Source: an uncultured Chlamydiae bacterium (GTDB lineage Bacteria; Chlamydiota; Chlamydiia; Chlamydiales; Parachlamydiaceae). Taken from it: a stretch of DNA of 64,000 nucleotides. Position 1 is the first letter of the stretch. Each line of letters starts with the position of its first letter. This document shows, one piece after another, positions 1 through 64,000 of the stretch. The stretch spans positions 320,001 through 384,000 of the forward strand of contig CAVWGN010000001.1 in the NCBI GenBank assembly GCA_963754655.1, in the 5' to 3' direction. The notes beneath the pieces are model-generated. The model was not told where the DNA came from and did no database searches. It saw only the letters and a list, made by a program, of their open reading frames with translations. A program made the translations under genes and the position numbers.

Positions 1-411
1 TAGTTGTGGTTTAGTCTTAAGGGCCTCTTTGAGGAGAAAAATATTTTCGATTTGATTTTTATACTGACTGATAGCAATGAGCTCATCTTTAATCCCACTT
101 TGCTCTAATGGGTTGGTTTCATTTTTGAGTAAAATATTTAAACCCCTAATTGCCCCATCAATTTCTTTTTGAGCATTAGAAAAAGAGTCCATTTTCACTA
201 CATCACGCATTAAAATTTTGACGGAATTAAAAATTTCTTTATGAGGATTAAAAGACCAAGATTTTAAATATCCTATTCCCAGGCATTTTTTCGCGAGTTC
301 GGTGATAGTTTCTGGGGTTCCTTTTCCTGAAAAATGATTAAGTTCCATTAAAAATTTATGGGTAGGCTGAGTGTTCGGGTCAGGATAATGTGAATAATGA
401 CTAGAGTCCAT
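1..411 (-). CDS. Hypothetical protein, 5' part only (runs off the window start)
   Basis: ATG at 411 preceded by an AAAGGAG RBS; 137 open codons (MDSSHYSHYPDPNTQPTHKF...) to the window edge; absent from the ORF track because it has no stop in the window. Confidence 0.7.
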   Translation of the reverse strand, partial: MDSSHYSHYPDPNTQPTHKFLMELNHFSGKGTPETITELAKKCLGIGYLKSWSFNPHKEIFNSVKILMRDVVKMDSFSNAQKEIDGAIRGLNILLKNETNPLEQSGIKDELIAISQYKNQIENIFLLKEALKTKPQL

Positions 412-711
412 AGCCACTCCTTTGCTTTTTTAAAGACTGATAAAGCAACCATCCTTTGAGAGTTTGCTTGGGATTATGCAAGAACTGTGCCAGAAAAGAC
501 GAAAATTCAATTTTTTGAATTCCTTTAATAGTCTAAGAGAGATTGGAAAGGGGAGACAGATAGGTGGAAAATTTTAAATAAAATCAAATGTCTTTAGTAC
601 TCGTTTACATGAGTTTTTGCCTATTGGCACTGCTTCAAAGCCCGGGGTTGGGATGAGATGATTTTCTTGTAGTCCTTCAGACTACATGACGAGGGCTGAT
701 CTAACCCAGGG

Positions 712-1370
712 CCGGGACTTAACAAAGAACTGTTTTTGGGCTTGATATTCGTCGATTCAATTTAACAATACCCCGCCTGTAACAGGCTTTAGAGGCCTAT
801 TTCTCGGAAATGACACGAAAAACATCAAGCCCAAAACAGTTCTTTGTTAAGTCCCGGCCATAGGCTAGGAACGAAATGCTTCTAGCAAACTCCAGAAGCT
901 AAAATTGTCGCTCAAGCGGCGTTAGCCGCGCATGGATAGTAGCCGTGGGTGTAGGCGAAGCCGGAACCCACGGTGTATGGTAAAAAAAATGAAGCCACGT
1001 TAGTGGCGTAGGAAATGTGATTGTGGAGCAATGTTTATTTAAACGAATGCTACGCCACTAACGTGGCTCAAATTTGTTTTTTTTGTAACCGTGGGTTTCG
1101 GCTTGCGCCTACACCCACGGCTACTATCCATGCGCGGCTAACGCCGCTCGTCGCTGAGGGAAAGGATATGGATCAAGCAACATTGAAAAAACAAAGATAA
1201 AAATTCCGATTACCTAGCCATATGCCGGGACTTAACAAAGAACTGTTTTGGGCTTGATGTTTTTCGTGTCATTTTCGAGAAATATGCCTTTAAAGCCTGT
1301 TACAGCCGTGGTGTTGTTAAATTGACACGAAGAATATCAAGCCCAAAAACAGTTCTTTGTTAAGTCCCGA
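712..1370. mobile_element. Non-autonomous composite element B-C-B' (659 bp) with a 7-bp target duplication
   Basis: Two inverted 146-bp units (712-857, 1225-1370), each with TIR (c/t)cgggacttaacaaagaactgtttt; flanked by cccaggg at 705-711 and 1371-1377; second copy at 25293-25949 in the opposite orientation. Confidence 0.9.
915..1148. repeat. REP-like doublet (long interrupted palindrome) in the core of the composite
   Basis: agcggcgttagccgcgcatggatagtagccgtgggtgtaggcg...acccacgg...gccacgttagtggcgtag followed by its reverse complement. Confidence 0.85.
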
Positions 1371-1378
1371 CCCAGGGC

Positions 1379-1773
1379 TAGGGTGTTCATTTTGTGCAAA
1401 AAATGAGCTTTATTTTTCACAATAATTGGCATAGTTGAATAGAAGGTCGCATGTTTATGCCGTCCTTTCAGGACTCGATGTCTTTTTGATAGAACCCAGG
1501 CCTCCGCTTCGCTGCGACCTGGGCTGTAGCATGACGGCCCTTCAGGCCTAACAAGAGATGTTTAAGTCCCTCTTCTATAGTCCCTAAATCATCTTTTTGT
1601 TAAGGCCTGAAGGGCCGTCATGTTACAGCCCAGGTCGCAGCGAAGCGGAGGCCTGGGTTCTATCAAAAAGACATCGAGTCCTGAAAGGACGGCATAAACA
1701 TGCGACCTTCTATTCAACTATGCCAATTATTGTGAAAAATAAAGCTCATTTTTTGCACAAAATGAACACCCTA
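1379..1773. repeat. Giant palindrome 'D' (arms about 175 bp, loop about 42 bp), ends TA-GGGTGT...ACACCC-TA
   Basis: Arms are near-perfect reverse complements; further copies at 52523-53082 and 57415-57810. Confidence 0.9.
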
Positions 1774-1824
1774 ACCCCGGGCTTTGAAGCAGTTCCAATG
1801 GGCAAAAACTAATGTGGTTGAGTA

Positions 1825-2727
1825 CTAGAGTTCCTTAGAGGAAGGATAAAGAGCCTTCAAAAAGCGCCATCGAAAAGATTGAGTGGCAGCCTGGTCTATG
1901 AATGCCTGAATAGCCAAAGGTGAAAGATGGCTAAATTGTTTAATCTCACTATCAAGTAAACGATAGAGAACGTGCCGGGCCTGTTGAGAAGAGTAAAGAG
2001 CCTCCAGATGTTGCAGGCAGTGTTGGAGAAGGCGATGCCGATAAATGAGTCGGCTCAAACCCAGAACAATCAATACAACGGGAAGAAGCTTCATCCACCA
2101 AGCGAGGATGATCATTTGAGGTCCCAAAGATAGAAGGGCAAAATCGGTCATGATAATGACTCCTAAAAGAAGGATAAAGAACAAGCTCTCTTTTGAAGAT
2201 TGCACGATGGGACCTAGCCAGCAACGCCAACTCGAAGAGGAGGATTGATAAGCGAGAATTTCTTCGAATTTGGGCTCTTGATAAAGCATGCGTCCCACAT
2301 GCGCTAATTCATGCGCAATGAGTTCATGCCGCTGGTAGAGGCCTAAAAAAGTTAGAGAGTTCCGAAAACGAGCACGTAGCTGCAAAAAAGCAGCAGTGGG
2401 AGTTTGAGCATTTAATTGAAAAATCCAAGCACAACCCCCATGCCAAGGAGATAGGTGGTAATTACTGAAAAAAAGTGGAACCCATTGCGGTTGGATACCG
2501 TATAGCTTTTGCGTAAATGGCAAAACCTCTTCTAATACCTTTTGTGAGTGTTGATCACTCACGTCAAATGGCAGATTTGCTCCAACGATTTGCACTAAAT
2601 GTTGTTCAAGATTCTGGCAAAAGGCAACGCGTTCTTGAAAGGCCTCTTGAGATTCTTCTGGGCCCGGAAGAAAACCTTGCTTGTTCCACTCTTGCCATTG
2701 GTTTAACTCCTTGGTTTCTTCGTTCAT
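1825..2727 (-). CDS. Chlamydial-type hypothetical membrane protein with an HExxH motif
   Basis: Probable ATG at 2727 (MNEETK) after an AAGGAAG RBS; HELAH motif; two C-terminal TM segments; the TAG stop overlaps the end of element A. Confidence 0.75.
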   Translation of the reverse strand: MNEETKELNQWQEWNKQGFLPGPEESQEAFQERVAFCQNLEQHLVQIVGANLPFDVSDQHSQKVLEEVLPFTQKLYGIQPQWVPLFFSNYHLSPWHGGCAWIFQLNAQTPTAAFLQLRARFRNSLTFLGLYQRHELIAHELAHVGRMLYQEPKFEEILAYQSSSSSWRCWLGPIVQSSKESLFFILLLGVIIMTDFALLSLGPQMIILAWWMKLLPVVLIVLGLSRLIYRHRLLQHCLQHLEALYSSQQARHVLYRLLDSEIKQFSHLSPLAIQAFIDQAATQSFRWRFLKALYPSSKEL

Positions 2728-2958
2728 ATTCTTCCTTTTTTTGAGAAAAGATAAAGAATAAAAGAGTAAAGGCAAAGGAGAAAGTGCATTTCCTCGCAGA
2801 ATTTGACTTAATAACATGAATTTTAAATATCTAGACTTATAATATTAAATATTGTAAATTATTGAATTACTAAATTAACAAAACAATTAATTTATATATT
2901 ATAATAATTTTTTAAAAGTAATAACAATTATGCAAATTAATTTTTTAATGCATTTGAT

Positions 2959-3394
2959 GTGCCAAACACTTCAAAGGAAACTTTGTTAGATAGTTTACTT
3001 CCTAATGAGATATTGAAAATTGTTTTTGATCAGGTTGTCAATCAAAGCCAACCTTTACGTGATATTTCTTCTATTTTACTTACCTGTCAAAAATGGAAAG
3101 ATATTCTTGAGGAAAATCCTGCATCTGTTCCTAAAAACGTGTTAAAACGTGTTTATTTTGTTTCGCTCTCTGGTTGACCGCCCGGTTTGCGAAATCATTT
3201 CTGCCGGCTGTGATATTTTTCTTATCTCGAAAGGCATGTGTGAACTCATGCCTTATGCGGTTTCTAGAGTCCTGCCCGGAACAGTCGCCGGTTGCCCGGC
3301 TTCCAATCGGCGATGGAACCGATCTAGAAGAATGCTTTTTACTTGGCTAAAAGGCATGATTCGCCCGATGGTGTCATCGCCAACTCTTATGTAA
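2959..3394 (+). pseudogene. F-box-domain protein frameshifted by a 10-bp tandem duplication
   Basis: LLPNEILKIVF...ILLTCQKWKDI matches the F-box consensus; aaaacgtgtt is duplicated (3134-3143, 3144-3153) and removing one copy fuses ORFs 2959-3177 and 3149-3394. Confidence 0.65.
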
Positions 3395-3529
3395 AAGGAG
3401 TTGTCCATTCATGCAATAGAGGATGAGCATATATTTTGCTTGAAAGGTGACGGGGTTTGTGGCACGCTGGATCTGTTTCTATTTAAAAAATTGAGTTAAA
3501 GCTTGTTTGGAAGGGGAAGGGAACTTGTT

Positions 3530-5182
3530 ATGTTAGTAGACGACTATGAAGAATTTACGGAAAGTCAAATTAAGTTATTAAAACGCTATGTTACAAATTC
3601 TTCTAGCCACATTTTTGTTTTGCGCAATTTGCCGGAAGTCATTAAAGGGGCTCTTTTTTCGCGTTATTCACGCTCAAATCTGGGATTGCGTACGCTTTTG
3701 CTTAAAGAATTTATCACCAATAATGATGAAGCTGCTTTTGAGTCAATTGTAGGGAAAGTTGCAGCCGATGATGAAGAGCGGCAAGCTCACGAACAGATAG
3801 ATTCCATTAAAAAAGCCCAAGCTTTTTATGATCGCATTTTGGATGGATATGGGGATGATTCAATTGGCGAGTTAGGGGGCGCACATTTAGCCATTGAAAA
3901 TATTTCGATGATTGCAGCTAAGCTATTAGAAGATAGCCGCATTGGTGGTTCTCCTTTAGAGAAATCGACACGTTATATTTATTTCGATCAGAAAGTCAAG
4001 GGTGAATATCTCTTTTATCGAGAACCTATTCTTATGACATCGGCTTATCGCGACAAATATGTCGATACCTGCAATATGTTGTTTGAAACTTATAGTCGTT
4101 TAATTCCTCCTATGACAACAGTGATGGAACAATGTTTTCCTAAAGATCCTTTGATTTCTAAAACTGCCTATACAGCAGCTTTGCGAGCAAAAGTGCTGGA
4201 TTGCCTGCGTGGTTTATTGCCAGCTGGGACATTGACTAATATGGGTATTTATGGCAATGGCCGTTTCTTTGAGCAGCTAATTCACAAATTGCACTGCCAA
4301 AATCTTGCTGAATTGCAAGAAATTGGCAAACGAAGCTATGAAGAGCTTGCCAAGGTCATTCCTTCTTTTGTGCGGCGTGCAAATCCAACTCATCGCTCAC
4401 ATCAAAACTATGCTCAATTTTATGAGACGATGCAATCCGAGCTCAAGCTCATTGGGGAGCAACATTTACCTGATTGCCAGCGTTCCTTGCAAACTGGAGT
4501 CAAATTGATTTCTTATGACTCCGATGCAGTCTCTCATGTCGCTGCTGCTCTTTTATTCGCCATTAGCAATAAAGGATTGCCGGAACTTAGACAATATTGC
4601 AAAAAATTGTCTGATGAAGAGATTGCGCGTATTCTTGACGCCGGTTGCAATGCGCGTGAAAATCGTCGTCATAAATCTCCTAGGGCCTTGGAACATGCTA
4701 ACTTCACTTTTGAGATTGTCACCGATTTTGGTGTCTATCGTGATTTGCATCGTCATCGAATGTTAACACAGGAGCGCCAATTCTTGTGTTGTGATTATGG
4801 ATTTTATATTCCGCCTGAAATCAAAGAGACGTCTTATGAAGAAGAATATCGTGATGCTCTTCAACAAGCAAAAGAAGTCTATGATTTGATCGCAGCTGAA
4901 TTGCCAGAAGAAGCTCAATATGTGGTTCCAATGGCGTATCATATTCGCTGGTATTTCCATGTTAATTTGCGGGCTTTACAATGGCTATGTGAATTACGCT
5001 CTTCGCCTGCTGGTCATCCAAGCTATCGATATATCGCTCAGATCATGGCTCGGCAAGTCTGCGATCTCTTCCCGGCATTTGAACGTTTCTTTAAGTTTTT
5101 GGATTATGAAGGCTATGAACTAGGTCGTTTGGAACAAGAACAGCGCAAATTCAATAAGCAGCAGCAGTCTTTATCCCTTTAA
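3530..5182 (+). CDS. thyX: FAD-dependent thymidylate synthase, chlamydial tandem-domain type
   Basis: Two ThyX-like halves (EKSTRY; RDLHRHRMLTQ; ELRSSPAGHPSYR); probable ATG at 3530. Confidence 0.9.
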   Translation: MLVDDYEEFTESQIKLLKRYVTNSSSHIFVLRNLPEVIKGALFSRYSRSNLGLRTLLLKEFITNNDEAAFESIVGKVAADDEERQAHEQIDSIKKAQAFYDRILDGYGDDSIGELGGAHLAIENISMIAAKLLEDSRIGGSPLEKSTRYIYFDQKVKGEYLFYREPILMTSAYRDKYVDTCNMLFETYSRLIPPMTTVMEQCFPKDPLISKTAYTAALRAKVLDCLRGLLPAGTLTNMGIYGNGRFFEQLIHKLHCQNLAELQEIGKRSYEELAKVIPSFVRRANPTHRSHQNYAQFYETMQSELKLIGEQHLPDCQRSLQTGVKLISYDSDAVSHVAAALLFAISNKGLPELRQYCKKLSDEEIARILDAGCNARENRRHKSPRALEHANFTFEIVTDFGVYRDLHRHRMLTQERQFLCCDYGFYIPPEIKETSYEEEYRDALQQAKEVYDLIAAELPEEAQYVVPMAYHIRWYFHVNLRALQWLCELRSSPAGHPSYRYIAQIMARQVCDLFPAFERFFKFLDYEGYELGRLEQEQRKFNKQQQSLSL

Positions 5183-5444
5183 CTTTATCCCTTTAAATTG
5201 CTTCCTTTGTTAGCTTAAATTAGGATGTTGTTTATAAATCCAACTATGCTTAATGCGTATGCAGCCAGCGTCGCTAAGTAGCAAAAAAAACTCAACTATA
5301 GGGGTCTGAAACACTATAAGAGAGCAATTTTGTTTAAAGTCTAGCCTACGACTTGAGGTGAGCTATTTTATGCCATCTGTGAGCCATTTTGAGCCATCTT
5401 TTCGCAAACTGAAAAATTTTGAGAGAAAAGCATTTTTTTATTTA

Positions 5445-5473
5445 TTGACATCTTAAAATCGGTTAATTATGCT
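5445..5473 (+). promoter_or_regulatory. Sigma66/sigma70-type promoter
   Basis: TTGACA-17 nt-TATGCT upstream of the CDS at 5566. Confidence 0.55.
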
Positions 5474-5565
5474 CTTATTCTTTAAGCACAACCAAAAAGG
5501 AGGCAAGATCCCAAAAATCAATTGTTGAATCATTTTTTCACACCACTTAACTAAGGATTTACAAA

Positions 5566-6108
5566 ATGAAAAAACTACAAAAGAAATTATTTAATATATT
5601 TGCTGCATCTGCATTAATGTTTCTTGTTAACCCTTTAGTTCAAGCAGTAGATTGTTCTAAATCTACGGAAGCTCACCCTTATTCTTACTTGCAGGAATAC
5701 CCTTGGTTGGGACTCATTATGAATGAAGTCACCTATGGTCCAATTACGTTATCTGATATCCGCCTTAATGAAGGAAGTTCGCTCGCAATTGTAAAACCTG
5801 GTGAAATTGTTAATGGAGAATTAAAATACCGGGTCGATTCTAGTCATCAAGAAGCGTTCCATCGATATCACTTAGTTGTGGGTCTCAAAGGATTTGGAGC
5901 ACAAGATTGTGTCACCCATACATGGGGTATTTGGGACAGCAGTGGCAAGGGGAGTTTTACCCTTAAAGCGCCTCTAGAACCAGGATTATACGAAGTGCGT
6001 TTTGTTTATCATGAGGCTCCAACTTGTGAAGAAGCACGCAGCGTATGGAATAGTGAAAGTGGAGAACCTTCAAGTTTTGCTACAATTGGAGCAATCATTG
6101 TTGAATAA
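5566..6108 (+). CDS. Exported hypothetical protein, probably beta-sandwich
   Basis: Signal peptide (MKKLQKK...VQA); beta-rich mature part with a PGLYEVRF motif and Cys residues. Confidence 0.75.
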   Translation: MKKLQKKLFNIFAASALMFLVNPLVQAVDCSKSTEAHPYSYLQEYPWLGLIMNEVTYGPITLSDIRLNEGSSLAIVKPGEIVNGELKYRVDSSHQEAFHRYHLVVGLKGFGAQDCVTHTWGIWDSSGKGSFTLKAPLEPGLYEVRFVYHEAPTCEEARSVWNSESGEPSSFATIGAIIVE

Positions 6109-6406
6109 TCGCGTTCTCCGCCCAGTGGATAGTCCATACGGGCTATCCCTTCTCCTCTCTTCTTGCCACATTCCCTTTGTTCGATTGAAAAAAAAGTCGA
6201 CTAAAAAAATTAAATTGCTTAATATATGTTTATTAAAAGATGTTATCGTATGATAAGTGCAATTTTTTTTCATCCTAGCTTTTTTTTCTTTTTTTGGTGG
6301 CGCTAGCCACTAACTATTCTTTTGCGTTTATATTTTTCTTTAAATTTCATTCTTAATCGGCGGCTCGAAAGGCTGGCTCAAACCAAATTTTTATCGTAGG
6401 ATCATC

Positions 6407-7597
6407 ATGAATGTTCAGTCCATTCGTAAGGGAAGCTTATTAGGTGGCACTTTGCTAGTGGCAGGCTGCTGCATTGGGGCCGGGATGCTTGGCTTACCCG
6501 TTTTAAGTGCTCAAGCAGGTTTTCAACCTTCTATTGTCATGTTTTTTCTTTGCTGGCTTTTTATGGTTTGCACGGGATTGCTGCTGTTAGAAGTCAATCT
6601 TTGGTATGGTGAAGAAATTAGCATCATTACAATGGCGGGGCGTACCTTGGGAAGGGGAGGGAAAGTGGTCAGTTGGTTGGTCTTTCTTTTTCTTTTTTAT
6701 TCTTTGATGATTGCCTATGTGGCAGCCAGTGGATCGCTGATCACTGATTTTATTGGAGAAATGACGGGCCATTATTGGCATCAGGCTTTCGGTGGTTTGC
6801 TGTTTTGTGTGCTTTTTGGAATTTTGCTCTATTTAGGTACGGGAGCGGTGGATTGGTTTAATCGACTGCTTATGTTGGGGCTTGTGTTGTCTTATGTGAG
6901 TTTAGTGGTTGTCGGTTCTTCACATGTCAATTCTGAACTTTTGAAGCATCAGGATTGGACAGCTGCTACAATGGTTATTCCTGCGGTGATTGTTTCTTTT
7001 GGCTTTCATAATTTAGTTCCTAGCTTGACAACTTATTTTCACTGTCAGATTAAGCCATTAAAATGGTCTATCATTTTGGGAAGCGCGATTCCTCTTGCCA
7101 TTTATTTGATTTGGGAATGGATCATTTTAGGCATTGTTCCCCTTCAAGAATTCAAAGCAGCTTTGGATCAAGGAGAAATTGCCACCGAAGCACTTAAGAA
7201 TGCTGTGGGGGCTTCTTGGGTTGTCGATGTGGCGCAAGCGTTTGCCTTTTTTGCGATTTTGACTTCCTTTTTAAGCGTGGCCTTAAGTTTTATCGATTTT
7301 TTAGCCGATGGGTTGAATATAAAAAAGACTCCTAAAGGAAAGGTGATATTGACTTTGCTCGTCTTAGGTCCTCCTTTCTTATGTGCATTGCTTTATCCCG
7401 CTATCTTCTTGATTGCATTGAATACGGCTGGAGGATTTGGAGCAGTGATTTTATTTGGAATTTTGCCGGCTCTCATGGTGTGGAAAGGGCGTTATACTCA
7501 GAAATTAGGTCATCCTGAATTAGTGCCTGGAGGCAAGCCCTTGTTGATTCTCATTATTGGATTTGCTGTCGGAGTTATGGCCTTACAATTTGTTTAA
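6407..7597 (+). CDS. tyrP: Aromatic amino acid permease (TyrP/Mtr/TnaB family)
   Basis: GGTLLVAGCCIGAGMLGLP, SFGFH and TSFL motifs; about 11 TM segments. Confidence 0.88.
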   Translation: MNVQSIRKGSLLGGTLLVAGCCIGAGMLGLPVLSAQAGFQPSIVMFFLCWLFMVCTGLLLLEVNLWYGEEISIITMAGRTLGRGGKVVSWLVFLFLFYSLMIAYVAASGSLITDFIGEMTGHYWHQAFGGLLFCVLFGILLYLGTGAVDWFNRLLMLGLVLSYVSLVVVGSSHVNSELLKHQDWTAATMVIPAVIVSFGFHNLVPSLTTYFHCQIKPLKWSIILGSAIPLAIYLIWEWIILGIVPLQEFKAALDQGEIATEALKNAVGASWVVDVAQAFAFFAILTSFLSVALSFIDFLADGLNIKKTPKGKVILTLLVLGPPFLCALLYPAIFLIALNTAGGFGAVILFGILPALMVWKGRYTQKLGHPELVPGGKPLLILIIGFAVGVMALQFV

Positions 7598-7617
7598 TCA
7601 TTAGTATAATAGGAATT

Positions 7618-8862
7618 ATGAAGACAACTCACCGCCTAATAGGAGGCGTTTTATTGGTGTCCGGTACTACGATTGGAGCCGGAATGCTTGCATTACCTAT
7701 TGTCACAGGATTTGCTGGCTTTTGGCCATCCATCGTCCTTTTCATTATTTACTGGTTGTATATGACTTTCACGGCTTTTCTTATGCTAGAAGTCAATTTG
7801 TGGATGGAAGAGCATACTAATCTTATCACAATGGCAAAAAGAACTTTAGGGAGAGGCGGCCAAATTTTCAGTTGGATCATTTACCTTTTCTTGCTCTATA
7901 CGTTGACAACCGCTTATCTGGCTGGCGGCGGTCCCATTTTCATTGAAGCAATTGAAGCATTCACTGGTTGGCAATTTCCCGCTTGGGTCAATCCTTTTCC
8001 CTTGTTGATTATTTTTGGATTTTTTGTCTATCAGGGCGCTCAGTCAGTCGATGTTGTGAATCGTTTGCTCATGCTAGGTTTAGCCATTTCTTATGTCTTG
8101 ATGGTTGTTTTTTTGACTCCTCATGTTCAAGGATCATTATTGACGCATGCGAACTGGCCAGCGGTTTGGATGGCTGTATCCATTGTCTCGACATCCTTTG
8201 GCTTTCACATCATCATCCCCACGCTGACTGACTATTTACATCGCGATGTTAAACAACTGAGGTTGGTTTTAATCATTGGAAGTTTAATTCCCCTGTTTGT
8301 CTATATCAGCTGGGAATTGTTAACATTAGGAATTATTCCTTTGCAAGGTTCGACAGGGCTTGCAGAAGGCTATCAAAAAGGGATTGATGGAGCGACTTTG
8401 CTAGGGATCTACTTGGGGCAAACTGAACTGAGCTTACTTGCTCGCCTTTTTTCTCTCTTTGCCATTGTGACTTCCTTTTTAGGTGTTTCTTTGAGCTTGC
8501 GCGACTTCTTAGCTGATGGATTGAGAATTCAAAAGACCCAAAAAGGGCGTTTAGTGCTCTATTTATTGACATTTGTTCCTCCTTTGGCCATTACGTTGAT
8601 TGATCCCCGTGCCTTTTTAAATGCGCTTGAATATGCAGGAGCATTTGGTGTGGTGACGCTACTCGGATTGTTTCCCGTTCTCATGGTTTGGAGAGGACGC
8701 TATGTGCAGCAACGAACAGGAGAATTTCGCACTCCTGGAGGACAATGGACATTGGCTATTGCTCTTGTGATTTCCCTTGCTGTTATTGGACTAGAAATTG
8801 CCAGCAAAACTAATTATTTAACCTTTTTTTCTTCTAATTTAGAAAAAGTGAGTCAACCATGA
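7618..8862 (+). CDS. tyrP: Aromatic amino acid permease, second paralogue
   Basis: [24 protein letters not shown] and TSFLGV motifs; stop overlaps the trpS start (ATGA). Confidence 0.88.
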
Positions 8863-9911
8863 CAGAAAAAAAACGCATCCTGACTGGAGATCGTCCCACA
8901 GGAAATTTGCATCTGGGTCACTGGGTAGGTTCGATTAAAAATCGAGTGGCTCTACAAGATCAGTACGACTGTTACTTTATTATTGCTGATTTACATACGT
9001 TGACGACAAAACCACAAAAAGAAAACATCTTGCAACTTAGGGATTTTGCCCGTAGCATGGTTCTTGATTACTTAGCTTGTGGTATTGATCCCAAGAAATC
9101 CACTATTTATTTGCAATCAGCAACACCAGCTGTTTACGAAATGAATCTTATCTTTGAAATGCTTATTTCATTCAATCGCCTATCAGGTTTACCTAGCATC
9201 AAAGAAATGGCGCGCAACGCCCATTTGGATAGCGATCATGTTCCTTTTGGATTGATTGGTTATCCCGTTTTGCAAACAGCTGATATTTTGATGCCCCGTG
9301 CTCATTTGGTTCCCGTTGGCAAGGATAATGAAGCTCATATTGAATTGGCACGCGATATTGCGCGTCGCTTTAACCAGTATTATGGTGAAGTCTTCCCTTT
9401 ACCTGATGCCATGTTAAGCGAAACACCTACTTTGATTGGTACAGATGCTAAAGGGAAAATGAGCAAATCAGCGCAAAATGCAATTTTCCTTTCCGATGAT
9501 GCCCATACAGTGGAAAAAAAGGTTAAGGGAATGTATACCGATCCCAATCGCATCCACGCCCATCTGCCTGGAACAGTTGAAGGAAATCCCGTTTTTATTT
9601 ACCACGATATTTTCAATCCACGGCGAGAAGAGATCGAAGATCTCAAGAGGCGTTATCGTGAAGGAAAAGTGGGCGATGTAGAAGTCAAAGCAAAGCTCAT
9701 CGTTGCCCTTAATGAATTCCTTGATCCTATCCGTGAACGTCGTAAAATCTTTGAAAATGAAAAGGGATTAGTAGAAGAAATCATCTACAATGGAACAGAA
9801 AAGATGAATGAAATTTCGCAAGCTACTCTCAAAGAAATGCGCAGTGCGATGGGATTGGGAGGAGCCTGGAATAAAATTTCACGCATGGCACGGGAACGGA
9901 AGAAAAATTGA
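8859..9911 (+). CDS. trpS: Tryptophanyl-tRNA synthetase
   Basis: [29 protein letters not shown] and KMSKS motifs. Confidence 0.97.
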
Positions 9912-10096
9912 GTATGTAAGCAATATCTATAAATAATTGATTTAAAAATAGAATTTGTAGTATATTAATTGTTAACTATTTTCTTATTTAGATCAAAAAT
10001 AAGGATTTTAATTCTAATTAAATTTTTGATTTGTGAATGATTTAATAAAGAGATTAAAATTAGGGGAAATATCCAATTTTTAGAGGAAAGATTTGA

Positions 10097-11392
10097 ATGC
10101 AAAATCAAGAAGAAAAGAAATTAGAAGATTTTAGCCTTCCGCAACTTAATATTTTACTTAAACATTTGCGCATGGGGCAAGATCATTTGAAACTTCTGTT
10201 AACTCCTAAGCAGCTTAAAGATTTATTTCACTGGTGTGATTTAGAGAAAGAAGAAAAAAAGCAAATTTCTGCTGATAGGATTGAAAAGCTGGGCAATATG
10301 TCTTTGATTATTAATACCATCTTAACGAGTACTTTTGGAGCTTGGATGGGATTGTCTGGATGTATAGGATGTACAATAGGTTCTTATAAAATGTTAGCAT
10401 TTATTTCTATGATTGCTTTCTGTGTCAGCACCTTGATTGGGTATATGAGTTTGAAAATGACAAAGAAACAAGCGTGGAATGCCATTCAAAATCAAGTGAT
10501 CCATCAATTTCAATTACGTGTTCTCAAAATGATCAATCAAAAAATGAAAGAAAAAGAAAATTCTGTCGTTTTTTACCTTCATACTGCAATTTGTATTTTG
10601 GAAAATAACAACACAAATAATAATGAGCAAAATCGTTTGAATTTATTTGAGAATAGTTCTCAGGCTTATCAATGGTATGAGAAATTGATGAGTGTGTTAA
10701 ATGATCGCTTAAAAGAAATGAAAGATACTATCTCAACTGAAATTTATCAAAAACAAATCCAACGGGTGAATTTTCTTATTAAAAAAACGCTAGCTAAGCA
10801 TACCCATTTTTTGGAAAGCTTAGCCATGGCTAAGCAACAAGAAAAAAAACGACAACAAATGATGCCTGCTCTTTCATTTTTCAAAATTTTAACTAATCCC
10901 TCTTTTGGTATTCCTAAATACAGATCTTTAACTCCCACCTCTGGCTCTGGGATCAAAAAACATTTCAATCAATTATTGTTAGGAATCATTCCCACTATTT
11001 GGGGAGGATTTGCTTCTATGTTTGTATTTGTTGGAGGGATTCCCAATCTTGCAGGTGAGCTCAAATTTTTATGGTTACACTCTCTTTTGATCTCTCCCTT
11101 TGCTCGCGCGATTGAAATTTCTTTGGCAGGTCTTATGACGTGTTATTTTGCTTTTGCCTTTTTTTACTCCTCTAGAAAAAATTGGCAAAGGCAGCAATTA
11201 CTAGAACAAATTAAAAAAGAAATTGCCAATGAAGAGGCACGTTTATTAGAAAATAATCATAAACTTGATATGTTATTTAAATTAAAAATGCATACACAGA
11301 AATTAATTTCTAATTTCACTGTTGTAAAAAAAATGGATCAAAAATTCATGAGTCAAGATCGTTCTTTAGTCTCTGAAAACTATTTAAACTAA
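10097..11392 (+). CDS. Hypothetical membrane protein with two hydrophobic hairpins and coiled-coil-like segments
   Basis: 431-aa AT-rich ORF with a GAGGA RBS; paired hydrophobic helices near each end. Confidence 0.75.
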   Translation: MQNQEEKKLEDFSLPQLNILLKHLRMGQDHLKLLLTPKQLKDLFHWCDLEKEEKKQISADRIEKLGNMSLIINTILTSTFGAWMGLSGCIGCTIGSYKMLAFISMIAFCVSTLIGYMSLKMTKKQAWNAIQNQVIHQFQLRVLKMINQKMKEKENSVVFYLHTAICILENNNTNNNEQNRLNLFENSSQAYQWYEKLMSVLNDRLKEMKDTISTEIYQKQIQRVNFLIKKTLAKHTHFLESLAMAKQQEKKRQQMMPALSFFKILTNPSFGIPKYRSLTPTSGSGIKKHFNQLLLGIIPTIWGGFASMFVFVGGIPNLAGELKFLWLHSLLISPFARAIEISLAGLMTCYFAFAFFYSSRKNWQRQQLLEQIKKEIANEEARLLENNHKLDMLFKLKMHTQKLISNFTVVKKMDQKFMSQDRSLVSENYLN

Positions 11393-11440
11393 ACACCTAT
11401 TTTGATGGAATGTGATACACAAATGAGTGTCCATAAATCC

Positions 11441-11469
11441 TTGATTCATCTGATTTAAAGTGGTATTCT
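11441..11469 (+). promoter_or_regulatory. Candidate sigma66 promoter of uvrB
   Basis: TTGATT-17 nt-TATTCT with an extended -10 TG. Confidence 0.4.
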
Positions 11470-11536
11470 ATTAGAAATAATTCAGCATGGTTCAAAAAGA
11501 GCGAATTTTCTGATTTGATTGATAAATAAGGTGAAC

Positions 11537-13558
11537 ATGGCTAAGGCAAATTTATTTAAATTACATACAGAATTTGAACCAAAGGGTGATCAACCCGAAG
11601 CTATTGAGAAGCTTTCTACTGGAATATTGCAAAATAAACGCGCGCAGGTTTTATTGGGCATTACGGGTTCAGGTAAAACTTTTACAATGGCCAATGTCAT
11701 TGCTAAGGTGCAACGACCGACTTTGATTTTAGCCCATAATAAAACGTTGGCTGCCCAGCTTTATCAAGAGTTCAAGACTTTTTTCCCTGAAAATGCCGTT
11801 GAATACTTTGTCTCTTACTATGACTATTATCAGCCAGAAGCTTATGTGCCACGCACTGATACTTACATTGAAAAAGATATGGCGATCAATGACAAGATCG
11901 ATAAGATGCGCTTAAGTGCGACGCGTTCGTTACTTGAGCGCTCGGATGTCATTATTGTCTCTTCTGTTTCTTGTATCTATGGTTTGGGCTCGCCTGAATA
12001 TTATCGTGGCATGAATTTAACTTTATCTGTGGGGCAAGAAAGACGACGCGATGATCTTTTATTACATCTTGTCGAAATGCAGTATAAGCGTAATGACTTT
12101 GAATTTGTGCGTGCGACTTTTCGCGTACGGGGGGATAGTCTGGATATCTTTCCCGCTTATGAAGAAGACCTTGCTATTCGCGTCGAAATGTTTGGCGATG
12201 AAATTGAGCAAATCAGCGAAATTGATCCTCTAACTGGAAAACTCAAAAGGCGTATCCCCTCTATCACCATTTATCCTAGTTCACACCACGTGACTCCCGA
12301 AGAAGTGCGCTTGCATGCTCTTCAGACGATTCAGGCTGAATTAGAAGAACGGAAGCTTTTTTACGAAAAAGAGAAACAACACTTAGAGTTAGAGCGCATT
12401 CAACAGCGGACAATGTACGATTTAGAAATGTTGCGTGAAGTGGGCACATGCAAAGGCGTGGAGAACTATTCGCGACACTTTAGTATGCGACAACCAGGTC
12501 AACCTCCTCCTTGTTTATTGGACTATTTTCCGTCAGATTACCTATTGGTCATCGATGAATCACATCAAACGCTTCCTCAATTACATGCCATGTTTAATGG
12601 AGACAGAGCGCGCAAACAAACTCTTGTTGACTTTGGTTTTCGTTTGCCTTCCGCTTTCGATAATCGTCCTCTGCGCTTTGAAGAAGTTTATGGACGTATG
12701 CATCAAGTCGTTTATGTGTCAGCAACTCCTGGGTCTTGGGAGGTTCTTGAAGCACAAGGAGAAATTGTCGAGCAAGTGATTCGTCCTACCGGACTATTGG
12801 ATCCCATTATCGAAGTGAGGCCCGCCTCTGGGCAGGTGGATGATTGCTTGGCTGAAATTCGTGCACATGTTAGTAAAGGGGGACGAGTTTTAGTGACGAC
12901 GCTGACTAAAAAAATCTCTGAGGAGTTAACAGCCTATCTTAATGATCTCAATGTTAAAGCCAAGTATTTACACTCCGATATTGATACAATTGAACGGGTG
13001 CAAATTATCCGTGATCTACGCTTTGGCGAATTTGATGTACTTGTTGGAATTAACCTCTTAAGAGAAGGGTTGGATATTCCTGAAGTCTCGCTTGTCGCTA
13101 TTTTGGATGCAGATAAAGAGGGTTTTTTGCGTAGTGAAACTTCTTTGATTCAGACTTGCGGTCGTGCAGCACGCAATGCCGAAGGACGCGTCATCATGTA
13201 TGCCGATAAAATCACTAAATCTATTCAGCGGACATTAGATATTACGCAGACACGTCGTATTCATCAAGAAGAATATAATCGCTTGCATAGCATTACGCCA
13301 CGGACTGTAAAACGGGAAATTTCAGTACTCGTAGAGCCTGATGAAGATCAAGTTGCTTATCCTTCCGCATTTGAGGACAAACTGTTGCGGGCAGCCGAAG
13401 CTCAACATCATTATTTGACTCTCGATGAAGTGCGGCAAAAAATCAAGGAATGCGACATTGAAATGCGTAAAGCAGCCAAAGAAATGCGTTTTGAAGATGC
13501 TGCTGAATGGCGCGATAAAATGCGTCACTTCCAACAAATTGAGTTGACATTGGCTTAG
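11537..13558 (+). CDS. uvrB: Excinuclease ABC subunit B
   Basis: [38 protein letters not shown] and a C-terminal UVR domain; probable ATG at 11537. Confidence 0.98.
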
Positions 13559-13659
13559 TCCTATCATTTTTAATACCGCCCAAAGCTGGTCTTAAAATTG
13601 CTTTTCTTAGACTGCTTGTATGATAGGCACATGTTGTGAATGACTTTCTGATCTATCCT

Positions 13660-14697
13660 TTACTGAATGGACTTCAAGACTTCATAAGTGTTATATCCCG
13701 CTTGCATACTTGCTGTGCTGGGTTGCAATTGATTGATAAAACGGTTCCATTCAGTTAAGGGCTTTTCAGAAATCACCACCACATCGCCAGGCATAAGCAA
13801 TAAAGAGGGATTAGGTACATGGATAATGTCTTTCCAAGCTAAACAATAAATTTTGGGTCGCGTCATGTCTCCTCGAATCACCTGAATGTAGTTTTTGTTT
13901 CCCGTGAAGGGAATACCACCCGCCATGACCAACGCTTCATTGAGAGGAATAAAACCATAAGGAATAGGAATAACCGTTGGACGAAATATCTCACCAGTCA
14001 CCATGACGATGGCATCTGTTGTATGGGCGATAAAAATTTGATCTCCTCCCCGCATAACGATATTTTGGTTTATATCTCCTTGGTGAATAAGCTTGTAGAG
14101 ATCTACTGATAATTGTTGTCCATTGCGCATGACATAACTTTTAAATAAATTGGCATAGGGGGGAATCTTTGCGATGGCCAATACTTCAGATAAACGCGTT
14201 CGTCCATCAACGCTGACCATCGATTGGTTTGCTCCGATGATTTGTACCTGTCGTTCGCGTCGTTTTTTAAAATTGACAAACACTTGTGTATTTGGAAGTT
14301 GCTCGCAATAAGCTGTCTGTATCTTTTCTCGTCCTTCATTTAACGTTAATCCTTCGACTTCCAAGGTGGAAAGATGAGGTAAGCAAACGTTGCCATTGCA
14401 GACTCGAAATCCTGTTTGCTTGTTAATCTCTTCAAGCGCTGCTACGCGATCTGGACGTTGGGGACAATAAAGTGCAATAGCTAATTCATCGCCATCGTTA
14501 ATCGTATCTTCATAAAATTGATGATTTTCCACAACATCAGCACTGCTTTGTTCTTCCAAAGCAAGAATAGCAAATTTGCCTTGGGCAATTTGCCGAGAAT
14601 CAGCTATAAACTCTTCGATATCAAAAGTTGTATGTTGATAAATAGGAGAAGTACAACCAGCTAAAAATAAAAGGATAGTCAAACTTAACAAGTGCAT
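13660..14697 (-). CDS. wza: Wza-like polysaccharide export outer-membrane lipoprotein
   Basis: Lipobox LAGC, polysaccharide-export domain, SLBB-like repeats and a C-terminal WNRFINQLQP helix. Confidence 0.8.
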   Translation of the reverse strand: MHLLSLTILLFLAGCTSPIYQHTTFDIEEFIADSRQIAQGKFAILALEEQSSADVVENHQFYEDTINDGDELAIALYCPQRPDRVAALEEINKQTGFRVCNGNVCLPHLSTLEVEGLTLNEGREKIQTAYCEQLPNTQVFVNFKKRRERQVQIIGANQSMVSVDGRTRLSEVLAIAKIPPYANLFKSYVMRNGQQLSVDLYKLIHQGDINQNIVMRGGDQIFIAHTTDAIVMVTGEIFRPTVIPIPYGFIPLNEALVMAGGIPFTGNKNYIQVIRGDMTRPKIYCLAWKDIIHVPNPSLLLMPGDVVVISEKPLTEWNRFINQLQPSTASMQAGYNTYEVLKSIQ

Positions 14698-14851
14698 AAT
14701 AAGTTATTTAAATTACAATTAAATTAAATTTTAATTAAAATCAAAAAAAAGCTAAAATATAATTAAGAGGTTCTTTTAAAATTTCAAGACTCCAAGCGTG
14801 GAAAAGGAGTTCAGGATATTGCTTTAGAACCTTTTAAACAAGGAGATTTTT

Positions 14852-14938
14852 ATGGGATTGGGAAGAATGGCATTACTATGGATTCTGGGTGTCCCCATAG
14901 GGGTCATCGTCATCCTTAAGTTACTAGGAATTATTTAA
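14852..14938 (+). CDS. 28-aa single-TM microprotein MGLGRMALLWILGVPIGVIVILKLLGII
   Basis: Strong AAGGAG RBS 6 nt before the ATG; fully hydrophobic; LLWxLGVPI motif; below the ORF-track cutoff. Confidence 0.65.
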   Translation: MGLGRMALLWILGVPIGVIVILKLLGII

Positions 14939-14988
14939 ATAATAGTAAAATAATTTTTAGATATGTTTCCAAATGGCCAAAGGCGCTA

Positions 14989-15065
14989 ATACTCGTTTAC
15001 ATGAGTTTTTGCCTATTGGGGCTGCTTGAAAGCGCCAATAGGCAAAAACTCATGTAAACGAGTAT
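14989..15065. repeat. Empty (cargo-free) shell 'A', a 77-bp hairpin
   Basis: 31-bp perfect arms atactcgtttacatgagtttttgcctattgg with a 15-nt loop; nearly identical to the left end at 596-627; a degenerate A-like end follows at about 15068. Confidence 0.9.
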
Positions 15066-15167
15066 GAGTACTCGGTCACATTCGTTTTGAGGTTTTTAAA
15101 GTGGTCGAATAGCCACAATGAATGTGATACTATCCTATTAGTCTTATTTTTTCTTGCTCACTTTATT

Positions 15168-15467
15168 TTATTCTATAGCAATATCTTGTTCTAGAGGAGC
15201 GGGAAAGGGGTGTGAATGGCGTCGGCGTAGAATAGAGATGAAGAGTAAGACGATTAATGAAAAGCAGCTAATTAAAGCAAATGCTTTCAAGTTATTTTCA
15301 CTGGAAGGCTTATTGAAAGAATGAAAAAATTCGTAAATTCTTGAAAAAACAGCAAGTACAACCTCTTTAATACGTTGGATAGGTTCGGAAACTAGTGAAT
15401 TTAAAGCAGGTTGTTGAGTGAAAAGAGCAAAAGAGGATAACGAATTAAATTGAATGGATGTAAACAT
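15168..15467 (-). CDS. Small hypothetical membrane protein
   Basis: AAGGA RBS; one TM segment followed by RRRH; Ser/Phe-rich N-terminus. Confidence 0.65.
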   Translation of the reverse strand: MFTSIQFNSLSSFALFTQQPALNSLVSEPIQRIKEVVLAVFSRIYEFFHSFNKPSSENNLKAFALISCFSLIVLLFISILRRRHSHPFPAPLEQDIAIE

Positions 15468-15532
15468 AAGAGAATCCTTTAACTAAAAAAATATAGCATT
15501 CTATTCGATTTTATATCAAATAATTTTTCCGT

Positions 15533-16333
15533 TCAATTGATAGAATCATTTGTCAAATAAAAAGCCAGCCATTCCATTTCTTCTTCTTCTTTTTGCAAAG
15601 ACCAGCCCCAACGGGCCATTTGATCAAGATAAATCTCCCGTTCTTCTATGCGAATGCCAGAAGTCAGTAGCTCTCCAGATTGCGATTGTAAGACGGTTAA
15701 AGAGGAACAGGCCGTTTGTTGTTCAGTTCGAATCATATTCATCAGCATGAGAACAGGTTGTGTAGTCGGTTGCCAACTAAATTCTGAGGGGGAACAAAAG
15801 AAACACTGCTTTTCTAAATGATTGAGTAAGGCATTTTGTCGGGAATGTTTAAGAGCTTGTTGATCAATATCGATGCCATAAGCTATTGAGGCACCCATGG
15901 CAGCTGCAGCTAGAGTTAGAATGCCGCTTCCACATCCAATATCAATGACAATGTGATGACGAAGATAATGGACTAACAACTGCAACATGAGGCGTGTCGT
16001 AGGATGGGAAAGATCGCCAAAACCAGAGCCAGGTTGTAGGCGCAAAGGGGAAGCGGCTTTCTTTAGGTCGACATGGACATAGCCTTCATGAAAATGATGA
16101 CCATGGGCTGTCCATTGGGCTTGCCAGTCAATAGAGGGTAAGGTATAGGGTTCACATGCCATGATCCAGTTAAAAGCAGTTAAGGATGCAATAGAAGGAA
16201 GATAGGCAAAAATCTCTACTCGACCTTCTTCTTCTGAACCATAAAGAATTTCAATTCCTGCTGCATGGAGAGCCTGCCAAGCTTGTTCGAGAGAATGAGA
16301 GGGATGAATAGATAGATGATAGAGCTGATTCAT
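15533..16333 (-). CDS. prmA: Ribosomal protein L11 methyltransferase-like
   Basis: PGSGFGDLSHPTT, DIGCGSGIL, GIDID and LTSGI motifs; ATG at 16333 overlaps the trkH stop. Confidence 0.82.
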   Translation of the reverse strand: MNQLYHLSIHPSHSLEQAWQALHAAGIEILYGSEEEGRVEIFAYLPSIASLTAFNWIMACEPYTLPSIDWQAQWTAHGHHFHEGYVHVDLKKAASPLRLQPGSGFGDLSHPTTRLMLQLLVHYLRHHIVIDIGCGSGILTLAAAAMGASIAYGIDIDQQALKHSRQNALLNHLEKQCFFCSPSEFSWQPTTQPVLMLMNMIRTEQQTACSSLTVLQSQSGELLTSGIRIEEREIYLDQMARWGWSLQKEEEEMEWLAFYLTNDSIN

Positions 16334-17982
16334 TAACGTTTCTCCCAAAAAGCTGGAAATAATAGGGCTAAAATTGCATAAAATTCTAGACGTCCTAAAA
16401 TCATCAAAAACGAAGATAAGTAGGTAGAAAAAGGAGATAAAAAGGCCATAGTGTTAGCAGATCCTGCGGCTTTAAAGGCAATTCCTGTATTATTGACCAT
16501 GCAAGCTGTCAATCCCAAAGCTGTTTCCGGATCTATTTTATCCAAAACGTAGCAAAATGTGCTAATGACCGAAAGGGTAATGATAATTAAGAAAAAACAG
16601 AGGACAGAAAGTGCTGTGGAATGGTCAATGTCTCTATTTCCTATGCGCGTGATTTTAACAGTTCTGGGACTAAAAATGGATTCAATTTTTATTTTTGCAA
16701 TTTGGAACAAAATCAATAGACGAATCATTTTAATTCCTCCGGCCGAAGATCCGGACATTCCTCCTAAATACATGGCAACGAGAAGGACGACTTGTATCGG
16801 ATAAGGCCAAGTGTCGTAAGGATCTACAAAAAATCCTGTTGAGGTTTGTGCCGATACCAACTGAAAAAGGCCAATGCGCAGCGCTTGAGCATAAGTATAG
16901 TCGCCTAGATTTTTTCCAGTTAACGAAAGTTGAGGGATTCCCCCTAATTGCCAAACGACAAAGGAACCGAGAATCGCTAAGGTGAGAAAAAAACTCATTA
17001 ATTCAGGTTCAAATAGGCGATAGAATTTTCCTTTTAATAGATAATAGTAAAGAGAAAAATTTAAACTTCCTAAGATCATGAAAGTAAGAATAACCCATTC
17101 GATACTGGTATGCTGATAGTAGCCAATATTTTCATTATGTACGCTAAAACCACCAGTGGATACGGTTGAGAAAGCGATTGTGATAGCATCGAAAAGGGAA
17201 ATCAAAGGGTTCACAATGAATAAAAGAATAATTTCTGCTAGTGTCAAGACTAAATAGATGAGCCACAGCTGTAAGGCTGTCTCTTTGATGCGTGGCTTAA
17301 AACCTTCCTTAAGAGGACCCGGCGTTTCTGTTTGAAATAAGATTTTGCCTTGGACCCCTAATTCGGGTAGGAAAGCGACGAATAGCACGATGATTCCCAT
17401 ACCTCCAATCCATTGCATTAGGCTGCGCCAAAAAAGAATTGCTCGGCTGACGGCTTCGAGTCCTTTCAAATGCTCGCCAGTGACAGGATCTTTTATAGGC
17501 TTTACAGTTCCATAAAAAGTGTAAGTAAAGGTTTGGGTATTGTGATAGGTATGTTGAATGGAGATCTCTTGGCCTGTCTGTAAATCATATTTCTTACTTT
17601 CTAAAACGGTGGCTCCGGTAGTTGTAAATCCGGAGACCGCTTCAAAATAGGCCTGATCAAATCTCTCTAATGTTCCTGAAAAAAGAAAAGGCAAAGCTCC
17701 AATAGCAGGCGTTAAGAACCAAATGATGACAACTGCCGCCAGCGATTCACGCTGCCGATAAATGATAGCTGAAGTTTTGCCCTTTCTTTTGCCCAAAAGC
17801 CAACCGAATCCCAAACAAATGCAAATGGTATAGACAAAAGCTGTAGTAGCATGAGGCTGAGGATGGGTCATTGCTTCAATTCTAAATTGATAATAAATAG
17901 CTAAAAGAAGAGGCAAGCATAAGATGGCTGCATATAAATAGAGATAAGAGCTAATGATCCGCAAAATCTCTCGATAAGACAT
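16333..17982 (-). CDS. trkH: Trk potassium uptake membrane protein
   Basis: FEAVSGFTTTGAT, QWIGGMGII, STGGF, GGIK and GRLE motifs. Confidence 0.93.
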   Translation of the reverse strand: MSYREILRIISSYLYLYAAILCLPLLLAIYYQFRIEAMTHPQPHATTAFVYTICICLGFGWLLGKRKGKTSAIIYRQRESLAAVVIIWFLTPAIGALPFLFSGTLERFDQAYFEAVSGFTTTGATVLESKKYDLQTGQEISIQHTYHNTQTFTYTFYGTVKPIKDPVTGEHLKGLEAVSRAILFWRSLMQWIGGMGIIVLFVAFLPELGVQGKILFQTETPGPLKEGFKPRIKETALQLWLIYLVLTLAEIILLFIVNPLISLFDAITIAFSTVSTGGFSVHNENIGYYQHTSIEWVILTFMILGSLNFSLYYYLLKGKFYRLFEPELMSFFLTLAILGSFVVWQLGGIPQLSLTGKNLGDYTYAQALRIGLFQLVSAQTSTGFFVDPYDTWPYPIQVVLLVAMYLGGMSGSSAGGIKMIRLLILFQIAKIKIESIFSPRTVKITRIGNRDIDHSTALSVLCFFLIIITLSVISTFCYVLDKIDPETALGLTACMVNNTGIAFKAAGSANTMAFLSPFSTYLSSFLMILGRLEFYAILALLFPAFWEKR

Positions 17983-19335
17983 CTAAAAGATATTCCCCAA
18001 TTCTTGAAAGTACTTTGGATTACAAATGACAATGACCATGTCTCCCGGACATATCACGCTATCACCTTTAGCAATTGAAATGCTGCCGCGATTTTGAATC
18101 ATGACGATCAAAAAATCTTTTGGTAGGCGAGGTCCTATTTCGGCTAATGGAATGCCAATAATTTGGGAATTGAGAGAGACGTTAATTTCTAAAATTTCAG
18201 CTTCATTTTCATAAAGAGAAACTAAAGAAGTGATCGATTTAGAAGTGGCTAAGGCAATAATTTGATTGGCTATTGCGAGCTTAGGAGAGACAACGTGGAC
18301 AATACCTAGATGATGCATGAGGGAAAGAAAACGGTTATTGGATAGGGGAATGATGACATTTTTACAACCTGTTTCTTTTGCCAATAGAGCACCTAATATA
18401 TTCAGCTCATCATGGGAGGTGCACATGATGTAGTAATCGGTCGGTCGGAGGTTTTCTGATAAAAGAAAATCTAAATTTGTTCCATCTTGTTGGATGATAT
18501 GGCAGTGAGGCAGCTCTTTAGCAAGTTTTTGACAATGAGAAAAATCCTTTTCAATAATTGAGACATGAATGCGATGTTCTTGCAAGATTTTGGCCAAATT
18601 AATGCCTACTAAAGAGCCCCCTATAATTAGAACTCTGTCTACTTTTTGAATGGTTAATCCCAAAAAATGATGAATATGAGAGATTTGCTGACGCTTGCCA
18701 ATAAATGTCAATTCATCACCTGGAAGAATGCAATCTGATCCATGAGGAAAAATAAGTTGAGATTTTTCATTGGGTAGATGGCGATAAATGAGTCCTAGGA
18801 TGATTCCTTTGGGCAACTGAAGTTGAGCAAGGGGTGTGTTTTGGCGATTCCAAGTCGAGGGAACTTGCAATGTACGCATTTGCACTTCGCCATGAGCAAA
18901 GTTTTCAAAAGCTAAGGATCCCGGACTAATCATGTATTTATAAATGTCATAGGCCACTAATAACTCAGGACTAATAAAATAATCGACATTAAATACGCGT
19001 GCAAAGTCTAGGCGCGTGCGATTAAGAAAAAGGTTGTCTTTTACACGTGCGATTGTTTTAGGGTAGCCTAAATGCTTGGCTATAGAACATGCCACTAAGT
19101 TGACTTCATCTTGATTTGTCAAAGCCAAAAAAAGATCAGGTTGGATTTCCAATAGATGATCGAGAAGCTGCCAATCTGTTCCAGAACCTTGCTGAATGGC
19201 TACATCCATTTGCCAAGAAACTTCTTCGAGTTTGGCGCCATTTTTATCAATGAGGATGACATTATGCTTTTGTTTAGAAAGCAAAGTCGCAATGTAAAGT
19301 CCAATGTCGCCAGCTCCAATAATGACAATATTCAT
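17983..19335 (-). CDS. trkA: Trk potassium uptake NAD-binding subunit
   Basis: MNIVIIGAGDIG start and two RCK_N/RCK_C pairs. Confidence 0.93.
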   Translation of the reverse strand: MNIVIIGAGDIGLYIATLLSKQKHNVILIDKNGAKLEEVSWQMDVAIQQGSGTDWQLLDHLLEIQPDLFLALTNQDEVNLVACSIAKHLGYPKTIARVKDNLFLNRTRLDFARVFNVDYFISPELLVAYDIYKYMISPGSLAFENFAHGEVQMRTLQVPSTWNRQNTPLAQLQLPKGIILGLIYRHLPNEKSQLIFPHGSDCILPGDELTFIGKRQQISHIHHFLGLTIQKVDRVLIIGGSLVGINLAKILQEHRIHVSIIEKDFSHCQKLAKELPHCHIIQQDGTNLDFLLSENLRPTDYYIMCTSHDELNILGALLAKETGCKNVIIPLSNNRFLSLMHHLGIVHVVSPKLAIANQIIALATSKSITSLVSLYENEAEILEINVSLNSQIIGIPLAEIGPRLPKDFLIVMIQNRGSISIAKGDSVICPGDMVIVICNPKYFQELGNIF

Positions 19336-19476
19336 GCAAACAAATCCTTTACCCAGGGGGATGTCAACATATCCTAAATTTCTCAAAATTGAAATTTGAA
19401 GTTTCCCTAAATTGCAATTTTTGAGTCCTTCAGTATAGAGTTATTGTGAAATCATTTTTTCTTAAAAGTCTAAGAG

Positions 19477-19505
19477 TTGCAAGACAAATTCATTCTCTTT
19501 ATAAT
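19477..19505 (+). promoter_or_regulatory. Sigma66-type promoter
   Basis: TTGCAA-17 nt-TATAAT upstream of the CDS at 19544. Confidence 0.6.
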
Positions 19506-19543
19506 TCAATGCTTTATCATTTGTTTTATTTTAGGATGACTTT

Positions 19544-21112
19544 ATGCATCAATTTTTTTTCCTCATTTATCTGTTTATCATTCCTTGTCTGACAGGATAC
19601 GCTACTTTATCTGCTTTGCCATGCTCCTTTACACCGTCTCTTCTGATTGGAGAAACCCCTGGAATAATAGATCAGAAAGATGAATTGAAATTGACACAAG
19701 CTGATGATGAGCAAAGAAAAGGGGTGAATAGCTTAGAAGTGAATAGAGCGATTGATGGTGATTCTGAAGAGCCCGAGCTTCTGTTGACTCATATTGAAGA
19801 GAATGGGGGGGTCACTTCTTATCAATATGATTCTTTGAGTAAACAATGTACGGTGATGCTGTGTAGTGACCAGGATCATCTGCTTTTTCGCTGTTTTTAT
19901 CGCTATGATGATCAAGGTTTTTTAGAACAGGCCGTTTGTGATGATGGACAAGGTCAAGAAGTCAATGATTTAAGAGGCGCCACACGGCGGCATACGATTT
20001 GCTTACAAGTAGGAAGTGAAAGCCCACTCCTTGGCAAACCTTTAAAGATCGAAAATTATGTTTGGGAGCCTAATTGTTCTGATAGCACAGGAACATTAGT
20101 GCATGAAATGCATTTTCAGTATGATCAACAAGGACAATTGGTGTCGACTATCGATAGTCAAGGAGAAATGACTTTTTTTAAGAATTTCAATCCGTTCACT
20201 CATGTCCAATGCGAGTATGTCAATGTAGATAATCTTTATGAGCAAATGTCCATTGGTCATATTTGGGATAGTGTTGTCAATGCTTTTTTTTCCGGCTTTC
20301 ATTACCTACAACTTTCAGCTCATCAAGCAAGAATGAAATGGAATGCAGAGTTAAATCTTCCCACTCCTATTGGTAAAGCCTTAGAAAAAATTGCCAAAGC
20401 TTTATTTGGCGAAGCGACTTACCTGTTAATGGGCCCTCATTTCGAAGAAACATATGTTGATTGCTATGGTCGGCGAGAAATTAGCGATAAAGTGCGCTTG
20501 ACATTTATCAATGGTATTTTAAATACACGCAGCATCTTGCTGCAGTCATTAGACTTTATTTCAGAATCGCATGGAGGGATTAAGGTCCATTATGTCTTTC
20601 GTCCAACCGAAGGGTGGACGGGAGATATTTCGCGGGCAGTCTTCATTAGAACGGCCTTTACACTTGGTTTTCGCTCGCAGCACGCTTACCTATTAGCGCA
20701 GCAGTGGCGAGAGCTTATTCAAGAAATGGGCGGCATTGAAGGAGGAGGAGTCATCGTGCATTATGCTCATAGTTTAGGAGGATCGGACACGGATCGAGCC
20801 CGTGAGCTTTTATCTCTGGAAGAGCAAAAAATGATTCGGGTTGTGACCTTCGGTTCCGCTACTCTTATACGCAACGTAGGCTTTCAAAGCGTGATCAATA
20901 TCGTTAGTGTGAATGATGGAGTCAGCAGTTTCTTTTTAGAACCTTTGGGGCATATCCGCAATTACTTTGATCCTGAAACCAATGTCCATTTTTATGGATC
21001 TTTTTTAAACGCACCTTATTGGCCGACTGATCATTTGTTAAATGGTCCCACTTATGGACCGCTTTTGAAAAGTTTGGGCGACAAGTTTTTGTTAGAGTTT
21101 ATGTCGAAATAA
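19544..21112 (+). CDS. Exported protein with YD/RHS-like repeats and a C-terminal alpha/beta-hydrolase-like (DUF687-like) domain
   Basis: Hydrophobic N-terminus; YQYD, YRYDDQG and FQYDQQGQL motifs; FINGILNT, AHSLGG nucleophile elbow and VTFGS. Confidence 0.6.
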   Translation: MHQFFFLIYLFIIPCLTGYATLSALPCSFTPSLLIGETPGIIDQKDELKLTQADDEQRKGVNSLEVNRAIDGDSEEPELLLTHIEENGGVTSYQYDSLSKQCTVMLCSDQDHLLFRCFYRYDDQGFLEQAVCDDGQGQEVNDLRGATRRHTICLQVGSESPLLGKPLKIENYVWEPNCSDSTGTLVHEMHFQYDQQGQLVSTIDSQGEMTFFKNFNPFTHVQCEYVNVDNLYEQMSIGHIWDSVVNAFFSGFHYLQLSAHQARMKWNAELNLPTPIGKALEKIAKALFGEATYLLMGPHFEETYVDCYGRREISDKVRLTFINGILNTRSILLQSLDFISESHGGIKVHYVFRPTEGWTGDISRAVFIRTAFTLGFRSQHAYLLAQQWRELIQEMGGIEGGGVIVHYAHSLGGSDTDRARELLSLEEQKMIRVVTFGSATLIRNVGFQSVINIVSVNDGVSSFFLEPLGHIRNYFDPETNVHFYGSFLNAPYWPTDHLLNGPTYGPLLKSLGDKFLLEFMSK

Positions 21113-21129
21113 ATGCGAATGAAAAGAAC

Positions 21130-21158
21130 TTGCAAAAAAGAATCTTTAGAGATACAAT
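21130..21158 (+). promoter_or_regulatory. Promoter of tRNA-Arg
   Basis: TTGCAA-17 nt-TACAAT, 15 nt upstream of the tRNA. Confidence 0.65.
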
Positions 21159-21173
21159 CTACGTATCTTATTT

Positions 21174-21247
21174 GCACTGGTAGCTCAATTGGATAGAGTA
21201 CCCGGCTACGAACCGGGCGGTTGGAGGTTCGAATCCTCTCCGGTGCG
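21174..21247 (+). tRNA. tRNA-Arg (ACG), CCA not encoded
   Basis: Acceptor stem GCACTGG/CCGGTGC, anticodon arm CCCGG-CTACGAA-CCGGG, T-loop GGTTCGAATCC. Confidence 0.97.
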
Positions 21248-21886
21248 ATGTTTATTCAAGTTTTTCCATCTGGACCTTTTTCCACTAATGCTTATGTCGT
21301 CGCTTGTCCGAATAAGCGTGAAGCGGCTATTCTCGACCCCGCCCCTAATTCTTTTACGGATATTCAAACCTTTTTAACTAATCAAAATTTAAAAATTCAA
21401 AAAATTTTATTGACCCACTCGCATTGGGATCATATTGCAGATGTCACCTCATTCAAGGAAAAATATGCCATTCCTGTTTATATTCATTCCTTAGATGCTC
21501 CTAATCTTCAACAACCAGGAGTAGATGGTTTGCCTTGCTGGCTGTCTATTCCAGCTGTTCAACCCGACGTTTTATTGGAAGAAGGCATGCAAGTAGCAGT
21601 GGGAGAGTTGACATTTCAGGTGATGCATACCCCCGGCCACTCGCCAGGCAGTGTTTGTTTCTATGAGCCTCAGCAGCAGGTGTTATTTTCAGGTGATACT
21701 TTATTTAAGGGAACGATTGGCAATCTTTCCTTTCCTACCAGCCAGCCCTCTCTAATGTGGCCTTCTTTAGCCAAACTCGCTCAATTGCCTCCTCAGACCC
21801 GTGTCTTTCCAGGTCATGGGCCTGCAACGACAATCGAGTCAGAATCTGCTTGGCTGCTCGATGCCAAAAAGTTATTTGACTATTAA
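21248..21886 (+). CDS. MBL-fold metallo-hydrolase (glyoxalase II/YcbL-like)
   Basis: THSHWDH, HTPGHSPG, SGDTLF and PGHG motifs; ATG immediately after the tRNA. Confidence 0.9.
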   Translation: MFIQVFPSGPFSTNAYVVACPNKREAAILDPAPNSFTDIQTFLTNQNLKIQKILLTHSHWDHIADVTSFKEKYAIPVYIHSLDAPNLQQPGVDGLPCWLSIPAVQPDVLLEEGMQVAVGELTFQVMHTPGHSPGSVCFYEPQQQVLFSGDTLFKGTIGNLSFPTSQPSLMWPSLAKLAQLPPQTRVFPGHGPATTIESESAWLLDAKKLFDY

Positions 21887-21949
21887 CAAGAAAAACTTTA
21901 TTCTAAGTAGTTTATTCTAAAAAATTACCGTTTGTAAGGAGGAATATCC

Positions 21950-22552
21950 ATGGGTGTGCTTGTCGGAAAACCTGCCCCAGATTTTAAAGCTAAAGCTGTA
22001 GTAAATGGAAAGATTATCAATGATTTTTCATTGCAAAATTATCGTGGGAAAAATGTGATTTTCTTTTTTTATCCCCTTGATTTCACATTTGTCTGTCCAA
22101 CGGAGCTGCATGCTTTTCAAGAATGTCTAGAAGAATTTGAAAAACGGCAAACACAGGTGATTGGTTGTTCTGTTGATAGTTGTTATTCTCATCTTGCTTG
22201 GCTCAATACTCCTAGAAGCAAGGGGGGAATTGAGGGAGTCGATTATCCTTTAGTTTCCGATCTCAATAAAACGATTGCGCGCGATTATGATGTGTTGATG
22301 ATGCATGAAGGCATTGCGTATCGCGGTCTCTTTCTCATCGACAAAGAGGGAATCGTACGCCATCAAATTGTGAATGATCTTCCATTGGGACGATCAGTTG
22401 ATGAAGCTTTGCGTATCTTAGATGCTCTTCTTTACTTCGAAAAAAATGGAGAGGTGTGCCCTGCCAATTGGCAACACGGCAAAAAAACTTTTCAACCTTC
22501 TTATGAAGGATTAGAAAAGTATTTTGCAGTGATAGATCAGCAGCAATCTTAA
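21950..22552 (+). CDS. ahpC: 2-Cys peroxiredoxin
   Basis: FYPLDFTFVCPTE and GEVCPANW motifs; AGGAGG RBS. Confidence 0.95.
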   Translation: MGVLVGKPAPDFKAKAVVNGKIINDFSLQNYRGKNVIFFFYPLDFTFVCPTELHAFQECLEEFEKRQTQVIGCSVDSCYSHLAWLNTPRSKGGIEGVDYPLVSDLNKTIARDYDVLMMHEGIAYRGLFLIDKEGIVRHQIVNDLPLGRSVDEALRILDALLYFEKNGEVCPANWQHGKKTFQPSYEGLEKYFAVIDQQQS

Positions 22553-22585
22553 AGAGAAATAGCCTCTTTCAGCTCTGACGATTTA

Positions 22586-22670
22586 GAAGGACAAAAAGGA
22601 CATAGGGACATAAAAGACGACATTTTTTTCTTGCGTCCTTTATGATGTCCCTTCCGTCCTTTTTTTCTGC
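22586..22670. terminator. Imperfect hairpin between convergent genes (possible bidirectional terminator or degenerate repeat)
   Basis: GGAC-rich arm (aaaaaggacatagggacataaaagacg) pairs with a GTCC-rich arm (cgtcctttatgatgtcccttccgtcctttttt). Confidence 0.4.
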
Positions 22671-22686
22671 CTAAATTTTTTGAATT

Positions 22687-23307
22687 TTATGCTAATTTTG
22701 AATAGGGTGGCGCAGATTGGTGGAAAGGATAAAGTTTTTGTTCAGGATAATATTCTATCAGATATTGCATTTGACCTGCACTTTCTTCTCCTGCCACATG
22801 AGAAATAAAGGCAAGTATCAAATCGATGCCACTTGAGACACCTGCCGAGGTCCAAATCTTCCCATCTTGATGATAGCGAGCATTGATGATATGAACATCG
22901 GCCCACTTTTTCAATTCTTCTTTAAGCAAATGATAGAGTGTGACCTGCTTTCCTTTTAATAATCCCGTTTCATACAAAATGAGGGTGCCTGTGCAAATAG
23001 AGAGAAGGAAATCTCCATATTTAAAAAATTCGCGAATAAATTCAATTGTTGCCGCATTATAGCGCTCGGTACGTGCGCCTTTACCGCCAGGGACAAGCAA
23101 GTAATCTAGCGAGGGACAATTGAAGTAATCATACTGCGTGTTGATATGCAAGCCTCGCCCACATGTTACGAAGCCTGCTTTGGGCCCAACCGTCACAATT
23201 TCTGGGCCAGAAGCAAAATCACGCCAAATCCCTACCATTTCCCAAGGGCCAGTTAATTCTAGCTCTTCCATGCCCTCAAATGATAGAAATCCAAAGCGCT
23301 TATCCAT
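22687..23307 (-). CDS. DJ-1/PfpI family protein (isonitrile-hydratase-like subgroup)
   Basis: ELELTGP, LLVPGG, catalytic SICTG and TSAGVSSGID motifs. Confidence 0.85.
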   Translation of the reverse strand: MDKRFGFLSFEGMEELELTGPWEMVGIWRDFASGPEIVTVGPKAGFVTCGRGLHINTQYDYFNCPSLDYLLVPGGKGARTERYNAATIEFIREFFKYGDFLLSICTGTLILYETGLLKGKQVTLYHLLKEELKKWADVHIINARYHQDGKIWTSAGVSSGIDLILAFISHVAGEESAGQMQYLIEYYPEQKLYPFHQSAPPYSKLA

Positions 23308-23465
23308 TTTTCCTCGTTTTCTTCAACTTTTATCGTATCAATAAACTGAAGGATTAAATTTTCACTTTTAATTTGTTTTATAACTTTATAATAAACTATA
23401 ATATCGAAATTATCAATTATTATTTGAATTAATCTTTTTTGATTGAAAATAAATTTACGAAAACG

Positions 23466-24194
23466 ATGGCATTTAATTTATCTCAACATGAAATTGCTGT
23501 TTGGACGATTGATTTACCTAAATTTTATGATCTTGCTGACTCTTATATTCTGCTATTGAGTCAAATAGAAAAAGAAATTGCGAATCGTTTCCTATTTCCG
23601 CATTTGAGAAACCATTATCTCATTTCTCATGGAATTATGCGAAAGCTCATTGCCTCTTATCTTGATCAAGATCCTACTCAAATTGAAATAAAGAAAACTT
23701 CTTTTGGAAAACCTTTTATCGCAAATCAATCTTTATCATTTAATCTTTCACATTCTCAAGACTATGCAATGATTGCCTTTGCTTTTGAGCGGGAAGTTGG
23801 CATTGACATTGAATATAAGCGGAAGGAAATTGTAGAGGATGATCTAGCAAGAAGCATTTTATCATTTAGCGAGTTTAAGAAATATCAGGAGCTCTCTTTG
23901 CTACAAAAAATTGATTATTTTTTTATTCAATGGACGCGTAAGGAAGCCTTTCTTAAAGCATTAGGGATTGGACTAAAGGGGGATTTAACACAAATTGACA
24001 TGCCAACTCAATTCAATGATGAATTCAATAATAAATTCTTTGAGATTGCCCCTTATGCTTCTCTCAGTCATTTAAATTGGTTATTAAATAATTTCTTTCC
24101 TTCTTCAAATTATGTCGCTTCCCTGGTTTGTCAATGCAATTCTTTTTTACCTAAAGTAAAATTTTATCATTATACCGAAAATTTGTTTCAGTAA
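23466..24194 (+). CDS. Sfp-type 4'-phosphopantetheinyl transferase
   Basis: FGKP, FNLSHS, VGIDIE and WTRKEAFLKALG motifs; probable ATG at 23466. Confidence 0.93.
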   Translation: MAFNLSQHEIAVWTIDLPKFYDLADSYILLLSQIEKEIANRFLFPHLRNHYLISHGIMRKLIASYLDQDPTQIEIKKTSFGKPFIANQSLSFNLSHSQDYAMIAFAFEREVGIDIEYKRKEIVEDDLARSILSFSEFKKYQELSLLQKIDYFFIQWTRKEAFLKALGIGLKGDLTQIDMPTQFNDEFNNKFFEIAPYASLSHLNWLLNNFFPSSNYVASLVCQCNSFLPKVKFYHYTENLFQ

Positions 24195-24208
24195 GCTAGG
24201 GAGCGTAC

Positions 24209-24640
24209 CTAAAAGATTAACCATTGTATAATACAAGCGATCGTCAACATTCCTGCATAATTTTGAGCTTTCATTTCGTATCTTATTCCAATACGCCTAA
24301 ATCGTTTTATAAACTGAAAAAAATTTTCTACCAAGCAACGCTCTCTGTAGATATGTTTATCATGTTCAATTAGTTCAGCTCTTGATACTTTGCTGGGTAT
24401 GACTGCTTGACTTCCCATCTTTTCTATAAAATTTCTGATTTCATTTGAGTCGTAAGCTTTATCAGCTATAACATTTTTTGGATTTTTTCCACTGAGTAAA
24501 AGCTTCATTTGAGTGCTCTCGTGTACTTGACCTTCTGTCAAGATAAAATCAATACAACGACCTAATCCATCTGTTACTGCATGAATTTTTGTGGTTGTTC
24601 CGGCCCTTGATTTTCCCATGGCTTCTTCGGCTTTTTTTTT
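24209..24640 (-). CDS. IS5-family transposase OrfB (DDE part, in the -1 frame)
   Basis: TKIHAVTD, ADKAYD, YRERCLVENFF and KRFRRI motifs; stop lies inside the TIR. Confidence 0.9.
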   Translation of the reverse strand, partial: KKKAEEAMGKSRAGTTTKIHAVTDGLGRCIDFILTEGQVHESTQMKLLLSGKNPKNVIADKAYDSNEIRNFIEKMGSQAVIPSKVSRAELIEHDKHIYRERCLVENFFQFIKRFRRIGIRYEMKAQNYAGMLTIACIIQWLIF

Positions 24641-24960
24641 ATCCTACAAGCATCTTGATGCGCTTCAACAATTGAGCTGTCTACAGAGTAATTTTCTTCG
24701 TCAATTTCATCTTTTAAAGCTTGCCAAATCGTTTGCCAGATTCCAGCCTTTGTCCATCGATTAAAGCGATTATAACATGTGCTCCAAGGACCATACTTGG
24801 GTGGTAGATCCCTCCAAGCGGCTCCTGTTCTTAAAATCCAAATAATGCCTTCTAAAATCTTACGATGAGGCCGACTTGGTCTGCCCCAATATCCTCGTTC
24901 TTTTGGCAATAAAGGTTTTATTTTTATCCATCTTTCATTAGTTAATACTATCCTACTCAT
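24574..24960 (-). CDS. IS5-family transposase OrfA (N-terminal part)
   Basis: WILRTGAAWRDLP..YGPWSTCYNRFNRW; VDSS; A9G slippery run at 24631-24640. Confidence 0.9.
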   Translation of the reverse strand: MSRIVLTNERWIKIKPLLPKERGYWGRPSRPHRKILEGIIWILRTGAAWRDLPPKYGPWSTCYNRFNRWTKAGIWQTIWQALKDEIDEENYSVDSSIVEAHQDACRIKKKPKKPWENQGPEQPQKFMQ

Positions 24961-25092
24961 TCAAATTTCCCCCTTGTTTTATCAGAGAAAATTATAAATC
25001 ATAAGAGTTATTATTTTAAATCTTTTAGGTACGTTCCCTAGTACTCCATTACATGAGTTTTTCGCTCTGGGTTCTAGGTGAGGGGATATGGA

Positions 25093-25982
25093 CCCACCGT
25101 TCGGTCGCCCTCCGGGCTCGGTCACGGTGGGCTAGGAACAGTCGTCCTCCGGACTCTAGCGGCATTATCAAAATGCCTTGACTAGCATTCTAGCAGCATT
25201 AACAAACATCTTATTACCAAACACCTTACCTAACATTCAATGGCTTCTACATTGCTGCTAGAGTCCGGAGGACGACTGTTATTAGCCCACCGTCGGGACT
25301 TAACAAAGAACTGTTTTGGACTTGATATTCGTCGCATCAATTTAACAACACCACGCCTGTAATAGACTTTAGAGGCATATTTCCCGAAAATGACGCGAAA
25401 AACATCAAGCCCAAAACAGTTCTTTGTTAAGTGCCGGCATATGGCTAGGTAATCGGAATTTTTATCTTTGTTTTTGCAATGTTGCTTGATCCATATCTTT
25501 TCCCTCAGCGACGAGCGGCGTTAGCCGCGCATGGATAGTAGCCGTGGGTGTAGGCGGAGCCGGAACCCACGGTTACCCAAAAAACAAATTTGAGCCACGT
25601 TAGTGGCGTAGCATTCGTTTAAATAAACATTGCTCCACAATCACATTTCCTACGCCACTAACGTGGCTTCATTTTTTTTACCATACACCGTGGGTTCCGG
25701 CTTCGCCTACACCCACGGCTACTATCCATGCGCGGCTAACGCCGCTTGAGCGACAAATTTAGCTTCTGGAGTTTGCCAGAAGCATTTCGTTCCTAGCCTA
25801 TGGCCGGGACTTAACAAAGAACTGTTTTGGGCTTGATGTTTTTCGTGTCAATTTTCGGGAAATATGCCTCTAAAGTCTATTACAGGCGGGGTGTTGTTAA
25901 ATTGACGGGACGAATATCAAGCCCAAAACAGTTCTTTGTTAAGTCCCGGCCCACCGTGACCGAGCCCGGCGGGCGACTGAAT
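25093..25982. repeat. REP-like doublet (second family) whose right arm is split by the composite
   Basis: Left arm ttcggtcgccctccgggctcggtcacggtgggctaggaacagtcgtcctccggactctagc; its reverse complement is restored by joining 25255-25292 to 25957-25982. Confidence 0.85.
25293..25949. mobile_element. Second copy of composite B-C-B' (657 bp), inverted relative to 712-1370
   Basis: Flanked by the 7-bp direct repeat cccaccg (25286-25292, 25950-25956). Confidence 0.9.
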
Positions 25983-26135
25983 GTTTCGCGTAGCCTACGC
26001 TTATCTCTTACCTTAACGCATAGGAATTTAAAACCATCCCAATAGGCAAAAAAACTCATGTAATGGAGTACTAGCGCCCAGAGACAATGTCATGCGTCGG
26101 TTCCATGAGGTCAATTAAAGTGCAAAGATTAACAA

Positions 26136-28496
26136 TTATTGATTCATTAAAATGAGGGTCTGCTGAGTAGGCCCTGAAAGAAGGGAAGTTGCACGGCCTT
26201 CTACCCAATCTTGATGCTGATCTCGATAATGAGGAGAGAGCGGATGACCGCTTTGGCCACAAGGCATTTGTAAAATGCCCTCCTTCTCATTTCCTGGAGC
26301 TACAACGAGTCTTTGTGAAGCCCCCTCCGTAGAGCTTATAACGCGCGGAACCCAATAATCTCCCGAAATAGAATCGGGTTTCATATTCAAAAAAACATCT
26401 GCTCCCGGAATCGCTCCGCTCAATGGATGAGAAATTGCCATTGTATTTCTTTTGCCCCATGTCTGTTCCTTTATTTTACCAGGAGGGGTTTTCTCTATCA
26501 TTTCATCTATAAAACTTAAAAGTTCCTTTTGCCAACTTCCATATTTCGGATTCGCAAGATAGTCCGGTTGTTGAGAGGCAATCAACCAAACAGGTTCTTC
26601 AAAGTCAAAGTGAGAAGCATGAAAAGAGGGATAAGCTAAAAAACAGGGTTTGAGAATTCTTTTAAGAACCTGTTGATAAACTTGTGCGCGAAATGAACGT
26701 ATCCAATAATAAGCAGCGGATTGAGCGGAAGCATGACCCTCCCAAGTGGAAATAACTTCTAAAAGTTCTTTTCTTTTTCCTTCCAAAAAGGGTGTCTTTT
26801 GAAGCGTTTGCATGAAAAGTTGATGCCACCTTTGAAAGAAAAAAGCTTCATCATCTAATTGAATAGATAACATCTTTTGTAATGTAAAATTAGAGGTTTC
26901 ATTCAAGCGACGTTGAATTTGATAGGCCCTTATTCCATTAATAAAATAGCTGCTGGACATCAGAGGATTTTTAGCAATATCTAGAGTGCGATTATTTGCT
27001 GTCCATAAAATCCCGTCTTTAGGATTCACAATTTTAGGATAGGAGCTCGGATCCATTTTTCCCAGCCATTGACAAGAAGGATCTTGCAACAAGATAGGAA
27101 GAGTGCCATCGAATCCCTGTCTCTCTGGCAGAGTTCCCACTAAAGTCCAGCCAATGTTCCCTTCACGATCGGCTAATAAACAATTTAAAATAGGCATTTT
27201 TATTTGCGGAATCTTGGCTAATGCCTCCTCAACTGAAGAAGCATTCTCTAGTTCCATGAGCTTTAAATTTAAACATTCAGGATCGTGGGCAATCCATTTT
27301 AGAGCAATGGGTTGATCAAAAAAATGATTGGCAAGCAAGGGTCCCCATTCTGTATCTGAAAATTCAATAATGTCAGGACTTTCTCCTTTAATGAAAATCA
27401 CTTCCTTGCGCTTGATCAGGGGTTTCCAACCTTCTACCGTCAAATAGTTCTCTTGATTTTCTGGATGAAGAGTGACCATGGCAATGTCTGCTGTATCCAG
27501 ATAAGCATTGGTAAATCCCCAAGCAATTTGGCCATTGCTTCCACAAATCATTAACGGCATGCCAGGAAGTGTCAATCCACAAATATCAACTTTATGAGAA
27601 TTTAAATTAAGGAAACGCGCCCTATACCAAATGGTTGGAACTGATAGACCAAGATGCATGTCACACGCAAGGATAGCTTTGCCATCTTTTGTCTTTTTTC
27701 CACTGACTGCCCAGTGATTGCTTCCTCCTAAGTGAGGCGCGTCTGCTTGAATTGGAATTTCCTCCATTGAGTGAACATCAAAGGAGTTCAAATAAGAGAA
27801 ATCTTCAGGAGGAGGAATAGGCACATAGGGGATTTTGCTTCCATCCAAAGGAGCGTCCCAAGGAGATCCCTGATGCAGAAAAAAATGACTAACGGAAGAA
27901 GGAAGCAGTCGATGCAAATATCCCTTCATTAAATCTTTTTCTCCTTCCGCATCTTGCAATTCGAAAAACAGATTTAATCCGACTAGTAAACTATCTTCTG
28001 GCTTCCAAGGTTGTGGAGAAGTGAAGAGCAGAAAATACTCAAATGGCTTTGCTTGTAAATGGGATAATCCCTGGTTGACTCCATGAGAATAAGCCTGCAA
28101 AATCTCTTGTTCTTCATGTGTTAATTGAGACCACATTTGTTTTGCGACCCGTCGAAGAGCATGGTATCGCCTTTTCTTATCAAATTCTAATGCAACTCTT
28201 CCCACTAACTCTGCTAGCTCTCCACTTGAGGCTCTTCGCAAGAGATCCATTTGAAAGAATCTTTCTTGAGCATGTAAAAATCCCAAAGCTTGCGCGATAT
28301 CTTCTCGATGGGAGGCCTGAATGGTAGGAATTCCTAATTGATCTCTATCAATGATCACTTGTTGTTTTAATCGGTCTAATGACAGATGACCTGTATGCAA
28401 GGGAAGGCTAGCGCGAAAGAGAAGGAGGATTCCTATTAAGCAGGCCAGCATGATTGCTGTGAAGATCATTAAGGCTTTCAACACATATTTTTTCAT
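26136..28496 (-). CDS. Penicillin acylase family Ntn-hydrolase, N-terminally anchored
   Basis: N-terminal TM; GFLHAQERFFQMDLLRR, G|SNHWAVSG nucleophile, DMHL, TANN and GQSGHPLSPHYRDQ motifs. Confidence 0.92.
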   Translation of the reverse strand: MKKYVLKALMIFTAIMLACLIGILLLFRASLPLHTGHLSLDRLKQQVIIDRDQLGIPTIQASHREDIAQALGFLHAQERFFQMDLLRRASSGELAELVGRVALEFDKKRRYHALRRVAKQMWSQLTHEEQEILQAYSHGVNQGLSHLQAKPFEYFLLFTSPQPWKPEDSLLVGLNLFFELQDAEGEKDLMKGYLHRLLPSSVSHFFLHQGSPWDAPLDGSKIPYVPIPPPEDFSYLNSFDVHSMEEIPIQADAPHLGGSNHWAVSGKKTKDGKAILACDMHLGLSVPTIWYRARFLNLNSHKVDICGLTLPGMPLMICGSNGQIAWGFTNAYLDTADIAMVTLHPENQENYLTVEGWKPLIKRKEVIFIKGESPDIIEFSDTEWGPLLANHFFDQPIALKWIAHDPECLNLKLMELENASSVEEALAKIPQIKMPILNCLLADREGNIGWTLVGTLPERQGFDGTLPILLQDPSCQWLGKMDPSSYPKIVNPKDGILWTANNRTLDIAKNPLMSSSYFINGIRAYQIQRRLNETSNFTLQKMLSIQLDDEAFFFQRWHQLFMQTLQKTPFLEGKRKELLEVISTWEGHASAQSAAYYWIRSFRAQVYQQVLKRILKPCFLAYPSFHASHFDFEEPVWLIASQQPDYLANPKYGSWQKELLSFIDEMIEKTPPGKIKEQTWGKRNTMAISHPLSGAIPGADVFLNMKPDSISGDYWVPRVISSTEGASQRLVVAPGNEKEGILQMPCGQSGHPLSPHYRDQHQDWVEGRATSLLSGPTQQTLILMNQ

Positions 28497-28500
28497 TCAA

Positions 28501-29919
28501 TCATTTTCCTTGAGATAAGACTAGGATATCAATTTTGGTCGAGAACTTTTTGCATGGTTTTCTTTCTCCCTGACATTGCATTTCATCTCTATAAATGAGT
28601 TCAATTAGAGGAGCTAAAGAAAGCCGCTTATACAGATCAGGCGTGATTTGCATCACTAAATGGGGATTAAATTGATAAAATTGGATCCAGGGTAATCCAA
28701 GATCGGATTGATCTTCAACAATTTGATAGTGCTTATACCCTTTCGGTAACAAAGAGCGATTTATTAAAAAAATGATGCTATTGGCAGGAATTGGAATGTC
28801 TAAATCTTTTAATAAAGTGAAGCCGCCATCTCTCTTAGTGACGCGAAAATAATGGATTGCATTGTAATCGGAGCTCATTTTAAATTTTTGTTGTAAATGA
28901 GAGGCAAAAATCGTCAAACTATCATGAAAAGGAATTTCAAAAATTTCCACATTCTGCCTTTCTGGCCATACATTAATATTTTTTAAAGGAAAATCAGGAA
29001 GGCTCTTTTCACCCAATGGCTTCAATTTGATCCCATTAGAATAGGCAATATCTTCTTCCTTTAAATCAGGTCGCATCAGGGAAAGTTCTTTTGCCTGTTG
29101 ATCGAGATTGTCTTCCTCTTTTTTATCAATTAAGCCCCGCAAAACCATGCTGATGCGCTGTCCTTTAGAGGATCCAGCTTGTTCTGTTCCATTCACATCC
29201 TCCGGAGATAAAACAGTGTGATAAGGAAGAAGAGCTGCGCCAGGATCTGTAGGACAATTGGATTCTTGATAGGTGATAGGTTCAACAGAAAACATGTTGA
29301 CTTCATCTTTGGGAAGCAAGGAAATTAAAAAGCGATCGTGACCAATAGGATCATGAAAAAGTGTTCCCGAAATTGTGAAATCAGCCATGTCCCAGTCAAT
29401 TAACGCTAAGTCGTGAACGAGAGCATAGTGTTGCTCTGGATGGAAATGCTCTTGTATATATTTAAACTGCCGAGGAAAGCTATCGCGATGAAAGGAGTGT
29501 GCATCATGGCTGACAATGAAATTAATTTCTCTAGTGACTCCCATGAGATGAATATTGAAGATTTTTTCAACAATCTCTTTGGCTTTTTGCGCATATTCAT
29601 TGAGAACTTTTTGTCCTGTTGGATCTTGAATTTCTGAGGATAGTTGAGATCCCTCTCCCCCTTCAGGCAAAATAGAAGCAATCGCAGACATTTCTGTTGT
29701 TCTTGGATTAAAATAGGTATCGGGCACTAATTTAATTTGCCTTGCATTAATTTGTTTAATTAATTGTTGTCCGATCTCATGCTTTTCGGGTGTCATATAA
29801 AAATAAGTCTTTGTTTGACCAAATTTAATCACCCAGATGTCTTGATTGTTAAGATGACCTGGTAAGCTTGGAAAATAAGAGGTGATAGGTAAAGAGGAAG
29901 AAGAAAGGAGGGGGTTCAT
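28501..29919 (-). CDS. Hypothetical protein with a possible 2OG-Fe(II) oxygenase motif set
   Basis: ATG at 29919 overlaps the upstream stop (ATGA) and has a GGGAG RBS; FHRD...YHTV...RISMVLR resembles HxD...H...RxS. Confidence 0.5.
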   Translation of the reverse strand: MNPLLSSSSLPITSYFPSLPGHLNNQDIWVIKFGQTKTYFYMTPEKHEIGQQLIKQINARQIKLVPDTYFNPRTTEMSAIASILPEGGEGSQLSSEIQDPTGQKVLNEYAQKAKEIVEKIFNIHLMGVTREINFIVSHDAHSFHRDSFPRQFKYIQEHFHPEQHYALVHDLALIDWDMADFTISGTLFHDPIGHDRFLISLLPKDEVNMFSVEPITYQESNCPTDPGAALLPYHTVLSPEDVNGTEQAGSSKGQRISMVLRGLIDKKEEDNLDQQAKELSLMRPDLKEEDIAYSNGIKLKPLGEKSLPDFPLKNINVWPERQNVEIFEIPFHDSLTIFASHLQQKFKMSSDYNAIHYFRVTKRDGGFTLLKDLDIPIPANSIIFLINRSLLPKGYKHYQIVEDQSDLGLPWIQFYQFNPHLVMQITPDLYKRLSLAPLIELIYRDEMQCQGERKPCKKFSTKIDILVLSQGK

Positions 29920-30974
29920 AACTCTCCCGAAATTTTTGAAGGCTTTTGGCACACGAAAGTAAACTCAACGTCCTCGGGAGAGGCAATTTCATCTGTATAT
30001 CCTTTTAAGACTTTAATGGCGCTAAATCCCACCTCTTTTAGCAGACGATGAAATTGTTCTTGAGTATACCAGCGCATTTTCAACGTTTCATGTTCAGTAG
30101 AAATGATTGTTCCTTGATCCAAAATATCATAACGATATTCGGAATATTCAAGTTGTTGATGACGATCAAATTTCGCCTTTTCCCAACATTGAATGGTCAT
30201 GCCATCCGATCTTATTCCTTCTCTACGCAAACGCCATTCATCTTGAATAGGTGCACTGACATAAATATCATGGTCTGTAAGAATAAAGAGAGAAATGAGG
30301 AGAGACCCTTCGGGCTTTAAATGAAGATAAAAACGTCTTAATGCTTCTAGCGCTTCTTTTTCATCATGAATCAACATAAAGGAACCAAAAGGAATAAATA
30401 GTGTGCCATACTGTTTTGGAATGTTTAGCTGCTGCATTGCTTGTTGATAGAGATTTAATTTTAAACCATGCTTTTCAGCTTTCATTCGACATCTCTCAAG
30501 CATATGGGGAGATAAATCAACTCCTTCCACTTGTAAACCTTTTTTAGCATAGGGAATCAACAGTCTCCCATCTCCACAACCTAGCTCTAAAGCAGGTTGA
30601 CTCTGGTTTTTTAAGATGTATTTTTCATATAACTTTGCATCTTCATACTCTTGATTTTCTGGAAACCAAACTCCATAAGACTCCGAGCTCACTCTTCCAT
30701 AGCCTTGCATTTTTCTTTCCCTCCTTTCTAATAGTGATAATTCTCTATCTTTATGTAGACAATGCTTTGCAAAAAGATCCACAATCAGCTCTTCTTGTTG
30801 TCTGTAAACCTTGCTTTGTTGCAATTTATCCAACTTTTTATCTTTCGGATGTGGAGTAGAAAAAAAATGCTGGGTAGGAAGGATGAGCTGCTTTTGATTT
30901 TTTCTAAAAGACATTCTTCTGAATCGCTGAAATTCATGCAACGGTTGTGAGAAATGAATTCTGGATATTCTCAT
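29916..30974 (-). CDS. Class I SAM-dependent methyltransferase with an N-terminal extension
   Basis: LELGCGDGR, GVDLSPHML and HLKPEG motifs; start overlaps the NRPS stop. Confidence 0.9.
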   Translation of the reverse strand: MRISRIHFSQPLHEFQRFRRMSFRKNQKQLILPTQHFFSTPHPKDKKLDKLQQSKVYRQQEELIVDLFAKHCLHKDRELSLLERRERKMQGYGRVSSESYGVWFPENQEYEDAKLYEKYILKNQSQPALELGCGDGRLLIPYAKKGLQVEGVDLSPHMLERCRMKAEKHGLKLNLYQQAMQQLNIPKQYGTLFIPFGSFMLIHDEKEALEALRRFYLHLKPEGSLLISLFILTDHDIYVSAPIQDEWRLRREGIRSDGMTIQCWEKAKFDRHQQLEYSEYRYDILDQGTIISTEHETLKMRWYTQEQFHRLLKEVGFSAIKVLKGYTDEIASPEDVEFTFVCQKPSKISGEL

Positions 30975-33900
30975 AAGTGTTGAGCCTCCAAAGAATGATT
31001 TGTTCGACTTTCAAGCTCATGAACAATTTGCTTAATTGCCAATAAGTAATGTTTTTGCCATTCGTGCATCGTTGCTTCTTCAAAAGAGTGCGTATCATAA
31101 CAAATGGAAAGGGTTAATCGATCTTCCATAATGATGGCATTGACCTCAATAAGATGAGGAACTGGATTACGCGGATCGGTTAGATTGGCAAATGTTTCTC
31201 GACAGTTTGACAAGAGACTCTGCGATCCTTGAAGCAAATCGGATCCTACACGGCCGAAATAATTAAATAAAATTTCAGGAGCTAAGGCTTGAAGTTGTGG
31301 GTGTTGATGATGATATTTAGCTACACCAAAATGAAAGTCATTTGGAGCAATCTGCCGTAAATGCTGACGAATGGATAATAATGTCTCCATTAGGCTCGGT
31401 GCTTCTTCTATTGAGAAAGGAAAGAGTGTGGTCAACCAACCCACCGTGCGGCCTACATCAACATGTGGAATGTTTTCTCGCCCATGTCCCTCCAAATCTA
31501 AGAGTAATCGACTCATTTTAAATTGTTGTTTTAAAGAGCTAAATAAAGCAGTGAGGAGAAGATCATTGACATTGGTATCAAACACTTGATGCACCGACAT
31601 CAACTGACGTGTAAATTCCGCATCAAAATGCAACGACACTTCTTTATAATATTGAGACTGATTGCAAGGGCGTTGTTTCTCCGCAATGGAGGGATGATCT
31701 TTTAGCTGCAAGGCTAGCCAATAATCAATGTTTAATTGTTGAGGCTTCAATTCATGAAGAGTCAATGCATAATTAACCCAAGAATCGGTTGTGAGAAGTG
31801 GAGGTGGATTTAAGTGATGCTGGTAGAGCAACTCAATGTCTTCGACAAGATAACGCCAAGAAACTCCATCAATGAGAAGATGATGAACAGCAATAAATAA
31901 ACGCTGTTCCTGATGATTGAGTTGAAAAATCACCGCAGCAAAAAGAGGTCCTGTAAAAAGATTAAAACTTTCTTGTCGTTTTTGTGTGATCTGCAAAATC
32001 TGTTGTTGTTGCTGCTCAAATGTCAATGAACTCAAGTTGATGATGTCAAGTTTAAAAGAAAAAGGTTGAGCAATTCTTTGTTCGATCATTCCATTCTTTT
32101 CTTCAAAGAGGGATCGTAATGCTACATGATCATCCAAACATTTTGAAATGACAATTTCCAAAAGCTCAATATTCACATGCACAGGTAAACGGAAAAGATA
32201 AGCCATGTTGAAATAATGTGGATTGGGCATCTGGTGTTGAAAAAACCATTTTTGTATAGGCGTAAGCGGGCTGATGAATAATTCTTCTTGTTGTGATTTT
32301 TCCTTTATTTCTAACGAAACAGTTGAAACATGTTGACTTAACGCTGCAATCGTGCGGTATTGGAAAATATCTTTAATTGTAAAACAAAGATTGCGTTGTC
32401 TTGCTTTTGATAAGATTCTCATGGCAATAATAGAATCTCCTCCAACAGCAAAAAAATCATCAAAGATGCCTAAAGATTCAACTGATAGTCCTAAGACTTG
32501 ACACCAGGCTTCATGTAAAAATGTTTCTTCCGTTGTTCTCGGTTTGGCAATTTGAGCTTGTTCTTGTTGCAAGGGATGAGGAAGGTTTTGATAATTGATT
32601 TTGCCATTTGAATTAATTGGTAAAGTCTGCACTTCAACAAAATAAGCTGGAATCATAAAGGCAGGAAGCTTGTGGCTGAGCCAATCTCGAATTTCCTTTT
32701 GAGAAATCTCCTTTTTTAAGCTATAGAAAGCGCAAAGGGTCTTTCCTCTTGCTTGAATATCTTTTAAAGCTACAGCAGCAGACTGCACAGCTGGATGTTG
32801 AGAAAGATAGCCTTCAATTTCATTGAGTTCAATTCGATGGCCACGAATCTTCACTTGCCTATCAGTGCGTCCCACATATTCTAAAATCCCTGTTGGCAAT
32901 AGGCGACCTAAATCACCCGATCGATACATTTTTCCAGGATGAAATGGATCCCTCATAAAACGCTCTTGTGTCAAACATGAATCATTCAAATATCCTCTTG
33001 CTAAGCATTCTCCTCCAATATAAATTTCTCCTATGCTCCCAATGGGAACCGGTTTTTGATCTGCATCTAAAAGATGAATCATGACTGTGCGAATAGGATA
33101 TCCAATTGGCATTTGAGAATACTTTTCATCCAGGGTTGAATTCCATTCATAAACAATGCATCCAACAGTTGCTTCTGTCGGACCATATTCATTATACACT
33201 TGAATGGGTTGATCATATAGCTCACTCAGTTCTTGAACCTTTGCCGTATAAAGAGCTTCGCCACCTACAATAAATTTATAAATGTTGGAAAGAGGCTTTC
33301 CATTCTCGATGATCATATTGAGATGGGTCGGCGTTAATTTTAAAATATTGATTTCTTGATCTTGGCAAATGTTTCGTAAGACTTCATCAAATTCGCCTGT
33401 ATAAATACGTAAATAAGAGCCTGTAAACAAAGGACAGAAAAGACTTGTGACGGTTAAATCAAATGTCAAAGGAGAATAAAAAGGAAAGATGGGCCGTTCA
33501 CCTTCTCGATCGCTAAAATAATAGTGGATTGCCCATTCGATATAATTTTTCACAGTGCCATGCTCGACCATAACTCCTTTGGGAACACCTGTTGAACCGG
33601 AAGTAAATAAAACATAGGCCAATGCCGTGGGGGAAATGGGTAAATTTAAATTTGCCTTAGAAGAGGAGATCAAATGGCATAATCCATATTGATCTTTATG
33701 TTTCTTTGCTGTTCTTGGTACAGGCGATTGTTTATCAATGAAGAGAAGGGCATCATATCTAAACTGTGTCAACTCATTTTCAATTGTATGTTCTTTTTGG
33801 CTAATGCAGACATCGACAATCATAGGAAAATCAGCTTGCAAATCTTCTAAAAAGCGACGAGATAAAAAAAGTTCAACAGACCAATCTGTTTTAGTACGAT

Positions 33901-36900
33901 ATTGCTGATTGTGATTTTGATTTTTAAAATCATGCATGTATTTTTCAAGCTGTTCTTTGAGATCGAGATCCATGAGATCCCCCAGAAAAATGACTGCTTG
34001 ATTCTTCACTTTATGAATAGCCTGCTCAATGACGTGTTTAAAATAGTTAAGTCCTGGAAAGCAATGAACCACGCTATTGAGAATCACACAGTCAAATGCC
34101 TCCTCTTCAATGTTTTGAATCTCATGCGCATAGACTTGAGCAAAATGTACATGAGGAAGTTTGTTCTTTGAAGCTTTCTGCCGATTTTTTGCAATGATGC
34201 GGGAAGAAAGATCGGTTCCTAAATAAAAACCTGTTAAAGGCGCGAGTCCAAAAAGAGTAATTCCTGATCCGCATCCAATTTCCAACACACGGCTACTGGT
34301 CGTCAAAAGAGGACGAAGCTTATTGACAATACTTTGCTTATATTCTTCCATCTCAAATTTAGAAAATGGAAGGCCGGTGTCGCTTTTAACCCAGCCGCTG
34401 GAGTGAATGTCATCTTCTCCTTCTTCTGCTACTTGGTCCCAAAGGCTTTCATTCATTAAAGTATGTTGGGATTGCTCTTGCAATCGTGCGGGATGTTCCA
34501 CATCCAGGCAAATATAAGCTTGCAAGCACTCATTCTCCCATTGCATTTTATTTAATGCAGATAAATGAGAGCTTTTTGAGACAACTAAACGAATGTTTCC
34601 CTGTTGAATAATGGATTGAGTTCTTTCTAAAGGAGCTTTAATGTCTAAGGGAACATAGGCTCCTCCTGCTTTCAAAATGCCTAGAATGCTAATAATGGAT
34701 TCAATGGAATTTTCCATATAAATCGCCACAAGTTCTTCTGGCAGTAAGGCCTTTTGATTCTTTAGAAAATGAGCCAGTTGATTGGCTCGCTGATTCAACT
34801 CTTCGTAGGAAACCGCTGTATGGCGATCTTTGATTGCAACTGCATGGGGACAAACTGCGACCTGATTTTCAAAAATGCGATGTAAAGGTTGACTCACTTC
34901 TAAAAGCTTTTTCTTAGAAGGAATCCATTCATGGACTAATTGATAAGCAGCAGGATCAATCGCTACATCTTTAATGCTCAAAGAAGGATTTCTCACAAGC
35001 GATTGGAGAAGACTTAAATAACTGCGAAAAAGAGTTTCAATCATTTGATCGCTATATATTTCTTGATAATACTCAATATAGCAATCCAGTCCATCCTCGC
35101 GTTTGACAAATTCAAACTCTAAATCCCATCGGCAATTATGATGAGGAAGCTCAATCCGAGAAGCAGTAAACTCTTTAAAAGATGCTTTAGATTCTGCATC
35201 GACATCAAACTGATGAAGGGCGACGTTAATATTGAAAAGAGGAGAACGACTTGTATCTCTTGGCAAATTTAGTCGATCAATCAACTGATCAAAGGGGTAA
35301 TCTTGATGTTCTAAAGAGTGTAGCACATCTTGCGCCGTCATCAGGAGAATATCTAAATAACTTTGTGTAGAATCGAGCTGATGGCGCAAAACAATGGTAT
35401 TAACAAAAAATCCAACGATTGATCTCAAATCATAGTGAGAGCGTCCAGCCACAGGTGAACCAACGATCAGATCTTTCTGTCCTGTATAACGGTAAATAAG
35501 AACGTAAATGGAAGCCACTAGACCCATAAATAATGTGGCTTGATGCTTTTGCGTTAATTGATTCAAATCCTTTAACACAGAAGCTGGAATTTTAAAAATA
35601 CGCCTTCCTCCCTTGAAGGTGAAGACAGTAGGCCGCTGATGATCTCCTGGAATTTCACAGATAGGCAAAGACCCTTTCAATTTTTGCATCCAATATTGCG
35701 CACTCTTCTCGATCTTTTCATTTTGCATAAGCTTTTGCTGCCACTGGCTATAATCGACATATTGAATGGCAAGAGGGGGAAGAGAAGTTTTTTTGCCTTC
35801 TTTGATGTGTTGATAAGATTTCAACAGATCATCAAAAAGAATTTTCAGAGAAGTTCCATCGGAAATCATATGATGCATCATGAGCAGGAAAATATGCTCC
35901 TGCTCGGATGTCTCAATCAAAAGAGCTTTAATTAAGGGTCCTTGAGAAAGATTGAAAACGCCTTGCTTGAAATCTTCAATCATTTGATCTTTTTCAGCCC
36001 CTGTCATTTGAAAAAGGGTGAGATCGAAAGTCTCAGGAGGAAGAATTTTCTGGTAAGGTTGTCCTTCTTGATCAATAAAAATTGTTCTAAGACTTTCATG
36101 ACGAATGATCAGGTGATCTAAAGCGCTTTGAAAGGCTTTTTTATCTAAATTGCCTTTCAAAGAGTAGCATTCCCATATATTATAGGCAGTAGGATGATCT
36201 TGCATCTGATGAAGAATCCACAGTCTTCTTTGGCCATAAGATAGGGGAATGAGCGTATTGCGATCGACTTTGGGAATCAAATCACAATCTTGAGTGTCTT
36301 TCCGACATAATAACTGGATTAAGTCGCAAATTCTTGGATGACTGAACAACTCTTGAAAGGAAAGGCGCTTATGAAAATGCTTATGGATTTCATTAATCAA
36401 TTGAACACCGAGAAGCGAATCACCACCTAATTCAAAAAAGTTGTCATTCTCTTGAATGTGGTCAATTCCCATCATTTTCTTAAAGATGCTTATGAGAATC
36501 TGCTGTGGATCTTCACCCATGATTTCTTGAGCAATCGCAGTAGAATGCTGATGAAATTCGCGATTTGCAAAAGCTGCATTTTCAATCCAAAAGCGATGTG
36601 GAGAAAAGACATAGTTAGGCAAAGGGACAACATGAACATTGAATGATTTAAAAAATAGCAGCCAGTCCACTTCTTGTCCTTTGAGATAATCCATGACAAG
36701 TGCTTGAGCAGGATAAAATTCTTTTACAGAGGGGTTGCTGTTGTCTTCTAGAATTCTTTTAAGTTTCTGATAAGCATCTTTCTTCGAATCACACATCAAT
36801 CCTATTCGGTTTGCATAATGATCTCGACGCACAGCAAGTGTGTAACAGATATCACCAATTGAAAGAGTCGTATTTTCCAAAAAAGCCAGATATCTTTTGG

Positions 36901-38398
36901 CTAGTTCCTTTAATCCCTTTTCAGTTTGACTAGAAAGAACAAAAGGCAAAGGTTCTGTCGAGGGCGAATCTTTTTCCTTTAATTCATCCCCTTCTTCAAG
37001 AACGAGGTGGCAATTTGTTCCATTAAAACCAAATGCGCTGACTGCTGCTCGTCTTGGATGAGTAGATGCCTCCCATGGAAGAGGATGATTGACAATATAA
37101 ACAGGGGTGGACGAGAAATCGATGAGTTCATTAGGCTCATTAAAATGCAAATTTGGAACCATTTCCTTATTTTTGATGGATAGCAGCGTTTTAATTAAAC
37201 TTGCTAATCCCGAAGCTCCTCCAGTCAAATGGCCGATATTTGTTTTAATTGAACCGAGACCGCAAAATTGCTTATCTTGCGTAAATGTCTCAAAAGCTTT
37301 TGTTATCGCTTGAATTTCAATGGGATCTCCGATCTTAGTCCCCGTGCCATGTGCTTCAAAATAGTCAATGGTACGTGGGTCGATCTTTGCTTTCTTCCAT
37401 ACATCCTTTAACAATGTTTCCTGAGCTAAGGGATTAGGGGCACCTACGCTTGAAGAGCGTCCATCATTATTGACGCCGCTCGCTAAAATCGTTGCGTAGA
37501 TGTAATCTTGATCGCGCTTTGCCTCTTCAAAACGTTTAAGGACTAGAGCGCCGCCTCCTTCTCCAATGACAATGCCATTTGCTTTGTTATCAAATGCGCG
37601 ACATTTTCCATCGCTAGAGGTGATGCCTAAGACATCAATGTGATCATCGATAAGAGCAAATGGAAATAAGCGAAGGTTGATTGCTCCCACTAAAGCCATT
37701 TGGCATTCTTTTAAAAGCAGGGATTGGCAAGCTTCATGGACTGCAACTAGAGCAGTGGAGCAAGTCGTGCTGACATTGACAGTAGGGCCATGTAAATCAT
37801 AAAAGTAGGAAATGCGAGAGGTGATAAAAGGGGTCACATTTCCAATGACAGCGGATGCGCTGACTTCTGGAATAATTTGGCGATACTCATTCATGACGTC
37901 GCCTAAAAAAACTCCTGTGTTCGTTCCTTGTAGCATGCGACGCGTATATCCTGCATCTTCAAAAGCTTCATGAGCCAATTCTAAAAAGATCCGCTGCTGT
38001 GGATCCATGACTTTAGCTTCGGCAGGCAGGATGCGAAAAAACTCGTGATCAAAAAGATCGATGCGCTCTAAAAATCCTCCTTCAGAATAACGTTTAGAAG
38101 CTTTAAATCGTTTTGAAGGAACAGAAGAGGCAAGCGGATCAATATCCTGGCGTCGACTTTCCGGAAAGGAAGTCACACAATCCACGCCTTTGTGAAGATT
38201 GTCCCAAAATTTCTCTTTTGTGGATGCCATAGGCATGCGGCACGAAATCCCAATAATGGCAATTTTCTGGGAAGAATCGACTTCCATTGGCTGGTGCTGA
38301 TGCAAGCGCTGATATTCTTCAATCAAAGCATGAGCCGTTTTTTGGTCAAACTGCTTGTCTTTATAAAGTTTCAATAGGTGTTTAATATACAGGTCCAT
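30971..38398 (-). CDS. Hybrid trans-AT PKS/NRPS: KS-ACP-C-A(MT-interrupted, Asn)-PCP-E
   Basis: KS (TTCSTAL, HGTGT, NIGH), no AT, ACP GGDSL, C HHMISDG, A with pocket code DLTKIGEVGK, MT VLEIGCGSG, PCP GGDSI, E domain (HHLLIDGVSW, EGHGRE, RTVGWLT). Confidence 0.93.
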   Translation of the reverse strand: MDLYIKHLLKLYKDKQFDQKTAHALIEEYQRLHQHQPMEVDSSQKIAIIGISCRMPMASTKEKFWDNLHKGVDCVTSFPESRRQDIDPLASSVPSKRFKASKRYSEGGFLERIDLFDHEFFRILPAEAKVMDPQQRIFLELAHEAFEDAGYTRRMLQGTNTGVFLGDVMNEYRQIIPEVSASAVIGNVTPFITSRISYFYDLHGPTVNVSTTCSTALVAVHEACQSLLLKECQMALVGAINLRLFPFALIDDHIDVLGITSSDGKCRAFDNKANGIVIGEGGGALVLKRFEEAKRDQDYIYATILASGVNNDGRSSSVGAPNPLAQETLLKDVWKKAKIDPRTIDYFEAHGTGTKIGDPIEIQAITKAFETFTQDKQFCGLGSIKTNIGHLTGGASGLASLIKTLLSIKNKEMVPNLHFNEPNELIDFSSTPVYIVNHPLPWEASTHPRRAAVSAFGFNGTNCHLVLEEGDELKEKDSPSTEPLPFVLSSQTEKGLKELAKRYLAFLENTTLSIGDICYTLAVRRDHYANRIGLMCDSKKDAYQKLKRILEDNSNPSVKEFYPAQALVMDYLKGQEVDWLLFFKSFNVHVVPLPNYVFSPHRFWIENAAFANREFHQHSTAIAQEIMGEDPQQILISIFKKMMGIDHIQENDNFFELGGDSLLGVQLINEIHKHFHKRLSFQELFSHPRICDLIQLLCRKDTQDCDLIPKVDRNTLIPLSYGQRRLWILHQMQDHPTAYNIWECYSLKGNLDKKAFQSALDHLIIRHESLRTIFIDQEGQPYQKILPPETFDLTLFQMTGAEKDQMIEDFKQGVFNLSQGPLIKALLIETSEQEHIFLLMMHHMISDGTSLKILFDDLLKSYQHIKEGKKTSLPPLAIQYVDYSQWQQKLMQNEKIEKSAQYWMQKLKGSLPICEIPGDHQRPTVFTFKGGRRIFKIPASVLKDLNQLTQKHQATLFMGLVASIYVLIYRYTGQKDLIVGSPVAGRSHYDLRSIVGFFVNTIVLRHQLDSTQSYLDILLMTAQDVLHSLEHQDYPFDQLIDRLNLPRDTSRSPLFNINVALHQFDVDAESKASFKEFTASRIELPHHNCRWDLEFEFVKREDGLDCYIEYYQEIYSDQMIETLFRSYLSLLQSLVRNPSLSIKDVAIDPAAYQLVHEWIPSKKKLLEVSQPLHRIFENQVAVCPHAVAIKDRHTAVSYEELNQRANQLAHFLKNQKALLPEELVAIYMENSIESIISILGILKAGGAYVPLDIKAPLERTQSIIQQGNIRLVVSKSSHLSALNKMQWENECLQAYICLDVEHPARLQEQSQHTLMNESLWDQVAEEGEDDIHSSGWVKSDTGLPFSKFEMEEYKQSIVNKLRPLLTTSSRVLEIGCGSGITLFGLAPLTGFYLGTDLSSRIIAKNRQKASKNKLPHVHFAQVYAHEIQNIEEEAFDCVILNSVVHCFPGLNYFKHVIEQAIHKVKNQAVIFLGDLMDLDLKEQLEKYMHDFKNQNHNQQYRTKTDWSVELFLSRRFLEDLQADFPMIVDVCISQKEHTIENELTQFRYDALLFIDKQSPVPRTAKKHKDQYGLCHLISSSKANLNLPISPTALAYVLFTSGSTGVPKGVMVEHGTVKNYIEWAIHYYFSDREGERPIFPFYSPLTFDLTVTSLFCPLFTGSYLRIYTGEFDEVLRNICQDQEINILKLTPTHLNMIIENGKPLSNIYKFIVGGEALYTAKVQELSELYDQPIQVYNEYGPTEATVGCIVYEWNSTLDEKYSQMPIGYPIRTVMIHLLDADQKPVPIGSIGEIYIGGECLARGYLNDSCLTQERFMRDPFHPGKMYRSGDLGRLLPTGILEYVGRTDRQVKIRGHRIELNEIEGYLSQHPAVQSAAVALKDIQARGKTLCAFYSLKKEISQKEIRDWLSHKLPAFMIPAYFVEVQTLPINSNGKINYQNLPHPLQQEQAQIAKPRTTEETFLHEAWCQVLGLSVESLGIFDDFFAVGGDSIIAMRILSKARQRNLCFTIKDIFQYRTIAALSQHVSTVSLEIKEKSQQEELFISPLTPIQKWFFQHQMPNPHYFNMAYLFRLPVHVNIELLEIVISKCLDDHVALRSLFEEKNGMIEQRIAQPFSFKLDIINLSSLTFEQQQQQILQITQKRQESFNLFTGPLFAAVIFQLNHQEQRLFIAVHHLLIDGVSWRYLVEDIELLYQHHLNPPPLLTTDSWVNYALTLHELKPQQLNIDYWLALQLKDHPSIAEKQRPCNQSQYYKEVSLHFDAEFTRQLMSVHQVFDTNVNDLLLTALFSSLKQQFKMSRLLLDLEGHGRENIPHVDVGRTVGWLTTLFPFSIEEAPSLMETLLSIRQHLRQIAPNDFHFGVAKYHHQHPQLQALAPEILFNYFGRVGSDLLQGSQSLLSNCRETFANLTDPRNPVPHLIEVNAIIMEDRLTLSICYDTHSFEEATMHEWQKHYLLAIKQIVHELESRTNHSLEAQHL

Positions 38399-38405
38399 AA
38401 ATGAC

Positions 38406-41400
38406 TTACCTTAAGAGCTGAGCTGCTTTGTCAAGATCGATGAGGCCACTGTCAATATCAATCAAAAGTTGCGAAATTGTATCTTTCTGATTCTCTCCAT
38501 ACAACTTCTTTTTGCAGTGATGACAAAATAAGTCCAGAGTTGAATGAGAATAAAGATCTGACACTTCCAATGGAATTTGCAGTTGTGTTTTAGCAAGATG
38601 AGTCAATTTCACCGCACTAATGGAGTCTCCGCCACTATCAAAGAAGTTATCTGAATCTGCAATGTGAGAATGTCCTAAGACATCCTTCCAAATTTGGATG
38701 AGGATGGCTTTGATCTCTTGAGGTGAAAGATCTGATTGTAAGGAATGAGAATGGATGATCTTTGGTTGAGAGTCAATTGAGTGACCCTTAAACTTCCTTA
38801 ATAACTCTTCCGAAAATCGAATTTTTATGAATGGCAAGACGAGATTCATCACATGGGAATCAAAATCTGCCACCACGGCAAAAGGAAGGGCGTAAGATAA
38901 AAAGAGATCCAAACACTCAATAAATTCTTCCTTGGTGATGGGAGGAATCATACTCATTCGATCTGAAAGAAGACTTCCATCATCAGCATCAATTAAAGTA
39001 TAATTCATTGTAATTGTCTTTCTTCCTTGTTTATTGCGAAAATCTCCATAGCTATCTAAAAAAAGATTTTGGGCGCAACAATCTGCTCCTGTTGGACCCC
39101 CCATCAAAGAAGAAATTGAAGAAAATGTTGCCATAAAATCGAGTGGATGATGAAGCGTCAATTGATCAAGTAGCCAAATGACTCTTAGCTTTGAAAGAAC
39201 ATTGTGTCTAAATATATCAAAGGAAACTTTTTCAATGACTGTATGGTTGACATTTTTGATCGCAACAAAAATGCCATGAATAGATCCCCACTGATTTTCA
39301 ATCTGTTGAATAAATCCGCTACATTCTTGCTGATCAGTAATATCCCCTGACAGGTAGAGGACTTCTGATCCAAGTTCCTGGAGGTGTTTGATGATTCGCA
39401 AAGGTTTGTCTGTTAGATGACTTTCTGGCTTTCTTCCGATTAGAGCTATTTTAACCTTGGCTTTTTTAGCTAATAATAGGGCTGTCTCCAAACCTAGATA
39501 GCCTCCTCCTCCTGCAATCAAATAGACACCTCCTTCTCTAATCATAAATGAAGGTGAGGGCAAATGGGAAATATCTAACGAATGAAGAATTTGAACATAC
39601 CGTTTTCCGTTGCGGTATCCAATAAAAGGATCTGAATAAGTGAGAGACTCAAAGATGTCTTGATAAAGATTTTGAGCCATTTGCTCGCTATAATTGTGGA
39701 TGTCAATATCGATGGCTAAGCTCTGAACTTGAGGAAATTCTTGGGAAATCACCTTGTTGATGCCAAGAGCCGCCATTCTGGTAGGATCTATAAATGGCTC
39801 TTGTCCATCAATGCTTTGGGCATAAGCGGTGATATTGATAAATTTTAATTCTTTTGATGTGAGTTGCTTTTGGCAAGCACGAATGAGATGAAAACAGCTA
39901 AAAGCACTTCTGTCTTGTGAATGGCTGATAGCCTCATAGCTTTCCATACTGCAAGAAGAGGGAAGGCAATCCCATAGATGAATCATCCCGGCTAACTTGT
40001 CTAATGAGAGCTGATGGAGAAGTTGGGAATAGTCTGAAGGAATATGAGGCCGAATAGTGAAGCTGCTCTGATTGACTTGTTCAAAGTGATCTCCTGCAAA
40101 AACTTGAATGACATTCATTCCTTTGGCTTTGCAAAAATCCGAAAATTTCTGATGTTCTGGAATAGCCTGCATCAAAAATAAAACAGAAAGCTGAGGATCG
40201 ATTAGTTCTACATTTCCCTCTTTATTTTTGCTTTCTTCTTTCCAATCAAGAGAGAAAAATAAATCTTGCAAACGGCTCTGCTTTTCTTGAGGGATTTCTA
40301 CCTCAAGTTTAGGCCAATGACGTTTGGCATTAAAAGCATAAACAGGAATTGCAACTTTTTGTTTGTTTTTTTCACCAAAGATTGTTGTCCAATTGACAGA
40401 TTGTCCATTGAAATAGGAGCTTATTTCATGAATCAGACTCTTTTTTAATAGCTGTTGCAATTCAGAAGGAGCGTGCCAAAGAGGGGCTGAGTCAGTGATC
40501 GTATGATAAAAGAGGCGATGCAGCGGATCATTTTGAAAGCGATCTTTCTCTTTGTGATTTAAGTAAGCGGTTATTTGCTGAACGAATTCCTGACATGTCT
40601 TACCCATCATGACAAGGCGATGAGAATAATGATTTCTACCAACAGCTGATGTATAAGCAATATGGGCTAACAGGTCATCGCTAACTGTTTGTAAATAGTG
40701 TGCGTATCTTTTTAAGAGCAAATGAAGAGCAGTAGGATCTTTTGCTGAAATAAACAAAAGATAAGGATCTTCAGAATAAATGTTAGGAATTTGCATGGGG
40801 TATTCTTCTAAAACTAAATGGCAATTGGTTCCGCTAATGCCAAAGGAACTAACACCTGCTAATAGGGGAGAAGCAGTGTGAAAGGATAATAATTGATGAT
40901 TTGGAAAGACTGGGGATTGATCAAAGTCGATAAAGGGATTAGGTTTATTAAAATGAATATTGGGAGGCAGTTGTCGATGCTTCAAACAAAGAATGGCTTT
41001 AATCAGTCCTGCAATTCCCGATGCAGCCTCAAGATGTCCAATATTTGTCTTCACAGCACCTAAAGGGCAAAAATTTGTCTTTTCTGTATATTTTCTAAAT
41101 GCGTAAGTTAAACCCGTGACTTCAATGGGATCGCCTAATTTTGTTCCTGTGCCATGCGTTTCAATAAAGCTTAGCTGTTCAGGATTAATTCTCGCTTTCT
41201 CCCATGCTTGGCAAATCACATCAGTTTGAGCTTCCGGATTTGGGGTTGTAATGCCATTGGAAGTCCCATCACTATTCACTGCGCTTCCTTTAATCATGGC
41301 ATGAATATAGTCTCCATCTCGTTCCGCCAAATCTCTTCTTTTAATGACAAGCGCGGCCACTCCATCTCCAATGTTCGTTCCATTCGCTTTTTCATCAAAC

Positions 41401-42179
41401 GTTTTGCATTTGCCATCAAATGCTTCAATTCCCAAATTGGCAATCTCCCGGAGAGCAGGAAAAAATCGGATATTCACTCCTCCAACAATCGCCTGTTCGC
41501 AATCCCCATCTTTTATGGCTTGACATGCTTGATGAACTGCAACAAGAGAAGCTGAACAAGATGTATCGATCAGCATGGTAGGTCCTTTTAAATCAAATAA
41601 ATAAGACAAACGATAAGCCAATAGGGCAGGTTGATTGCCTAGAGAAACTGAAGAATCATTTTTATCTAAAATATCGATATAATTATCTTCATTGACCGAA
41701 TAGCCGATATAAATCCCTGTTTTGCTTCCACGCAATTGACTTTCGGTCAAGCACGCATGATCGAGCGCTTCAATGGCCACTTCAAGGAAAAGACGTTGAG
41801 CGGGATCCATGACTCGCGCTTCAACAGGTGTTAAGCCAAAAAAAGTATGATCAAAGAGATCAATGCGATCTAAATAAGCTCCGGCTCGGCAATTCAGTCC
41901 CTTTGTCTGTTCAAAAATAGCCGAATTGACATATTTGATATCTTCCATTCGATTTTTGGGAAAAGCTGTCACCGCATCTTTTCGATTGAGAAGTTGAGTC
42001 CAAAATTCTTCTGGATTTTGAGAGCCTGGAAAGCGACAAGCCATCCCAATAATTGCCCATTCAATCACTTGTGCAGACGGGGCTGGTTGTCCAATCTGTT
42101 TTAAATAAGTATAAGCCTCTTCCGGGGTCAATTGTTTGCTTTGAACTTGCTCAATAATAAATTCTTGTAAACTTTTCAT
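38406..42179 (-). CDS. Trans-AT PKS module KS-KR-ACP
   Basis: KS (DTSCSASL, HGTGT, NIGHLE), no AT, KR GGGGYLG with Cys at the catalytic Tyr position (GADCCAQN), ACP GGDSI. Confidence 0.92.
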   Translation of the reverse strand: MKSLQEFIIEQVQSKQLTPEEAYTYLKQIGQPAPSAQVIEWAIIGMACRFPGSQNPEEFWTQLLNRKDAVTAFPKNRMEDIKYVNSAIFEQTKGLNCRAGAYLDRIDLFDHTFFGLTPVEARVMDPAQRLFLEVAIEALDHACLTESQLRGSKTGIYIGYSVNEDNYIDILDKNDSSVSLGNQPALLAYRLSYLFDLKGPTMLIDTSCSASLVAVHQACQAIKDGDCEQAIVGGVNIRFFPALREIANLGIEAFDGKCKTFDEKANGTNIGDGVAALVIKRRDLAERDGDYIHAMIKGSAVNSDGTSNGITTPNPEAQTDVICQAWEKARINPEQLSFIETHGTGTKLGDPIEVTGLTYAFRKYTEKTNFCPLGAVKTNIGHLEAASGIAGLIKAILCLKHRQLPPNIHFNKPNPFIDFDQSPVFPNHQLLSFHTASPLLAGVSSFGISGTNCHLVLEEYPMQIPNIYSEDPYLLFISAKDPTALHLLLKRYAHYLQTVSDDLLAHIAYTSAVGRNHYSHRLVMMGKTCQEFVQQITAYLNHKEKDRFQNDPLHRLFYHTITDSAPLWHAPSELQQLLKKSLIHEISSYFNGQSVNWTTIFGEKNKQKVAIPVYAFNAKRHWPKLEVEIPQEKQSRLQDLFFSLDWKEESKNKEGNVELIDPQLSVLFLMQAIPEHQKFSDFCKAKGMNVIQVFAGDHFEQVNQSSFTIRPHIPSDYSQLLHQLSLDKLAGMIHLWDCLPSSCSMESYEAISHSQDRSAFSCFHLIRACQKQLTSKELKFINITAYAQSIDGQEPFIDPTRMAALGINKVISQEFPQVQSLAIDIDIHNYSEQMAQNLYQDIFESLTYSDPFIGYRNGKRYVQILHSLDISHLPSPSFMIREGGVYLIAGGGGYLGLETALLLAKKAKVKIALIGRKPESHLTDKPLRIIKHLQELGSEVLYLSGDITDQQECSGFIQQIENQWGSIHGIFVAIKNVNHTVIEKVSFDIFRHNVLSKLRVIWLLDQLTLHHPLDFMATFSSISSLMGGPTGADCCAQNLFLDSYGDFRNKQGRKTITMNYTLIDADDGSLLSDRMSMIPPITKEEFIECLDLFLSYALPFAVVADFDSHVMNLVLPFIKIRFSEELLRKFKGHSIDSQPKIIHSHSLQSDLSPQEIKAILIQIWKDVLGHSHIADSDNFFDSGGDSISAVKLTHLAKTQLQIPLEVSDLYSHSTLDLFCHHCKKKLYGENQKDTISQLLIDIDSGLIDLDKAAQLLR

Positions 42180-42186
42180 ATCATTC

Positions 42187-45100
42187 TTAGTAAGTTAGAT
42201 TATTTTTAACTGTTTGAATATCAACAGCGCCTTCTGCTAGCTGTTGCAGTAGATTTAATGTTTTGTCAGAAGAAGGGGTTGTTCTCTCAACTGTATTTTG
42301 TTGTTTTTGCTTCAGCATCTCGATCATCTGGCCTTGTGCTTGACAGGTGTGATGAATAAAGAGATCAGCAATATTTATTTTCAAATTAAATTGATCTTGA
42401 AAGAGTTGATGAAGTTTAACGATTAACAAAGAATTTCCTCCTATTTCAAAAAAGCTATCGTGAAGCTGAATATGTGCGATAGGCAAAACGCTCTTCCAAA
42501 TCTGGAGAATTTGAATTTGGATTTCAGAATAAGTGTCATCTTGAAAAGAAGCGGGCTTTTTCCGATAAGTATTCAGTTGAAGATAAAGAGCAGGATAATT
42601 GATTTTCCCATTGGGGAGCCGAGGAAATTCCTCAATGAAAAGGAAAGCGTCGGGCATTAAATAAGGAGGAAGTTTTTTTCTGAGTTTTTCTTTAATGACA
42701 ATTCTCTTTTCATCGTAATGCTGGGTCATGGCTGCATGTGCAGGAATGATAAAAGCGGCAATTTCCGTTGAATTTTGGTTCATCTCTTGTCGGCAAATGA
42801 TCAGAGACTTGCCCACTTCTTCTAATTGATCAATGTTTGCTTGAATTTCCTCGGGCTCAATTCTAAAACCTCGTCTTTTAATCTGTCCATCCAGGCGGCC
42901 TAATAAGAAGAGAGTTCCATTTTTATCGTAGTAAGCCTTGTCTCCTGTTTTGTAGATTCTCTCTCCCGTTTCGGGATGAGAGAGAAACTTGGATTTGGTT
43001 AATTCAGGAAGATTAATATATTCTCGTGCAAGGCCTTCTCCTCCAATATAGAGTTCTCCGGCAACGCCAATAGGGACAACTTGCAAATAAGGATTTAAGA
43101 CAAAACAGCGCACGTTCTGAAGAGGTTTTCCAATTGGAATTGCCTGTTCAATATCTGTTTCAATCAAATGACATGCACAAGAAATTGAAGTTGCTTCTGT
43201 CGCTCCATAAGTATTGAGCAATTTAATTTGATGGCCAAAGTGACTTTTCCATTTCTGAAGTGTATATTTATTTAACCGCTCTCCACCGATGATCAAGAGT
43301 CTTAGGCTAGAGGGAAGAGAAAGATTTTTTTGAATCAAATAATCTGTAAAATCATGCCAATAAGAAGTAGGAAAATTCCATATGCTGATCTCATATTGAT
43401 GAGACATCTCAAGAATCTGATCAAAGGGTTCAACGAGAGCATTTCCTCTTAAGACAACTGTTCCACCAGCTAGAAGGCAGGGATAAATTTCTTCTGAGCT
43501 TGTATCCCAACTTATCGAGGCAAATTGTAAACAATGATCTTTCGAAGTCATTTCGAAGAGTGTTTTGGCTGCTAAAGCAAAATTAAGGAGAGAGTGATGT
43601 TCAACAGCCACTCCTTTGGGTTGACCGGTAGAGCCCGAAGTAAATAATAAATAGGCAAGTTGGTTTCTAAGATTGGAGATAGGAGAGAGTTTAACTGAGG
43701 ATTTTTCAGGAAGGTGAGCAGGATCGATAAGAGTGCCCTTAAAATAGGCGAAGCGATTAAGTAGAGTGGTTTGACAAATTAAAATATCAATCTTGGCTTC
43801 TTTAATGATCCATTCAATTCTTTCTTGAGGATAAGAAGGATCCAGGGGAACATAGGCACATCCGCATTGCATAATGGCTAAGAGAGTCGGGATCAGAAAA
43901 CGCGTTTTTTCCATTGCTAAACCGATGGCTTCTCCCTCTCTTCCTTTTACGAGAAGCAAGGCTTGCGCAATGGCTTGCGATGCCTCCAGGAGTTCTCGAT
44001 AGCTCATCTCCTTGCCTTCTGCAATAACGGCAATCGCATCTGGATGTTGCTGAGCTTGTTCTTTAATCAAATCAAAAACTGTTTCAACTGCCGGAAGTTC
44101 CACGTGCGTTTTGTTCCATTCTATCGTCATCATTTGCACGAGGCTTGGATGCATAAATTGTACAGCTTGAACCGGTTGATCAGAGAATCGAAGGACTTGC
44201 TTAATAAGGGTCATGTAATCTTCCGCGAATTGCTCAACAAGAAAAGTGGGTAGACGCTCTTCACGGTATTCAAATAGTAATGCAAGATGCTGGGATTTTT
44301 GGCGGACTTCTAATACTAGGTCATAAAGAACAGGATGATCAGATGGGTGGACAATCTCTACTGTTGCATTCGGGAAATGTGGAATCTCAACAGGAGCATT
44401 TTGCATGACAAACATCACTTGGAAAAGAGGATGAACGCCGTCTATTCGCTTCGGGTTAACGGCATTTAAAATTTCTTGAAAGGGCAGAGCTTCATTTTTA
44501 ATTCCCTTTTGCAGTCCTTCTTTGACTTGCTGCAAGACCTCCTCAAAAGTTGTATGGGGCGAAAATGTTGTCTTATTCACTAATGTATTGACGAAGAAAC
44601 CCAGAACATTTTGAAACTCAAAAGAAGCGCGATTGGCACTCGGATATCCAATCAGAATCGTCGATTGATCAGAATAGCGATGGAGTAAAGCGTGATAAAC
44701 TGCAAGGAGAAAACAAGCTAACGTACAATGAGATTTGTAAATAAAATGTTGGATTTCATCAAACAAAGATGTTTCAATCTTCATTTGAATATTTTTCCCT
44801 TTTTTATGATGAACTGCTTTGATGGGTTGGTGCTCATGTGAAATTGCCAAAATAGAACACTCATCCAAATGGCCTAAATCATTTTTCCAATTGACCTTCA
44901 ATTGCTGCCATTCTTCTGTTTGAGAAAATTGCTCTTGCCATAAAGAAAAATGAGAATAATCAGACTCTAAAGCAGGTAATGTCGCTTTTTTTCCGGCTAG
45001 ATGTCCTGCATATAGCGCAAAGAGTTCATTTGCAAATACTCCCATGGACCAGCCATCGCAGATCATGTGATGGAAATTAAAAATGATGACATGATCTTCA

Positions 45101-47427
45101 GAAGAAGAAAGGATGCCTACTCTCCATAAAGGTCCCTCGTTTAAAGAAAAAGGGATTTCAACGAGAGATTGATACATCTTGTTGAAAATTAATTCTTGAT
45201 TTTGACCTGAGCTCTCTTCAAGTATAATGGGAAGTGCTAAATGATCCTGAATGCATTGAACGAGAGAATCGTCTTTAAAAGAGAAGCACGTCTTTAGAAT
45301 TGAATGTCTATTGCTAAGTTCTTGAAGGGCTTGAATAAAAGCCATGCGGTCTAATGAACCTTTGAGCTTTAAAATAACTGGAATATGGTAATCGATGCGA
45401 GTGGGTTCGATCTGATGAGCCAGCCAAACTTCTCGTTGATTATAGGACATGGGAGCAGTTGTCAAGGAATTAGCGAAGGGAAAAGAAATAGAAGGCTCTT
45501 GTTTCCCACCCTTTGTGATTGCCAAAACATCTCTGACTGTTAAATCTTCAAAAAATGATTCAAAGGGAAGAGAAACTCCATATTGCCTTTTAAGCCAATT
45601 TTGCAATTGAACGGCCTTTATTGAATCCAAGCCATAATGAATCAACATCTCATGATCTTGGAGTTGTTGAGGCGCGATATTTAAGATTTTAGCTAAAGAA
45701 TCAAGGAAAGAAGCAGGTTTAGATGAATCCGTCACAAATCCCTCAATGGTACACGAAATAGTGGGAAGAGTATTCTCGAGAAACATTTGACGGCAAAGGT
45801 GATGTTGAATTTTGCCACTTGTTGTACGTGGAATTCCTCCAGGCTTTACTAAGATGATGGCATAGGGGTCGATTTGAAAAGATTGGCCAATCTCTTTCTT
45901 AGCAAATTTAAGAATGACAGAAAAGTCGGTTTCCTTGACTTTTTTGCGATCAAGTTCAAGAAGTACAACCAACTCTTCATTATTTTCAATTGATACGGAA
46001 AAAGCCGCTGCAGCACATCCTTTAAGTAATTCATTTTCACCAATGAGGCTATATTCAATATCATGCGGATAAAAGTTTTTGCCTCTAATAATGAGCATGT
46101 TTTTTAAACGGCCAGCTAGATAGAGTTCACCTTGATCTAATACACCTAAATCGCCTGTGCGTAGATAAGGGCCCTGCCTTTCTGCTGTATAAGCTTGAAA
46201 GACCTCAGATGTTTCTTGCGCAAGATTCCAATATCCTTGCGCAATAGAAGCACCCCCTAACCAAATTTCCCCTACTTCTCCTTCTTTTACTAAAGCTAAA
46301 GTTTGAGGATTGACAATTTTAATGTCGCAATCTTTTTGCGGAAATCCACAGCTTACAATGTCGAGGTTTCTATTTTCTGTCTCTAAGTGAAGCAAGCGGA
46401 TATTGGCTTTGCTGCCCACCTCGCCTCCCGTCACAAATAGAGTGGATTCAGCTAAGCCATAACAGGGATATGAACTAGAAGGTTGAAACCCACACACTTC
46501 AAATTTTTTAGCAAATGCAGTTAAGGTTTTAGCTCGAATGAATTCAGATCCATTAAAAGCAATTTTCCACGAGGAAAGATCTAAATCTTTTAAATTTTCA
46601 TCTCTGATCTGATTGAGGCATAGCTCATAGGCAAAATTTGGTCCTCCACTTGTTGTTCCACGATATTTTGAAATGGCTTGAAGCCAAAGAAAGGGATTTT
46701 GAAGAAAAGAAGCAGGAGCCATCAAAAAAGCAGAGACACCCAGATAAAGAGGCTGGAGAATATTACCGATAAGCCCCATATCATGGTAGAATGGGAGCCA
46801 TCCTATCACAATAGTTGACTCATCATGTTTAAAGGCGCTGGCAATTTGTTCTTCATTTCGCATCAAATTGCCATGTGTGATGATGACTCCTTTGGGTGTA
46901 GAAGTGGAGCCTGAAGTATATTGCAAAAAGGCAATCTGCTCTTCAGAAGGCGCCTTTAATGAGAGAACAGGATCTTGAAATGCCAATGCCTGGTCATAAT
47001 CAATCCAACTTGGATTTAATCTTTCTATCCATTTGGAATTTCTCAGCATGTGTGTGCGAATCTCTTTCGTTGTCAAAATATGCGAGGCTTTAGATTGTAA
47101 TAGAACGTTTTGAACTCGAGCAGATTGCCGTTTTCCTTGAGGCGGAGGAATGGGAACTGCAATAGCACCAGCATATAGACAACCCAAAAATGCAGAAATA
47201 AAGGAAGAATTCGAAGAGAAAAAAAGAACGACGGGCTGTTGGTGCAGTTGGAGAGCTTGTAAGTGAAAAGCAATGCAAGTTGCTTTTCGATGGAGGTCTT
47301 CAAAATCAAGAGTCTCTTCGATTTCACCTTCTTCATTTAAGAAACAAAAAGCAGCAGCGTTTGGGCGATCAATTGCCCATTCCGTGAGACAATGGACAAT
47401 CGTTTTAAATTGGCACTCTTTTTTCAT
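42187..47427 (-). CDS. Starter NRPS: FAAL-ACP-C-A-PCP
   Basis: FAAL (AFLQYTSGST, WLPFYHDMGLIG, CYGLAE), ACP GLDSI, C HHMICDG, A (FTSGSTG, YGATE), PCP GGNSL; probable ATG at 47427. Confidence 0.93.
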   Translation of the reverse strand: MKKECQFKTIVHCLTEWAIDRPNAAAFCFLNEEGEIEETLDFEDLHRKATCIAFHLQALQLHQQPVVLFFSSNSSFISAFLGCLYAGAIAVPIPPPQGKRQSARVQNVLLQSKASHILTTKEIRTHMLRNSKWIERLNPSWIDYDQALAFQDPVLSLKAPSEEQIAFLQYTSGSTSTPKGVIITHGNLMRNEEQIASAFKHDESTIVIGWLPFYHDMGLIGNILQPLYLGVSAFLMAPASFLQNPFLWLQAISKYRGTTSGGPNFAYELCLNQIRDENLKDLDLSSWKIAFNGSEFIRAKTLTAFAKKFEVCGFQPSSSYPCYGLAESTLFVTGGEVGSKANIRLLHLETENRNLDIVSCGFPQKDCDIKIVNPQTLALVKEGEVGEIWLGGASIAQGYWNLAQETSEVFQAYTAERQGPYLRTGDLGVLDQGELYLAGRLKNMLIIRGKNFYPHDIEYSLIGENELLKGCAAAAFSVSIENNEELVVLLELDRKKVKETDFSVILKFAKKEIGQSFQIDPYAIILVKPGGIPRTTSGKIQHHLCRQMFLENTLPTISCTIEGFVTDSSKPASFLDSLAKILNIAPQQLQDHEMLIHYGLDSIKAVQLQNWLKRQYGVSLPFESFFEDLTVRDVLAITKGGKQEPSISFPFANSLTTAPMSYNQREVWLAHQIEPTRIDYHIPVILKLKGSLDRMAFIQALQELSNRHSILKTCFSFKDDSLVQCIQDHLALPIILEESSGQNQELIFNKMYQSLVEIPFSLNEGPLWRVGILSSSEDHVIIFNFHHMICDGWSMGVFANELFALYAGHLAGKKATLPALESDYSHFSLWQEQFSQTEEWQQLKVNWKNDLGHLDECSILAISHEHQPIKAVHHKKGKNIQMKIETSLFDEIQHFIYKSHCTLACFLLAVYHALLHRYSDQSTILIGYPSANRASFEFQNVLGFFVNTLVNKTTFSPHTTFEEVLQQVKEGLQKGIKNEALPFQEILNAVNPKRIDGVHPLFQVMFVMQNAPVEIPHFPNATVEIVHPSDHPVLYDLVLEVRQKSQHLALLFEYREERLPTFLVEQFAEDYMTLIKQVLRFSDQPVQAVQFMHPSLVQMMTIEWNKTHVELPAVETVFDLIKEQAQQHPDAIAVIAEGKEMSYRELLEASQAIAQALLLVKGREGEAIGLAMEKTRFLIPTLLAIMQCGCAYVPLDPSYPQERIEWIIKEAKIDILICQTTLLNRFAYFKGTLIDPAHLPEKSSVKLSPISNLRNQLAYLLFTSGSTGQPKGVAVEHHSLLNFALAAKTLFEMTSKDHCLQFASISWDTSSEEIYPCLLAGGTVVLRGNALVEPFDQILEMSHQYEISIWNFPTSYWHDFTDYLIQKNLSLPSSLRLLIIGGERLNKYTLQKWKSHFGHQIKLLNTYGATEATSISCACHLIETDIEQAIPIGKPLQNVRCFVLNPYLQVVPIGVAGELYIGGEGLAREYINLPELTKSKFLSHPETGERIYKTGDKAYYDKNGTLFLLGRLDGQIKRRGFRIEPEEIQANIDQLEEVGKSLIICRQEMNQNSTEIAAFIIPAHAAMTQHYDEKRIVIKEKLRKKLPPYLMPDAFLFIEEFPRLPNGKINYPALYLQLNTYRKKPASFQDDTYSEIQIQILQIWKSVLPIAHIQLHDSFFEIGGNSLLIVKLHQLFQDQFNLKINIADLFIHHTCQAQGQMIEMLKQKQQNTVERTTPSSDKTLNLLQQLAEGAVDIQTVKNNLTY

Positions 47428-49276
47428 ATGGTTGTAGCTTTTTTTCAATTAACTTTAACATTTCATTTGGATGACGAATAAAAAAGTGATCGCCGCTCAT
47501 CTCATAAAAGGCAGTTGCTTGTTGACTAAATGTTTTCCATCCTTCGATATCTTCTCTTTTTACAGTTTGATCTTCACGACCTCCAAACAATAAAAAAGAA
47601 GAATTAAGAGGGGCTTGCACGGAGGGTTGATAGTGATCAAGGAGGCGAAAATCGGCTCTTAAAATAGGAAGGAAAAAGTCTTTGAAAACCTCTTCTTTCA
47701 AAATCATTTCTGGCGTTCCATTTAATTTTTCTACTCTTTCAATAAAATCTTGATCATCGAGCATTCCCATTTGTGATAGAGGCCCTAATCGATCTGGAGA
47801 GGGACAGGCAGATAGGCAAAGAACTGAGGGTTCTAAACGATATTTATTCTTAAATTGCTGAGCTAATTCATACGCGACTAGAGCTCCTAAACTATGGCCA
47901 AAAAAAGCAAATTGAGACGAGATTTTGCATTTGACTTGTTTTTCTAACTCATCTAGCAAGTGATCGAATTGTTGAAGGGGTGGAACGTGACTTAACACTC
48001 CTCTGCCAGGATATTCAACGGGAATCACTTCTATGAAAGGCGGCAAGGAGTGACTCCAGTCTTTAAAAAGATTCGCTGAACCTCCTGCATAAGGAAAACA
48101 AAACAAATGCATGACGTGAGAGTTTTGAATGAAATATTCAGCGATCTCTACAGAAGAATAGCCCTTTAAACGTAACACTTCTTTTAGAATGGCATTGACT
48201 TCTTCTAAAGAATCCCTTTTCAACTCATGCAGCTTTTTGAGTTCAGAATATAAAGATTGAATCCTTCGCTGTTGCTCGGGTTGAAAAACTGTTTTATTCT
48301 TTGTGGTGGCTATGACTGTCAACGCTTTGGAAGCTGAATGGGAAATAGAGTGTGTGGAAACAGGTTCAAACCAAGAAGAGGATAATTCTTTAAAATTAAA
48401 TTCCACTGCCTGGCAGTTGACAGTAGGGAAAGAGTCGTTGAAAAATCTTAGCAATGTTCTTTTAGGGCCTATTTCTAATACATGGTCGCAATCTTGTTGA
48501 ACAAAAAATTGCATGGTATCCAGCCATTTAACAGGAGAAATGATTTGGACGGAGAGCAATCTTTTCATTTCTTCTACGCTTTCATAGGGTTTGGCTGTCA
48601 CATTAGAAATCACAGGAATCTGTGGAAAATTAAAAGAGGTGTGTTTGAGTTCTGTTTCAAATAATGAAACTGTCTCTTTTAATAAAGGAGTATGAAAAGG
48701 AAGATTAAGCTTTAAAAGTTTGGTTTGAGCGCCTAGCTTGTTGAGTTCTTTGGCCATCTGCTCAACAGGAAAAGCTAAACCCGAGATGACAATTTGCCTC
48801 ATTGAATTGATATTAGAAATATAGACATTCTCAAATTTAGCCATAACTTCATTTAGTTGATTAAGGGAGATGTTTTCAACAGCGCACATCTCCGCTGATC
48901 CTTCTCTTAAATTTCCCGCCATCAACTTAGCACGACTCTGGACGAGTTTAAGTCCCTCAAAAAAATCTAAAGCGCTTGAACAGACAAGTGCAGAATATTC
49001 TCCTAAACTGTGACCAGCGAAAAAATGAGGAAGATAAGAAAATTGTTCTTGAAACACTCGATAGGCGATGACGCTCAAAGAAAAAATTGCTGGCTGAGCA
49101 AAAGTTGTGTTGTATAATTCACTGCCAACAAGATTGCGCCCAAGAAGATCAAACCCTACTCTTTCACTTGCTTCATCAAATAACTTTCGAGCCAACACAT
49201 AGTCTTCATACAAACGCACTCCCATTCCGGAATATTGAGACCCCTGGCCTGGAAAAACGACGGCAAATTTATTCAT
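47405..49276 (-). CDS. Fusion of a FabD-like trans-acyltransferase and a type II thioesterase
   Basis: AT: FPGQGSQ, GHSLGEY, PFHT, EIGP; TE: FCFPYAGGSA, GHSLG, LRADF, GDHFF. Confidence 0.92.
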   Translation of the reverse strand: MNKFAVVFPGQGSQYSGMGVRLYEDYVLARKLFDEASERVGFDLLGRNLVGSELYNTTFAQPAIFSLSVIAYRVFQEQFSYLPHFFAGHSLGEYSALVCSSALDFFEGLKLVQSRAKLMAGNLREGSAEMCAVENISLNQLNEVMAKFENVYISNINSMRQIVISGLAFPVEQMAKELNKLGAQTKLLKLNLPFHTPLLKETVSLFETELKHTSFNFPQIPVISNVTAKPYESVEEMKRLLSVQIISPVKWLDTMQFFVQQDCDHVLEIGPKRTLLRFFNDSFPTVNCQAVEFNFKELSSSWFEPVSTHSISHSASKALTVIATTKNKTVFQPEQQRRIQSLYSELKKLHELKRDSLEEVNAILKEVLRLKGYSSVEIAEYFIQNSHVMHLFCFPYAGGSANLFKDWSHSLPPFIEVIPVEYPGRGVLSHVPPLQQFDHLLDELEKQVKCKISSQFAFFGHSLGALVAYELAQQFKNKYRLEPSVLCLSACPSPDRLGPLSQMGMLDDQDFIERVEKLNGTPEMILKEEVFKDFFLPILRADFRLLDHYQPSVQAPLNSSFLLFGGREDQTVKREDIEGWKTFSQQATAFYEMSGDHFFIRHPNEMLKLIEKKLQPYEKRVPI

Positions 49277-49302
49277 CTATGCACTCAATTTAGGGATAGA
49301 GA

Positions 49303-50481
49303 TTAACAACAGCTTAGTTCATTTGAATAAGCAACCGCTAATGGATGATTGAGTGAAGCGGGATAGGTGTATTGCTCATTTTTAAAGTTTCTGAGTACAA
49401 CTTGATTTTCTGATAAATTGACAAGGTAATTGGGATTGAGTGGAATCTTGCCTCCGCCTCCTGGTGCATCCACAACAAATTGAGGAATTGCATACCCTGT
49501 TGTATGTCCTCTCATTTGCTCAATGAGTTCTATTCCTCTTTTCACATCAGTTCTAAAATGAGAACTTCCCGTAATCAAATCGCATTGATAAAGATAATAA
49601 GGACGTACTCCCATTTGAAGAAGGCGATGGGATAAGGAGATTAAAATCTCCGGCTGGTCATTAATGTCTTTTAATAAAACGGATTGATTCCCTAAGACAA
49701 CTTTAGAACAAAGCAGTCTTTCGCAAGCTTCTTTAAGTTCGATCGTGCATTCTTTGGGATGATTGACGTGAATACTCAACCATAAGGGCCCAAATGTTTT
49801 AAATATCTCGCATAATTCCGGCGTGATTCTTTGAGGCATAAAAACAGGAATTCTAGAACCTAAACGCACAAACTCGACATGATCAATTGCTTTTAAACGC
49901 TCGAGCAGTAATTTCAATTTTCTATCTGGCAAGAGTAGAGGATCTCCTCCACTAATCAAGACATCTCTAATCTCTTTATGGTCTTCAATATATTGAATCG
50001 CTTGATCGAACTTGGGGTGAAAATCATAGTTTTGTGCATTTGAAACTAGCCGGCTACGCGTACAATAGCGACAATAAGAACCGCAATGGCTTGTCACAAG
50101 AAATAAGACACGATCAGGATAACGATGAATAAGACCATCGACGGGTTGAGTTTTCTCTTCTCCTACGGGATCTAACAACTCTTCCTGAGAAACAATTGTT
50201 TCCTCTCTTCTTGGAATGACTTGTTTTCGTATTGGACAGTTGGGATCGTTTGCATCGATTAAATTAAAATAGTAAGGTGTCACTGCAACAAGCAGTTTTT
50301 GCTTGGCATAGCTAAAACCTTCTTCTTCACTCGCTGTCAACTTTAAATGCTGTTTAAAATCATTCGCACTTAAGAATCGTTTGCGGAGTTGCCAATGCCA
50401 ATCTTTCCAATCACTTTCTGCTATCTCACTCCATAAGCCTTGGCCTTTTAACCATTGATTCAAATGATCTCTGGGGTACAT
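49303..50481 (-). CDS. kamA: Lysine 2,3-aminomutase (radical SAM/PLP)
   Basis: WKDWHWQL, HRYPDRVL, CGSYCRYC, YQCD and VDAPGGGGKIP motifs. Confidence 0.9.
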   Translation of the reverse strand: MYPRDHLNQWLKGQGLWSEIAESDWKDWHWQLRKRFLSANDFKQHLKLTASEEEGFSYAKQKLLVAVTPYYFNLIDANDPNCPIRKQVIPRREETIVSQEELLDPVGEEKTQPVDGLIHRYPDRVLFLVTSHCGSYCRYCTRSRLVSNAQNYDFHPKFDQAIQYIEDHKEIRDVLISGGDPLLLPDRKLKLLLERLKAIDHVEFVRLGSRIPVFMPQRITPELCEIFKTFGPLWLSIHVNHPKECTIELKEACERLLCSKVVLGNQSVLLKDINDQPEILISLSHRLLQMGVRPYYLYQCDLITGSSHFRTDVKRGIELIEQMRGHTTGYAIPQFVVDAPGGGGKIPLNPNYLVNLSENQVVLRNFKNEQYTYPASLNHPLAVAYSNELSCC

Positions 50482-50687
50482 ATTTCTTCTTCATAAATAG
50501 ATTAGTAATGCAAGAGTCGAGACATAGGATGAGCAGAATAATAACAGTCGCTAAAAAAAGCTAGTTAAAATGAAATTGATAGCCAATCACGCTCTTGCTA
50601 ACGAAGAAGAATGGCTAAAATGGCTAGAATTAAAAAGAATTTTAACCAAGAAATGCGACCCATCTTCCTGGTCTAGAAATGTTAGCT

Positions 50688-52388
50688 CTAATAGTGTTTA
50701 TTCTTTTTATCAAAGAAAGAGGTGCCCATCAATAGCAATCCAATCACGATAAAAGTGATCATACGCACGATAATCGGCATTTTCCATACTTCTTCTCCTA
50801 GAAGGCGTAAAACAACGAATAGAATGATGGCAATTCCCCCTGTACGAAGGTTTTTGAGCTGTTTCAAATTGCCAACATAAATAAGAGTTTCTGCAGCAAG
50901 TATGTAAAAGACTAATGCGATCCCTCGCGCAATATTATTCGTAGGAAAAATATGATGACAGATATTCCAAATAAGGATCATGGCAAAAATGCTCGCCATT
51001 ATCCATAGCAAATCTACAATTAATCTTTGAGAAGGAGAAGCTTCCGAATGCAATAAGGCTTTACGATTCACTCCGGCTGCAATAAAAAGAGAAGCTATAG
51101 CAGCGCAAAGAATAGCAAATTTTAGACTAAGAAAAGGAGAATAAAGAAAGCTAACGCGGTTCTCCCATACGATGACTAAAGGGATAATAAAAGATAGGGA
51201 AAAGTAGGTTGTCAGAGTAGGAGATTGCAAAAGAAAATAACTGATGGAAATGGCTCCCGCGGTCTCTATAAAATATAAGAGAGTTTGAATATCAGAAGCA
51301 ATAGGATAAAGGAAAAGAGGATGAGTAAATTCATTTGTCGCTATAAAAAGAAGAGCCATGACTAAGAATCCAATGATTGTCCCTAGCATCTCTTTCATTT
51401 TGCTAGCCTTAGGCTCAATCTTATTCCAATTTTTAGCCATAGCATATCCTAAAGTCGTCATCAATAAAAAGGCAGTAAAATAGGAAATGGCATTCCAAGG
51501 AAATTGAGTTAAATTGTCGATCCAGAATATGAAAGCAAATGTCAAAGTTAATAAAATAAAATTCCCTTTTAAGGGTAGAGAGGGAAGTTTGTTTCCATAG
51601 ATAGAAAAAGCGATAGGAAGCAAAAAGATTAAATAAAATGCCCACGCAAAAAAATTGGCTACCAATGGCTCATGAAGGGTCACGAGAGAAAAAGAGTAGA
51701 TAAATGTGGCTACCCATGCAATATGAAAGGTTTTCCCCCATCCTCGCATAGCCCACATCCATAAGGCTACCGCATCAATAATCAAAACATATAACATGAG
51801 GAAAGTATTGTTAGGAGAATCGGCATTGATTAGCATGGGAATAATGGCTGCAAAAACAATAGAAGATAGGCCTAATCCTTCCAAATGATTTTTGATTGCA
51901 ATGATTGCGGTAAAATTAACCACTGCAAGCATCAGGAGAAAGGTGGGGAGGATGGGTAAGATGAAATAAATTTGATGACCAGCAAAAAGGGCAATGATGG
52001 CAATGGCTTCTCCCAAAATAATTAAAGCTTGTCCACCTTTTGGCTGCTTTCTCATCAGCCAAAGTCCTGTAAAGTAAAGGATAGCTCCACTTATAAAGCC
52101 AAAGACAACACGAGTTGTTTTCCCAATCCAGTCATGAGCAAATGCATAATGAACAAACCAGCCGCCTGCTAAGATGACTAAGAAAATGCCAATAATCACA
52201 AGCCAATTGTCTTTGAGCCAAAGTTTGAATGGAGAAGAAAGGGTATCTGTTCTTTGTCCTATCTCAAACGGTGAATGTTGTTTAGAGGGTGCGGGGGAAG
52301 GCAATGAAGGAGCCTGAACATTTACTTTGCTTTCTATAACGGATAGCCGATCCTCGATTTTTCTTAGCCGTTCATTTAAATCATTCAT
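50688..52388 (-). CDS. Polytopic membrane protein, DUF2339-like
   Basis: N-terminal coiled coil and Pro-rich linker, then NWLVIIG...YAF..DWI...R and many TM segments. Confidence 0.7.
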   Translation of the reverse strand: MNDLNERLRKIEDRLSVIESKVNVQAPSLPSPAPSKQHSPFEIGQRTDTLSSPFKLWLKDNWLVIIGIFLVILAGGWFVHYAFAHDWIGKTTRVVFGFISGAILYFTGLWLMRKQPKGGQALIILGEAIAIIALFAGHQIYFILPILPTFLLMLAVVNFTAIIAIKNHLEGLGLSSIVFAAIIPMLINADSPNNTFLMLYVLIIDAVALWMWAMRGWGKTFHIAWVATFIYSFSLVTLHEPLVANFFAWAFYLIFLLPIAFSIYGNKLPSLPLKGNFILLTLTFAFIFWIDNLTQFPWNAISYFTAFLLMTTLGYAMAKNWNKIEPKASKMKEMLGTIIGFLVMALLFIATNEFTHPLFLYPIASDIQTLLYFIETAGAISISYFLLQSPTLTTYFSLSFIIPLVIVWENRVSFLYSPFLSLKFAILCAAIASLFIAAGVNRKALLHSEASPSQRLIVDLLWIMASIFAMILIWNICHHIFPTNNIARGIALVFYILAAETLIYVGNLKQLKNLRTGGIAIILFVVLRLLGEEVWKMPIIVRMITFIVIGLLLMGTSFFDKKNKHY

Positions 52389-52406
52389 AATTTATACCTT
52401 GGTGGC

Positions 52407-53143
52407 TAGTACTCAACCACACTAGTTTTTGCCTATTGGAACTGCTTCAAAGCCCGGGTTGGGTTGAGATGATGCTCTTGTAGTCCTTTAGACTACATGA
52501 CGAGGGCTAATCTAACCCTGGTTAGGGTGTTCATTTTGTGCAAAAAATGAGCTTTATTTTTCACAATAATTGGCATAGTTAAATTGAAGGTCGCATGTTT
52601 ATGCCGTCCTTTCAGGACTCGATGTCTTTTTGATAGAACCCAGGCCTCCGCTTCGCTGCGACCTGGGCTGTAACATGACGGCCCTTCAGGCCTTAACAAG
52701 AGAGATTTAAGTCCCTCTTCTATAGTCCATAAATAGTCCTTTTGTTAAGGCTTAAAGGGCCGGCCCTTCAGGCCTTAACAAGAGATGTTTAAGGCCCTCT
52801 TCTATAGTCCCTAAATCATCTTTTTGTTAAGGCCTGAAGGGCCGGCCCTTTAAGCCTTAACAAAAGGACTATTTATGGACTATAGAAGAGGGACTTAAAT
52901 CTCTCTTGTTAAGGCCTGAAGGGCCGTCATGTTACAGCCCAGGTCGCAGCGAAGCGGAGGCCTGGGTTCTATCAAAAAGACATCGAGTCCTGAAAGGACG
53001 GCATAAACATGCGACCTTCAATTCAACTATGCCAATTATTGTGAAAAATAAAGCTCATTTTTTGCACAAAATGAACACCCTAACCCAGGGCGACGCCTGG
53101 GTTAGATTGTCCATCGTCATCTAGTCTGAAGGACTACAAGAGA
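52407..53143. mobile_element. Nested element: left end of shell 'A' plus palindrome D with a triplicated 82-bp core; right shell end missing
   Basis: tagtactcaaccac... at 52407; D spans 52523-53082; core units at 52680-52761, 52762-52843 and 52844-52925. Confidence 0.85.
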
Positions 53144-53147
53144 TGTC

Positions 53148-54053
53148 CTAAGCTCTACCCATCGATTGTCCAAGTAAGCAGCGCATTTCAAATCCTTGTT
53201 CTGTTGCTGCCAAAAGATCGCGATCAAATGCAATAGTGTTCTTGGCGAATAACAAGATCAGAGCCGATCCTCCAAATTCGAAGTAACCTTTTTCTGCTCC
53301 TTTTGGTTGCCATTGACCTGGAGGATAGGTTTCTTGAATGCTGCCTACATTAGTTGCCCCGATTTCCATATATAGCACACGGCCAAATAAAGAAGTGTGC
53401 AGCTCGCATAAGGTGCGTTTGTTTTGGGTAAGAATTTGAATATTGCGTTTAACTGCTACGGGATTGACCGAATAGAGGTAGCCATTCATCAGCTTCGTCG
53501 CCCCAGGCAGACAATCGCAGGGAAAGTGAAAGCGGTGATAATCTGAGGGACAAAGACGTGCCAGCACCATACTACCTCCTTGAAACTCTTTTGCAAGAGA
53601 GGCTTGGCCCAGCAGGACTTCTAGTTCAAACTTTTGCCCTTTGACAATAAAACCTGGACATTGGTCTATGTTGGCATAAAAGTAATAGCGTCCATCTGCC
53701 GGCATCACTGCCACCCTAGGATCAGGATCAATGGGACGCGCTTCAGGTTTGAGGCGTCGAATAAAGAAATCGTTAAATGAGCGATAGTGTGGAATGGGAT
53801 CCAAAAATTCGGAGGAATCAACCTCAAATTTCTCGATGAAGGGCTGAATTTTACGGACGCTTGAGGGCCGTTTTTGCAAGTGTCCATAAAAACGAGAAAA
53901 CCATGGCCATTGAGTCAATGATGGCAAAAGCCAAGGACGAAGAAATTGGCTTAGCCATGAGCTGCCATACAGAAGGTGCAAAGCACGTCCTTTATAAACT
54001 TTTTCAATTTGCTTTTGTCCTGTTTGCCGGTCAATATAAACGATATCAGTCAT
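53148..54053 (-). CDS. psd: Phosphatidylserine decarboxylase proenzyme
   Basis: SFNDFFIR, RLCPSDYHRFHFP, NVGSI and FEFGGS cleavage motif. Confidence 0.95.
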   Translation of the reverse strand: MTDIVYIDRQTGQKQIEKVYKGRALHLLYGSSWLSQFLRPWLLPSLTQWPWFSRFYGHLQKRPSSVRKIQPFIEKFEVDSSEFLDPIPHYRSFNDFFIRRLKPEARPIDPDPRVAVMPADGRYYFYANIDQCPGFIVKGQKFELEVLLGQASLAKEFQGGSMVLARLCPSDYHRFHFPCDCLPGATKLMNGYLYSVNPVAVKRNIQILTQNKRTLCELHTSLFGRVLYMEIGATNVGSIQETYPPGQWQPKGAEKGYFEFGGSALILLFAKNTIAFDRDLLAATEQGFEMRCLLGQSMGRA

Positions 54054-54339
54054 TTTTTATGCTTTGATAATCAAATAGATGAAACAGAAAAATAGCTTAG
54101 TATATTGTATTTTTATCTGCAACTTTAAAAATTTAAATGATGGTATTTATTTTTTCTATTGCGCTAGCTGATTGATCATTGTCCCTTACCTTCTTCTACG
54201 AAACTATCTGATGAGACGCATGAAAAAATTAGCATATAAAAAATTATAGTTTTAAATTATGAATAAAAATAGTGTTGTTTTAATCTTATATTTATGTTTA
54301 AATCAAATTTCATCAATAATTAATTGGAGTTTATTTATT

Positions 54340-57261
54340 ATGTTGCCGACCCATACTGTTTTGAGTGCTTATAATCCTATTAATAGTTTAAATCAGGTTG
54401 TAGAAACAAAAGACGCAGATTTATTTTTAGAAGGAATCAAAACAAAAGTAGAAAATGTCATTAATGAAAATTTTGACAAAGTTATTAAAAATTTAAAAGA
54501 ACTCGATCTTAATTTCAATACATATCTTCCTAATTGTCTCGATGCGTTAATGGATGGAAACTTGTCTTTAAATACCAAAAGGCAAATTGCTGCGGTTCTT
54601 CGCAGGATAGGTGTAGAATTGCTTGCTAATCAGACTTATGTAGAAATCGATGCCAATATTTATGAGACTTTCGAGGAGTGGTTTAAATCCAATGAGAGCG
54701 AATTGAAGACTGAAGCTTCTTTATATTTTGATTGTTTAATGATTCAAGAAATCTTATGGACGGCCAAGAATGATTGTTCCAATTTACAAGGGTCTTTAGA
54801 AAGAATCATCAAGAAAATAGATGGAGTTTGCATACAAAAAGAAAAATCTATAAGCAAAATTCGCTCTCTTATCTATCAATTCTTTCAACAACAAGTTCGT
54901 TCTAATGTATTTAAAATCACCTTGCAGAATATGCGAAAAGAAGATTTGAAAGCTGTACGCAGTCAACCTATCCAGTTGGACAAGCAAACCAGCGATTTTA
55001 AAAACACAACTATTGTAGGTAATAGAGCTCTTGTTGAACTATCTGAAAAAATGGAGGTTGATTTACAAGAAGCAAGCTTGCATTCAAAAATTCTTGAAAA
55101 GTCTAATCCCTCATCCTCTTCATTAGCTTCTTATTTTTCAGAAGACAACTTAGAAAAGCTTTCAGCAGATGCTATGCATGAAGCTTTAGACTATTTGTCT
55201 AAAATTATGCAAGATCAATCTTCTCATGTTATCACTAGAAAGCGAAAAAGGGAAAAGAATGCAGTAGACAATGCAAGTGAATCAAAAAGACTCAAACCAG
55301 ATGAGACAGAGATTTCTGTAGCTGAGCGGCAAGGGCGGGTATTAAATTATTTTGAAAAAGCAAATAAGCTTCAAAAAAATGAAACATGCATGATTGAAGG
55401 TATTCTAATGAATAAGCAGGAATTACTTCTAAAAGTGATCAGCATGGATCCACATTTCGCCCCAGCTTATTCTTCTCTTGGAAACTCTCTTCCTAAAGAG
55501 AGCCAAATCACTGTAAATGGTCAAATGATGAATCAGCAAGAGCTTTACTGTAAAGCCATTGAGATTAATCCGTTTTTAGGCATAGCTTATTTTAACCTCG
55601 GAAAGAGCATGTCTGCAAAAAGCCTAATCGACGTAAATGGTCAAATGATGACTCAGCAAGCGCTTTACCTTAAAGCTATTGAAATTGATCCGTCTTTAGG
55701 CGAGGCTTATTCTAACCTTGGGCTTAGCCTTCCTAAAGGAGGCCAAATCATGGTAAAGGGTCAAATGATGACTCAGCAAGCGCTTTACCTTAAAGCCATT
55801 GCACTGGATCCATTTTTAGGTGGGAATTATTTTTATTTGGCCAATGCCCTTCTCAAAGGAGGTCAAGTCTCTATAAATGGTCAAAAGATGACTCAGCAAG
55901 CGCTTTACCTTAAAGCCATTGAACTTGATCCATTTTTAGGAGATACTTATTGTTGCCTTGGAAGCCTTCTTTCTGAAGCAGCCCAAATCAATGTGAATGG
56001 CCGAATGATGAATAGGGAAGCCCTTTATCTTCAAGCTATTGAACTTACTCCATCTCTAGGTGTAGGGTATTTTAATCTCGCGCTCCTCTGCCCTAACGAA
56101 GGCCAAATCAATGTGAATGGTCGAATGATGACTCAGCAAGCGCTTTTCCTTAAAGCCTGTGAGCTTGATTCATCTTTAGCTGAGATTTATTCTCACCTTT
56201 TGACTCCGCCGCCAGTTCCCCAGGGAATTCGACTCCCGGTAAATAATCCAGCAATGACTCAGCAAGCACTTTATGTTAAAGCCATTGAAATAAATCGATC
56301 TTTAGGCGCGTCTTATTTTGACCTTGCGCTCACCTGTCCTAAAGGAAGTCAAATCAATTTTAATGGTCAAATGATGACTCAGCAAGCGCTTTTTCTTAAA
56401 GCCATCGAATATGATCCATCTTTAGGCAAAGCTTATTTTCGTCTTGGGCTGACCCTTCCTCCAGGAGGCCGACTTATGGTGAATGGTCAAATCATGACTA
56501 AGCAAGCGCTTTATCTGAAAGCTGTTGAACTGGATCCATCTTTAACTCTAGCCTATTCTAACCTTGCGAACAGCCTTCCTAGAGGAGGTCAAATCATAGT
56601 AAATGGTCTCATAATGACTAAACAAGCCCTTTATCTTAAAGCCATTCAACTTGATCCGTCTTTAGCTTCGGCTTATTCTGGTCTTGGGGACAATATTCCT
56701 GCAGGAAGCCAAATCGCTGTAAATGGTCAAATGATGACTTCCAAACAGCTTTACTTTAAGGCCATTGAACTTAATCCATCATTAGGCGTGGCTTATTCTA
56801 ATCTTGGGAGCATCCTTCCTAAAGGAGGCAACACCATGATAAATGGTCAACTGATGACTCAGCAAGAGCTTTACCTTAAAGCCATTGAACTTGATCCATT
56901 TTTATGCATAGCGTATTCTAATCTTGGAATAACCCTTTCTCAAACAGGTCAAATCCAAGTGAATGATCGCAAGATGACTCAGCAAGAGCTTTACCTTAAA
57001 GCCATTGAACTTGATCCAGCATTAGGCGTGGCTTATTCTAACCTTGCAGCGAGCATGCTTCAAGAAAACACAATTACTGTGAGGGGTCAAGCGATGAATC
57101 GACAAATGCTTCTCCTTAAAGCAATTGAACTTGATCCAACTTTAGGTGGTGCATATTATAACCTTGCGACCCTCATTCCTGAAGGAGGTCAAATCAAGGT
57201 GAATGGCCAAATCATGACTCGACAAGCACTTTTCCTGAAAGCTAAGACATTAGGTTATTAG
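54340..57261 (+). CDS. Repeat protein with 15 full 40-aa TPR-like repeats; candidate effector
   Basis: Probable ATG at 54340 (GGAG RBS); repeat consensus NGQMMTQQALYLKAIELDPSLGxAYSNLGxxLPxGGQIxV; basic cluster RKRKR...KRLK. Confidence 0.85.
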   Translation: MLPTHTVLSAYNPINSLNQVVETKDADLFLEGIKTKVENVINENFDKVIKNLKELDLNFNTYLPNCLDALMDGNLSLNTKRQIAAVLRRIGVELLANQTYVEIDANIYETFEEWFKSNESELKTEASLYFDCLMIQEILWTAKNDCSNLQGSLERIIKKIDGVCIQKEKSISKIRSLIYQFFQQQVRSNVFKITLQNMRKEDLKAVRSQPIQLDKQTSDFKNTTIVGNRALVELSEKMEVDLQEASLHSKILEKSNPSSSSLASYFSEDNLEKLSADAMHEALDYLSKIMQDQSSHVITRKRKREKNAVDNASESKRLKPDETEISVAERQGRVLNYFEKANKLQKNETCMIEGILMNKQELLLKVISMDPHFAPAYSSLGNSLPKESQITVNGQMMNQQELYCKAIEINPFLGIAYFNLGKSMSAKSLIDVNGQMMTQQALYLKAIEIDPSLGEAYSNLGLSLPKGGQIMVKGQMMTQQALYLKAIALDPFLGGNYFYLANALLKGGQVSINGQKMTQQALYLKAIELDPFLGDTYCCLGSLLSEAAQINVNGRMMNREALYLQAIELTPSLGVGYFNLALLCPNEGQINVNGRMMTQQALFLKACELDSSLAEIYSHLLTPPPVPQGIRLPVNNPAMTQQALYVKAIEINRSLGASYFDLALTCPKGSQINFNGQMMTQQALFLKAIEYDPSLGKAYFRLGLTLPPGGRLMVNGQIMTKQALYLKAVELDPSLTLAYSNLANSLPRGGQIIVNGLIMTKQALYLKAIQLDPSLASAYSGLGDNIPAGSQIAVNGQMMTSKQLYFKAIELNPSLGVAYSNLGSILPKGGNTMINGQLMTQQELYLKAIELDPFLCIAYSNLGITLSQTGQIQVNDRKMTQQELYLKAIELDPALGVAYSNLAASMLQENTITVRGQAMNRQMLLLKAIELDPTLGGAYYNLATLIPEGGQIKVNGQIMTRQALFLKAKTLGY
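55396..57258 (+). repeat. Coding tandem repeat with a 120-bp period
   Basis: aatggtcaaatgatgactcagcaagcgctttac recurs every 120 bp (one unit is 126 bp). Confidence 0.9.
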
Positions 57262-57295
57262 CTATGATGTTTCATTATTAGGTGTTGTGGGAGGC

Positions 57296-58134
57296 TAGTA
57301 CTCAACCACATTAGTTTTGTGTATTTAGATTGCTTGAAAGCTCCCGCAGTTGGGATGAGATGATTCTCTTGTAGTCCTTTAGACTACATGATGAGAGCTA
57401 ATGTAACCCAGGGTTAGGGTGTTAATTTTGTGCAAAAAATGAGCTTTATTTTTCACAATAATTGGCATAGTTGAATTGAAGGTCGCATGTTTATGCCGTC
57501 CTTTCAGGACTCGATGTCTTTTTGATAGAACCCAGGCCTCCGCTTCGCTGCGACCTGGGCTGTAACATGACGGCCCTTCAGGCCTTAACAAGAGATGTTT
57601 AAGTCCCTCTTCTATAGTCCCTAAATCATCTTTTTGTTAAGGCCTGAAGGGCCGTCATGTTACAGCCCAGGTCGCAGCGAAGCGGAGGCCTGGGTTCTAT
57701 CAAAAAGACATCGAGTCCTGAAAGGACGGCATAAACATGCGACCTTCAATTCAACTATGCCAATTATTGTGAAAAATAAAGCTCATTTTTTGCACAAAAT
57801 TAACACCCTAACCCAGGGCGATGCCCTGAGTTATTTTTATTTGAAGCCTTTCAGGCTCTGAACATTGGACGTCTTTTTGTTAACCGTCTCTAAAATGATT
57901 GTGGAGTATGTAGCATTTAATAGACGTGGGCCCTACAATCGTTATAGAAGCAGATCTTCTAAAAATGTCCAATGTTCAGAGCCTGAAAGGCTTCAAATAA
58001 AAATAGCCCAGGGCATCGCCCTGGGTTAGATTAGCCCTCGTCATGTAGTCTGAAGGACTACAAGAGAATCATCTCATCCCAACCGGGGCCTGTGAATCAC
58101 TCCCAATAGGCAAAACTAATGGGGTTGAGTACTA
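57296..58134. mobile_element. Nested element: shell 'A' with palindrome D (57415-57810) and a further REP doublet (about 57812-58026)
   Basis: Ends tagtactcaaccacattagttttg / caaaactaatggggttgagtacta; inner arms gttgggatgagatgattctcttgtagtcc and cccagggcgatgccctg...gcctttcaggctctgaacattggac are each inverted. Confidence 0.88.
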
Positions 58135-58224
58135 AGGCGTGTTTGCAAAATGCTAGCATGTGTAAATACGCCCTATTCTAGCAAAGAGATGTAAGCTATT
58201 TTAACTGTAAGTTTAACCTAAATT

Positions 58225-59601
58225 ATGGAATTTGTTCATCAAACTTATTATCCTGGCGAAACCATTGCCGCTATTGCAACCCCTCCGGGTGAAGGAGGGG
58301 TTGCCATTATTCGCATTTCAGGCAATCAAGCCCTGGATGTTGCCGCGCGGGTTTTTTCCGGAGCTGTGCATCACTATCGTTCACATACCGTTCATTTTGG
58401 ACAAATCCATAATGCCCGGGGAGAACATTTAGATGATGTGCTGCTTCTTGTTATGTTGGGATCGCGTTCTTATACAGGTGAAACAACTGTAGAAATTCAC
58501 TGTCATGGAGGAAGCCTGATCACGCGCCGCGTGTTGGAGGCAGTGCTCATGGCAGGTGCCCGAGCTGCGCAACCTGGCGAATTTACTTTCCGCGCCTTTC
58601 TCAATGGCAAAATGGATCTGGCACAGGCAGAAGCAGTGCAGGCATTGATTGGTGCTAAAAATGAACGTGCTTTGGACGCAGCTGAAAATCAACTCAAAGG
58701 AGCACTTTCGCAATCGATTGCTCAATTTCAGCAAAAGCTAACGCAAATTGCAGCAATTTTGGAGGCATGGGTTGATTTTCCAGAAGAAGGGCTTGAATTT
58801 GCCACAATGGATGAAATTGGTGACGATTTAGAAGATATCTGCTTAGCGATGGAAAAGCTAGCCTCTACTTTCCATAATGGCAAAATTCTACACGAGGGTC
58901 TCTCTTTATGCTTGGTTGGTTGTCCCAATGTAGGAAAATCATCCTTAATGAATGCTTTGCTGAACAAAGACCGTGCCATTGTCTCTCCAATTCCAGGAAC
59001 AACGCGCGATATTTTAGAAGATCAACTGCGTCTGAATGGTCTTCATTTTAAAGTGAGCGATACAGCCGGCATTCGCAAAACAGAAGAAGATATTGAGCAA
59101 GAAGGCATCCGTCGCTCTAAGCAAGCAATGCAGCAAGCAGATCTTGTTTTATTGGTTTTAGATGCTCATCGTGGATTGACTGACGAAGACCTGGAGCTAC
59201 TTACTCTTGTTCCACCTGAAAAAACCATTGTGATTTGGAATAAAGTCGATCTTCCATATGAGAGGCTGCCAGCCCTTTCTTTTCCGTTTACTGTGCAACT
59301 TTCGGCAAAGCAGCGAGAAGGATTAGAAGAACTGCATCAAATGATAGATCGGTTGATTTGGCAAAAGGGTCCTCCATCAAAAGAGGAAATTTTGATTACG
59401 AACATTCGCCATAAAGAAGCTTTGGTGAGCGCCATTGAAGCGACCCGCCGTGTGCAGCAGGGCTTACGCCAAGGAATTTCGCCTGAATTTTTAACAATCG
59501 ATATGCGGCAAACTCTAAGCGAATTGGGAAAGGTATTAGGCGTCAACATTACCGAAGATATATTATCAGCAATCTTTTCTAAGTTTTGTATTGGAAAGTG
59601 A
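58225..59601 (+). CDS. mnmE: tRNA modification GTPase MnmE
   Basis: TIAAIATPPGEGG, GEFTFRAFLNGK, GCPNVGKSS, DTAG and C-terminal FCIGK. Confidence 0.97.
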   Translation: MEFVHQTYYPGETIAAIATPPGEGGVAIIRISGNQALDVAARVFSGAVHHYRSHTVHFGQIHNARGEHLDDVLLLVMLGSRSYTGETTVEIHCHGGSLITRRVLEAVLMAGARAAQPGEFTFRAFLNGKMDLAQAEAVQALIGAKNERALDAAENQLKGALSQSIAQFQQKLTQIAAILEAWVDFPEEGLEFATMDEIGDDLEDICLAMEKLASTFHNGKILHEGLSLCLVGCPNVGKSSLMNALLNKDRAIVSPIPGTTRDILEDQLRLNGLHFKVSDTAGIRKTEEDIEQEGIRRSKQAMQQADLVLLVLDAHRGLTDEDLELLTLVPPEKTIVIWNKVDLPYERLPALSFPFTVQLSAKQREGLEELHQMIDRLIWQKGPPSKEEILITNIRHKEALVSAIEATRRVQQGLRQGISPEFLTIDMRQTLSELGKVLGVNITEDILSAIFSKFCIGK

Positions 59602-59657
59602 AAGGCAAAATTTTGAATAATTTTTATTAATAACTATAATCATAAAGGAATAATTTG

Positions 59658-60608
59658 ATGAATTTAAATATTAGAATTTCAGATTCTATTTCTCCCTTAT
59701 ATCACATAATAGATAATCGCGTTGCTCGCTGGTTAACTTGGCAAGCAGAGTGGATTGTTCCGGCAGCAGCAATGGCAGCCTATGCAGTTGGACGTGCCAC
59801 ATTCTTCAGAGCTGCTATTTTCGTATTGGCGGGAAAGGTGATGTGTACATTCTTGCACTTTTTTATGAACTATGCGGAAGTGACTAGAGTGCAATCGACA
59901 TTCGAAATTGCGAAAATTAAAGACCTAAAAACAAAAGTAGACAATGGGGCAGCCAGCGATCAGGAAAAATATGACTTGGCAGATCTTTTATGCCAAAGAG
60001 CTCTTGAGTATAGCTTTGATGCAGAATTATCGTTAAAATTACCTGGCCATTGCGATAGATCTATCATCCATTGGTTGCGACGTAACTTTCCATTGTTGAG
60101 TAGTAACTTCTATGCAGCTCAAATCGCATGGTGGATGTATGGAAAAAAATTTACTTTGCCAGATGAGGCTATAGCTCAAGATGTGAGGAGTGCTCAAGAA
60201 CTTTATGAAGATGTTAAAGACTCTCCAAAGCCTCATATGACTGACGACCTAAAAGCAGATGCAATTTATAAGTATGCCTACTTGTGTGCAACAGATTTTA
60301 TCGTTCACAATAGTTGGACTATTATTAGTATTCGTGATGAGGTAAGGAAGGTCAAGCAGGCATTCGATCTTCTAACAGATAAAGGTCATTATGCTAATCA
60401 AATGGAAAAAGTGAGTAAGGTACATGATGATCATGCTTTTAATTTTCATTATATTCATTGGCATCATCCTCGCGAAGCATTGGAAAATATGGAGAATTTC
60501 GGAATTACAATTCAGAAGTATAGTGATATTTGTCCTACTTGCAGCCAGAACTTGGAGAATGAAGATAAAAAAACTTTATCTCTGCCTCCTTTTAAAGATG
60601 ACTTTTAA
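59658..60608 (+). CDS. Hypothetical protein with an N-terminal hydrophobic hairpin
   Basis: AAAGGA RBS; long ORF; no family recognised. Confidence 0.7.
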   Translation: MNLNIRISDSISPLYHIIDNRVARWLTWQAEWIVPAAAMAAYAVGRATFFRAAIFVLAGKVMCTFLHFFMNYAEVTRVQSTFEIAKIKDLKTKVDNGAASDQEKYDLADLLCQRALEYSFDAELSLKLPGHCDRSIIHWLRRNFPLLSSNFYAAQIAWWMYGKKFTLPDEAIAQDVRSAQELYEDVKDSPKPHMTDDLKADAIYKYAYLCATDFIVHNSWTIISIRDEVRKVKQAFDLLTDKGHYANQMEKVSKVHDDHAFNFHYIHWHHPREALENMENFGITIQKYSDICPTCSQNLENEDKKTLSLPPFKDDF

Positions 60609-60644
60609 TGAAACATCTCTTAAAAACATTTAGCGATGCTAGCG

Positions 60645-60840
60645 CATAGGTGTTAAGCAAGAGATGAGGCTAAGGCTATGCGTCCGCCTTCAGTCGCTGC
60701 GCCGCGCTGCGCTCTGGGCTCTATGTGAGGGCTATGGAACCCGCTGTTCGGTCGCTCTACGAGGTTGTGAAAAAATGGCAAATCGCGAATCGCGGTAGCT
60801 GTTTGATATGTTCCCCAGCCTCTGTGGGCGACCGAATACG
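60645..60840. repeat. Degenerate REP-like element related to parts of 25060-26020
   Basis: cgctctgggctctatgtgagggctatggaaccc resembles 25064-25095; gttaagcaagagatgaggctaaggctatgcg resembles the reverse complement of 25987-26017; inverted pair ttcggtcgc/gcgaccgaa. Confidence 0.6.
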
Positions 60841-60884
60841 AAAAGGACATTTAATTGACTGTTTTTCTAAATTGTGTATTGGCA

Positions 60885-61514
60885 ATGAATCGCAAAGAAA
60901 TTGCTCGCAAAGCGCAGCGCATCCTTAACAAGCTCTATCCTGAGCCCCCTATTCCCTTGCATCATCGCGATCCTTATACCTTGTTGATTGCCGTTCTTTT
61001 ATCGGCTCACTGTACGGATAAGCGTGTCAATCAAGTGACGCCCGTTTTGTTTGCCAAAGCCTCCACTCCCCAAGAAATGACCAAACTACCCGTCGATGAA
61101 ATTGAGCGCATTGTGCATTCGTGTGGATTGGGGCCACGCAAGGCGCAAGCCATTTGGGATCTATCGCACATCTTACTGGAAAAATACAATGGTAAAGTCC
61201 CCGACAATTTTGAGGCTTTGGAATCTTTTCCAGGTGTCGGACATAAAACCGCTTCGGTTGTCATGGCGCAAGCTTTTCATCACGCCGCTTTTCCGGTTGA
61301 TACCCATATTCATCGCCTCGCCAAGCGTTGGGGACTCAGTTCAGGGAAAAGCGTCAAGCAAACTGAAAAAGATCTTAAAGAACTCTTTCCTGAAAAAGAT
61401 TGGAATCGCTTGCACTTGCAATTGATTTATTTTGGCAGAGAACATTGCCAAGCGCGCAATCATCAGGCATCGTTATGCCCCATTTGTTGTTGGATTCTTC
61501 GGCAAAATGACTGA
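60885..61514 (+). CDS. nth: Endonuclease III
   Basis: LLIAVLLSA, HhH motif PGVGHKTA, FPVDTHIHR and a C-terminal Cys cluster; probable ATG at 60885. Confidence 0.95.
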   Translation: MNRKEIARKAQRILNKLYPEPPIPLHHRDPYTLLIAVLLSAHCTDKRVNQVTPVLFAKASTPQEMTKLPVDEIERIVHSCGLGPRKAQAIWDLSHILLEKYNGKVPDNFEALESFPGVGHKTASVVMAQAFHHAAFPVDTHIHRLAKRWGLSSGKSVKQTEKDLKELFPEKDWNRLHLQLIYFGREHCQARNHQASLCPICCWILRQND

Positions 61515-61558
61515 TTCTTTGACTTCGCTTGTGTAAGGTGAGAGCCTGAAAATTTTTT

Positions 61559-63289
61559 TTAATAAATGTGAAGCTTGGGATCCAAAGCATCACGCAAGCT
61601 GTCGCCTACTAAGGCTATGGCGACCAGTAAAATAGTGAGCAAAATGGCGGGCGGCCAAAGCAAATAGCTTTCGGCTGGAAATGCCGTGCGCCCTTCATCC
61701 ATGAGCACACCCCATGAGTTAGATCCTTCTTCGCCCAGTCCTAGAAAAGAAAGGCCGGCTTCGCTGGTAATTGCTCCCATGATAGCAAACGGAACGAGCG
61801 TTAATAAAGGAGGGATGGCATTTGGCAATAAATGCGAAAAGATAATTCTTTTGTCGGGATAACCTAAGGCATGGCAGGCCTCAACATAAAGGAGCTGTTT
61901 TTGACGGAAAAATTCCCCTCTGATGAAGCGACTGAATCCAGTCCAGCCAAATAATCCGATGACAGCAATGACCAAAAAAATTGATTTACTTTGTAAGAAA
62001 GCGACAATCATCAATAGCATAAAAAAAGTCGGCATCGATTCCCAAATTTCGATTAAGCGGTAAACGATCAAGTCCAATTTACCGCCATAATAGCCAGCAC
62101 AAGCCCCAATGGGAACGCCAATGAGTAGCGCAAGTCCAATGGCTAGAAGGCCGACCGATAAAGAAACGCGGACACCGAAAATCAAAGCAGCGACCATATC
62201 TTTGCGATTAATGCGTGTAAGATCCCACCAACTAACAAATTGATTGAGGGCTTCATCTCCGCCTGCATCCTCTTCCCAATGAAAAGGGCGTACAAGGGGC
62301 ATCACTTCATAGTGCAGCAGCTTCACTTGTTTTTCCAGCCAAGCACGTCGTTCTTTTAAATAATGCCTCTCTGCTTCAATTCTTTCATAGCGATCAATAA
62401 GAGTTTTTGCTTTTAAAAGGACGGTTTGATGCGGAGAAACTAGCTTATTCAAGAAATCACAGGCCAACCAAGGAGGTAAATAAGAAAGAGTAGAATGGGC
62501 AGGAATTTGACAATTCTTTTGGACCAGAGCAATAAGCTGCTTTGATTGAAGATAATCCGATTTCAGGGTGTCGATACTTTGTTTCTGCCTTTCTTCTTTG
62601 GCTTGTTCTTGTGCATAAGTTAAATTCCATAAAGTGGGAAAGACGATGGGATTTTGCTTTCTTCGCTTGGCCAATACTTCATACTCCTTCTCATAAATTT
62701 CTAAGCGCTTATGCTGCAATTGGTATTGTTGATAGCGCAGAACAAGATTTAGCTGGGCATAGGAATTGAGCGTTTGCAGCTCTGCTTGCCAGTTTGGTAA
62801 AAGGGGTGAGGCGAAAAGCGGAGTTGCTTGCAAGGCTTTAATTTCTGCTTGGACCTGCTGTTGATGTTCGCGATTAAGCTGCGCATTGAATGTGGGACTA
62901 TGAGGAGGGTCAAAAATTAAAAAGAAAAAAAGGACAAAATGCAATGTCATTATGCTTCCCATAGCCCAAAGGCGCAAATAGCGGAAATGGCTTAGTCCTA
63001 TCCAAGCCAGTACAAAAAGAGGAAAAGTCAACATCAAAAGATTGTAAAAAATATCAAGACGTTTAGTGAAAAATTCGGGATAAAAAAGGTAGCGGAAAAG
63101 AGGAAAGTACCAATGGCCTTGAAACTGCACAACGAGCGGTTTGCTAGATGCTAAAAGGGGTGCATAGATTCCTACAAGAATAAAAAGAAAGACGATAATG
63201 AGCGCAGCGATACCTAGGCGATGGCGGCAAAATTGCCGCCAAACAAGTTGCCAATAAGTGCGATGTAGAGAATGCCTGCGATCTTTCAT
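61559..63289 (-). CDS. oppC: Oligopeptide ABC transporter permease with a long insertion
   Basis: YWQLVWRQF, GVRVSL, YVEACHALG (EAA loop), HLLPNA and DALDPK motifs. Confidence 0.88.
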   Translation of the reverse strand: MKDRRHSLHRTYWQLVWRQFCRHRLGIAALIIVFLFILVGIYAPLLASSKPLVVQFQGHWYFPLFRYLFYPEFFTKRLDIFYNLLMLTFPLFVLAWIGLSHFRYLRLWAMGSIMTLHFVLFFFLIFDPPHSPTFNAQLNREHQQQVQAEIKALQATPLFASPLLPNWQAELQTLNSYAQLNLVLRYQQYQLQHKRLEIYEKEYEVLAKRRKQNPIVFPTLWNLTYAQEQAKEERQKQSIDTLKSDYLQSKQLIALVQKNCQIPAHSTLSYLPPWLACDFLNKLVSPHQTVLLKAKTLIDRYERIEAERHYLKERRAWLEKQVKLLHYEVMPLVRPFHWEEDAGGDEALNQFVSWWDLTRINRKDMVAALIFGVRVSLSVGLLAIGLALLIGVPIGACAGYYGGKLDLIVYRLIEIWESMPTFFMLLMIVAFLQSKSIFLVIAVIGLFGWTGFSRFIRGEFFRQKQLLYVEACHALGYPDKRIIFSHLLPNAIPPLLTLVPFAIMGAITSEAGLSFLGLGEEGSNSWGVLMDEGRTAFPAESYLLWPPAILLTILLVAIALVGDSLRDALDPKLHIY

Positions 63290-63291
63290 CT

Positions 63292-63999
63292 TTAGTCCAA
63301 TGTAATCCGTGGGTCAAGCCACATATAAGCCAAGTCGGCAATGAGATAGCCCACTAATGTCAAAAATGAGCCGGCTAAGGCTGAAAACATAATGACATTG
63401 TAATCCCGGTTGATGACAGCGTCATAAAAAAATTTTCCAAATCCATTGATATCAAATAGGGTCTCGACAATCAAGGATCCCCCAAGCACAATACCCAACG
63501 ATCCTGCAAGGGAAGTGACCACAGTGATGGCAGCATTACGGCCTACATGTTTGAATAAAATCTTTGTAGGAGGCACTCCTTTAGCCCATGCTGTGCGCAC
63601 AAAGTCTTGACGCAACACTTCTAAAACTGCTGTACGCGATAGTCGCGCCTCGGCGGCCAAGCTGCCATACATGATAGCTAGCATAGGCAAGGCAATATGT
63701 TGAAAAATATCGAATAGGCGCTGGTAAGACAATTCTTGGTCATAGAGACGATCAGGGCTAGAAAATCCGCTGATTGGAATAGGAGCATGGGAAAAAGGAA
63801 AGCAATGGTAAAGAGCCACTTTTTCAATAAGAAAGGGGGCTACGACAAAGACAGGAATGGCATAAAGAAGCAGAAAAAACAGGTTAAAGAGGTAATCAGG
63901 CCAGCGCTTTTGGTAGTAAGCCATGAGGAAGCCAAAAAATTGACACACTCCAAATGTCATGAACATAGGTAAAAGGGAGAGTGTGAGGGAATATTTAAA
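63292..63999 (-). CDS. oppB: Oligopeptide ABC transporter permease, 3' part (begins beyond the window)
   Basis: DFVRTAWAKG, IVETLF, RDYNV and DPRI motifs; frame open to the window edge. Confidence 0.9.
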   Translation of the reverse strand, partial: FKYSLTLSLLPMFMTFGVCQFFGFLMAYYQKRWPDYLFNLFFLLLYAIPVFVVAPFLIEKVALYHCFPFSHAPIPISGFSSPDRLYDQELSYQRLFDIFQHIALPMLAIMYGSLAAEARLSRTAVLEVLRQDFVRTAWAKGVPPTKILFKHVGRNAAITVVTSLAGSLGIVLGGSLIVETLFDINGFGKFFYDAVINRDYNVIMFSALAGSFLTLVGYLIADLAYMWLDPRITLD

Positions 64000-64000
64000 G

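Follow-up and report, generated by a model that had tools for sequence, protein, structure and literature searches.

A multicopy MITE-bounded composite element in an uncultured Chlamydiae bacterium and its probable two-ORF partner insertion sequence

Pairs of MITEs that mobilise the DNA lying between them have been described before. In TIME-COMP elements, two Tn3-derived MITEs mobilise intervening plasmid DNA and 5-bp duplications are formed (Szuplewska et al. 2014, PMC4133298). The element described here resembles TIME-COMP, as presented in the relevant passages of that paper, in that two non-autonomous MITEs, in direct or inverted arrangement, enclose unrelated DNA, and in that the whole transposes with a duplication at its outer ends only and with a transposase acting in trans, which for our element would be the case by inference. 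The same passages present TIME-COMP elements as 2.5-3.9 kb long, gene-carrying, Tn3-derived and captured once or twice, whereas the unit here is 657 bp long, has a repeat as its sole cargo, is flanked by 9-bp duplications at a near-palindrome, derives from an IS with a predicted Hermes fold, and has multiplied into a family that includes arrays. It is not a TIME-COMP element proper: that class has Tn3-type 38-bp inverted repeats and a 5-bp duplication (PMC4133298), whereas the duplication here is 9 bp and the partner is not Tn3-like. In Acinetobacter, MITE-flanked integrons and MITE-297 pairs consist of identical MITEs flanking a segment in the manner of a composite transposon (PMC6382973, PMC3934969). 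Unlike our unit, these carry resistance or metal genes and are described in the sections concerned as single or few-copy and as located on plasmids (PMC6382973, PMC3934969); Tn6645 is bounded by ISAba3, not by MITEs (PMC6382973). In a 2024 review of prokaryotic MITEs the word 'nested' is absent and 'composite' is used for IS-bounded transposons only. A MITE-bounded composite is a known kind of element; this one stands apart by its repeat-only cargo, its multicopy state, its guild-wide 9-bp target and its uncurated Hermes-fold partner, and the literature searches gave no earlier account of the family.

IS1397 is a member of the IS3 family. It is one of several ISs, ISPpu9 and others among them, that target REP sequences (Tobes & Pareja 2006, PMC1525189; PMC12288879). 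ISPpu9 belongs to IS110 (PMC12288879 / PMC1525189). The unit described here resembles these ISs in its preferential location inside extragenic palindromic repeats. The ISs, as far as the corresponding parts of these papers describe them, are autonomous and insert into host REPs (PMC1525189, PMC12288879), whereas here a non-autonomous composite is found at a 9-mer that sibling mobile elements duplicate.

The unit was recognized in a 64,000-nucleotide stretch of an uncultured Chlamydiae genome (the window), where the original prediction had a transposase-free composite element inserted twice. A unit of 657-659 bp was read at both places, positions 712-1370 (copy A) and, inverted, 25293-25949 (copy B), and the two agree with 95% mean column identity in an alignment of 716 columns that includes the flanks. 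Both copies are thus real, but "twice" understates the case, as they are two members of a genome-wide family. No ORF in the unit exceeds 59 aa and the arms have none of 40 aa or more, in agreement with the absence of a transposase. As a single strand, the unit is one long foldback (-283.7 kcal/mol, z = -38 relative to 20 shuffles). Its composite nature is also evident, with inverted 144-bp MITEs on either side of a 351-bp non-coding palindromic cargo (Table 1). Each arm is a complete MITE, CGGGACTTAAC...GTTAAGTCCCG, with TIRs of about 38 bp; it is short and non-coding, has TIRs and a duplication, occurs in many copies at unrelated loci and shares its termini with an autonomous IS (IS1, below). 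The whole has what is expected of a MITE-bounded composite, namely two terminal MITEs that are both complete, a core that has nothing to do with transposition, a duplication at the outer ends only, and occurrence at several independent sites.

Table 1. Positions of the composite, its parts and the elements associated with it; plain numbers are window positions and the prefix C1 marks positions in the genome
Feature	Position	Strand	Remarks
Mini-element, 55 bp, TGGGATGAGATG...CTGATCTA	649..703	.	between 9-mers GCCCGGGGT and ACCCAGGGC
9-bp target-site duplication of copy A, left, ACCCAGGGC	704..712	.	same 9-mer at 1370-1378
Left arm of copy A, complete 144-bp MITE CGGGACTTAAC...GTTAAGTCCCG	713..856	+	14 solo loci known as well, every copy with a 9-bp duplication of its own
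Inner 9-mer GCCATAGGC	857..865	.	uninterrupted cctaGCCATAGGCtagg joins cargo units in arm-free array
Cargo, 351-bp non-coding repeat	866..1216	+	own palindrome of ~240 bp, ~910-1148
Inner 9-mer GCCATATGC	1217..1225	.	8/9 identical to 857-865
Right arm of copy A, 144-bp MITE, inverted	1226..1369	-	reverse complement is 94% identical to left arm
9-bp duplication of copy A, right, ACCCAGGGC	1370..1378	.	doubles as left flank of next repeat
Rep410, 395-bp palindromic repeat, TAGGGTGTTCA...TGAACACCCTA	1379..1773	.	then 9-mer ACCCCGGGC at 1774-1782
9-bp duplication of copy B, GCCCACCGT	25285..25293	.	same 9-mer at 25949-25957
Copy B, inverted composite	25294..25948	-	inverted match to copy A
Arms of copy B	25294-25436 and 25805-25948		
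Inner 9-mers of copy B	25437-25445 and 25796-25804		
Cargo of copy B	25446-25795		
9-bp duplication of copy B, second	25949..25957	.	identical to 25285-25293
Mini-element (mini57), 55-57 bp, in window	649-703, 52459-52515, 57350-57406, 58026-58082		always between two CCCNGGG-type 9-mers
Rep410 copies in window	1379-1773, 52520-53091, 57407-57819		
IS1, 1786 bp, single-copy	C1:426687-428472 (L001 1188-2973)		outside window
IS2, ~1.86 kb, ~10 copies ~99% identical	C1:69946-71811 and ~9 more (L003-L009)		
IS256-family insertions in cargo	C1:2512852-2514192, 2840574-2841896, 2803854-2805172		

The genome-wide search proposed with the original prediction was done by BLAST of the parts of the unit against the window's own genome (3.16 Mb, 38.8% G+C). 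It revealed about 20 further full-length copies, so that the occurrence of the unit is far beyond chance. Non-redundant matches numbered 79 for the arm and 48 for the cargo; single full units were found at 13 loci, tandem arrays of the form arm-core-arm-core at five (the largest 3170 bp, C1:413215-416384), and solo 144-bp MITEs at 14, together with about seven truncated or interrupted copies and four diverged relatives of about 108 bp. With its 13 single-unit loci and five arrays, the composite is about as common as the parent MITE. The copies at 2512706, 2521535 and 2528556 have the same flanks and represent one locus tripled by segmental duplication. Among 19 aligned full units, identity ranged from 85.7 to 99.5% (median 94.1%), and units at unrelated sites can be as much as 98-99% identical (1957164 and 2528557, for instance), which indicates that whole-unit copying continued over time. 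Median identity between copies was 97% for the cargo (19 units) and 95-97% for the TIRs but 85-87% for the arm loops. Simple whole-unit copying does not predict such an excess of loop divergence; loop exchange with the numerous solo copies might account for it. In a diverged composite (C1:664504-665159, 86-90% identical to the others) the second arm loop is oriented like the first, and the internal arms of arrays are of the left type in three arrays and of the right type in one. From these orientation variants it seems that arm loops are able to invert or recombine by way of the TIRs.

It had originally been proposed that the insertions produced a 7-bp duplication (cccaggg for copy A, cccaccg for copy B) and that ccggga/tcggga were asymmetric ends of the element. 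With the element taken as CGGGACTTAAC...GTTAAGTCCCG, the duplication is instead 9 bp, ACCCAGGGC for copy A and GCCCACCGT for copy B, and the supposed asymmetric ends are the outer bases of this duplication, which vary with the target. When the flanks of 33 family members were tabulated, as had been proposed, direct repeats were present, but at 9 bp and not 7: a 9-bp repeat was perfect in 15 of the 33 and had at most one mismatch in 24, while no case was found among them for any other length from 5 to 12. The outer bases covary, being A..C for copy A and 982120, G..T at the GCCCACCGT sites and 1957164, A..T at 664504, G..A at 2928378 and C..C at 1703289. This covariation overturned a 7-bp duplication with variable element ends, which had been considered as an alternative. 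Both window targets do fit CCCASSG, as first stated, and the 9-bp target consensus genome-wide is R-CCC-W-SSG-Y. The duplication had two or more mismatches in 9 of the 33 elements, was mismatched solely at the central W in three, and in three others (1071131, whose flanks are perfectly inverted, 2646453 and 2863831) the flanks were not direct repeats. The imperfect and inverted flanks may have arisen by exchange between homologous copies. The inner junctions, GCCATAGGC and GCCATATGC, are constant while the outer duplications vary by site, which bears out the claim that the unit moves as a whole.

Uninterrupted versions of both target sites exist elsewhere in the genome. Copy A lies at a single 9-mer between the 55-bp mini-element and Rep410, and the corresponding empty site, TCTAACCCAGGGCTAGGGTGTTCA, has 18 uninterrupted occurrences at one mismatch or less. 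The empty-site string for copy B, TAGCCCACCGTGACCGAGCC, gave 86 matches at two mismatches or less, although at least four of the first 40 of these are right junctions of filled sites. Elements 345294, 565212, 890161 and 1480251 are inserted exactly at the copy-B position with GCCCACCGT on both sides, and element 725255 is at a variant of that site. These paralogous empty sites are within-genome evidence for insertion with duplication.

In 40 relatives searched, the MITE arms were not found, and the whole unit matched through the inner palindrome of the cargo alone, in the congener G002 (70-90% identity) and weakly in G015. The gene neighbouring copy B (786 aa) has no match in three congeners; the copy-A neighbour (330 aa) has homologues of 51-68% identity, and the other flanking gene was outside the retrieved loci. 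No empty site came to light in another genome from these comparisons. The minus strand of the window from 30971 to 49276 contains very large ORFs (2475, 1257, 1753 and 623 aa), and several other large ORFs in the window have no NCBIfam match at E <= 1e-10. A 20-base version of the terminus had no exact match in genome contigs or in metagenome contigs, from which records of this genome itself may have been left out. A 17-base version gave 27 single matches in unrelated taxa, none accompanied by a transposase relative, and we take these to be chance matches. Among the sequencing runs listed for the stretch there was no RNA run; one soil-metagenome run included short contigs of the stretch, none of which bridges either junction or an empty site; these have no bearing on mobility.

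The cargo also exists without arms. At C1:2805173-2806038 there is an arm-free tandem array of cargo units joined by an uninterrupted cctaGCCATAGGCtagg, in which the inner junctions are seen in their empty form. The cargo shows no similarity to IS1 or IS2, and no Rfam model reached its gathering score in the unit, where only hairpin-type microRNA models matched below threshold. As a separate matter, the cargo repeat carries three insertions of a 1.3-kb IS256-family element (PF00872, E 2e-143), each at a different position. Essentially all composites have the inner junction pair GCCATAGGC / GCCATATGC, and GCCATAGGC would be the relic duplication from the original insertion of an arm into a cargo array, judging from the sequences at these junctions. 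The G-to-T difference in GCCATATGC, which the composites have in common, argues for a single origin. All internal arms in the arrays carry this same pair, which points to growth of arrays by duplication of an arm plus core and not by repeated insertion. The composite presumably originated when MITEs landed at GCCATAGGC junctions of a tandem cargo array, after which the outer ends of two neighbouring MITEs would have been used together, giving a MITE-cargo-MITE mobile unit.

An autonomous IS having the ends of the unit had been suggested as a thing to look for, and one was found. This element, IS1, was located through a terminus match that had no nearby mate. Its left end is the same as the MITE arm over 18/18 bases and its right end is 83% identical over 35 bp; beyond the termini, the rest of the unit has no match to IS1. 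The flanking 9-mers of IS1 are GCTCAGGGC and GCCCAGGGC. Its coding region consists of a coiled-coil ORF1 of 116-123 aa and a 447-aa open frame that overlap at an A8 run. A second IS, IS2, has termini TGGGATGAGAAAAC, the same two-ORF layout and 9-bp duplications of the GCCCWGRGC type; its transposase is 27% identical to that of IS1. The IS1 frames are in a +1 relation across A8 and those of IS2 in a -1 relation across A9, so IS1 may lack one base relative to IS2 and be either defective or slippage-dependent. The ORFs of IS1 have no Pfam or NCBIfam match, and ORF2 matched no Pfam family even at E <= 1. Among 8000 candidates scored, 51 homologues of the transposase were found at E <= 0.001; wherever a source names them the name is 'hypothetical protein', and some are from Nostoc and Desmonostoc. 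Homologues of 519-525 aa have weak coiled-coil-type Pfam matches near the N-terminus and nothing else. By sequence, an IS256 or Mutator identity was rejected: ORF2 of neither IS1 nor IS2 matches PF00872, a profile that the true IS256-family element in this genome matches at 2e-143.

A structure model of IS1 ORF2 was obtained with a pLDDT of 90.5 from a 41-sequence alignment, in which D95, D161 and E349 are invariant. Foldseek placed Hermes at the top for this model (E 1.3e-6), followed by ISCth4 and the P element. The model shows a predicted DDE RNase-H core that contains an alpha-helical insertion domain and most resembles Hermes, and on this basis we class the partner as a DDE transposase of Hermes-like predicted fold. 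A PDB sequence-profile search gave no meaningful match, and there is no sequence-level match between the partner transposase and Hermes or other eukaryotic hAT enzymes (PDB 4d1q, 6dwz, 2bw3). The partner differs from these in further respects. The target-site duplication of hAT elements is 8 bp and here it is 9 bp; a BED finger stands at the N-terminus of Hermes and eukaryotic hAT transposases, whereas the partner has a coiled-coil N-terminal ORF joined across an A-run; and the host is a bacterium. Neither the dimerisation domain nor the BED finger was detected by hAT sequence profiles. By the tests run, which compare sequences, the partner transposase is not a hAT member. A bacterial hAT-like IS was not encountered in the hAT, Hermes and prokaryotic IS literature among the matches listed, and a literature search on the motifs GGGACTTAACAAAG, GCCCWGGGC and CCCWGGG gave nothing relevant.

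The claim that the unit sits in or against other repeats is correct for both window copies, copy B being in the CCCACCG arm of a hairpin-bearing repeat and copy A between the mini-element and Rep410. From 640 to 1782 the elements form a chain, which reads GCCCGGGGT / 55-bp mini-element / ACCCAGGGC / composite / ACCCAGGGC / 395-bp repeat / ACCCCGGGC. One end of the mini-element (TGGGATGAGATG) resembles the IS2 terminus TGGGATGAGAAAAC. Genome-wide there are 179 Rep410 ends, mostly preceded by CCCSGGG or CCCWGGG; the repeat gives near-threshold matches to RF01687 (Acido-Lenti-1; 35.4-36.4 bits, gathering score 37). REP/BIME sequences of the RAYT type are short hairpins that go with a Y1 transposase; the TIRs and 9-bp flanks of the present repeats are those of DDE-type elements. 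A conserved hairpin, AATAG-CCCAGGG-CATCG-CCCTGGG, is found at the end of a larger repeat, for example in the flanks of C1:1004597 and 1133942, and its first 17 bases have 30 exact copies. Two targets lie side by side in this hairpin, and one or the other of its arms is occupied in several insertions of the MITE or the composite.

The target motif is itself strongly over-represented. GCCCWGGGC occurs 89 times in the genome against about 4 expected from base composition, and ACCCAGGGC and GCCCACCGT, counted with their complements, occur 90 and 89 times. A survey of the 396 sides of 198 RCCCWGGGY sites, based on the commonest recurring 8-mers, assigned 76 sides to the conserved hairpin, about 49 to the AATAG-ended repeat, 43 to the 395-bp repeat, 35 to the mini-element, 33 to the 144-bp MITE and 11 to IS2. 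At least one repeated flank was found for 258/287 CCCWGGG sites, and sequence specificity alone therefore predicts landing among repeats; in the other 29/287 neither side has a repeated 11-mer. These 29 sites in unique context are few for CCCWGGG: GGGWCCC, a control of equal composition, has 68, and base composition predicts about 100. Progressive colonisation of free sites might explain the shortage, as might avoidance of the motif.

Taken together, we consider it probable that the unit is a non-autonomous composite, made of a MITE pair and cargo and moved in trans by IS1, with a 9-bp cut at RCCCWSSGY. This explanation is built on observed anatomy, copy number, 9-bp duplications, paralogous empty sites, shared termini and the fold. 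The two-ORF IS1 transposase would move the unit in trans, an assignment suggested by the shared termini, and integration would involve a 9-bp staggered cut at R-CCC-W-SSG-Y; the transposase supplier, like this chemistry and the order of events, we infer. Each insertion would leave two copies of the 9-mer, and the sister elements (IS2, Rep410 and the mini-element) are flanked alike. Since the 9-mer type is shared and two copies result per insertion, nearly all targets come to lie at repeat edges or stems, and the elements would pile up head to tail with single 9-mers between them.

The original prediction saw in this location a possible safe-haven strategy. In true safe-haven targeting the transposase, or selection acting on it, would recognize repeats or hairpin structure as such. 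Nearly every insertion does abut a repeat end on one or both sides, five elements are at the same position of one hairpin-bearing repeat, and unique context is left for just 29/287 CCCWGGG sites. Yet with 90% of the motif sites repeat-flanked the pattern is the one predicted by sequence specificity alone, and at one and the same site type the insertions are found either way round. At least one insertion, that at 1703289 with the perfect duplication CACGTGGGC, has none of the recurring repeat ends in its immediate flanks, and 1987838 is similar; the former indicates that a repeat is not required. IS2, Rep410 and mini57 share the 9-mer type and, with 258/287 sites repeat-flanked, such a strategy is not needed and appears unlikely. 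Shared specificity and target regeneration are enough to explain the clustering, and neither structure targeting nor purifying selection is needed. On these data a repeat-adjacent location is compatible with targeting and with selection against genic insertions alike. As to the enzyme, IS2 could be taken as the supplier for MITE and composite in place of IS1, since it is intact, shows recent activity and has a 9-bp target of the same kind, whereas IS1 is single-copy and has an odd frame relation. We regard this as improbable: the termini share GGGA only (CGGGACTTAAC versus TGGGATGAGAA), the transposases are only 27% identical, and the MITE equals IS1 over 18/18 terminal bases.

Perfect long terminal inverted repeats and the lack of an ORF might also be expected of a single long MITE that arose from an IS by internal deletion. 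Each arm is, however, a complete copy of an element that transposes alone, the cargo occurs without arms and has no IS1 or IS2 similarity, and the inner junctions resemble a 9-bp duplication, which makes such a derivation very hard to credit. Equally little probability attaches to the copies having spread by segmental duplication or recombination and not by transposition. The shared flanks of 2512706, 2521535 and 2528556 and the tandem amplification seen in arrays are of this kind, but the other loci have different flanks, 9-bp repeats of their own and matching uninterrupted paralogous sites. Beyond the composite explanation favoured here, a broader reading can be offered more tentatively, and we would put it at somewhat short of an even chance: a Hermes-fold IS lineage outside Pfam and NCBIfam may have given rise to a guild of elements on one 9-bp near-palindrome, to self-extending repeat chains and to the 657-bp unit as a 'second-order MITE', a pair of MITEs that had taken up a further repeat as cargo. 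The guild would comprise two ISs, at least three MITE families and the composite, and its elements would capture one another.

The composite is a natural example of MITEs acting as the IS ends of a composite transposon. It then multiplies as a repeat family of its own, whereas published cases, in the passages that describe them, are gene-carrying and seen once or a few times (PMC4133298). Regeneration of the target on both sides of each insertion supplies a mechanical reason for the nesting and chaining of bacterial repeats. For genome annotation, it should be noted that the entire guild escapes standard searches with protein families and with Rfam. The partner transposase family is sparsely sampled. 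Because its modelled fold comes nearest to a hAT transposase of eukaryotes, the system is of interest for the study of hAT relatives in prokaryotes.

Follow-up and report, generated by a model that had tools for sequence, protein, structure and literature searches.

Organization of the locus

The window analysed here is a 64,000-nucleotide stretch of DNA from an uncultured Chlamydiae bacterium. It carries the following features, with positions counted from its first nucleotide and the strand given for genes.

22553-53147: accessory island, absent between ahpC and psd in the genus-mate G115 (tblastn synteny and blastn of the boundaries)
22687-23307, minus: DJ-1/PfpI family protein (PF01965, 1.1e-25), inside the island
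23439-24194, plus: Sfp-type 4'-phosphopantetheinyl transferase, PPTase (PF01648 and PF22624)
24196-25041: IS of 846 bp with 23-nt terminal inverted repeats (PF13340 and PF01609)
25038-26074: two nested palindromic MITE-like repeats, non-coding, downstream of the operon (inverted repeats I1-I9)
26136-28496, minus: acylase, a penicillin-amidase-family Ntn hydrolase (PF01804, 1.4e-148)
28501-29952, minus: orphan ORF with two 2OG-oxygenase-like double-stranded beta-helix (DSBH) domains in the model and HxD...H...RxS in the N half
29916-30974, minus: stand-alone class I SAM methyltransferase, MT (Pfam, NCBIfam, and PDB)
30971-38398, minus: KS-ACP-C-A(MT)-PCP-E, modules 3 and 4, with the MT inserted between a2 and a3
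38406-42179, minus: KS-KR-ACP, module 2, with Cys replacing the catalytic Tyr of the KR
42187-47448, minus: FAAL-ACP-C-A-PCP, loading module and module 1 (A code DTEWIGTSIK)
47405-49276, minus: AT-TE, a discrete FabD-like acyltransferase fused to a thioesterase (PF00698 and PF00975)
49303-50481, minus: kamA, a KamA-family radical-SAM aminomutase whose closest match is lysine 2,3-aminomutase
50688-52388, minus: DUF2339 membrane protein (PF10101), inside the island and on the same strand as the operon
52475-53142: palindromic element of 668 bp with 262-nt arms that are 100% complementary, at the right edge of the island

Eight minus-strand genes, all open and tightly packed, occupy positions 26136-50481. 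The gaps between them are 26, -44, 7, 7, -4, -37, and 4 nt, and their coding sequence of about 24 kb contains no frameshift or stop. Domains were assigned with Pfam and NCBIfam at E values of 1e-10 to 1e-164. The first-pass annotation had described eight tightly coupled minus-strand genes with a PPTase and a DJ-1 gene, and all of these ORFs were recovered in place with their domains confirmed. It had not mentioned the IS and the approximately 1 kb of palindromic repeats that stand between the PPTase and acylase genes. Nor had it mentioned the replaced Tyr of the KR or the reach of the island to 53147 with its DUF2339 gene.

The transposase of the IS is split over two frames on the minus strand (24574-24960 and 24209-24619). 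The IS has 24 matches in the genome, 23 of them full-length at 96-100%, and is active. The MITE-like repeats have 183 matches across the host genome; they and the IS fall outside the coding sequence. All Rfam matches over 22400-53200 are sub-threshold, lie on hairpins, and were judged spurious, including Acido-Lenti-1 (36.4 bits against a threshold of 37), which is mirrored on both strands within a palindrome. Mirrored sub-threshold matches of this kind occur in the 668-bp palindromic element at the right edge of the island.

The PPTase scores 132 bits against the HetI model, under its cut-off of 370, and its homologues adjoin four related clusters (L002, L004, L006, and L008). The DJ-1 protein has no tblastn match in the related loci L001-L018; therefore, its membership in the cluster is doubtful. 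The DUF2339 protein was considered as a conserved cluster member and rejected, having no match in the same loci; it was also not found in three genus-mates or in G230. A role for it as an exporter or in immunity is a guess.

Host genome and accessory island

The contig carrying the cluster is a 3.12-Mb (3,123,268-bp) chromosome. Housekeeping genes lie on both flanks of the island and are syntenic with those of G115 at 59-89% identity (tblastn synteny). The host genome has four TLC nucleotide transporter genes, for which none of the 14 control genomes gives a match, and it also encodes Hc1. It belongs to one family with the genome of Parachlamydiaceae bacterium MGR_bin407, which contains locus L003. 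By its TLC transporters, Hc1, family placement, and synteny, the host is chlamydial, and it is an uncultured soil member of the Parachlamydiaceae. The first-pass annotation had allowed that contig-level evidence could show a non-chlamydial origin; the syntenic backbone supports a chlamydial source.

The spacing between ahpC and psd in G115 is 757 bp. Positions 22553-53147 are absent from this genus-mate and therefore form an accessory island of 30.6 kb, whose right end reaches beyond kamA to 53147 and includes the DUF2339 gene. The sole tRNA in the window (Arg, 21173-21248) was considered as an integration site and rejected, as it is separated from the island by 1.3 kb that contains conserved genes. 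The only three condensation-family domains and the only two modular KS domains of the host genome are all in this cluster.

It is very improbable that the island is a mis-binned or chimeric piece of another soil bacterium. The genome is apparently a metagenome assembly, and the only sequencing run that matches the stretch is a soil-metagenome DNA run containing a small share (0.17) of its words; none of the RNA sequencing runs contains it. Among genome windows, the cluster ranks at the 90.6th percentile for tetranucleotide distance from the genome. However, its GC content of 39.05% falls at the 56th percentile, the genome as a whole having 38.8%, and the island is embedded in the long contig with both flanks syntenic with a genus-mate. 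Moreover, it bears the host genome's own IS and MITEs, and the nearest relatives of the cluster sit in other chlamydial MAGs.

Loading module and polyketide modules

The three megasynthases comprise a loading module and four extension modules, in the order FAAL-ACP, C-A-PCP, KS-KR-ACP, KS-ACP, and C-A(MT)-PCP-E. All three share a single discrete AT-TE protein and the Sfp-type PPTase. The FAAL domain, followed by an ACP, stands at the N-terminus of the first synthetase, and its top six PDB matches are all FAALs, among them 7r7g (3.3e-135), 3kxw, FadD23, FadD32, and FadD28. It scores 443.5 bits against NF004509, which is under the whole-protein cut-off of 775. Positions 9-1715 of the NRPS model NF004282, which has 4334 positions in all, match the first synthetase collinearly (1147.8 bits).

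Both KS domains have the Cys and the HGTGT and NIGH histidines, the Ser is present in five of the five carrier domains, and the HHxxxDG motifs of the C and E domains are present, in agreement with the earlier statement that the ORFs are open with intact KS triads and carrier serines. PF00698 matches neither PKS protein and is found only in the separate AT-TE protein, which provides the only AT and the only TE of the assembly line and has both GHSxG serines. The AT scores 256.2 bits against the fabD model (cut-off, 260.9). Its nearest named relatives include ACP S-malonyltransferases of Bacillus and Paenibacillus, and relatives with the AT-TE fusion were also found. The KS domains match trans-AT KS structures highly (7zma, PksL, PksJ, and "AT-less PKS"), and cis-AT KS structures match as well. 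The trans-AT PKS/NRPS logic and module order of the first-pass annotation are upheld by the PKS modules without an AT, the discrete AT, and the NRPS core motifs.

In this respect the line resembles the trans-AT hybrids of bacillaene (PksJ/PksL), which also combine KS modules lacking an AT with a discrete FabD-like AT, and its KS and KR domains match the PksJ, PksL, and MlnE structures best or nearly so. In contrast to bacillaene, it is much smaller, with two KS modules, its AT is fused to its only TE, its KR has Cys for Tyr, and it would start from a fatty acyl-(beta-)amino acid.

In alignments with the MlnE and PksJ KR structures, the catalytic Tyr of the KR is replaced by Cys, while the NADPH motif, Lys, Ser, and Asn are kept. 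The same Cys occurs in two orthologues with a conserved surrounding motif. These orthologues share only 52-56% identity; therefore, the substitution points to selection rather than decay. Since the KR lacks its catalytic Tyr, reduction would be absent or would proceed via unfamiliar chemistry. A hydroxyl group arising from the first malonyl extension is accordingly doubtful.

Adenylation domains, interrupting methyltransferase, and epimerisation

The NRPS C-A-PCP modules have their core motifs and carrier Ser. The code of the first A domain, read by hand from the core motifs, is DTEWIGTSIK, in which position 278 reads as W or as N according to the register. SZAS-7 and L004 share exactly this code with the window, and the pocket residue at position 239 is acidic. 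No match to this code was found in print with either W or N at position 278. The second A domain has the code DLTKIGEVGK, a signature treated under Asn/cyano-Ala domains (PMC12283262).

An MT, which the first-pass annotation had not placed within the A-domain motifs, is inserted in the second A domain after motif a2 and before a3. In the PDB it comes closest to the backbone N-methylase of TioS (5.7e-19). The a2-a3 position itself is described in print for TioN and MarQ alone, both of them side-chain S-methylases (PMC11355689). The insertion point is shared with these two enzymes, whose substrates are Cys or Cys-derived, whereas the A domain here has an Asn-type code. With the MT in this place, the methylation site is ambiguous.

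After the PCP, the terminal domain has HHxxxDG at residue 2172, and the terminal region aligns to the A-PCP-E of TycA (residues 1579-2457) and to the PCP-E region of PvdL (1952-2460). The remaining motifs were read against what we take to be the E-domain consensus. By these motifs and alignments, the terminal domain is assigned as an epimerisation domain. The code and the E domain agree with an Asn-type, D-configured terminal residue as proposed earlier. For the methyl-D-Asn of that proposal, the Asn code, the E domain, and an MT are present, but the position of the methyl group is not fixed.

The system shares with colibactin (ClbN/ClbP), xenocoumacin, and zwittermicin an A-PCP-E module with an Asn code, an acyl chain, and a hydrolase encoded in the cluster. 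In such N-acyl-D-Asn prodrug systems, the D-Asn module comes first and a ClbP-type peptidase is used. Here, in contrast, the D-Asn module is last, the acyl chain is on the opposite end of the predicted molecule, and the hydrolase is an Ntn acylase; Pfam finds no ClbP-type peptidase domain in the cluster.

KamA and the putative beta-lysine building block

The alignment of KamA with lysine 2,3-aminomutase 2A5H (4.9e-124) is ungapped and shows that KamA retains the radical-SAM Cys triad (CxxxCxxC), the PLP Lys, and the two Asp residues at 2A5H positions 293 and 330, which we take to be the binders of the lysine epsilon-amine. Among the NCBIfam models, AblA is the best (456 bits). KamA is under every equivalog cut-off, namely those for Lys (TIGR03820; 456.3 against 525.4), Glu (420 against 650), and Arg (392 against 600), and passes only the KamA-family subfamily model TIGR00238 (347 against 199). 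The conserved residues support the beta-Lys building block that had been assigned to this gene.

A dedicated KamA-family aminomutase is also encoded in the streptothricin and viomycin/capreomycin clusters. In those compounds, the beta-lysine side chain is attached by stand-alone enzymes and is not known to be extended by a PKS. Full-text literature searches, with the listed matches judged by title and abstract, found no description of a beta-lysine-primed PKS-NRPS. Negamycin is a delta-hydroxy-beta-lysine antibiotic whose cluster encodes lysine hydroxylation and beta-lysine formation, according to passages of two preprints. These passages offer no evidence that its hydroxylase belongs to the orphan family described below, and this lead was dropped.

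The orphan oxygenase-like protein

The orphan protein (28501-29952) has no Pfam or NCBIfam match. The 13 members of its family that were searched also match no Pfam family at E values up to 1, save for two chance-level matches, and no Pfam match was found in any of 16 N-terminally extended members. The ESM Atlas gave no usable match. A profile search of 1.84 billion proteins yielded no more than 65 representatives, without a tail reaching into other families.

The structure model has a pLDDT of 75.8, falling to about 64 around HxD. Both of its halves match 2OG oxygenases with VIA-align Z scores of 8-11.4. The C half gives 11.4 to 2rg4 (rmsd 4.8, 159 aligned), 10.5 to 6tp5_B, and 10.5 to 3khb, and the N half gives 9.2 to 9qn0 (175 aligned) and 8.9 to 2y33. 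Foldseek against the PDB returned bicupins and OGFOD1/Tpa1 with TM scores of only 0.1-0.23. His144, Asp146, His234, Arg255, and Ser257 are invariant in 13 of 13 close members. In the wider family, the H-D-H triad is kept in 28 of 43 members and all five residues in 26; the 15 members lacking the metal triad have mostly lost the other conserved residues too.

Based on the model and these residues, the orphan protein is probably an Fe/2OG hydroxylase of tandem-DSBH type. What had been noted as a possible oxygenase has thereby gained a matching predicted fold and a conserved HxD...H and Arg, and proves to belong to a tiny orphan family. Like OGFOD1/Tpa1, it would combine two DSBH domains within a single chain and confine its candidate metal and 2OG residues to the N half. 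However, it has no detectable sequence similarity to these proteins, the whole-chain rmsd is 13-15 Å over 306-310 residues, and its context is a biosynthetic cluster, whereas OGFOD1/Tpa1 belong to translation.

Acylase, stand-alone methyltransferase, and the fate of the acyl chain

The weak similarities of the stand-alone MT are mostly to amine N-methyltransferases, and its orthologues in L001 and L003 share 55-63% identity. The N-terminus of the acylase is hydrophobic, and its Gly/Ser self-cleavage site, at residue 259, is intact. The beta-chains of its PDB relatives begin at the position of Ser259, the nucleophile Ser being their residue 1. Among solved structures, D-succinylase, penicillin G acylase, and glutaryl-7-ACA acylase are its closest relatives. 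It scores 31.8 bits against the PvdQ model NF051460 (cut-off, 950) and reaches only 3e-7 with PvdQ structures; by these scores, it is not a PvdQ orthologue.

PvdQ is a periplasmic Ntn acylase that removes the acyl chain in pyoverdine maturation, and a FAAL start with an Ntn acylase is the pyoverdine arrangement. The first synthetase here has the same FAAL-ACP-C-A-PCP order as PvdL, and the operon also encodes an exported-looking penicillin-amidase-family Ntn hydrolase. Unlike the chromopeptide siderophore line of pyoverdine, the rest of this line is a short PKS-NRPS, and deacylation is here a deduction. Because this acylase may remove the fatty acyl chain outside the cytoplasm, the lipopeptide end product of the first-pass annotation has become uncertain.

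The product could nevertheless be a true lipopeptide-polyketide that retains its acyl chain, the acylase having another job such as self-protection, recycling, or the hydrolysis of foreign acyl-homoserine lactones or beta-lactam-like compounds. Lipoinitiation usually proceeds by FAAL-ACP-C, the nearest solved relatives of the acylase are not PvdQ, and the orthologous cluster of SZAS-7 lacks the acylase. We regard this outcome as rather unlikely, since the acylase gene starts 4 nt past the oxygenase gene in the same operon-like array, its orthologue holds the same place in L003, the hydrophobic N-terminus and nucleophile are intact, and the pyoverdine arrangement is matched.

Related clusters in environmental chlamydiae

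Orthologous, collinear clusters are present in SZAS-7 and G413 at 45-72% identity, and this conservation argues for selection. Modular KS matches occur in 13 of the 60 family-mate genomes. Such assembly lines are hence less uncommon in this family than the first-pass annotation had supposed for host-dependent chlamydiae, and orthologous clusters exist in other chlamydial MAGs. The clusters of SZAS-7 and G413 lack the AT-TE gene, and the oxygenase marker is absent in three genus-mates.

The genomes MGR_bin407 and O_S4.2_7 carry relatives of this cluster and are listed with "NRPS" regions in the antiSMASH survey of Dharamshi et al. 2022 (Data S10, PMC9666466); the tie to the survey is by genome, not by locus. 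The top MIBiG scores given there for these regions are 0.56-0.69, for enniatin, a cyclic tetrapeptide, and thalassospiramide (PMC9666466). The survey reports region types and these weak top scores alone and offers no analysis at the level of genes. The cluster is a variant of a type already catalogued in environmental chlamydiae, and no characterised relative was found.

We consider it improbable that the cluster, though structurally intact, is silent or a relic in an obligate symbiont, unexpressed or without a product. In favour of this reading, no RNA run contains the stretch, the catalytic Tyr of the KR is gone, an active IS, present in 23 full-length copies across the genome, has inserted beside the operon, and three genus-mates lack the oxygenase marker. 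However, the long coding sequence is undamaged, all catalytic motifs other than the KR Tyr are intact, the Cys of the KR is conserved in the two orthologues in a way that indicates selection, and the IS and MITEs have spared the genes.

Proposed pathway and its implications

On balance, we lean towards the reading that the island holds an intact, self-contained hybrid trans-AT PKS/NRPS cluster with the following pathway. L-Lysine would be converted to beta-lysine by KamA, a fatty acid would be loaded by the FAAL, and the first C domain would couple the fatty acyl group to beta-lysine. Two malonyl units would then be added, and the first ketone may stay unreduced because the KR lacks its catalytic Tyr. 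A methylated Asn would be incorporated and epimerised to the D form, and the chain would be released by the trans TE. The orphan tandem-DSBH protein and the stand-alone MT may tailor the chain or a building block. The predicted product is probably a compound of beta-lysine, two malonates, and D-asparagine. More speculatively, the fatty acyl group may be cut off outside the cytoplasm by the exported Ntn acylase, as PvdQ does for pyoverdine, in which case the product would be a small cationic beta-lysyl-diketide-D-Asn and not a lipopeptide.

To our knowledge, Chlamydiae were long believed to be without secondary metabolism, and we know of no chlamydial gene cluster to which a molecule has so far been assigned. 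The 2022 survey showed such clusters to be widespread among environmental lineages and suggested (section 9) that they might underlie the protection of amoebae against Legionella by some Parachlamydiaceae (PMC9666466).

Taking the observations jointly, we tentatively offer a broader reading that is doubtful as a whole. Environmental chlamydiae would share a cluster family for an unseen scaffold, in which beta-lysine is extended by a PKS and capped with methylated D-asparagine. The scaffold would be shaped by three unusual enzymes: an orphan tandem-DSBH oxygenase whose family accompanies KamA-like aminomutases even in actinomycetes, a conserved Cys-for-Tyr KR-like domain, and an Asn A domain interrupted by an a2-a3 MT. 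The fatty acyl chain would serve just as a transient handle that the exported acylase takes off. If this is true, the released small cationic product would target either the amoeba host or rival intracellular bacteria and would provide a chemical basis for symbiont-mediated host protection.

The locus is a sound genome-mining lead. The window provides a complete, closed, and compact example of about 24 kb that brings along a PPTase, an AT, and a TE, and that is therefore small enough for heterologous expression. The orphan putative Fe/2OG oxygenase family, the conserved Tyr-less KR, and the a2-a3-interrupted Asn adenylation domain are enzyme leads that can each be tested separately.

Gene content and intactness of the cluster

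Judged from its sequence, the cluster is genuine and intact and forms an island in a chlamydial chromosome; it belongs to an uncharacterised yet previously catalogued cluster family. Three oddities at the enzyme level merit testing: an orphan protein, a ketoreductase (KR) lacking its tyrosine, and an adenylation (A) domain with an Asn-type code that is interrupted between the a2 and a3 motifs. Domains were called with Pfam and NCBIfam.

Genes of the cluster (domain calls by Pfam and NCBIfam) and the two genes to the left of the array (window coordinates, strand, assignment)
49303-50481, minus: KamA-family radical-SAM aminomutase
47405-49276, minus: FabD-like acyltransferase fused to a thioesterase (AT-TE)
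42187-47448, minus: FAAL-ACP-C-A-PCP (FAAL-NRPS)
38406-42179, minus: KS-KR-ACP
30971-38398, minus: KS-ACP-C-A(MT)-PCP with a second condensation-family domain (KS-NRPS)
29916-30974, minus: class I methyltransferase (MT)
28501-29952, minus: orphan ORF of 483 aa, no family match
26136-28496, minus: penicillin-amidase-family protein (acylase)
23439-24194, plus: Sfp-type PPTase, left of the array
22687-23307, minus: DJ-1/PfpI gene, left of the array

In the ORF list, the minus-strand array is unbroken from 50481 down to 26136, with intergenic gaps of 26, -44, 7, 7, -4, -37 and 4 nt between successive genes. The first-pass annotation gave correct coordinates and domain strings, since the ORF list and the Pfam and NCBIfam calls agree with it. 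By motif checks, both KS domains have the Cys and the two His motifs, each of the five carrier domains has its Ser, AT-TE has both GHSxG serines, and HHxxxDG is present in both C domains and the terminal domain. The observation made in that annotation was confirmed. Its interpretation is supported in part, and the rarity that it ascribed to such assembly lines in chlamydiae is overstated.

Location in the host chromosome

The host assembly (G000) consists of 3,158,578 bp in two contigs, and the window corresponds to G000:C1:320001-384000. The genome contains an Hc1 gene and four TLC nucleotide-transporter genes, the latter being absent from 14 control genomes, and it falls in the same family as Parachlamydiaceae bacterium MGR_bin407, the source of the related locus L003. 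In the genus-mate G115, the flanking genes lie in the same order with 59-89% identity, the ahpC-psd spacing is 757 bp, and nucleotide similarity ends at about 22527 and restarts at about 53158. Because the flanks are syntenic but ahpC and psd lie close together in G115 and the similarity is interrupted, we interpret window 22553-53147 (30.6 kb) as an accessory island of the chlamydial chromosome. Loss in G115 and gain in G000 are both compatible with this arrangement and are indistinguishable, since the comparison covers one genus-mate.

The cluster has a GC content of 39.05% and the chromosome one of 38.79%, which places the cluster at the 56th percentile among 128 windows of equal size; its tetranucleotide distance lies at the 90.6th percentile. 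The sequence gives no strong sign of a recent foreign origin. The cluster is flanked on both sides by housekeeping genes, and it is very unlikely that the island came from another organism by mis-binning.

Variable genes also occur in the syntenic backbone (window 19544-21112, 54259-57261 and 59655-60608). Among them, an RHS-repeat protein is only partially conserved in genus-mates, and the matching region of G115 lacks a TPR protein of 1000 aa and an ORF of 317 aa. The second contig, C2 (35,310 bp, 39.4% GC), may be a plasmid. The sole tRNA gene in the window, tRNA-Arg(ACG) at 21173-21248, overlaps the listed TTG start of an MBL-fold ORF (21221-21886); therefore, the real start of this ORF is probably further downstream. 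A 559-aa ORF at window 3503-5182 matches ThyX only at residues 443-529 (62 bits, below the 87.9 cut-off), and NCBIfam gave no match for the 440 residues at its N-terminus.

Mobile and palindromic elements

Elements in the window (coordinates, description)
24196-25041, between the PPTase and acylase genes: IS of 846 bp with 23-nt terminal inverted repeats
25038-26074, adjoining the IS, and also at window 709-1380: nested palindromic non-coding repeats, two elements (1 kb at 25038-26074)
52475-53142, right island edge: palindrome of 668 bp with 262-nt arms that are 100% complementary

No gene is interrupted by the IS, the nested repeats or the palindrome. The IS carries a two-frame DDE transposase (DUF4096 and DDE_Tnp_1 ORFs) and has 24 matches in the genome, 23 of them full-length with 96-100% identity; these copies suggest that transposition in this obligate symbiont is recent or still under way. 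The nested repeats, with an inner element of about 660 bp and an outer one in two parts of about 230 and 110 bp, look like MITEs, one within the other; they have 183 genome matches, some in tandem (e.g. G000:C1:413204-416387). Mirrored Rfam matches to Acido-Lenti-1 on both strands of the palindrome (36.4 bits; gathering score 37) are probably a hairpin artefact.

Distribution of the cluster family

With the KS-KR-ACP protein as the query, 14 of 61 family genomes matched at E <= 1e-30, the host genome included (13 of the 60 others), and full-length orthologues were found only in the family-mates G230 and G413, with 54% identity. Open frames among the matching genomes reach 7,000-9,500 aa in some cases. 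A contig of the chlamydial MAG SZAS-7 retains the order of the window (kamA, MT, FAAL-NRPS, KS-KR-ACP, KS-NRPS, MT and the orphan gene; 45-72% identity); neither AT-TE nor the acylase was found in its cluster. G413 carries kamA, FAAL-NRPS, KS-KR-ACP and KS-NRPS as far as the contig end, and L003 carries KS-NRPS, MT, the orphan gene and the acylase. The related loci L002 and L004 have a different order, namely the orphan gene, PPTase, kamA, a stand-alone TE, FAAL-NRPS and a KS protein. By these counts and gene orders, the cluster family is patchily distributed in environmental chlamydiae.

The antiSMASH survey of the phylum by Dharamshi et al. 2022 describes clusters as widespread, especially in Parachlamydiaceae (PMC9666466). 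Its Data S10 gives 'NRPS' regions for MGR_bin407 and O_S4.2_7 at the genome level, with weak top MIBiG scores of 0.56-0.69. Four other family-mates (G401, G095, G127 and G402) have modular PKS genes of very large size, whose open frames span 6,000-9,500 aa and include many KS domains.

Predicted building blocks and assembly line

KamA aligns without gaps to the Clostridium lysine 2,3-aminomutase 2A5H (4.9e-124). All three cluster cysteines and the PLP lysine are retained, as are the Asp residues at 2A5H positions 293 and 330, which we take to bind the epsilon-ammonium group. Its top-scoring model is that for lysine, yet the score is under the cut-off (456 vs 525). Specificity codes of the A domains were taken from the core motifs by hand and then by script, at positions presumed to follow GrsA numbering. 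The first A domain has the code DTEWIGTSIK in the window, SZAS-7 and L004; position 278 was N by the first hand count and is W in the script code. The acidic residue at 239 would be compatible with a basic substrate, and no counterpart of this code was found in the literature searched. The code of the second A domain, DLTKIGEVGK in the window and SZAS-7, is handled in the Asp/Asn/cyano-Ala section of PMC12283262. Because of the KamA alignment and these codes, beta-lysine and Asn are reasonable predicted building blocks.

All best PDB matches of the first domain of FAAL-NRPS are fatty acyl-AMP ligases, and along its whole length the protein follows the NRPS model NF004282 collinearly, at positions 9-1715 of 4334. 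Pfam detected no AT domain within the PKS modules. The discrete AT scores slightly below the fabD cut-off (256.2 vs 260.9 bits), and ACP S-malonyltransferases of Bacillus and Paenibacillus are among its nearest named relatives. The AT-TE fusion is not unique, since such fusions are present in Nocardia and Sorangium too. The terminal domain of KS-NRPS is read as an epimerisation domain, since residues 1579-2457 align to TycA (A-PCP-E) and a further alignment is to the region of PvdL that holds PCP-E. All three condensation-family domains and both modular KS domains of the genome are located within the cluster. As seen, the predicted assembly line is complete; the E domain must be its last step before the TE releases the chain in trans.

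The acylase is a clear Ntn hydrolase of the penicillin-amidase family (Pfam, 1.4e-148) with a hydrophobic N-terminus, and in alignments its Ser259 falls on the first residue of the mature beta-chain in solved acylases. Among solved structures, D-succinylase (3.6e-44), penicillin G acylase and glutaryl-7-ACA acylase are the nearest to it; PvdQ is a distant relative. In the pyoverdine arrangement, one operon combines a FAAL start with an Ntn acylase that is exported. The window operon likewise combines a FAAL start with a predicted exported Ntn acylase; therefore, we propose that the acylase might remove the fatty acyl chain after export. We hold this step to be possible rather than likely, because the acylase is no orthologue of PvdQ and is missing from the SZAS-7 cluster.

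Ketoreductase and interrupted adenylation domain

Alignments of the KR (window 38910-39602) to the MlnE and PksJ KR structures indicate that the NADPH motif, Lys, Ser and Asn are retained and that the catalytic Tyr is replaced by Cys, directly followed by a second Cys. This Cys-Cys motif is identical, and its surroundings are conserved, in the SZAS-7 and G413 orthologues, although the overall identity is only 52-56%. The substitution points to a conserved non-canonical function, not to decay.

The MT of the second A domain is inserted between the a2 and a3 motifs. In a review (PMC11355689), this position, which the domain shares with TioN and MarQ, is described only for these two side-chain S-methylases. 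Despite the TioN/MarQ-type position, the best PDB match of the inserted MT is the backbone N-methylase of TioS (5.7e-19).

The orphan protein

Neither the orphan protein, previously annotated as a possible oxygenase, nor any of 13 relatives has a Pfam or NCBIfam match. A search of 5.8 billion clusters returned only 13 matching proteins. A profile search of 1.84 billion found 65 representatives, and its results did not trail off into other families. Eight of the 400 scored genomes of the phylum sample matched, the host included (one genome was unscored). None of three genus-mates and one of 45 family-mates matched, and all seven matches outside the host are within the same order. In public records, carriers of the protein include several chlamydial MAGs, two Verrucomicrobia-titled MAGs, Candidatus Megaera venefica, and the actinomycetes Glycomyces and Saccharothrix.

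An AlphaFold model built from 13 sequences (pLDDT 75.8, pTM 0.79) has two beta-rich halves. It was compared with known structures by VIA-align, which is independent of Foldseek, and nearly all of the best 50 matches considered are Fe(II)/2OG oxygenases. The C half matched 2rg4 (Z 11.4, rmsd 4.8, 159 aligned), 6tp5_B (Z 10.5, rmsd 3.7, 166 aligned) and AlkB 3khb (Z 10.5, rmsd 3.3, 152 aligned), and the N half matched PiuC 9qn0 (Z 9.2, rmsd 3.9, 175 aligned) and PHD2 2y33 (Z 8.9, rmsd 4.5, 185 aligned); the signal is moderate, because best Z values of 7-8 are frequent by chance. The whole chain aligned with the tandem-DSBH proteins Tpa1/OGFOD1 over 306-310 residues, but with an rmsd of 13-15 Å.

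H144, D146, H234, R255 and S257 are invariant in the close family. A wider alignment comprised the 43 longest of the 65 representatives (22 fragments or short matches were omitted). All five residues are present in 26 of these 43 and H-D-H in 28, and the 15 members without the metal triad mostly lack the remaining residues too. Such correlated loss would be expected if members either retain or give up the metal and 2OG site as a whole. Based on the fold matches and this correlated retention, the protein is probably an Fe/2OG hydroxylase in which the N half is catalytic and the C half degenerate; as modeled, fold and motif place it in the 2OG superfamily, whereas sequence does not. The triad-less members may be catalytically dead paralogues, as their pattern suggests. 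Two to four paralogues are clustered in some chlamydial genomes (G253:C1:221022-250549; L006 3704-11371; L007 8555-11323).

PKS/NRPS genes adjoin the orphan gene in eight of 13 loci, and a KamA-like gene is present within the fetched DNA of five, including both actinomycete loci. In Glycomyces (L011 9575-19040) and Saccharothrix (L013), a KamA-like radical-SAM gene directly follows the orphan gene. In Glycomyces, the genes next to this pair encode an ATP-grasp ligase, a sulfotransferase, PCP-A, a C domain and an ABC transporter, so that a small uncharacterised cluster results.

Follow-up and report, generated by a model that had tools for sequence, protein, structure and literature searches.

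The methyltransferase (MT) region that interrupts the A domain of an Asn-type PKS-NRPS module is, judging by its sequence, a family 4 (type V) interrupted-A methyltransferase, hence of a catalogued kind and with no new methylation chemistry, and it probably acts as a backbone N-methyltransferase that would give N-alpha-methyl-Asn. The module closes an assembly line in the window, the 64,000-nucleotide stretch of an uncultured Chlamydiae bacterium analysed here, and the surrounding gene cluster is an orphan for whose product class no description was found.

Domain and motif searches resolve the protein that ends the line (30971..38398, minus strand, as are all features below unless indicated) as a hybrid PKS-NRPS of 2475 aa with the order KS-ACP-C-A(a2[MT]a3)-PCP-E. 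Its ketosynthase (37142..38269) is read as elongating because the Cys-His-His triad is intact (TTCST, HGTGT, NIGHL). The ACP (~36308-36499) is followed by the condensation domain (34958..36253; HHMISDG) and by an A domain split into an N-terminal part with motifs a1 and a2 (34643..34810) and a part running from a3 to a10 (32591..33646). Pfam, motifs, alignment to LgrA and the predicted structure place the SAM-dependent N-methyltransferase region between both parts (33647..34561; residues ~1280-1584, with core motifs at 1335-1549). A PCP (GGDSI) and a terminal epimerase-class domain (HHLLIDGVSW, EGHGRE, RTVGWLTTLFP, FNYFG) occupy 31004..32530.

All motifs quoted in the preliminary description were recovered where it had placed them. 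A motif search of the open reading frame locates a2 (LKAGGAYVPLD) at 34675-34643, GWVKSDTG at 34396-34373, VLEIGCGSG at 34288-34262, the NSVVHCFP motif at 34093-34040, NELTQFRYD at 33778-33752 and, 44 residues past the latter, the start of a3 (33622-33575), while a8 (residues 1843-1862) runs to a9 (1911) without interruption. Alignment of the A domain to LgrA extends to local residue 113 and resumes at 419, whereas LgrA jumps only from 311 to 335; the insert thus comprises ~282 residues, close to the 300 or so first estimated. Pfam Methyltransf domains match residues 1350-1504 with E values down to 1.6e-12. AlphaFold was run on the 777-residue A(MT) unit (mean pLDDT 94.6, pTM 0.94), and the A part of the resulting model superposes on the uninterrupted A domain 4D4I (Z 53.2, rmsd 1.6 Å, 465 aligned residues), indicating that the MT is a true insertion and that the A fold is intact. 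Domain boundaries and model, both proposed earlier as a check, therefore agree in placing the MT inside the A domain. Chance does not explain the insertion either: a search of 1.84 billion cluster representatives gave 704 matches to the insert at E<=1e-30. None of the PDB matches obtained is an a2-a3-interrupted structure, a search of genome contigs for the insert as a single protein gave 79 pattern matches and no confirmed one, and a search for homologues of the entire A(MT) region returned mostly multi-module NRPSs.

The pocket code, read at positions placed via the motifs and not by direct alignment to GrsA, is DLTKIGEVGK (D1647, L1648, T1651, K1687, I1710, G1712, E1737, V1745, G1746, K1933), as previously reported. 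We take it to be the Asn code, and the substrate meanings of the codes compared below (Gly, Val, Ile, Leu-like) are likewise assumed.

Family 4 was defined by Lundy, Mori and Garneau-Tsodikova (2020; PMC8341866) as A2-Mb-A3 enzymes with a type V, backbone N-methylating MT (n=188), represented by TtbB of thalassospiramide, which gives N-methyl-Tyr; the family is common, its isolated assay has never been done, and the backbone role is deduced from pathways. Compared with Table 1 of that work, mb(a2-a3) motifs ii, iii and vi of the query show no mismatch and motif iv a single one (Q to H), while motif i, HSSGWVKSD against xxGGWx(S/N)x(Y/F), deviates at three positions with the GW core present; in orthologues, including Table S5 member P0211, it reads SGWVSSY. 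The query thus resembles TtbB and its family in insertion site, size (~280 versus 270 +/- 6 residues), motifs ii-iv and vi, and the N of the NSV motif, and differs in its Asn instead of Tyr code and in being embedded in KS-ACP-C-A-PCP-E instead of standing alone. P0211 itself (WP_006037480.1), listed under family 4 in Table S5 of PMC8341866, is a full-length orthologue, 41% identical over 2495 columns and with the same domains and code. The Brevibacillus sp. CHY01 entry of that table fits the L015 orthologue, as matched by strain name and range only, and the table also contains the Tistrella mobilis strain, whose stand-alone A(M)-T protein is collinear with the query (31% over 783 columns, E 1e-120). 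The string 'chlamyd' is absent from the supplement.

TioN and MarQ (family 3, type IV), which S-methylate Cys, share the insertion site and a related MT with the query, but carry AS(T/V/A)xQF, in which Ala takes the place of Asn, a spacing of two residues from L to R, and a Cys-type pocket, none of which the query has; type IV motif ii finds no match in it within 4 mismatches. N1441 is present in 100% of 57 type V rows (Val, Ile, Leu-like, Gly and Tyr/Phe codes) and replaced by Ala in 75% of 8 Cys rows, W1336 corresponds to Phe in 8/8 Cys rows, and three residues separate Leu and Arg in NELTQFR, a type V character. At the sequence level, all residues that tell type V from S-methylating type IV are of type V. 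The best PDB match of the MT, and its best structural relative, is the a8-a9 M domain of TioS A4-M4 (5WMM; E 7e-28, the next being 2e-11), a family 1 domain classed as type I and backbone-methylating in PMC8341866. Both have the GW, GxGxG, NSV and NEL..R motifs, although the TioS insert sits at a8-a9 and is ~120 residues longer (type I ~390), with a C-terminal extension that the query lacks. The comparison of MT phylogeny with interrupted-A classes, also proposed at the outset, yields the same assignment: types I (12 rows) and IV (8 rows) are resolved as two separate branches with 100% support, neither of them containing the query, which in the rooted tree falls inside a 195-row type V group (support 0.90; FastTree only throughout). 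In one tree, 10 of the cassette MTs lie on the periphery of the bulk of type V, joined to it by a weakly supported node (0.29).

The expectation that a2-a3 inserts methylate side chains has to be dropped as a rule, this being also the site of the family 4 type V backbone enzymes (PMC8341866). Since the family is defined by backbone N-methylation there, such methylation is the typical case; of the 'atypical backbone methylation' offered as an alternative, the backbone part is probably right and the qualifier is not. Motif a3 lies downstream in 196/219 MT rows, 45 of them on Gly (12), Val (14), Ile (10) or Leu-like (9) codes, counts that derive from the 150 best of 6025 matches and are therefore biased towards the query; in such A domains a type V insert can only methylate the alpha-N. 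MT stretches <200 aa or <75 bits were dropped before counting, and 11/34 loci were skipped by the pattern.

Two changes, S1334 for Gly and H1445 for Gln, are fixed in 17/17 cassette MTs, and the H1445 state is common to 94% of 16 Ser-type rows, so that the site may be retuned. They might reflect methylation of the Asn side-chain amide to N-gamma-methyl-Asn, the option first put forward in the preliminary description, with release possibly as an N-methyl aminosuccinimide, a reading that we consider improbable. It would fit with the more frequent occurrence of PCP-E after Asn-type A domains (14/33 modules against 6/135 others, a difference inflated by orthologues), with the switch of the type IV relative to side-chain S-methylation at the same site (PMC8341866), and with the side-chain-methylated Asn of polytheonamide and aeronamide, as described in the available text of PMC11285071. 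However, the known Asn-amide methylases treated in that text, PoyE and AerE, belong to RiPP pathways and modify precursor peptides, and the query retains all type V diagnostics. Moreover, H1445 also occurs with Ser-type modules and QS in 20/37 Asn rows, which indicates that this position tracks substrate shape and not amide chemistry. Amide methylation is linked to an NPPY-type motif, and the insert has none at the end of strand 4. Paenilamicin, whose N-methyl-Dap is side-chain methylated according to excerpts of PMC9414260, was considered as a precedent for type V side-chain N-methylation and set aside; the term 'larvae' is absent from the Lundy supplement.

In interrupted A domains, activation and loading reportedly precede methylation of the tethered amino acid (PMC8341866). 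This order argues against an MT acting later or elsewhere, whether on the beta-Lys/Orn amine or, after condensation or cyclisation, on the ring nitrogen or a carbon of the product, as does the separate methyltransferase encoded next door. The terminal position of the module, the several nucleophiles of the presumed chain and the fixed changes of cassette MTs would suit such an action, which nonetheless appears improbable. Regarding the integrity of the insert, of the 84 columns conserved across the 57 type V rows, 72 are retained in the query and 78 in the cassette consensus. The 12 departures of the query include Y to D at 1340, where Tyr is 91% conserved, and N to S at 1356. These departures could point to an insert decayed and inactive in this genome, in a module loading plain Asn, but orthologues vary at 1340 too, GxGxG, D1396, N1441-S1442 and NELxxxRxD are all preserved, and no stop codon interrupts the 2475 codons of the frame. 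In addition, one public DNA run, possibly from the source sample, contains 26 short contigs identical to the stretches of the window that they cover, 34054-34252 among these; none of the pieces listed spans the insert junctions. Decay is thus judged very improbable.

The gene preceding the module in the line encodes a trans-AT PKS with KS-KR-ACP (38406..42179), whose KR is probably non-reducing because its catalytic Tyr is replaced by Cys. Before it lies a FAAL-ACP-C-A-PCP starter (42187..47448) with code DTENIGT(IS)K, presumably that of beta-Lys. Together with an adjacent KamA-family radical SAM 2,3-aminomutase (49303..50481), this code suggests beta-Lys as the starter substrate. The best NCBIfam model for the aminomutase is lysine 2,3-aminomutase (456 bits, below the 525 cutoff), a second homologue, 34% identical, is found elsewhere in the genome, and a PDB search with the starter A domain yielded no structure informative on substrate. 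Domain searches further identify an acyltransferase-thioesterase fusion (trans-AT plus type II-like TE; 47405..49276), a stand-alone class I methyltransferase (29916..30974) and a penicillin amidase-family Ntn hydrolase (26136..28496), a candidate deacylase of the fatty-acyl starter, and Pfam a phosphopantetheinyl transferase (23439..24194, plus strand). A 483-aa protein (28501..29952) is a predicted tandem double-stranded beta-helix Fe(II)/2-oxoglutarate oxygenase on the basis of conserved residues (H155, D157, H245, R266 and S268, invariant in 17/17) and of a fold search, the only search to match it among those also including Pfam, NCBIfam, ESM Atlas and PDB sequences. The KS-KR-ACP and Asn-module proteins together follow a beta-Lys- or Orn-type module, no module comes after them, and no further NRPS module was detected elsewhere in the genome at E<=1e-8.

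We infer substrates, timing and product as follows. In the probable line of this genome, a fatty acyl group would be joined to beta-Lys and extended by two malonyl units left unreduced. The A domain would activate L-Asn and load it on the PCP, the MT would methylate its alpha-amino group with SAM, the C domain would couple the upstream beta-ketoacyl chain to the N-methyl-Asn, and epimerisation would follow. The oxygenase and the second methyltransferase may tailor the product, and the amidase would take off the acyl chain. As in tetramate-forming terminal PKS-NRPSs of the EfiE kind, the line has no module after the last one and its unreduced KS-ACP would provide a beta-ketoacyl donor. Release most likely takes place by Dieckmann cyclisation, at about even chances, and would give an N-methyl tetramic acid; the product would then be a lipopeptide-diketide ending in an N-methyl-Asn tetramate. 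Every canonical epimerase motif is kept in the terminal domain (HHxxxDGVSW, EGHGR, RTxGWF, FNY, with RTVGWL in the query), and its sequence thus gives no indication of a cyclase.

Some likeness to described systems is apparent. In the consulted part of PMC11310079, the assembly lines of epifadin (EfiE) and, as cited there, malonomycin are trans-AT PKS-NRPSs. Asp is incorporated by their final module, which closes with a domain of the condensation superfamily and is proposed to form a tetramate, in epifadin an Asp tetramate. Their end is of CT type and that part describes no interrupting MT, whereas the end here is of epimerase class, likened by description, and two unreduced polyketide units replace the polyene. 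PuwA of puwainaphycin, a FAAL-primed lipopeptide, likewise has an Asn A domain with an MT, giving N-methyl-Asn, but in an internal module followed by Pro and a TE; it is likened by description, as the excerpted PMC4219810 gives no insertion site.

The pair of genes that makes up the cassette, for KS-KR(Tyr to Cys)-ACP and for KS-ACP-C-A(MT)-PCP-E, occurs in 7 genomes of the phylum of the window and 4 Bacilli genomes, the KR reading leaving out G785 and G741; 8/14 phylum matches, G020 with a stand-alone Gly-type module and 7 others, were not counted as cassette. The cluster is conserved across four families of the order, plus soil Bacilli; one orthologue of the Asn-module protein belongs to Paenibacillus curdlanolyticus. 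No TE was detected on the 35.7 kb contig of G062 or within the 60 kb examined for G061 and for G421, which favours release by ring closure, but this genome and G229, G343 and G224 have one nearby, which weighs against it. Literature searches on a described product and on Asn-type family 4 domains, with subscription journals mostly uncovered, retrieved nothing that describes the cassette.

Tentatively, the cassette may be a portable head-group builder of an undescribed lipopeptide class, converting an aminopropyl-bearing residue into an amino-diketide that carries an N-methyl-Asn tetramate as its cap, with release by the epimerase-class domain and activation through amidase deacylation in chlamydia-like symbionts. 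The aminopropyl-bearing residue would be Orn in long, Bacilli-type lines and its one-carbon homologue beta-Lys in short ones.

The context, an orphan cluster, is a better lead than the MT insert itself. Considering that family 4 has no isolated assay and no a2-a3-interrupted structure was among the PDB matches, the Asn module offers a clean test case, in which backbone and side-chain methylation yield different hydrolysis products. Because the cluster has counterparts in culturable Bacilli, a hunt for its product does not depend on growing the symbiont. Chlamydiae hold many biosynthetic clusters of unknown function, proposed in the available text of PMC9666466 as a basis for host protection; if the portable-builder reading were true, it would provide a defined small-molecule defence candidate in intracellular symbionts.

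The hybrid PKS-NRPS protein of 2475 residues encoded at 30971-38398 (-) displays, by Pfam, the order KS, ACP, C, an AMP-binding domain split around a methyltransferase (MT), PCP and a second condensation-family domain. All MT hallmarks quoted in the preliminary description were found between motifs a2 (34675-34643, -) and a3 (33622-33575, -), and alignment to LgrA reveals an insert of ~282 residues beyond LgrA between the two A-domain halves. In the AlphaFold model of the A(MT) unit, with an alignment of 70 sequences as input (pLDDT 94.6, pTM 0.94), the insert is Rossmann-like and the A fold is undisturbed relative to 4D4I (Z 53.2, rmsd 1.6 Å, 465 residues). Pfam boundaries and model, the checks named beforehand, concur in locating the MT inside the split of an intact A domain. 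Its pocket code reads DLTKIGEVGK, which we take to be an Asn code.

The earlier view that a2-a3 inserts are side-chain methylases proved too narrow, since the account in PMC8341866 describes two kinds: type IV (TioN), which S-methylates Cys, and type V (family 4, represented by TtbB; n=188, 270 ± 6 aa), which N-methylates the backbone. The insert reproduces three type V motifs (ii, iii, vi) without deviation and a fourth (iv) with a single mismatch. Type IV motif ii found no match there even when four mismatches were allowed. The type V state is also seen at the N in NSV, at the W in motif i and in the L...R spacing of three residues. WP_006037480.1 from Paenibacillus curdlanolyticus, with the same domains and pocket code as the window protein and 41% identity over its full length, is included in the family 4 table of the PMC8341866 supplement, where a Brevibacillus sp. 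CHY01 entry fits another orthologue (locus L015) by strain and range. Among PDB entries, TioS is the closest to the MT (E 7e-28). The closest named source among the matches listed is a Parachlamydiaceae bacterium (L020), with 64% over the half of the insert present. A stand-alone A(M)-T protein of Tistrella mobilis, presumably the thalassospiramide module, is collinear with the A(MT) unit (31%, E 1e-120). The flagged domain is a further member of an already known kind of interrupted A domain; no family 4 member from Chlamydiae was found in the open-access literature.

Searching 1.84 billion representatives with the insert returned 6025 matches at E<=0.001, of which the best 150 were analysed together with earlier matches and loci. 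The resulting alignment comprised 219 MT rows, a sample biased towards the query, with a3 downstream in 196. Pocket codes of these 196, with amino-acid labels that are our assumption, were Asn (37), Ser (16), DIWE-type (16), Val (14), Gly (12), Thr (12), Tyr/Phe (12), Ile (10), Leu-like (9), Cys (8), Asp (3) and other (47). Because 45 of the 196 A domains serve residues without a side-chain heteroatom, the chemistry common to the aligned MTs must, judging from sequence, lie at the alpha-nitrogen. The 57 rows with Val, Ile, Leu-like, Gly and Tyr/Phe codes have 84 conserved columns; the query keeps 72 of these and the cassette consensus 78. The insert is probably a backbone N-methyltransferase acting on Asn; for puwainaphycin, PMC4219810 describes an Asn module with MT yielding N-methyl-Asn. 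Methylation of the Asn side-chain amide, also proposed at the outset, appears improbable, the known Asn-amide methylases covered by PMC11285071 being RiPP enzymes. Considering that (i) motif i of the insert carries three mismatches, (ii) S1334 and H1445 are fixed in 17/17 cassette MTs, and (iii) family 4 is, per the account in PMC8341866, without assay in isolation, a plain backbone reading does not go unopposed; use of another acceptor seems slightly less probable still than amide methylation, and an inactive MT the most doubtful of all.

The H1445 state is shared by 94% of the 16 Ser-type rows. In the query-biased 219-row alignment, the residue pair found here changes with the code of the A domain, a pattern suggestive of adaptation to the side chain. 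Directly after NSV(I/V), the pair reads HC in 13/16 Ser, QY in 9/12 Gly, QC in 10/10 Ile and 12/14 Val, and QS (20/37) or HC (15/37) in Asn rows, and may constitute a substrate code of type V methyltransferases.

Related domains were also detected elsewhere. In proteins P0289 (2020 aa) and P0172 and at locus L097, one natural A domain of Cys-type code is interrupted twice: between a2 and a3 by a type IV-like S-methyltransferase (ASTIQFFP, ELRYRYD) and between a8 and a9 by a type I N-methyltransferase. A PCP follows, with a TE in P0172. As predicted from these features, such a domain would produce N,S-dimethyl-Cys on its own; Lundy et al. (2020, PMC8341866) state that they had not come across the double-interrupted arrangement in nature. 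ORFs of 368-382 aa in G090:C21, G101:C1 and G301:C172 (L183, L184) score E 1e-37 to 1e-47 against the MT profile and may be stand-alone relatives. A 382-aa stand-alone "hypothetical protein" on a Bacillus thuringiensis plasmid (L175:14656-15804) aligns over the full length of the insert (36%, E 2e-47); its gene neighbourhood is not an NRPS one and contains a SAM synthetase.

The aminomutase (49303-50481, -) comes first in transcription order, followed on the minus strand by AT-TE, FAAL-ACP-C-A-PCP, KS-KR-ACP, the A(MT) protein, a methyltransferase, a 483-aa protein and a penicillin-amidase-family hydrolase. Across an IS and repeats lies a PPTase that points towards these genes. Between PPTase and amidase stand a transposase-like element in two frames (24209-24960, -), similar to IS5-type elements, and then ~1 kb of nested palindromic repeats (25050-26070). 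GC of the cluster genes (0.37-0.41) is similar to that of the chromosome (0.388), and no other NRPS modules were found in the genome at E<=1e-8. Within a low-GC stretch, 54259-57261 (+) encodes a protein of 1000 aa in which TPR-like repeats, each of ~40 residues, are numerous; it could be secreted and host-interacting.

In the KR of the KS-KR-ACP protein (38406-42179, -), Cys replaces the catalytic Tyr and forms part of a conserved D-C pair in 7/7 aligned orthologues from both phyla, the same motif occurring in genome G421. Both polyketide extensions are therefore probably unreduced, and the KR may be a retained non-reducing or repurposed domain. The 483-aa protein (28501-29952, -) gave no family match; its predicted fold, with two beta-helix domains, resembles OGFOD1/Tpa1 (Foldseek E 1.2e-6) and many 2-oxoglutarate oxygenases (VIA Z 9-11), and H155-x-D157, H245 and R266-x-S268 are kept in 17/17 homologues. 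This family is present in 9/400 genomes of the order, and one fragment has Candidatus Megaera as its named source. As G284 and G246 have three to four copies around other FAAL/KS/NRPS clusters (G284:C1:220920-250609 and G246:C4:41808-59618), the family may provide tailoring enzymes typical of the lineage.

As for the release step, the terminal domains examined, 15 from cassettes, cluster in a single branch (96%) within a set of 32 epimerase domains and retain the canonical epimerase motifs. An N-methyl amino acid thioester that bears a beta-ketoamide is poised for Dieckmann closure, which would free the chain as a tetramate. For epifadin, a terminal condensation-like domain has been proposed to carry out this closure with Asp (PMC11310079). 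Tetramate release has about an even chance here. The predicted alternatives are a succinimide, formed through the amide of Asn, and hydrolysis by a TE; no TE was found in the 60 kb examined around the cassettes of G061 and G421, nor on the 35.7 kb contig of G062.

Within the phylum, 14/401 genomes match at E<=1e-20, and inspection confirmed the cassette (the KS-KR-ACP gene plus that holding the insert) in six, G000, G026, G229, G385, G343 and G224, those of G026 and G385 being cut by contig ends. With G062/G871, counted once as the seventh, they span four families; the cassette was not found in three same-genus genomes (96-99% complete). At E<=1e-60, Bacilli matches amount to 7/61 in the family of G061 and 11/401 in the class, and among those inspected G061, G421, G785 and G741 hold the cassette protein. 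G061, G421 and G224 show longer lines with a Ser(E)-Orn end, a P450 and the final code DVGE(I/L)G(S/T)IDK, presumably for Orn, and the short lines (G000, G229, G343, G062) show an aminomutase, a DTE(N/D)IGT code and an oxygenase. In both Orn and beta-Lys, the carbon that bears the acylated nitrogen has an aminopropyl side chain. Since G224 combines a long line with a short-type amidase, second MT and TE, transfer and shortening, in whichever direction, may have taken place. A same-family genome (G020) carries a stand-alone A(MT)-PCP with a Gly-type code (L012:13977-16691), which adjoins a trans-AT PKS-NRPS of large size and is probably its N-methylglycine starter.

The cassette product was not found in the open-access literature, and chlamydial biosynthetic clusters are, as PMC9666466 presents them, known in general and mostly without function. 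The interest of the present system rests on a tractable orphan cluster more than on the insert itself.

Follow-up and report, generated by a model that had tools for sequence, protein, structure and literature searches.

The question raised by this locus is whether a KamA-type lysine 2,3-aminomutase, encoded at the head of an NRPS-PKS operon, supplies beta-lysine to the first adenylation (A) domain of the assembly line, A1. The locus is located in a window of 64,000 nucleotides (the whole stretch of DNA that was analysed) from an uncultured member of the Parachlamydiaceae. The sequence-only reading proposed that KamA is paired with an A domain whose pocket looks like a beta-lysine selector. 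We know of no characterised non-ribosomal product from the obligate intracellular chlamydiae or their Verrucomicrobia relatives. In the available text of a survey of chlamydial gene clusters (PMC9666466), a term search returned mention of neither an aminomutase nor lysine.

Organization of the Operon

The operon consists of eight genes on the minus strand, which begin with KamA and end with an Ntn acylase in the order KamA, AT-TEII, FAAL-ACP-C-A-PCP, KS-KR-ACP, KS-ACP-C-A(MT)-PCP-C, methyltransferase, orphan tandem-DSBH oxygenase-like protein, and Ntn acylase. The intergenic gaps are 26, -44, 7, 7, -4, -37, and 4 nt. Gene 1 encodes the aminomutase P0001 (49303..50481, minus strand, 392 aa). 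The second product, P0003 (47405..49276, minus strand, 623 aa), is a fusion of a trans-acting, FabD-like acyltransferase and a type II thioesterase, with Pfam matches to Acyl_transf_1 (7-283) and Thioesterase (390-613), a score of 256 bits against TIGR00128 (fabD), and GHSLG motifs at 88 and 460. P0002 (42187..47448, minus strand, 1753 aa from an uncertain TTG start) is the FAAL-ACP-C-A1-PCP lipo-initiation module. It features two AMP-binding and two PP-binding domains and a Condensation domain (663-1101) with HHMICDG at 793, and its residues 15-560 match FAAL-type NCBIfam models.

Two AT-less PKS proteins follow. The KS-KR-ACP module (38406..42179, minus strand, 1257 aa) has Pfam matches to ketoacyl-synt, Ketoacyl-synt_C, KR, and PP-binding and none to an AT, and its KS retains the active-site Cys (DTSCSAS), HGTGT, and NIGH. 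The KS-ACP-C-A2-PCP-C hybrid (30971..38398, minus strand, 2475 aa, domains from Pfam) carries a methyltransferase insert in A2 at 1368-1490, ahead of the A3 motif at 1600; the A2 code, read by hand, is DLTKIGEVGK. The C-terminal 446 residues of the hybrid form a full Condensation domain with HHLLIDG and no TE. Neither KS protein has an Acyl_transf_1 match in Pfam and the discrete AT is found in P0003, and the predicted assembly line is a trans-AT PKS-NRPS hybrid. The remaining genes encode a stand-alone class I SAM methyltransferase (29916..30974, minus strand, 352 aa, Pfam Methyltransf_25/11), the orphan protein P0124/P0127 (28501..29952, minus strand), and the Ntn-hydrolase acylase of the Penicil_amidase family (26136..28496, minus strand, PF01804, E 1.4e-148). 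The cluster is flanked by an Sfp-type phosphopantetheinyl transferase (23439..24194, plus strand, Pfam ACPS and AASDHPPT_N), and an IS4/IS5-family transposase in two ORFs (24209..24960, minus strand, Pfam DDE_Tnp_1 and DUF4096) lies between this gene and the operon. Promoter and terminator scans gave signal at chance level. A search for sequencing runs carrying the locus returned one soil DNA run with a small share and no RNA run among those listed.

The orphan protein is predicted to be a tandem double-stranded beta-helix resembling 2OG/Fe(II) oxygenases. It has no match in Pfam or NCBIfam and at least 14 homologs at E<=1e-5 among 8000 candidates scored from a database of 5.8 billion proteins. 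Its AF2 model has a pLDDT of 84.8 and a pTM of 0.88; an earlier model from 5 sequences (pLDDT 47) was discarded. All 50 of the VIA matches listed are titled 2OG-oxygenase or double-stranded-beta-helix, with Z up to 10.3, and the Foldseek list is headed by Tpa1 and OGFOD1. The homolog alignment has the invariant columns H..D, H, and R.S. An ESM Atlas search returned nothing scoring 0.9 or more.

Identity of the Aminomutase

P0001 features the Pfam domains Radical_SAM and LAM_C and aligns with the Clostridium subterminale lysine 2,3-aminomutase (LAM, 2A5H) at E 4.9e-124, ungapped over 364 residues (16-379). The motifs CGSYCRYC (133-140), YQCD (298-301), and VVDAPGGGGK (336-345) are present. The radical-SAM CxxxCxxC motif is kept, with C133, C137, and C140 aligned to C125, C129, and C132 of 2A5H, and D293, D330, and K337 of 2A5H are likewise retained as D301, D338, and K345. 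We take K337 to be the PLP-binding lysine and D293 and D330 to hold the epsilon-ammonium of the substrate lysine. The sequence-only reading, which had located both acidic residues in YQCD and VVDAP, is borne out on this point.

P0001 passes the KamA subfamily model TIGR00238 with 347 bits against a cut-off of 199. Among the narrower NCBIfam models it scores highest with AblA (456 bits), followed by the glutamate (420), arginine (392), and EpmB (260) models, all of these scores being under the equivalog cut-offs. The AblA equivalog model TIGR03820 is thus the top-scoring model at 456.3 bits with its cut-off of 525.4 not reached, and the EpmB model TIGR03821 (cut-off 369) gives the lowest score of the five named aminomutase models. 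The order of the scores leaves some room for an enzyme that works on arginine, ornithine, or glutamate, with A1 loading the corresponding beta-amino acid, since the glutamate and arginine scores are not far under the lysine score and no cut-off is reached. This reading is very unlikely given the alignment with a LAM of defined biochemistry and the retention of the two Asp residues presumed to bind lysine. The BlsG-type enzymes compared, namely blsG from a blasticidin-type cluster in Kitasatospora plus two relatives, differ at the second Asp site: they have Thr at position 330 and a two-residue deletion that shortens the loop, whereas P0001 has VVDAPGGGGK.

The BlsG-type enzymes also form a separate clade (support 99) in a quick IQ-TREE phylogeny of 44 rows, whose references are AblA/KamA, EpmB-like, and BlsG enzymes. 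EpmB-like rows form the outgroup (97), and P0001 is placed within a PVC clade (100) on the AblA/KamA side, outside the EpmB and BlsG clades that had been proposed for comparison. The same genome encodes a separate EpmB-like paralog, for which EpmB is the top model (321 bits on a 263-aa piece); because this second paralog scores best as EpmB, P0001 is not the housekeeping EpmB. Grouping with EpmB had been named as one outcome that would count against the proposal, and the tree, the NCBIfam scores, and the paralog all place P0001 elsewhere. The prediction for P0001 is a lysine-type enzyme of the KamA/AblA kind, distinct from EpmB.

The Pocket of A1

A1 comprises residues 1120-1640 of P0002 (42529..44091, minus strand). 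Its pocket was read by motif anchoring, with the core motifs A4, A5, and A10 as fixed points, and the numbering, which we take to follow GrsA, derives from the same anchors. The motifs WDTSSE, IWNFP, LIIGG, and NTYGATEATSI start at 1314, 1356, 1385, and 1412, and the GK of A10 is at 1614-1615. The pocket residues D1315, T1316, E1319, N1358, I1386, G1388, T1413, S1421, I1422, and K1615 give DTENIGTSIK, with Trp at 234. Anchoring thus reproduced the string that had been read by eye, and the ORFs and motifs were found at the places given for them. The codon of K517 (nt 42604-42606) is located just beyond the range covered by the sequence-only reading (43150..50481). The acidic residue at 239 that is typical of basic-amino-acid codes is E1319, which occurs together with Asp235 (D1315); the same pattern is shared by 198 of the 1286 A domains in the background set. 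The A1 pocket is accordingly classed, by its predicted code, as cationic (Lys/Orn/Arg), and A1 is the sole Lys-type A domain of the cluster.

The sequence-only reading further likened the pocket to a putative DTExxGT pattern of the beta-lysine-activating VioO and CmnO. No paper giving the VioO/CmnO code was found in full-text searches, nor was the code in the supplement of PMC3630128. In the accessible portions of bioRxiv 10.1101/121228, ScoA, with the code DTEDVGTVVK, strongly prefers L-Lys when assayed by ATP-PPi exchange. The accessible text of PMC10522769 gives DGESISVVNK as the code of the beta-lysine-using epsilon-poly-beta-lysine synthetase; this is the only beta-Lys code verified in print in the sources available. 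The A1 code matches ScoA at 6 of 10 positions and DGESISVVNK at 4 of 10, so that on these sources it is nearer to the proven alpha-Lys code. A metagenomic NRPS with no KamA within its 14.7 kb of sequence has DTEDIGSVVK. DTExxGT is no beta-lysine signature, because ScoA prefers L-Lys in the assay described in that preprint, and the pocket alone cannot separate beta-lysine from ordinary lysine. Of the pairing as first proposed, the lysine-type KamA, the cationic pocket, and the conservation of the two together stand; ScoA, the KamA-less NRPS, and DGESISVVNK speak against the pocket itself marking beta-lysine.

These comparisons also lend weight to a reading in which A1 loads ordinary L-lysine like ScoA, and the beta-lysine from KamA is used at another step, for instance as a free amine with which the terminal C domain releases the chain. 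This domain is complete and keeps its HHxxxDG motif, and as no TE follows it, release needs a nucleophile; moreover, KamA of the same clade also supplies non-NRPS ligases. We nevertheless consider this reading fairly improbable. Pocket positions 330/331 (SI versus VV), together with Trp234, separate the KamA-linked domains from Lys-type domains without KamA, and a second Lys-type loading enzyme is absent from the cluster. One aminomutase and one Lys-type A domain have direct supply as their simplest reading, and a beta-lysine building block is probable because gene 1 is a predicted lysine-type aminomutase and the first A domain has a lysine-type pocket.

Linkage and Distribution

The KamA-NRPS-PKS synteny is found in 8 further distinct loci from Chlamydiota, Verrucomicrobia, or metagenomes. 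The order KamA-(TE)-NRPS1-PKS occurs in 5 of the 80 genome loci with the nearest KamA relatives (L003, L004, L005, L006, and L009), the same KamA-NRPS-PKS order occurs on two distinct metagenome contigs, L091 (= L092) and L093 (= L094), and it is also found across a contig break in genome G248. Because the order recurs in these settings, the pairing of KamA with the A domain is conserved beyond chance. The ortholog A domains of the linked loci are 44-48% identical to A1 and have the code DTE[N/D]IGTSIK in every one checked, with N/D at 278 as the sole variation. Of 400 genomes sampled from the phylum, 5 have an A1 ortholog (45-48% identical, with G000 itself included), and KamA was found in all 5 of these, versus 4 of the remaining 395. 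The KamA and A1 trees have their two best-supported groupings in common.

KamA could instead be a housekeeping or osmolyte gene that neighbours the cluster by chance, as 75 of the 80 loci with close KamA relatives, mostly from Opitutales, have no NRPS alongside. This is extremely unlikely, considering that kamA is separated from the AT-TEII gene by 26 nt on the same strand and that the synteny is kept over loci with GC contents of 30-47%. KamA is also missing from same-genus genomes (strong KamA in 0/3), Pfam identified no AblB-like acetyltransferase in the operon, and the EF-P role is covered by the separate EpmB. Among 41 relatives, 39 have the weak EpmB-like type only and 3 have strong KamA.

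KamA presence alone names no client enzyme, because the KamA of genome G021, which nests among the cluster-linked KamAs, has ATP-grasp ligases and a GNAT as neighbours. The KamA of another genome, G329, is 60% identical and has no NRPS in its neighbourhood, and nothing pathway-like was seen around KamA in this genome and the Opitutales. In the plasmid collection, no A domain was found near the KamA relatives of Embleya, Sinorhizobium, Thioflavicoccus, and Leptospira. Given its patchy occurrence, in 5 of the 400 genomes sampled from the phylum, and the IS element at its flank, the cluster may be a trait that protist symbionts exchange.

Tryptophan at Position 234

The conserved linkage makes the case for beta-lysine, and Trp234 adds a lead to it. 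Trp at this position is found in 16 of 1286 background A domains, which were picked by similarity to A1 from listings that rank by summed score and are full of giant multi-module NRPSs. Among the 198 domains with an acidic 239, Trp234 occurs in only two, A1 itself and a Myxococcus module with the code DTENVGTAVK (WP_174488708.1). A megaplasmid of Xenorhabdus bovienii encodes an A domain with Trp234 and Glu239 located 12 kb from a BlsG-like aminomutase. Two linked lineages stand behind the argument, and it is a tentative idea, more doubtful than probable, that Trp234 (in place of the near-universal Phe) with Asp235 and Glu239 marks A domains selecting beta-amino basic acids made by KamA or BlsG. 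If the marker holds, chlamydiae, Verrucomicrobia, and perhaps Rickettsiales symbionts would share an acyl-beta-lysine-primed polyketide-peptide that an Ntn acylase matures; we know of no described member of this chemotype. If A1 selects beta-lysine, the invariant pocket and Trp234 would provide a testable rule for mining genomes for this substrate, which the standard code leaves indistinguishable from lysine.

Proposed Pathway

The preferred reading, to which we assign a probability of roughly 60%, is that the operon encodes a trans-AT PKS-NRPS line primed with N-acylated beta-lysine or a close derivative. KamA would convert free L-lysine to (3S)-beta-lysine, which A1 would adenylate and load onto PCP1, with Asp235 serving the amino group and Glu239 the terminal ammonium. 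The FAAL-ACP would load a fatty acid, and the starter-type C domain would couple the acyl group to one of the two amines. The chain would then grow on two KS modules with malonate from the fused AT, with ketoreduction in the first. A2 would contribute an Asp/Asn-like residue that is methylated, and the product would be released by the terminal C domain. The orphan oxygenase-like protein may act as a hydroxylase on the lysine unit or on some other residue. PvdQ takes the fatty acyl group off during pyoverdine maturation and, by analogy, the Ntn acylase may later cut off the acyl group here.

Comparison with Known Systems

The C. subterminale LAM and the AblA enzymes of Bacillus and Peptoclostridium share with P0001 the CxxxCxxC motif, the lysine for PLP, and the two Asp residues, and P0001 falls on the same side of the tree as these AblA/KamA references, apart from the rows for BlsG and EpmB-like enzymes. 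P0001 is shorter than 2A5H (392 aa versus a 416-residue chain), and it heads an NRPS-PKS operon, whereas the named AblA/KamA references adjoin ablB acetyltransferase genes.

The isonitrile lipopeptide systems ScoA, MmaA, and Rv0101 resemble P0002 in that a fatty acyl-AMP ligase and an ACP feed a Lys-type C-A-PCP. The accessible portions of bioRxiv 10.1101/121228 report the pockets DTEDVGTVVK and DIEDVGSVVK and acyl attachment to lysine amines, and name no aminomutase in these clusters. As described there, these systems differ from the chlamydial line in activating alpha-L-lysine, in reductive release, and in having no PKS modules. In Streptoalloteichus hindustanus, a lysine 2,3-aminomutase gene adjoins that of the epsilon-poly-beta-lysine synthetase, which, according to the accessible text of PMC10522769, is membrane-bound and makes a homopolymer, unlike the A1 module.

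Pyoverdine biosynthesis shares with the chlamydial operon a fatty acyl-AMP-ligase-type start and an acylase of the Penicil_amidase family; the likeness would be a functional analogy only. The match of the Ntn acylase to the PvdQ NCBIfam model is very weak, at 31.8 bits against a cut-off of 950.

Beta-lysine is found in a handful of actinomycete antibiotics, to which it is attached by free-standing enzymes. In viomycin, capreomycin, and streptothricin biosynthesis (VioP/VioO/VioM and relatives), a cluster-encoded aminomutase feeds beta-lysine to a dedicated A domain. CmnO and VioO are A-PCP didomain proteins that need MbtH-like partners (PMC10510592). The viomycin-type A-PCP is free-standing and decorates a finished peptide, whereas A1 is located inside a C-A-PCP lipo-initiation module that is followed by PKS modules. 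The logic of beta-lysine supply is thus already known from viomycin and streptothricin; what is new is the architecture, which would place this type of supply within a lipo-initiation module ahead of polyketide extension, and the host group, which is Chlamydiota and Verrucomicrobia, unlike that of the viomycin-type branches.

Organization of the operon

The source genome comprises 3.16 Mb in two contigs with ~39% G+C, and the closest relatives of the window's proteins are found in Chlamydiota and Verrucomicrobia. Eight minus-strand genes occupy positions 26136-50481 with intergenic gaps of 26, -44, 7, 7, -4, -37, and 4 nt. The gene transcribed first (49303-50481) encodes P0001, a KamA-family radical-SAM enzyme, and is followed by P0003 (47405-49276), a 623 aa fusion of a FabD-like acyltransferase (AT) and a type II thioesterase, and by P0002 (42187-47448), a FAAL-ACP-C-A-PCP NRPS whose adenylation domain is termed A1. 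The fourth gene encodes a KS-KR-ACP protein without an AT (38406-42179) and the fifth a KS-ACP-C-A-PCP-C protein (30971-38398) with a methyltransferase within its A domain, A2. A stand-alone methyltransferase (29916-30974), the orphan protein P0124 of 472-483 aa with no Pfam or NCBIfam match (28501-29952), and a penicillin-amidase-type Ntn acylase (26136-28496) complete the operon. On the low-coordinate side, past the acylase gene, lies a plus-strand Sfp-type PPTase gene (23439-24194), separated from the operon by a minus-strand IS4/IS5-family transposase in two overlapping ORFs (24209-24960).

Neither KS protein of the operon contains an AT domain, and both retain the Cys-His-His residues. 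In five related loci (L005, L006, L009, L091, and L093), the gene at the position of P0003 matches the thioesterase half only, therefore their AT must be located elsewhere. The methyltransferase in A2 (residues 1368-1490) sits ahead of the A3 motif, whereas such insertions are more commonly found between A8 and A9. The A2 code was read by hand as DLTKIGEVGK, which we take to resemble Asp/Asn codes, and the same protein terminates with a complete C domain in place of a TE. The three same-genus genomes lack the cluster, consistent with acquisition by transfer despite a G+C content that is not deviant.

The aminomutase

P0001 aligns with the Clostridium subterminale lysine 2,3-aminomutase structure (2A5H) with an E-value of 4.9e-124, ungapped across residues 16-379. 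Counted along this alignment, D301, D338, and K345 pair with D293, D330, and K337 of 2A5H, and C133, C137, and C140 align to its cluster cysteines. The NCBIfam lysine model scored highest (456 bits), followed by the glutamate (420), arginine (392), and EpmB (260) models; P0001 falls below the equivalog cut-off of all of these but passes the KamA subfamily model. A second KamA-family member in the genome is 34% identical and has EpmB as its top model. The lysine model found matches in 39 of 41 related genomes, only weak and of EpmB grade except in the source genome, G021, and G024, and this search found no strong KamA in the three same-genus genomes.

A quick IQ-TREE analysis of 44 rows, in which 25 of 75 Opitutales rows were kept and duplicates and loci without KamA were dropped, placed EpmB-like rows as the outgroup (SH-aLRT 97). 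BlsG rows form their own clade (99), anchored by blsG of a Kitasatospora blasticidin-type cluster, and the window belongs to a PVC clade (100), which lies on the side of the tree that holds AblA from Bacillus, Peptoclostridium, and Fusobacterium. BlsG-type sequences feature a Thr and a two-residue gap at the site of the window's VVDAPGGGGK. The sequence-only reading had raised the counter-case of an aminomutase that clusters with EpmB; this fails, because P0001 lies away from EpmB in the tree. Judging by its sequence, P0001 is most plausibly a lysine 2,3-aminomutase.

Recurrence of the KamA-NRPS pairing

The pairing of KamA with an A1-type domain recurs beyond the window. Among 80 loci with the nearest KamA relatives, FAAL-NRPS and KS-KR orthologs lie directly downstream of KamA in five. 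Three of these loci belong to chlamydial MAGs, one to a Verrucomicrobia MAG, and one to an unclassified MAG; such orthologs do not follow KamA in the remaining 75 loci, the majority of which are from Opitutales. A metagenome scan seeded with the pocket peptides WDT[SA]SEEI and W[ND][LF]P[TS]SYW yielded five loci, four of which form two pairs of identical copies. The two distinct clusters that these pairs represent share the full order of orphan protein, KamA, TE, NRPS, PKS, and PKS-NRPS. In another genome, G248, KamA adjoins the NRPS across a contig break. In a 400-genome sample of the phylum, KamA (E<=1e-90) was found in nine genomes and A1 orthologs in five, all five with KamA, where three candidates were scored per genome and weak matches may escape.

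The linked loci span 30-47% G+C and their A domains are 44-48% identical to A1. The pocket is DTENIGTSIK or DTEDIGTSIK in every A1 ortholog checked, a set that leaves out G248, stops short of the A10 lysine in L009, and includes a fragmented gene in L004; Trp234 is present wherever that position was read. The KamA and A1 trees agree on their two best-supported groupings, the window with L003 and L005/L009/L006/L091.

The A1 pocket

The motifs from which the pocket had been read by eye are present in P0002, starting at residues 1314, 1356, 1385, and 1412, and with the A4, A5, and A10 core motifs as anchors the same string, DTENIGTSIK, was obtained; GrsA position numbers are assigned by this motif anchoring. 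Asp235 with an acidic 239 occurs in 198 of 1286 background A domains, taken from 268 large NRPSs and the window's own, and the Asp235/Glu239 of A1 is by sequence a cationic-substrate pattern.

As a marker of beta-lysine itself, the pocket did not hold up. ScoA of an isonitrile lipopeptide pathway has the code DTEDVGTVVK, like A1 at 6 of 10 positions, and is reported to prefer L-Lys strongly in ATP-PPi exchange (bioRxiv 10.1101/121228). The one published beta-lysine code compared, DGESISVVNK of the epsilon-poly-beta-lysine synthetase (PMC10522769), matches A1 at only 4 of 10. Additionally, an ordinary multi-module NRPS at metagenome locus L095 features DAEDIGSVVK, DTEDIGSVVK, and DVEDIGAIEK with Phe234, and no KamA was found within the 14.7 kb of this locus.

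Two features distinguish the KamA-linked A domains, Trp234 and a Ser-Ile pair at 330/331. Of the background domains, 1145 have Phe at position 234, 16 have Trp, and 89 are unaligned there; with an acidic 239, Trp234 occurs in 2 of 198, A1 and one module of Myxococcus sp. CA040A (WP_174488708.1, P0206 residues 1888-2392) with the similar code DTENVGTAVK. A Xenorhabdus bovienii megaplasmid also encodes an A domain with Trp234-Asp235...Glu239, which shares a PKS cluster with a BlsG-like aminomutase and lies ~12 kb downstream of it. This is one independent case, and Trp234 is a lead and no rule. The Xenorhabdus locus (NZ_FO818638.1, 14980-29152) encodes the aminomutase, an aminotransferase, a TauD-type dioxygenase, a type I PKS, and the 1890-aa protein that carries this A domain, and possibly makes a beta-arginine-primed polyketide.

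In the main rival explanation, which we regard as unlikely, A1 would load L-lysine and the beta-lysine would be used at another step, for example as the off-loading amine for the terminal C domain. What sustains this rival is the G021 KamA, which is nested in the cluster-linked clade yet lies beside two ATP-grasp ligases and a GNAT. This arrangement, with two D-Ala-D-Ala-ligase-like ATP-grasp genes, is found in two same-family genomes, at 10511-14464 of G021:C3 and 9788-13065 of G024:C7, and the G024 version is a single 765-aa frame that joins KamA to an ATP-grasp domain.

The lysine aminomutase and its conserved pairing with the A domain favor beta-lysine, and its supply by KamA to A1 is the most economical explanation, with a probability of roughly 0.6.

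The orphan protein

Of 8000 candidates scored from a database of 5.8 billion proteins, just 14 are related to P0124 at E<=1e-5, and at least four other clusters (L005, L006, L091, and L093) carry a homolog next to KamA or immediately upstream of it. One partial homolog, P0131, carries the name 'Candidatus Megaera venefica', which denotes a Rickettsiales symbiont; the cluster, in whole or in part, may also occur beyond the PVC group. The AF2 model of P0124 (17 sequences) has a pLDDT of 84.8 and a pTM of 0.88. Foldseek ranked Tpa1 and OGFOD1 at the top, and the 50 chains listed by VIA-align (highest Z 10.3) are titled 2OG oxygenases or related double-stranded-beta-helix (DSBH) proteins, matching the C-terminal half (~280-472) or the N-terminal half (~20-270). 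The N-terminal half features invariant His, Asp, His, and Arg-x-Ser columns (H-x-D...H...R-x-S). P0124 is read as a predicted tandem-DSBH oxygenase-like protein.

Proposed assembly line and known systems

The observation of KamA and a lysine-type A domain in one operon is confirmed, and its beta-lysine interpretation is partly supported. P0001 would provide beta-lysine for loading by A1 and, going by domain order only, the FAAL/ACP/C trio would N-acylate the loaded unit, two malonate extensions would come next, and an Asp/Asn-like methylated residue would be added. The terminal C domain would release the product, which the Ntn acylase may de-acylate.

No published description of a KamA-headed chlamydial NRPS-PKS operon was found in the limited collection of open literature searched. 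Supply of a dedicated A domain by an aminomutase is well established for the viomycin, capreomycin, streptothricin, and poly-beta-lysine pathways. The operon described here differs from these systems in its in-line C-A-PCP lipo-initiation module, in the extension by trans-AT PKS modules, and in its host groups, Chlamydiota and Verrucomicrobia.
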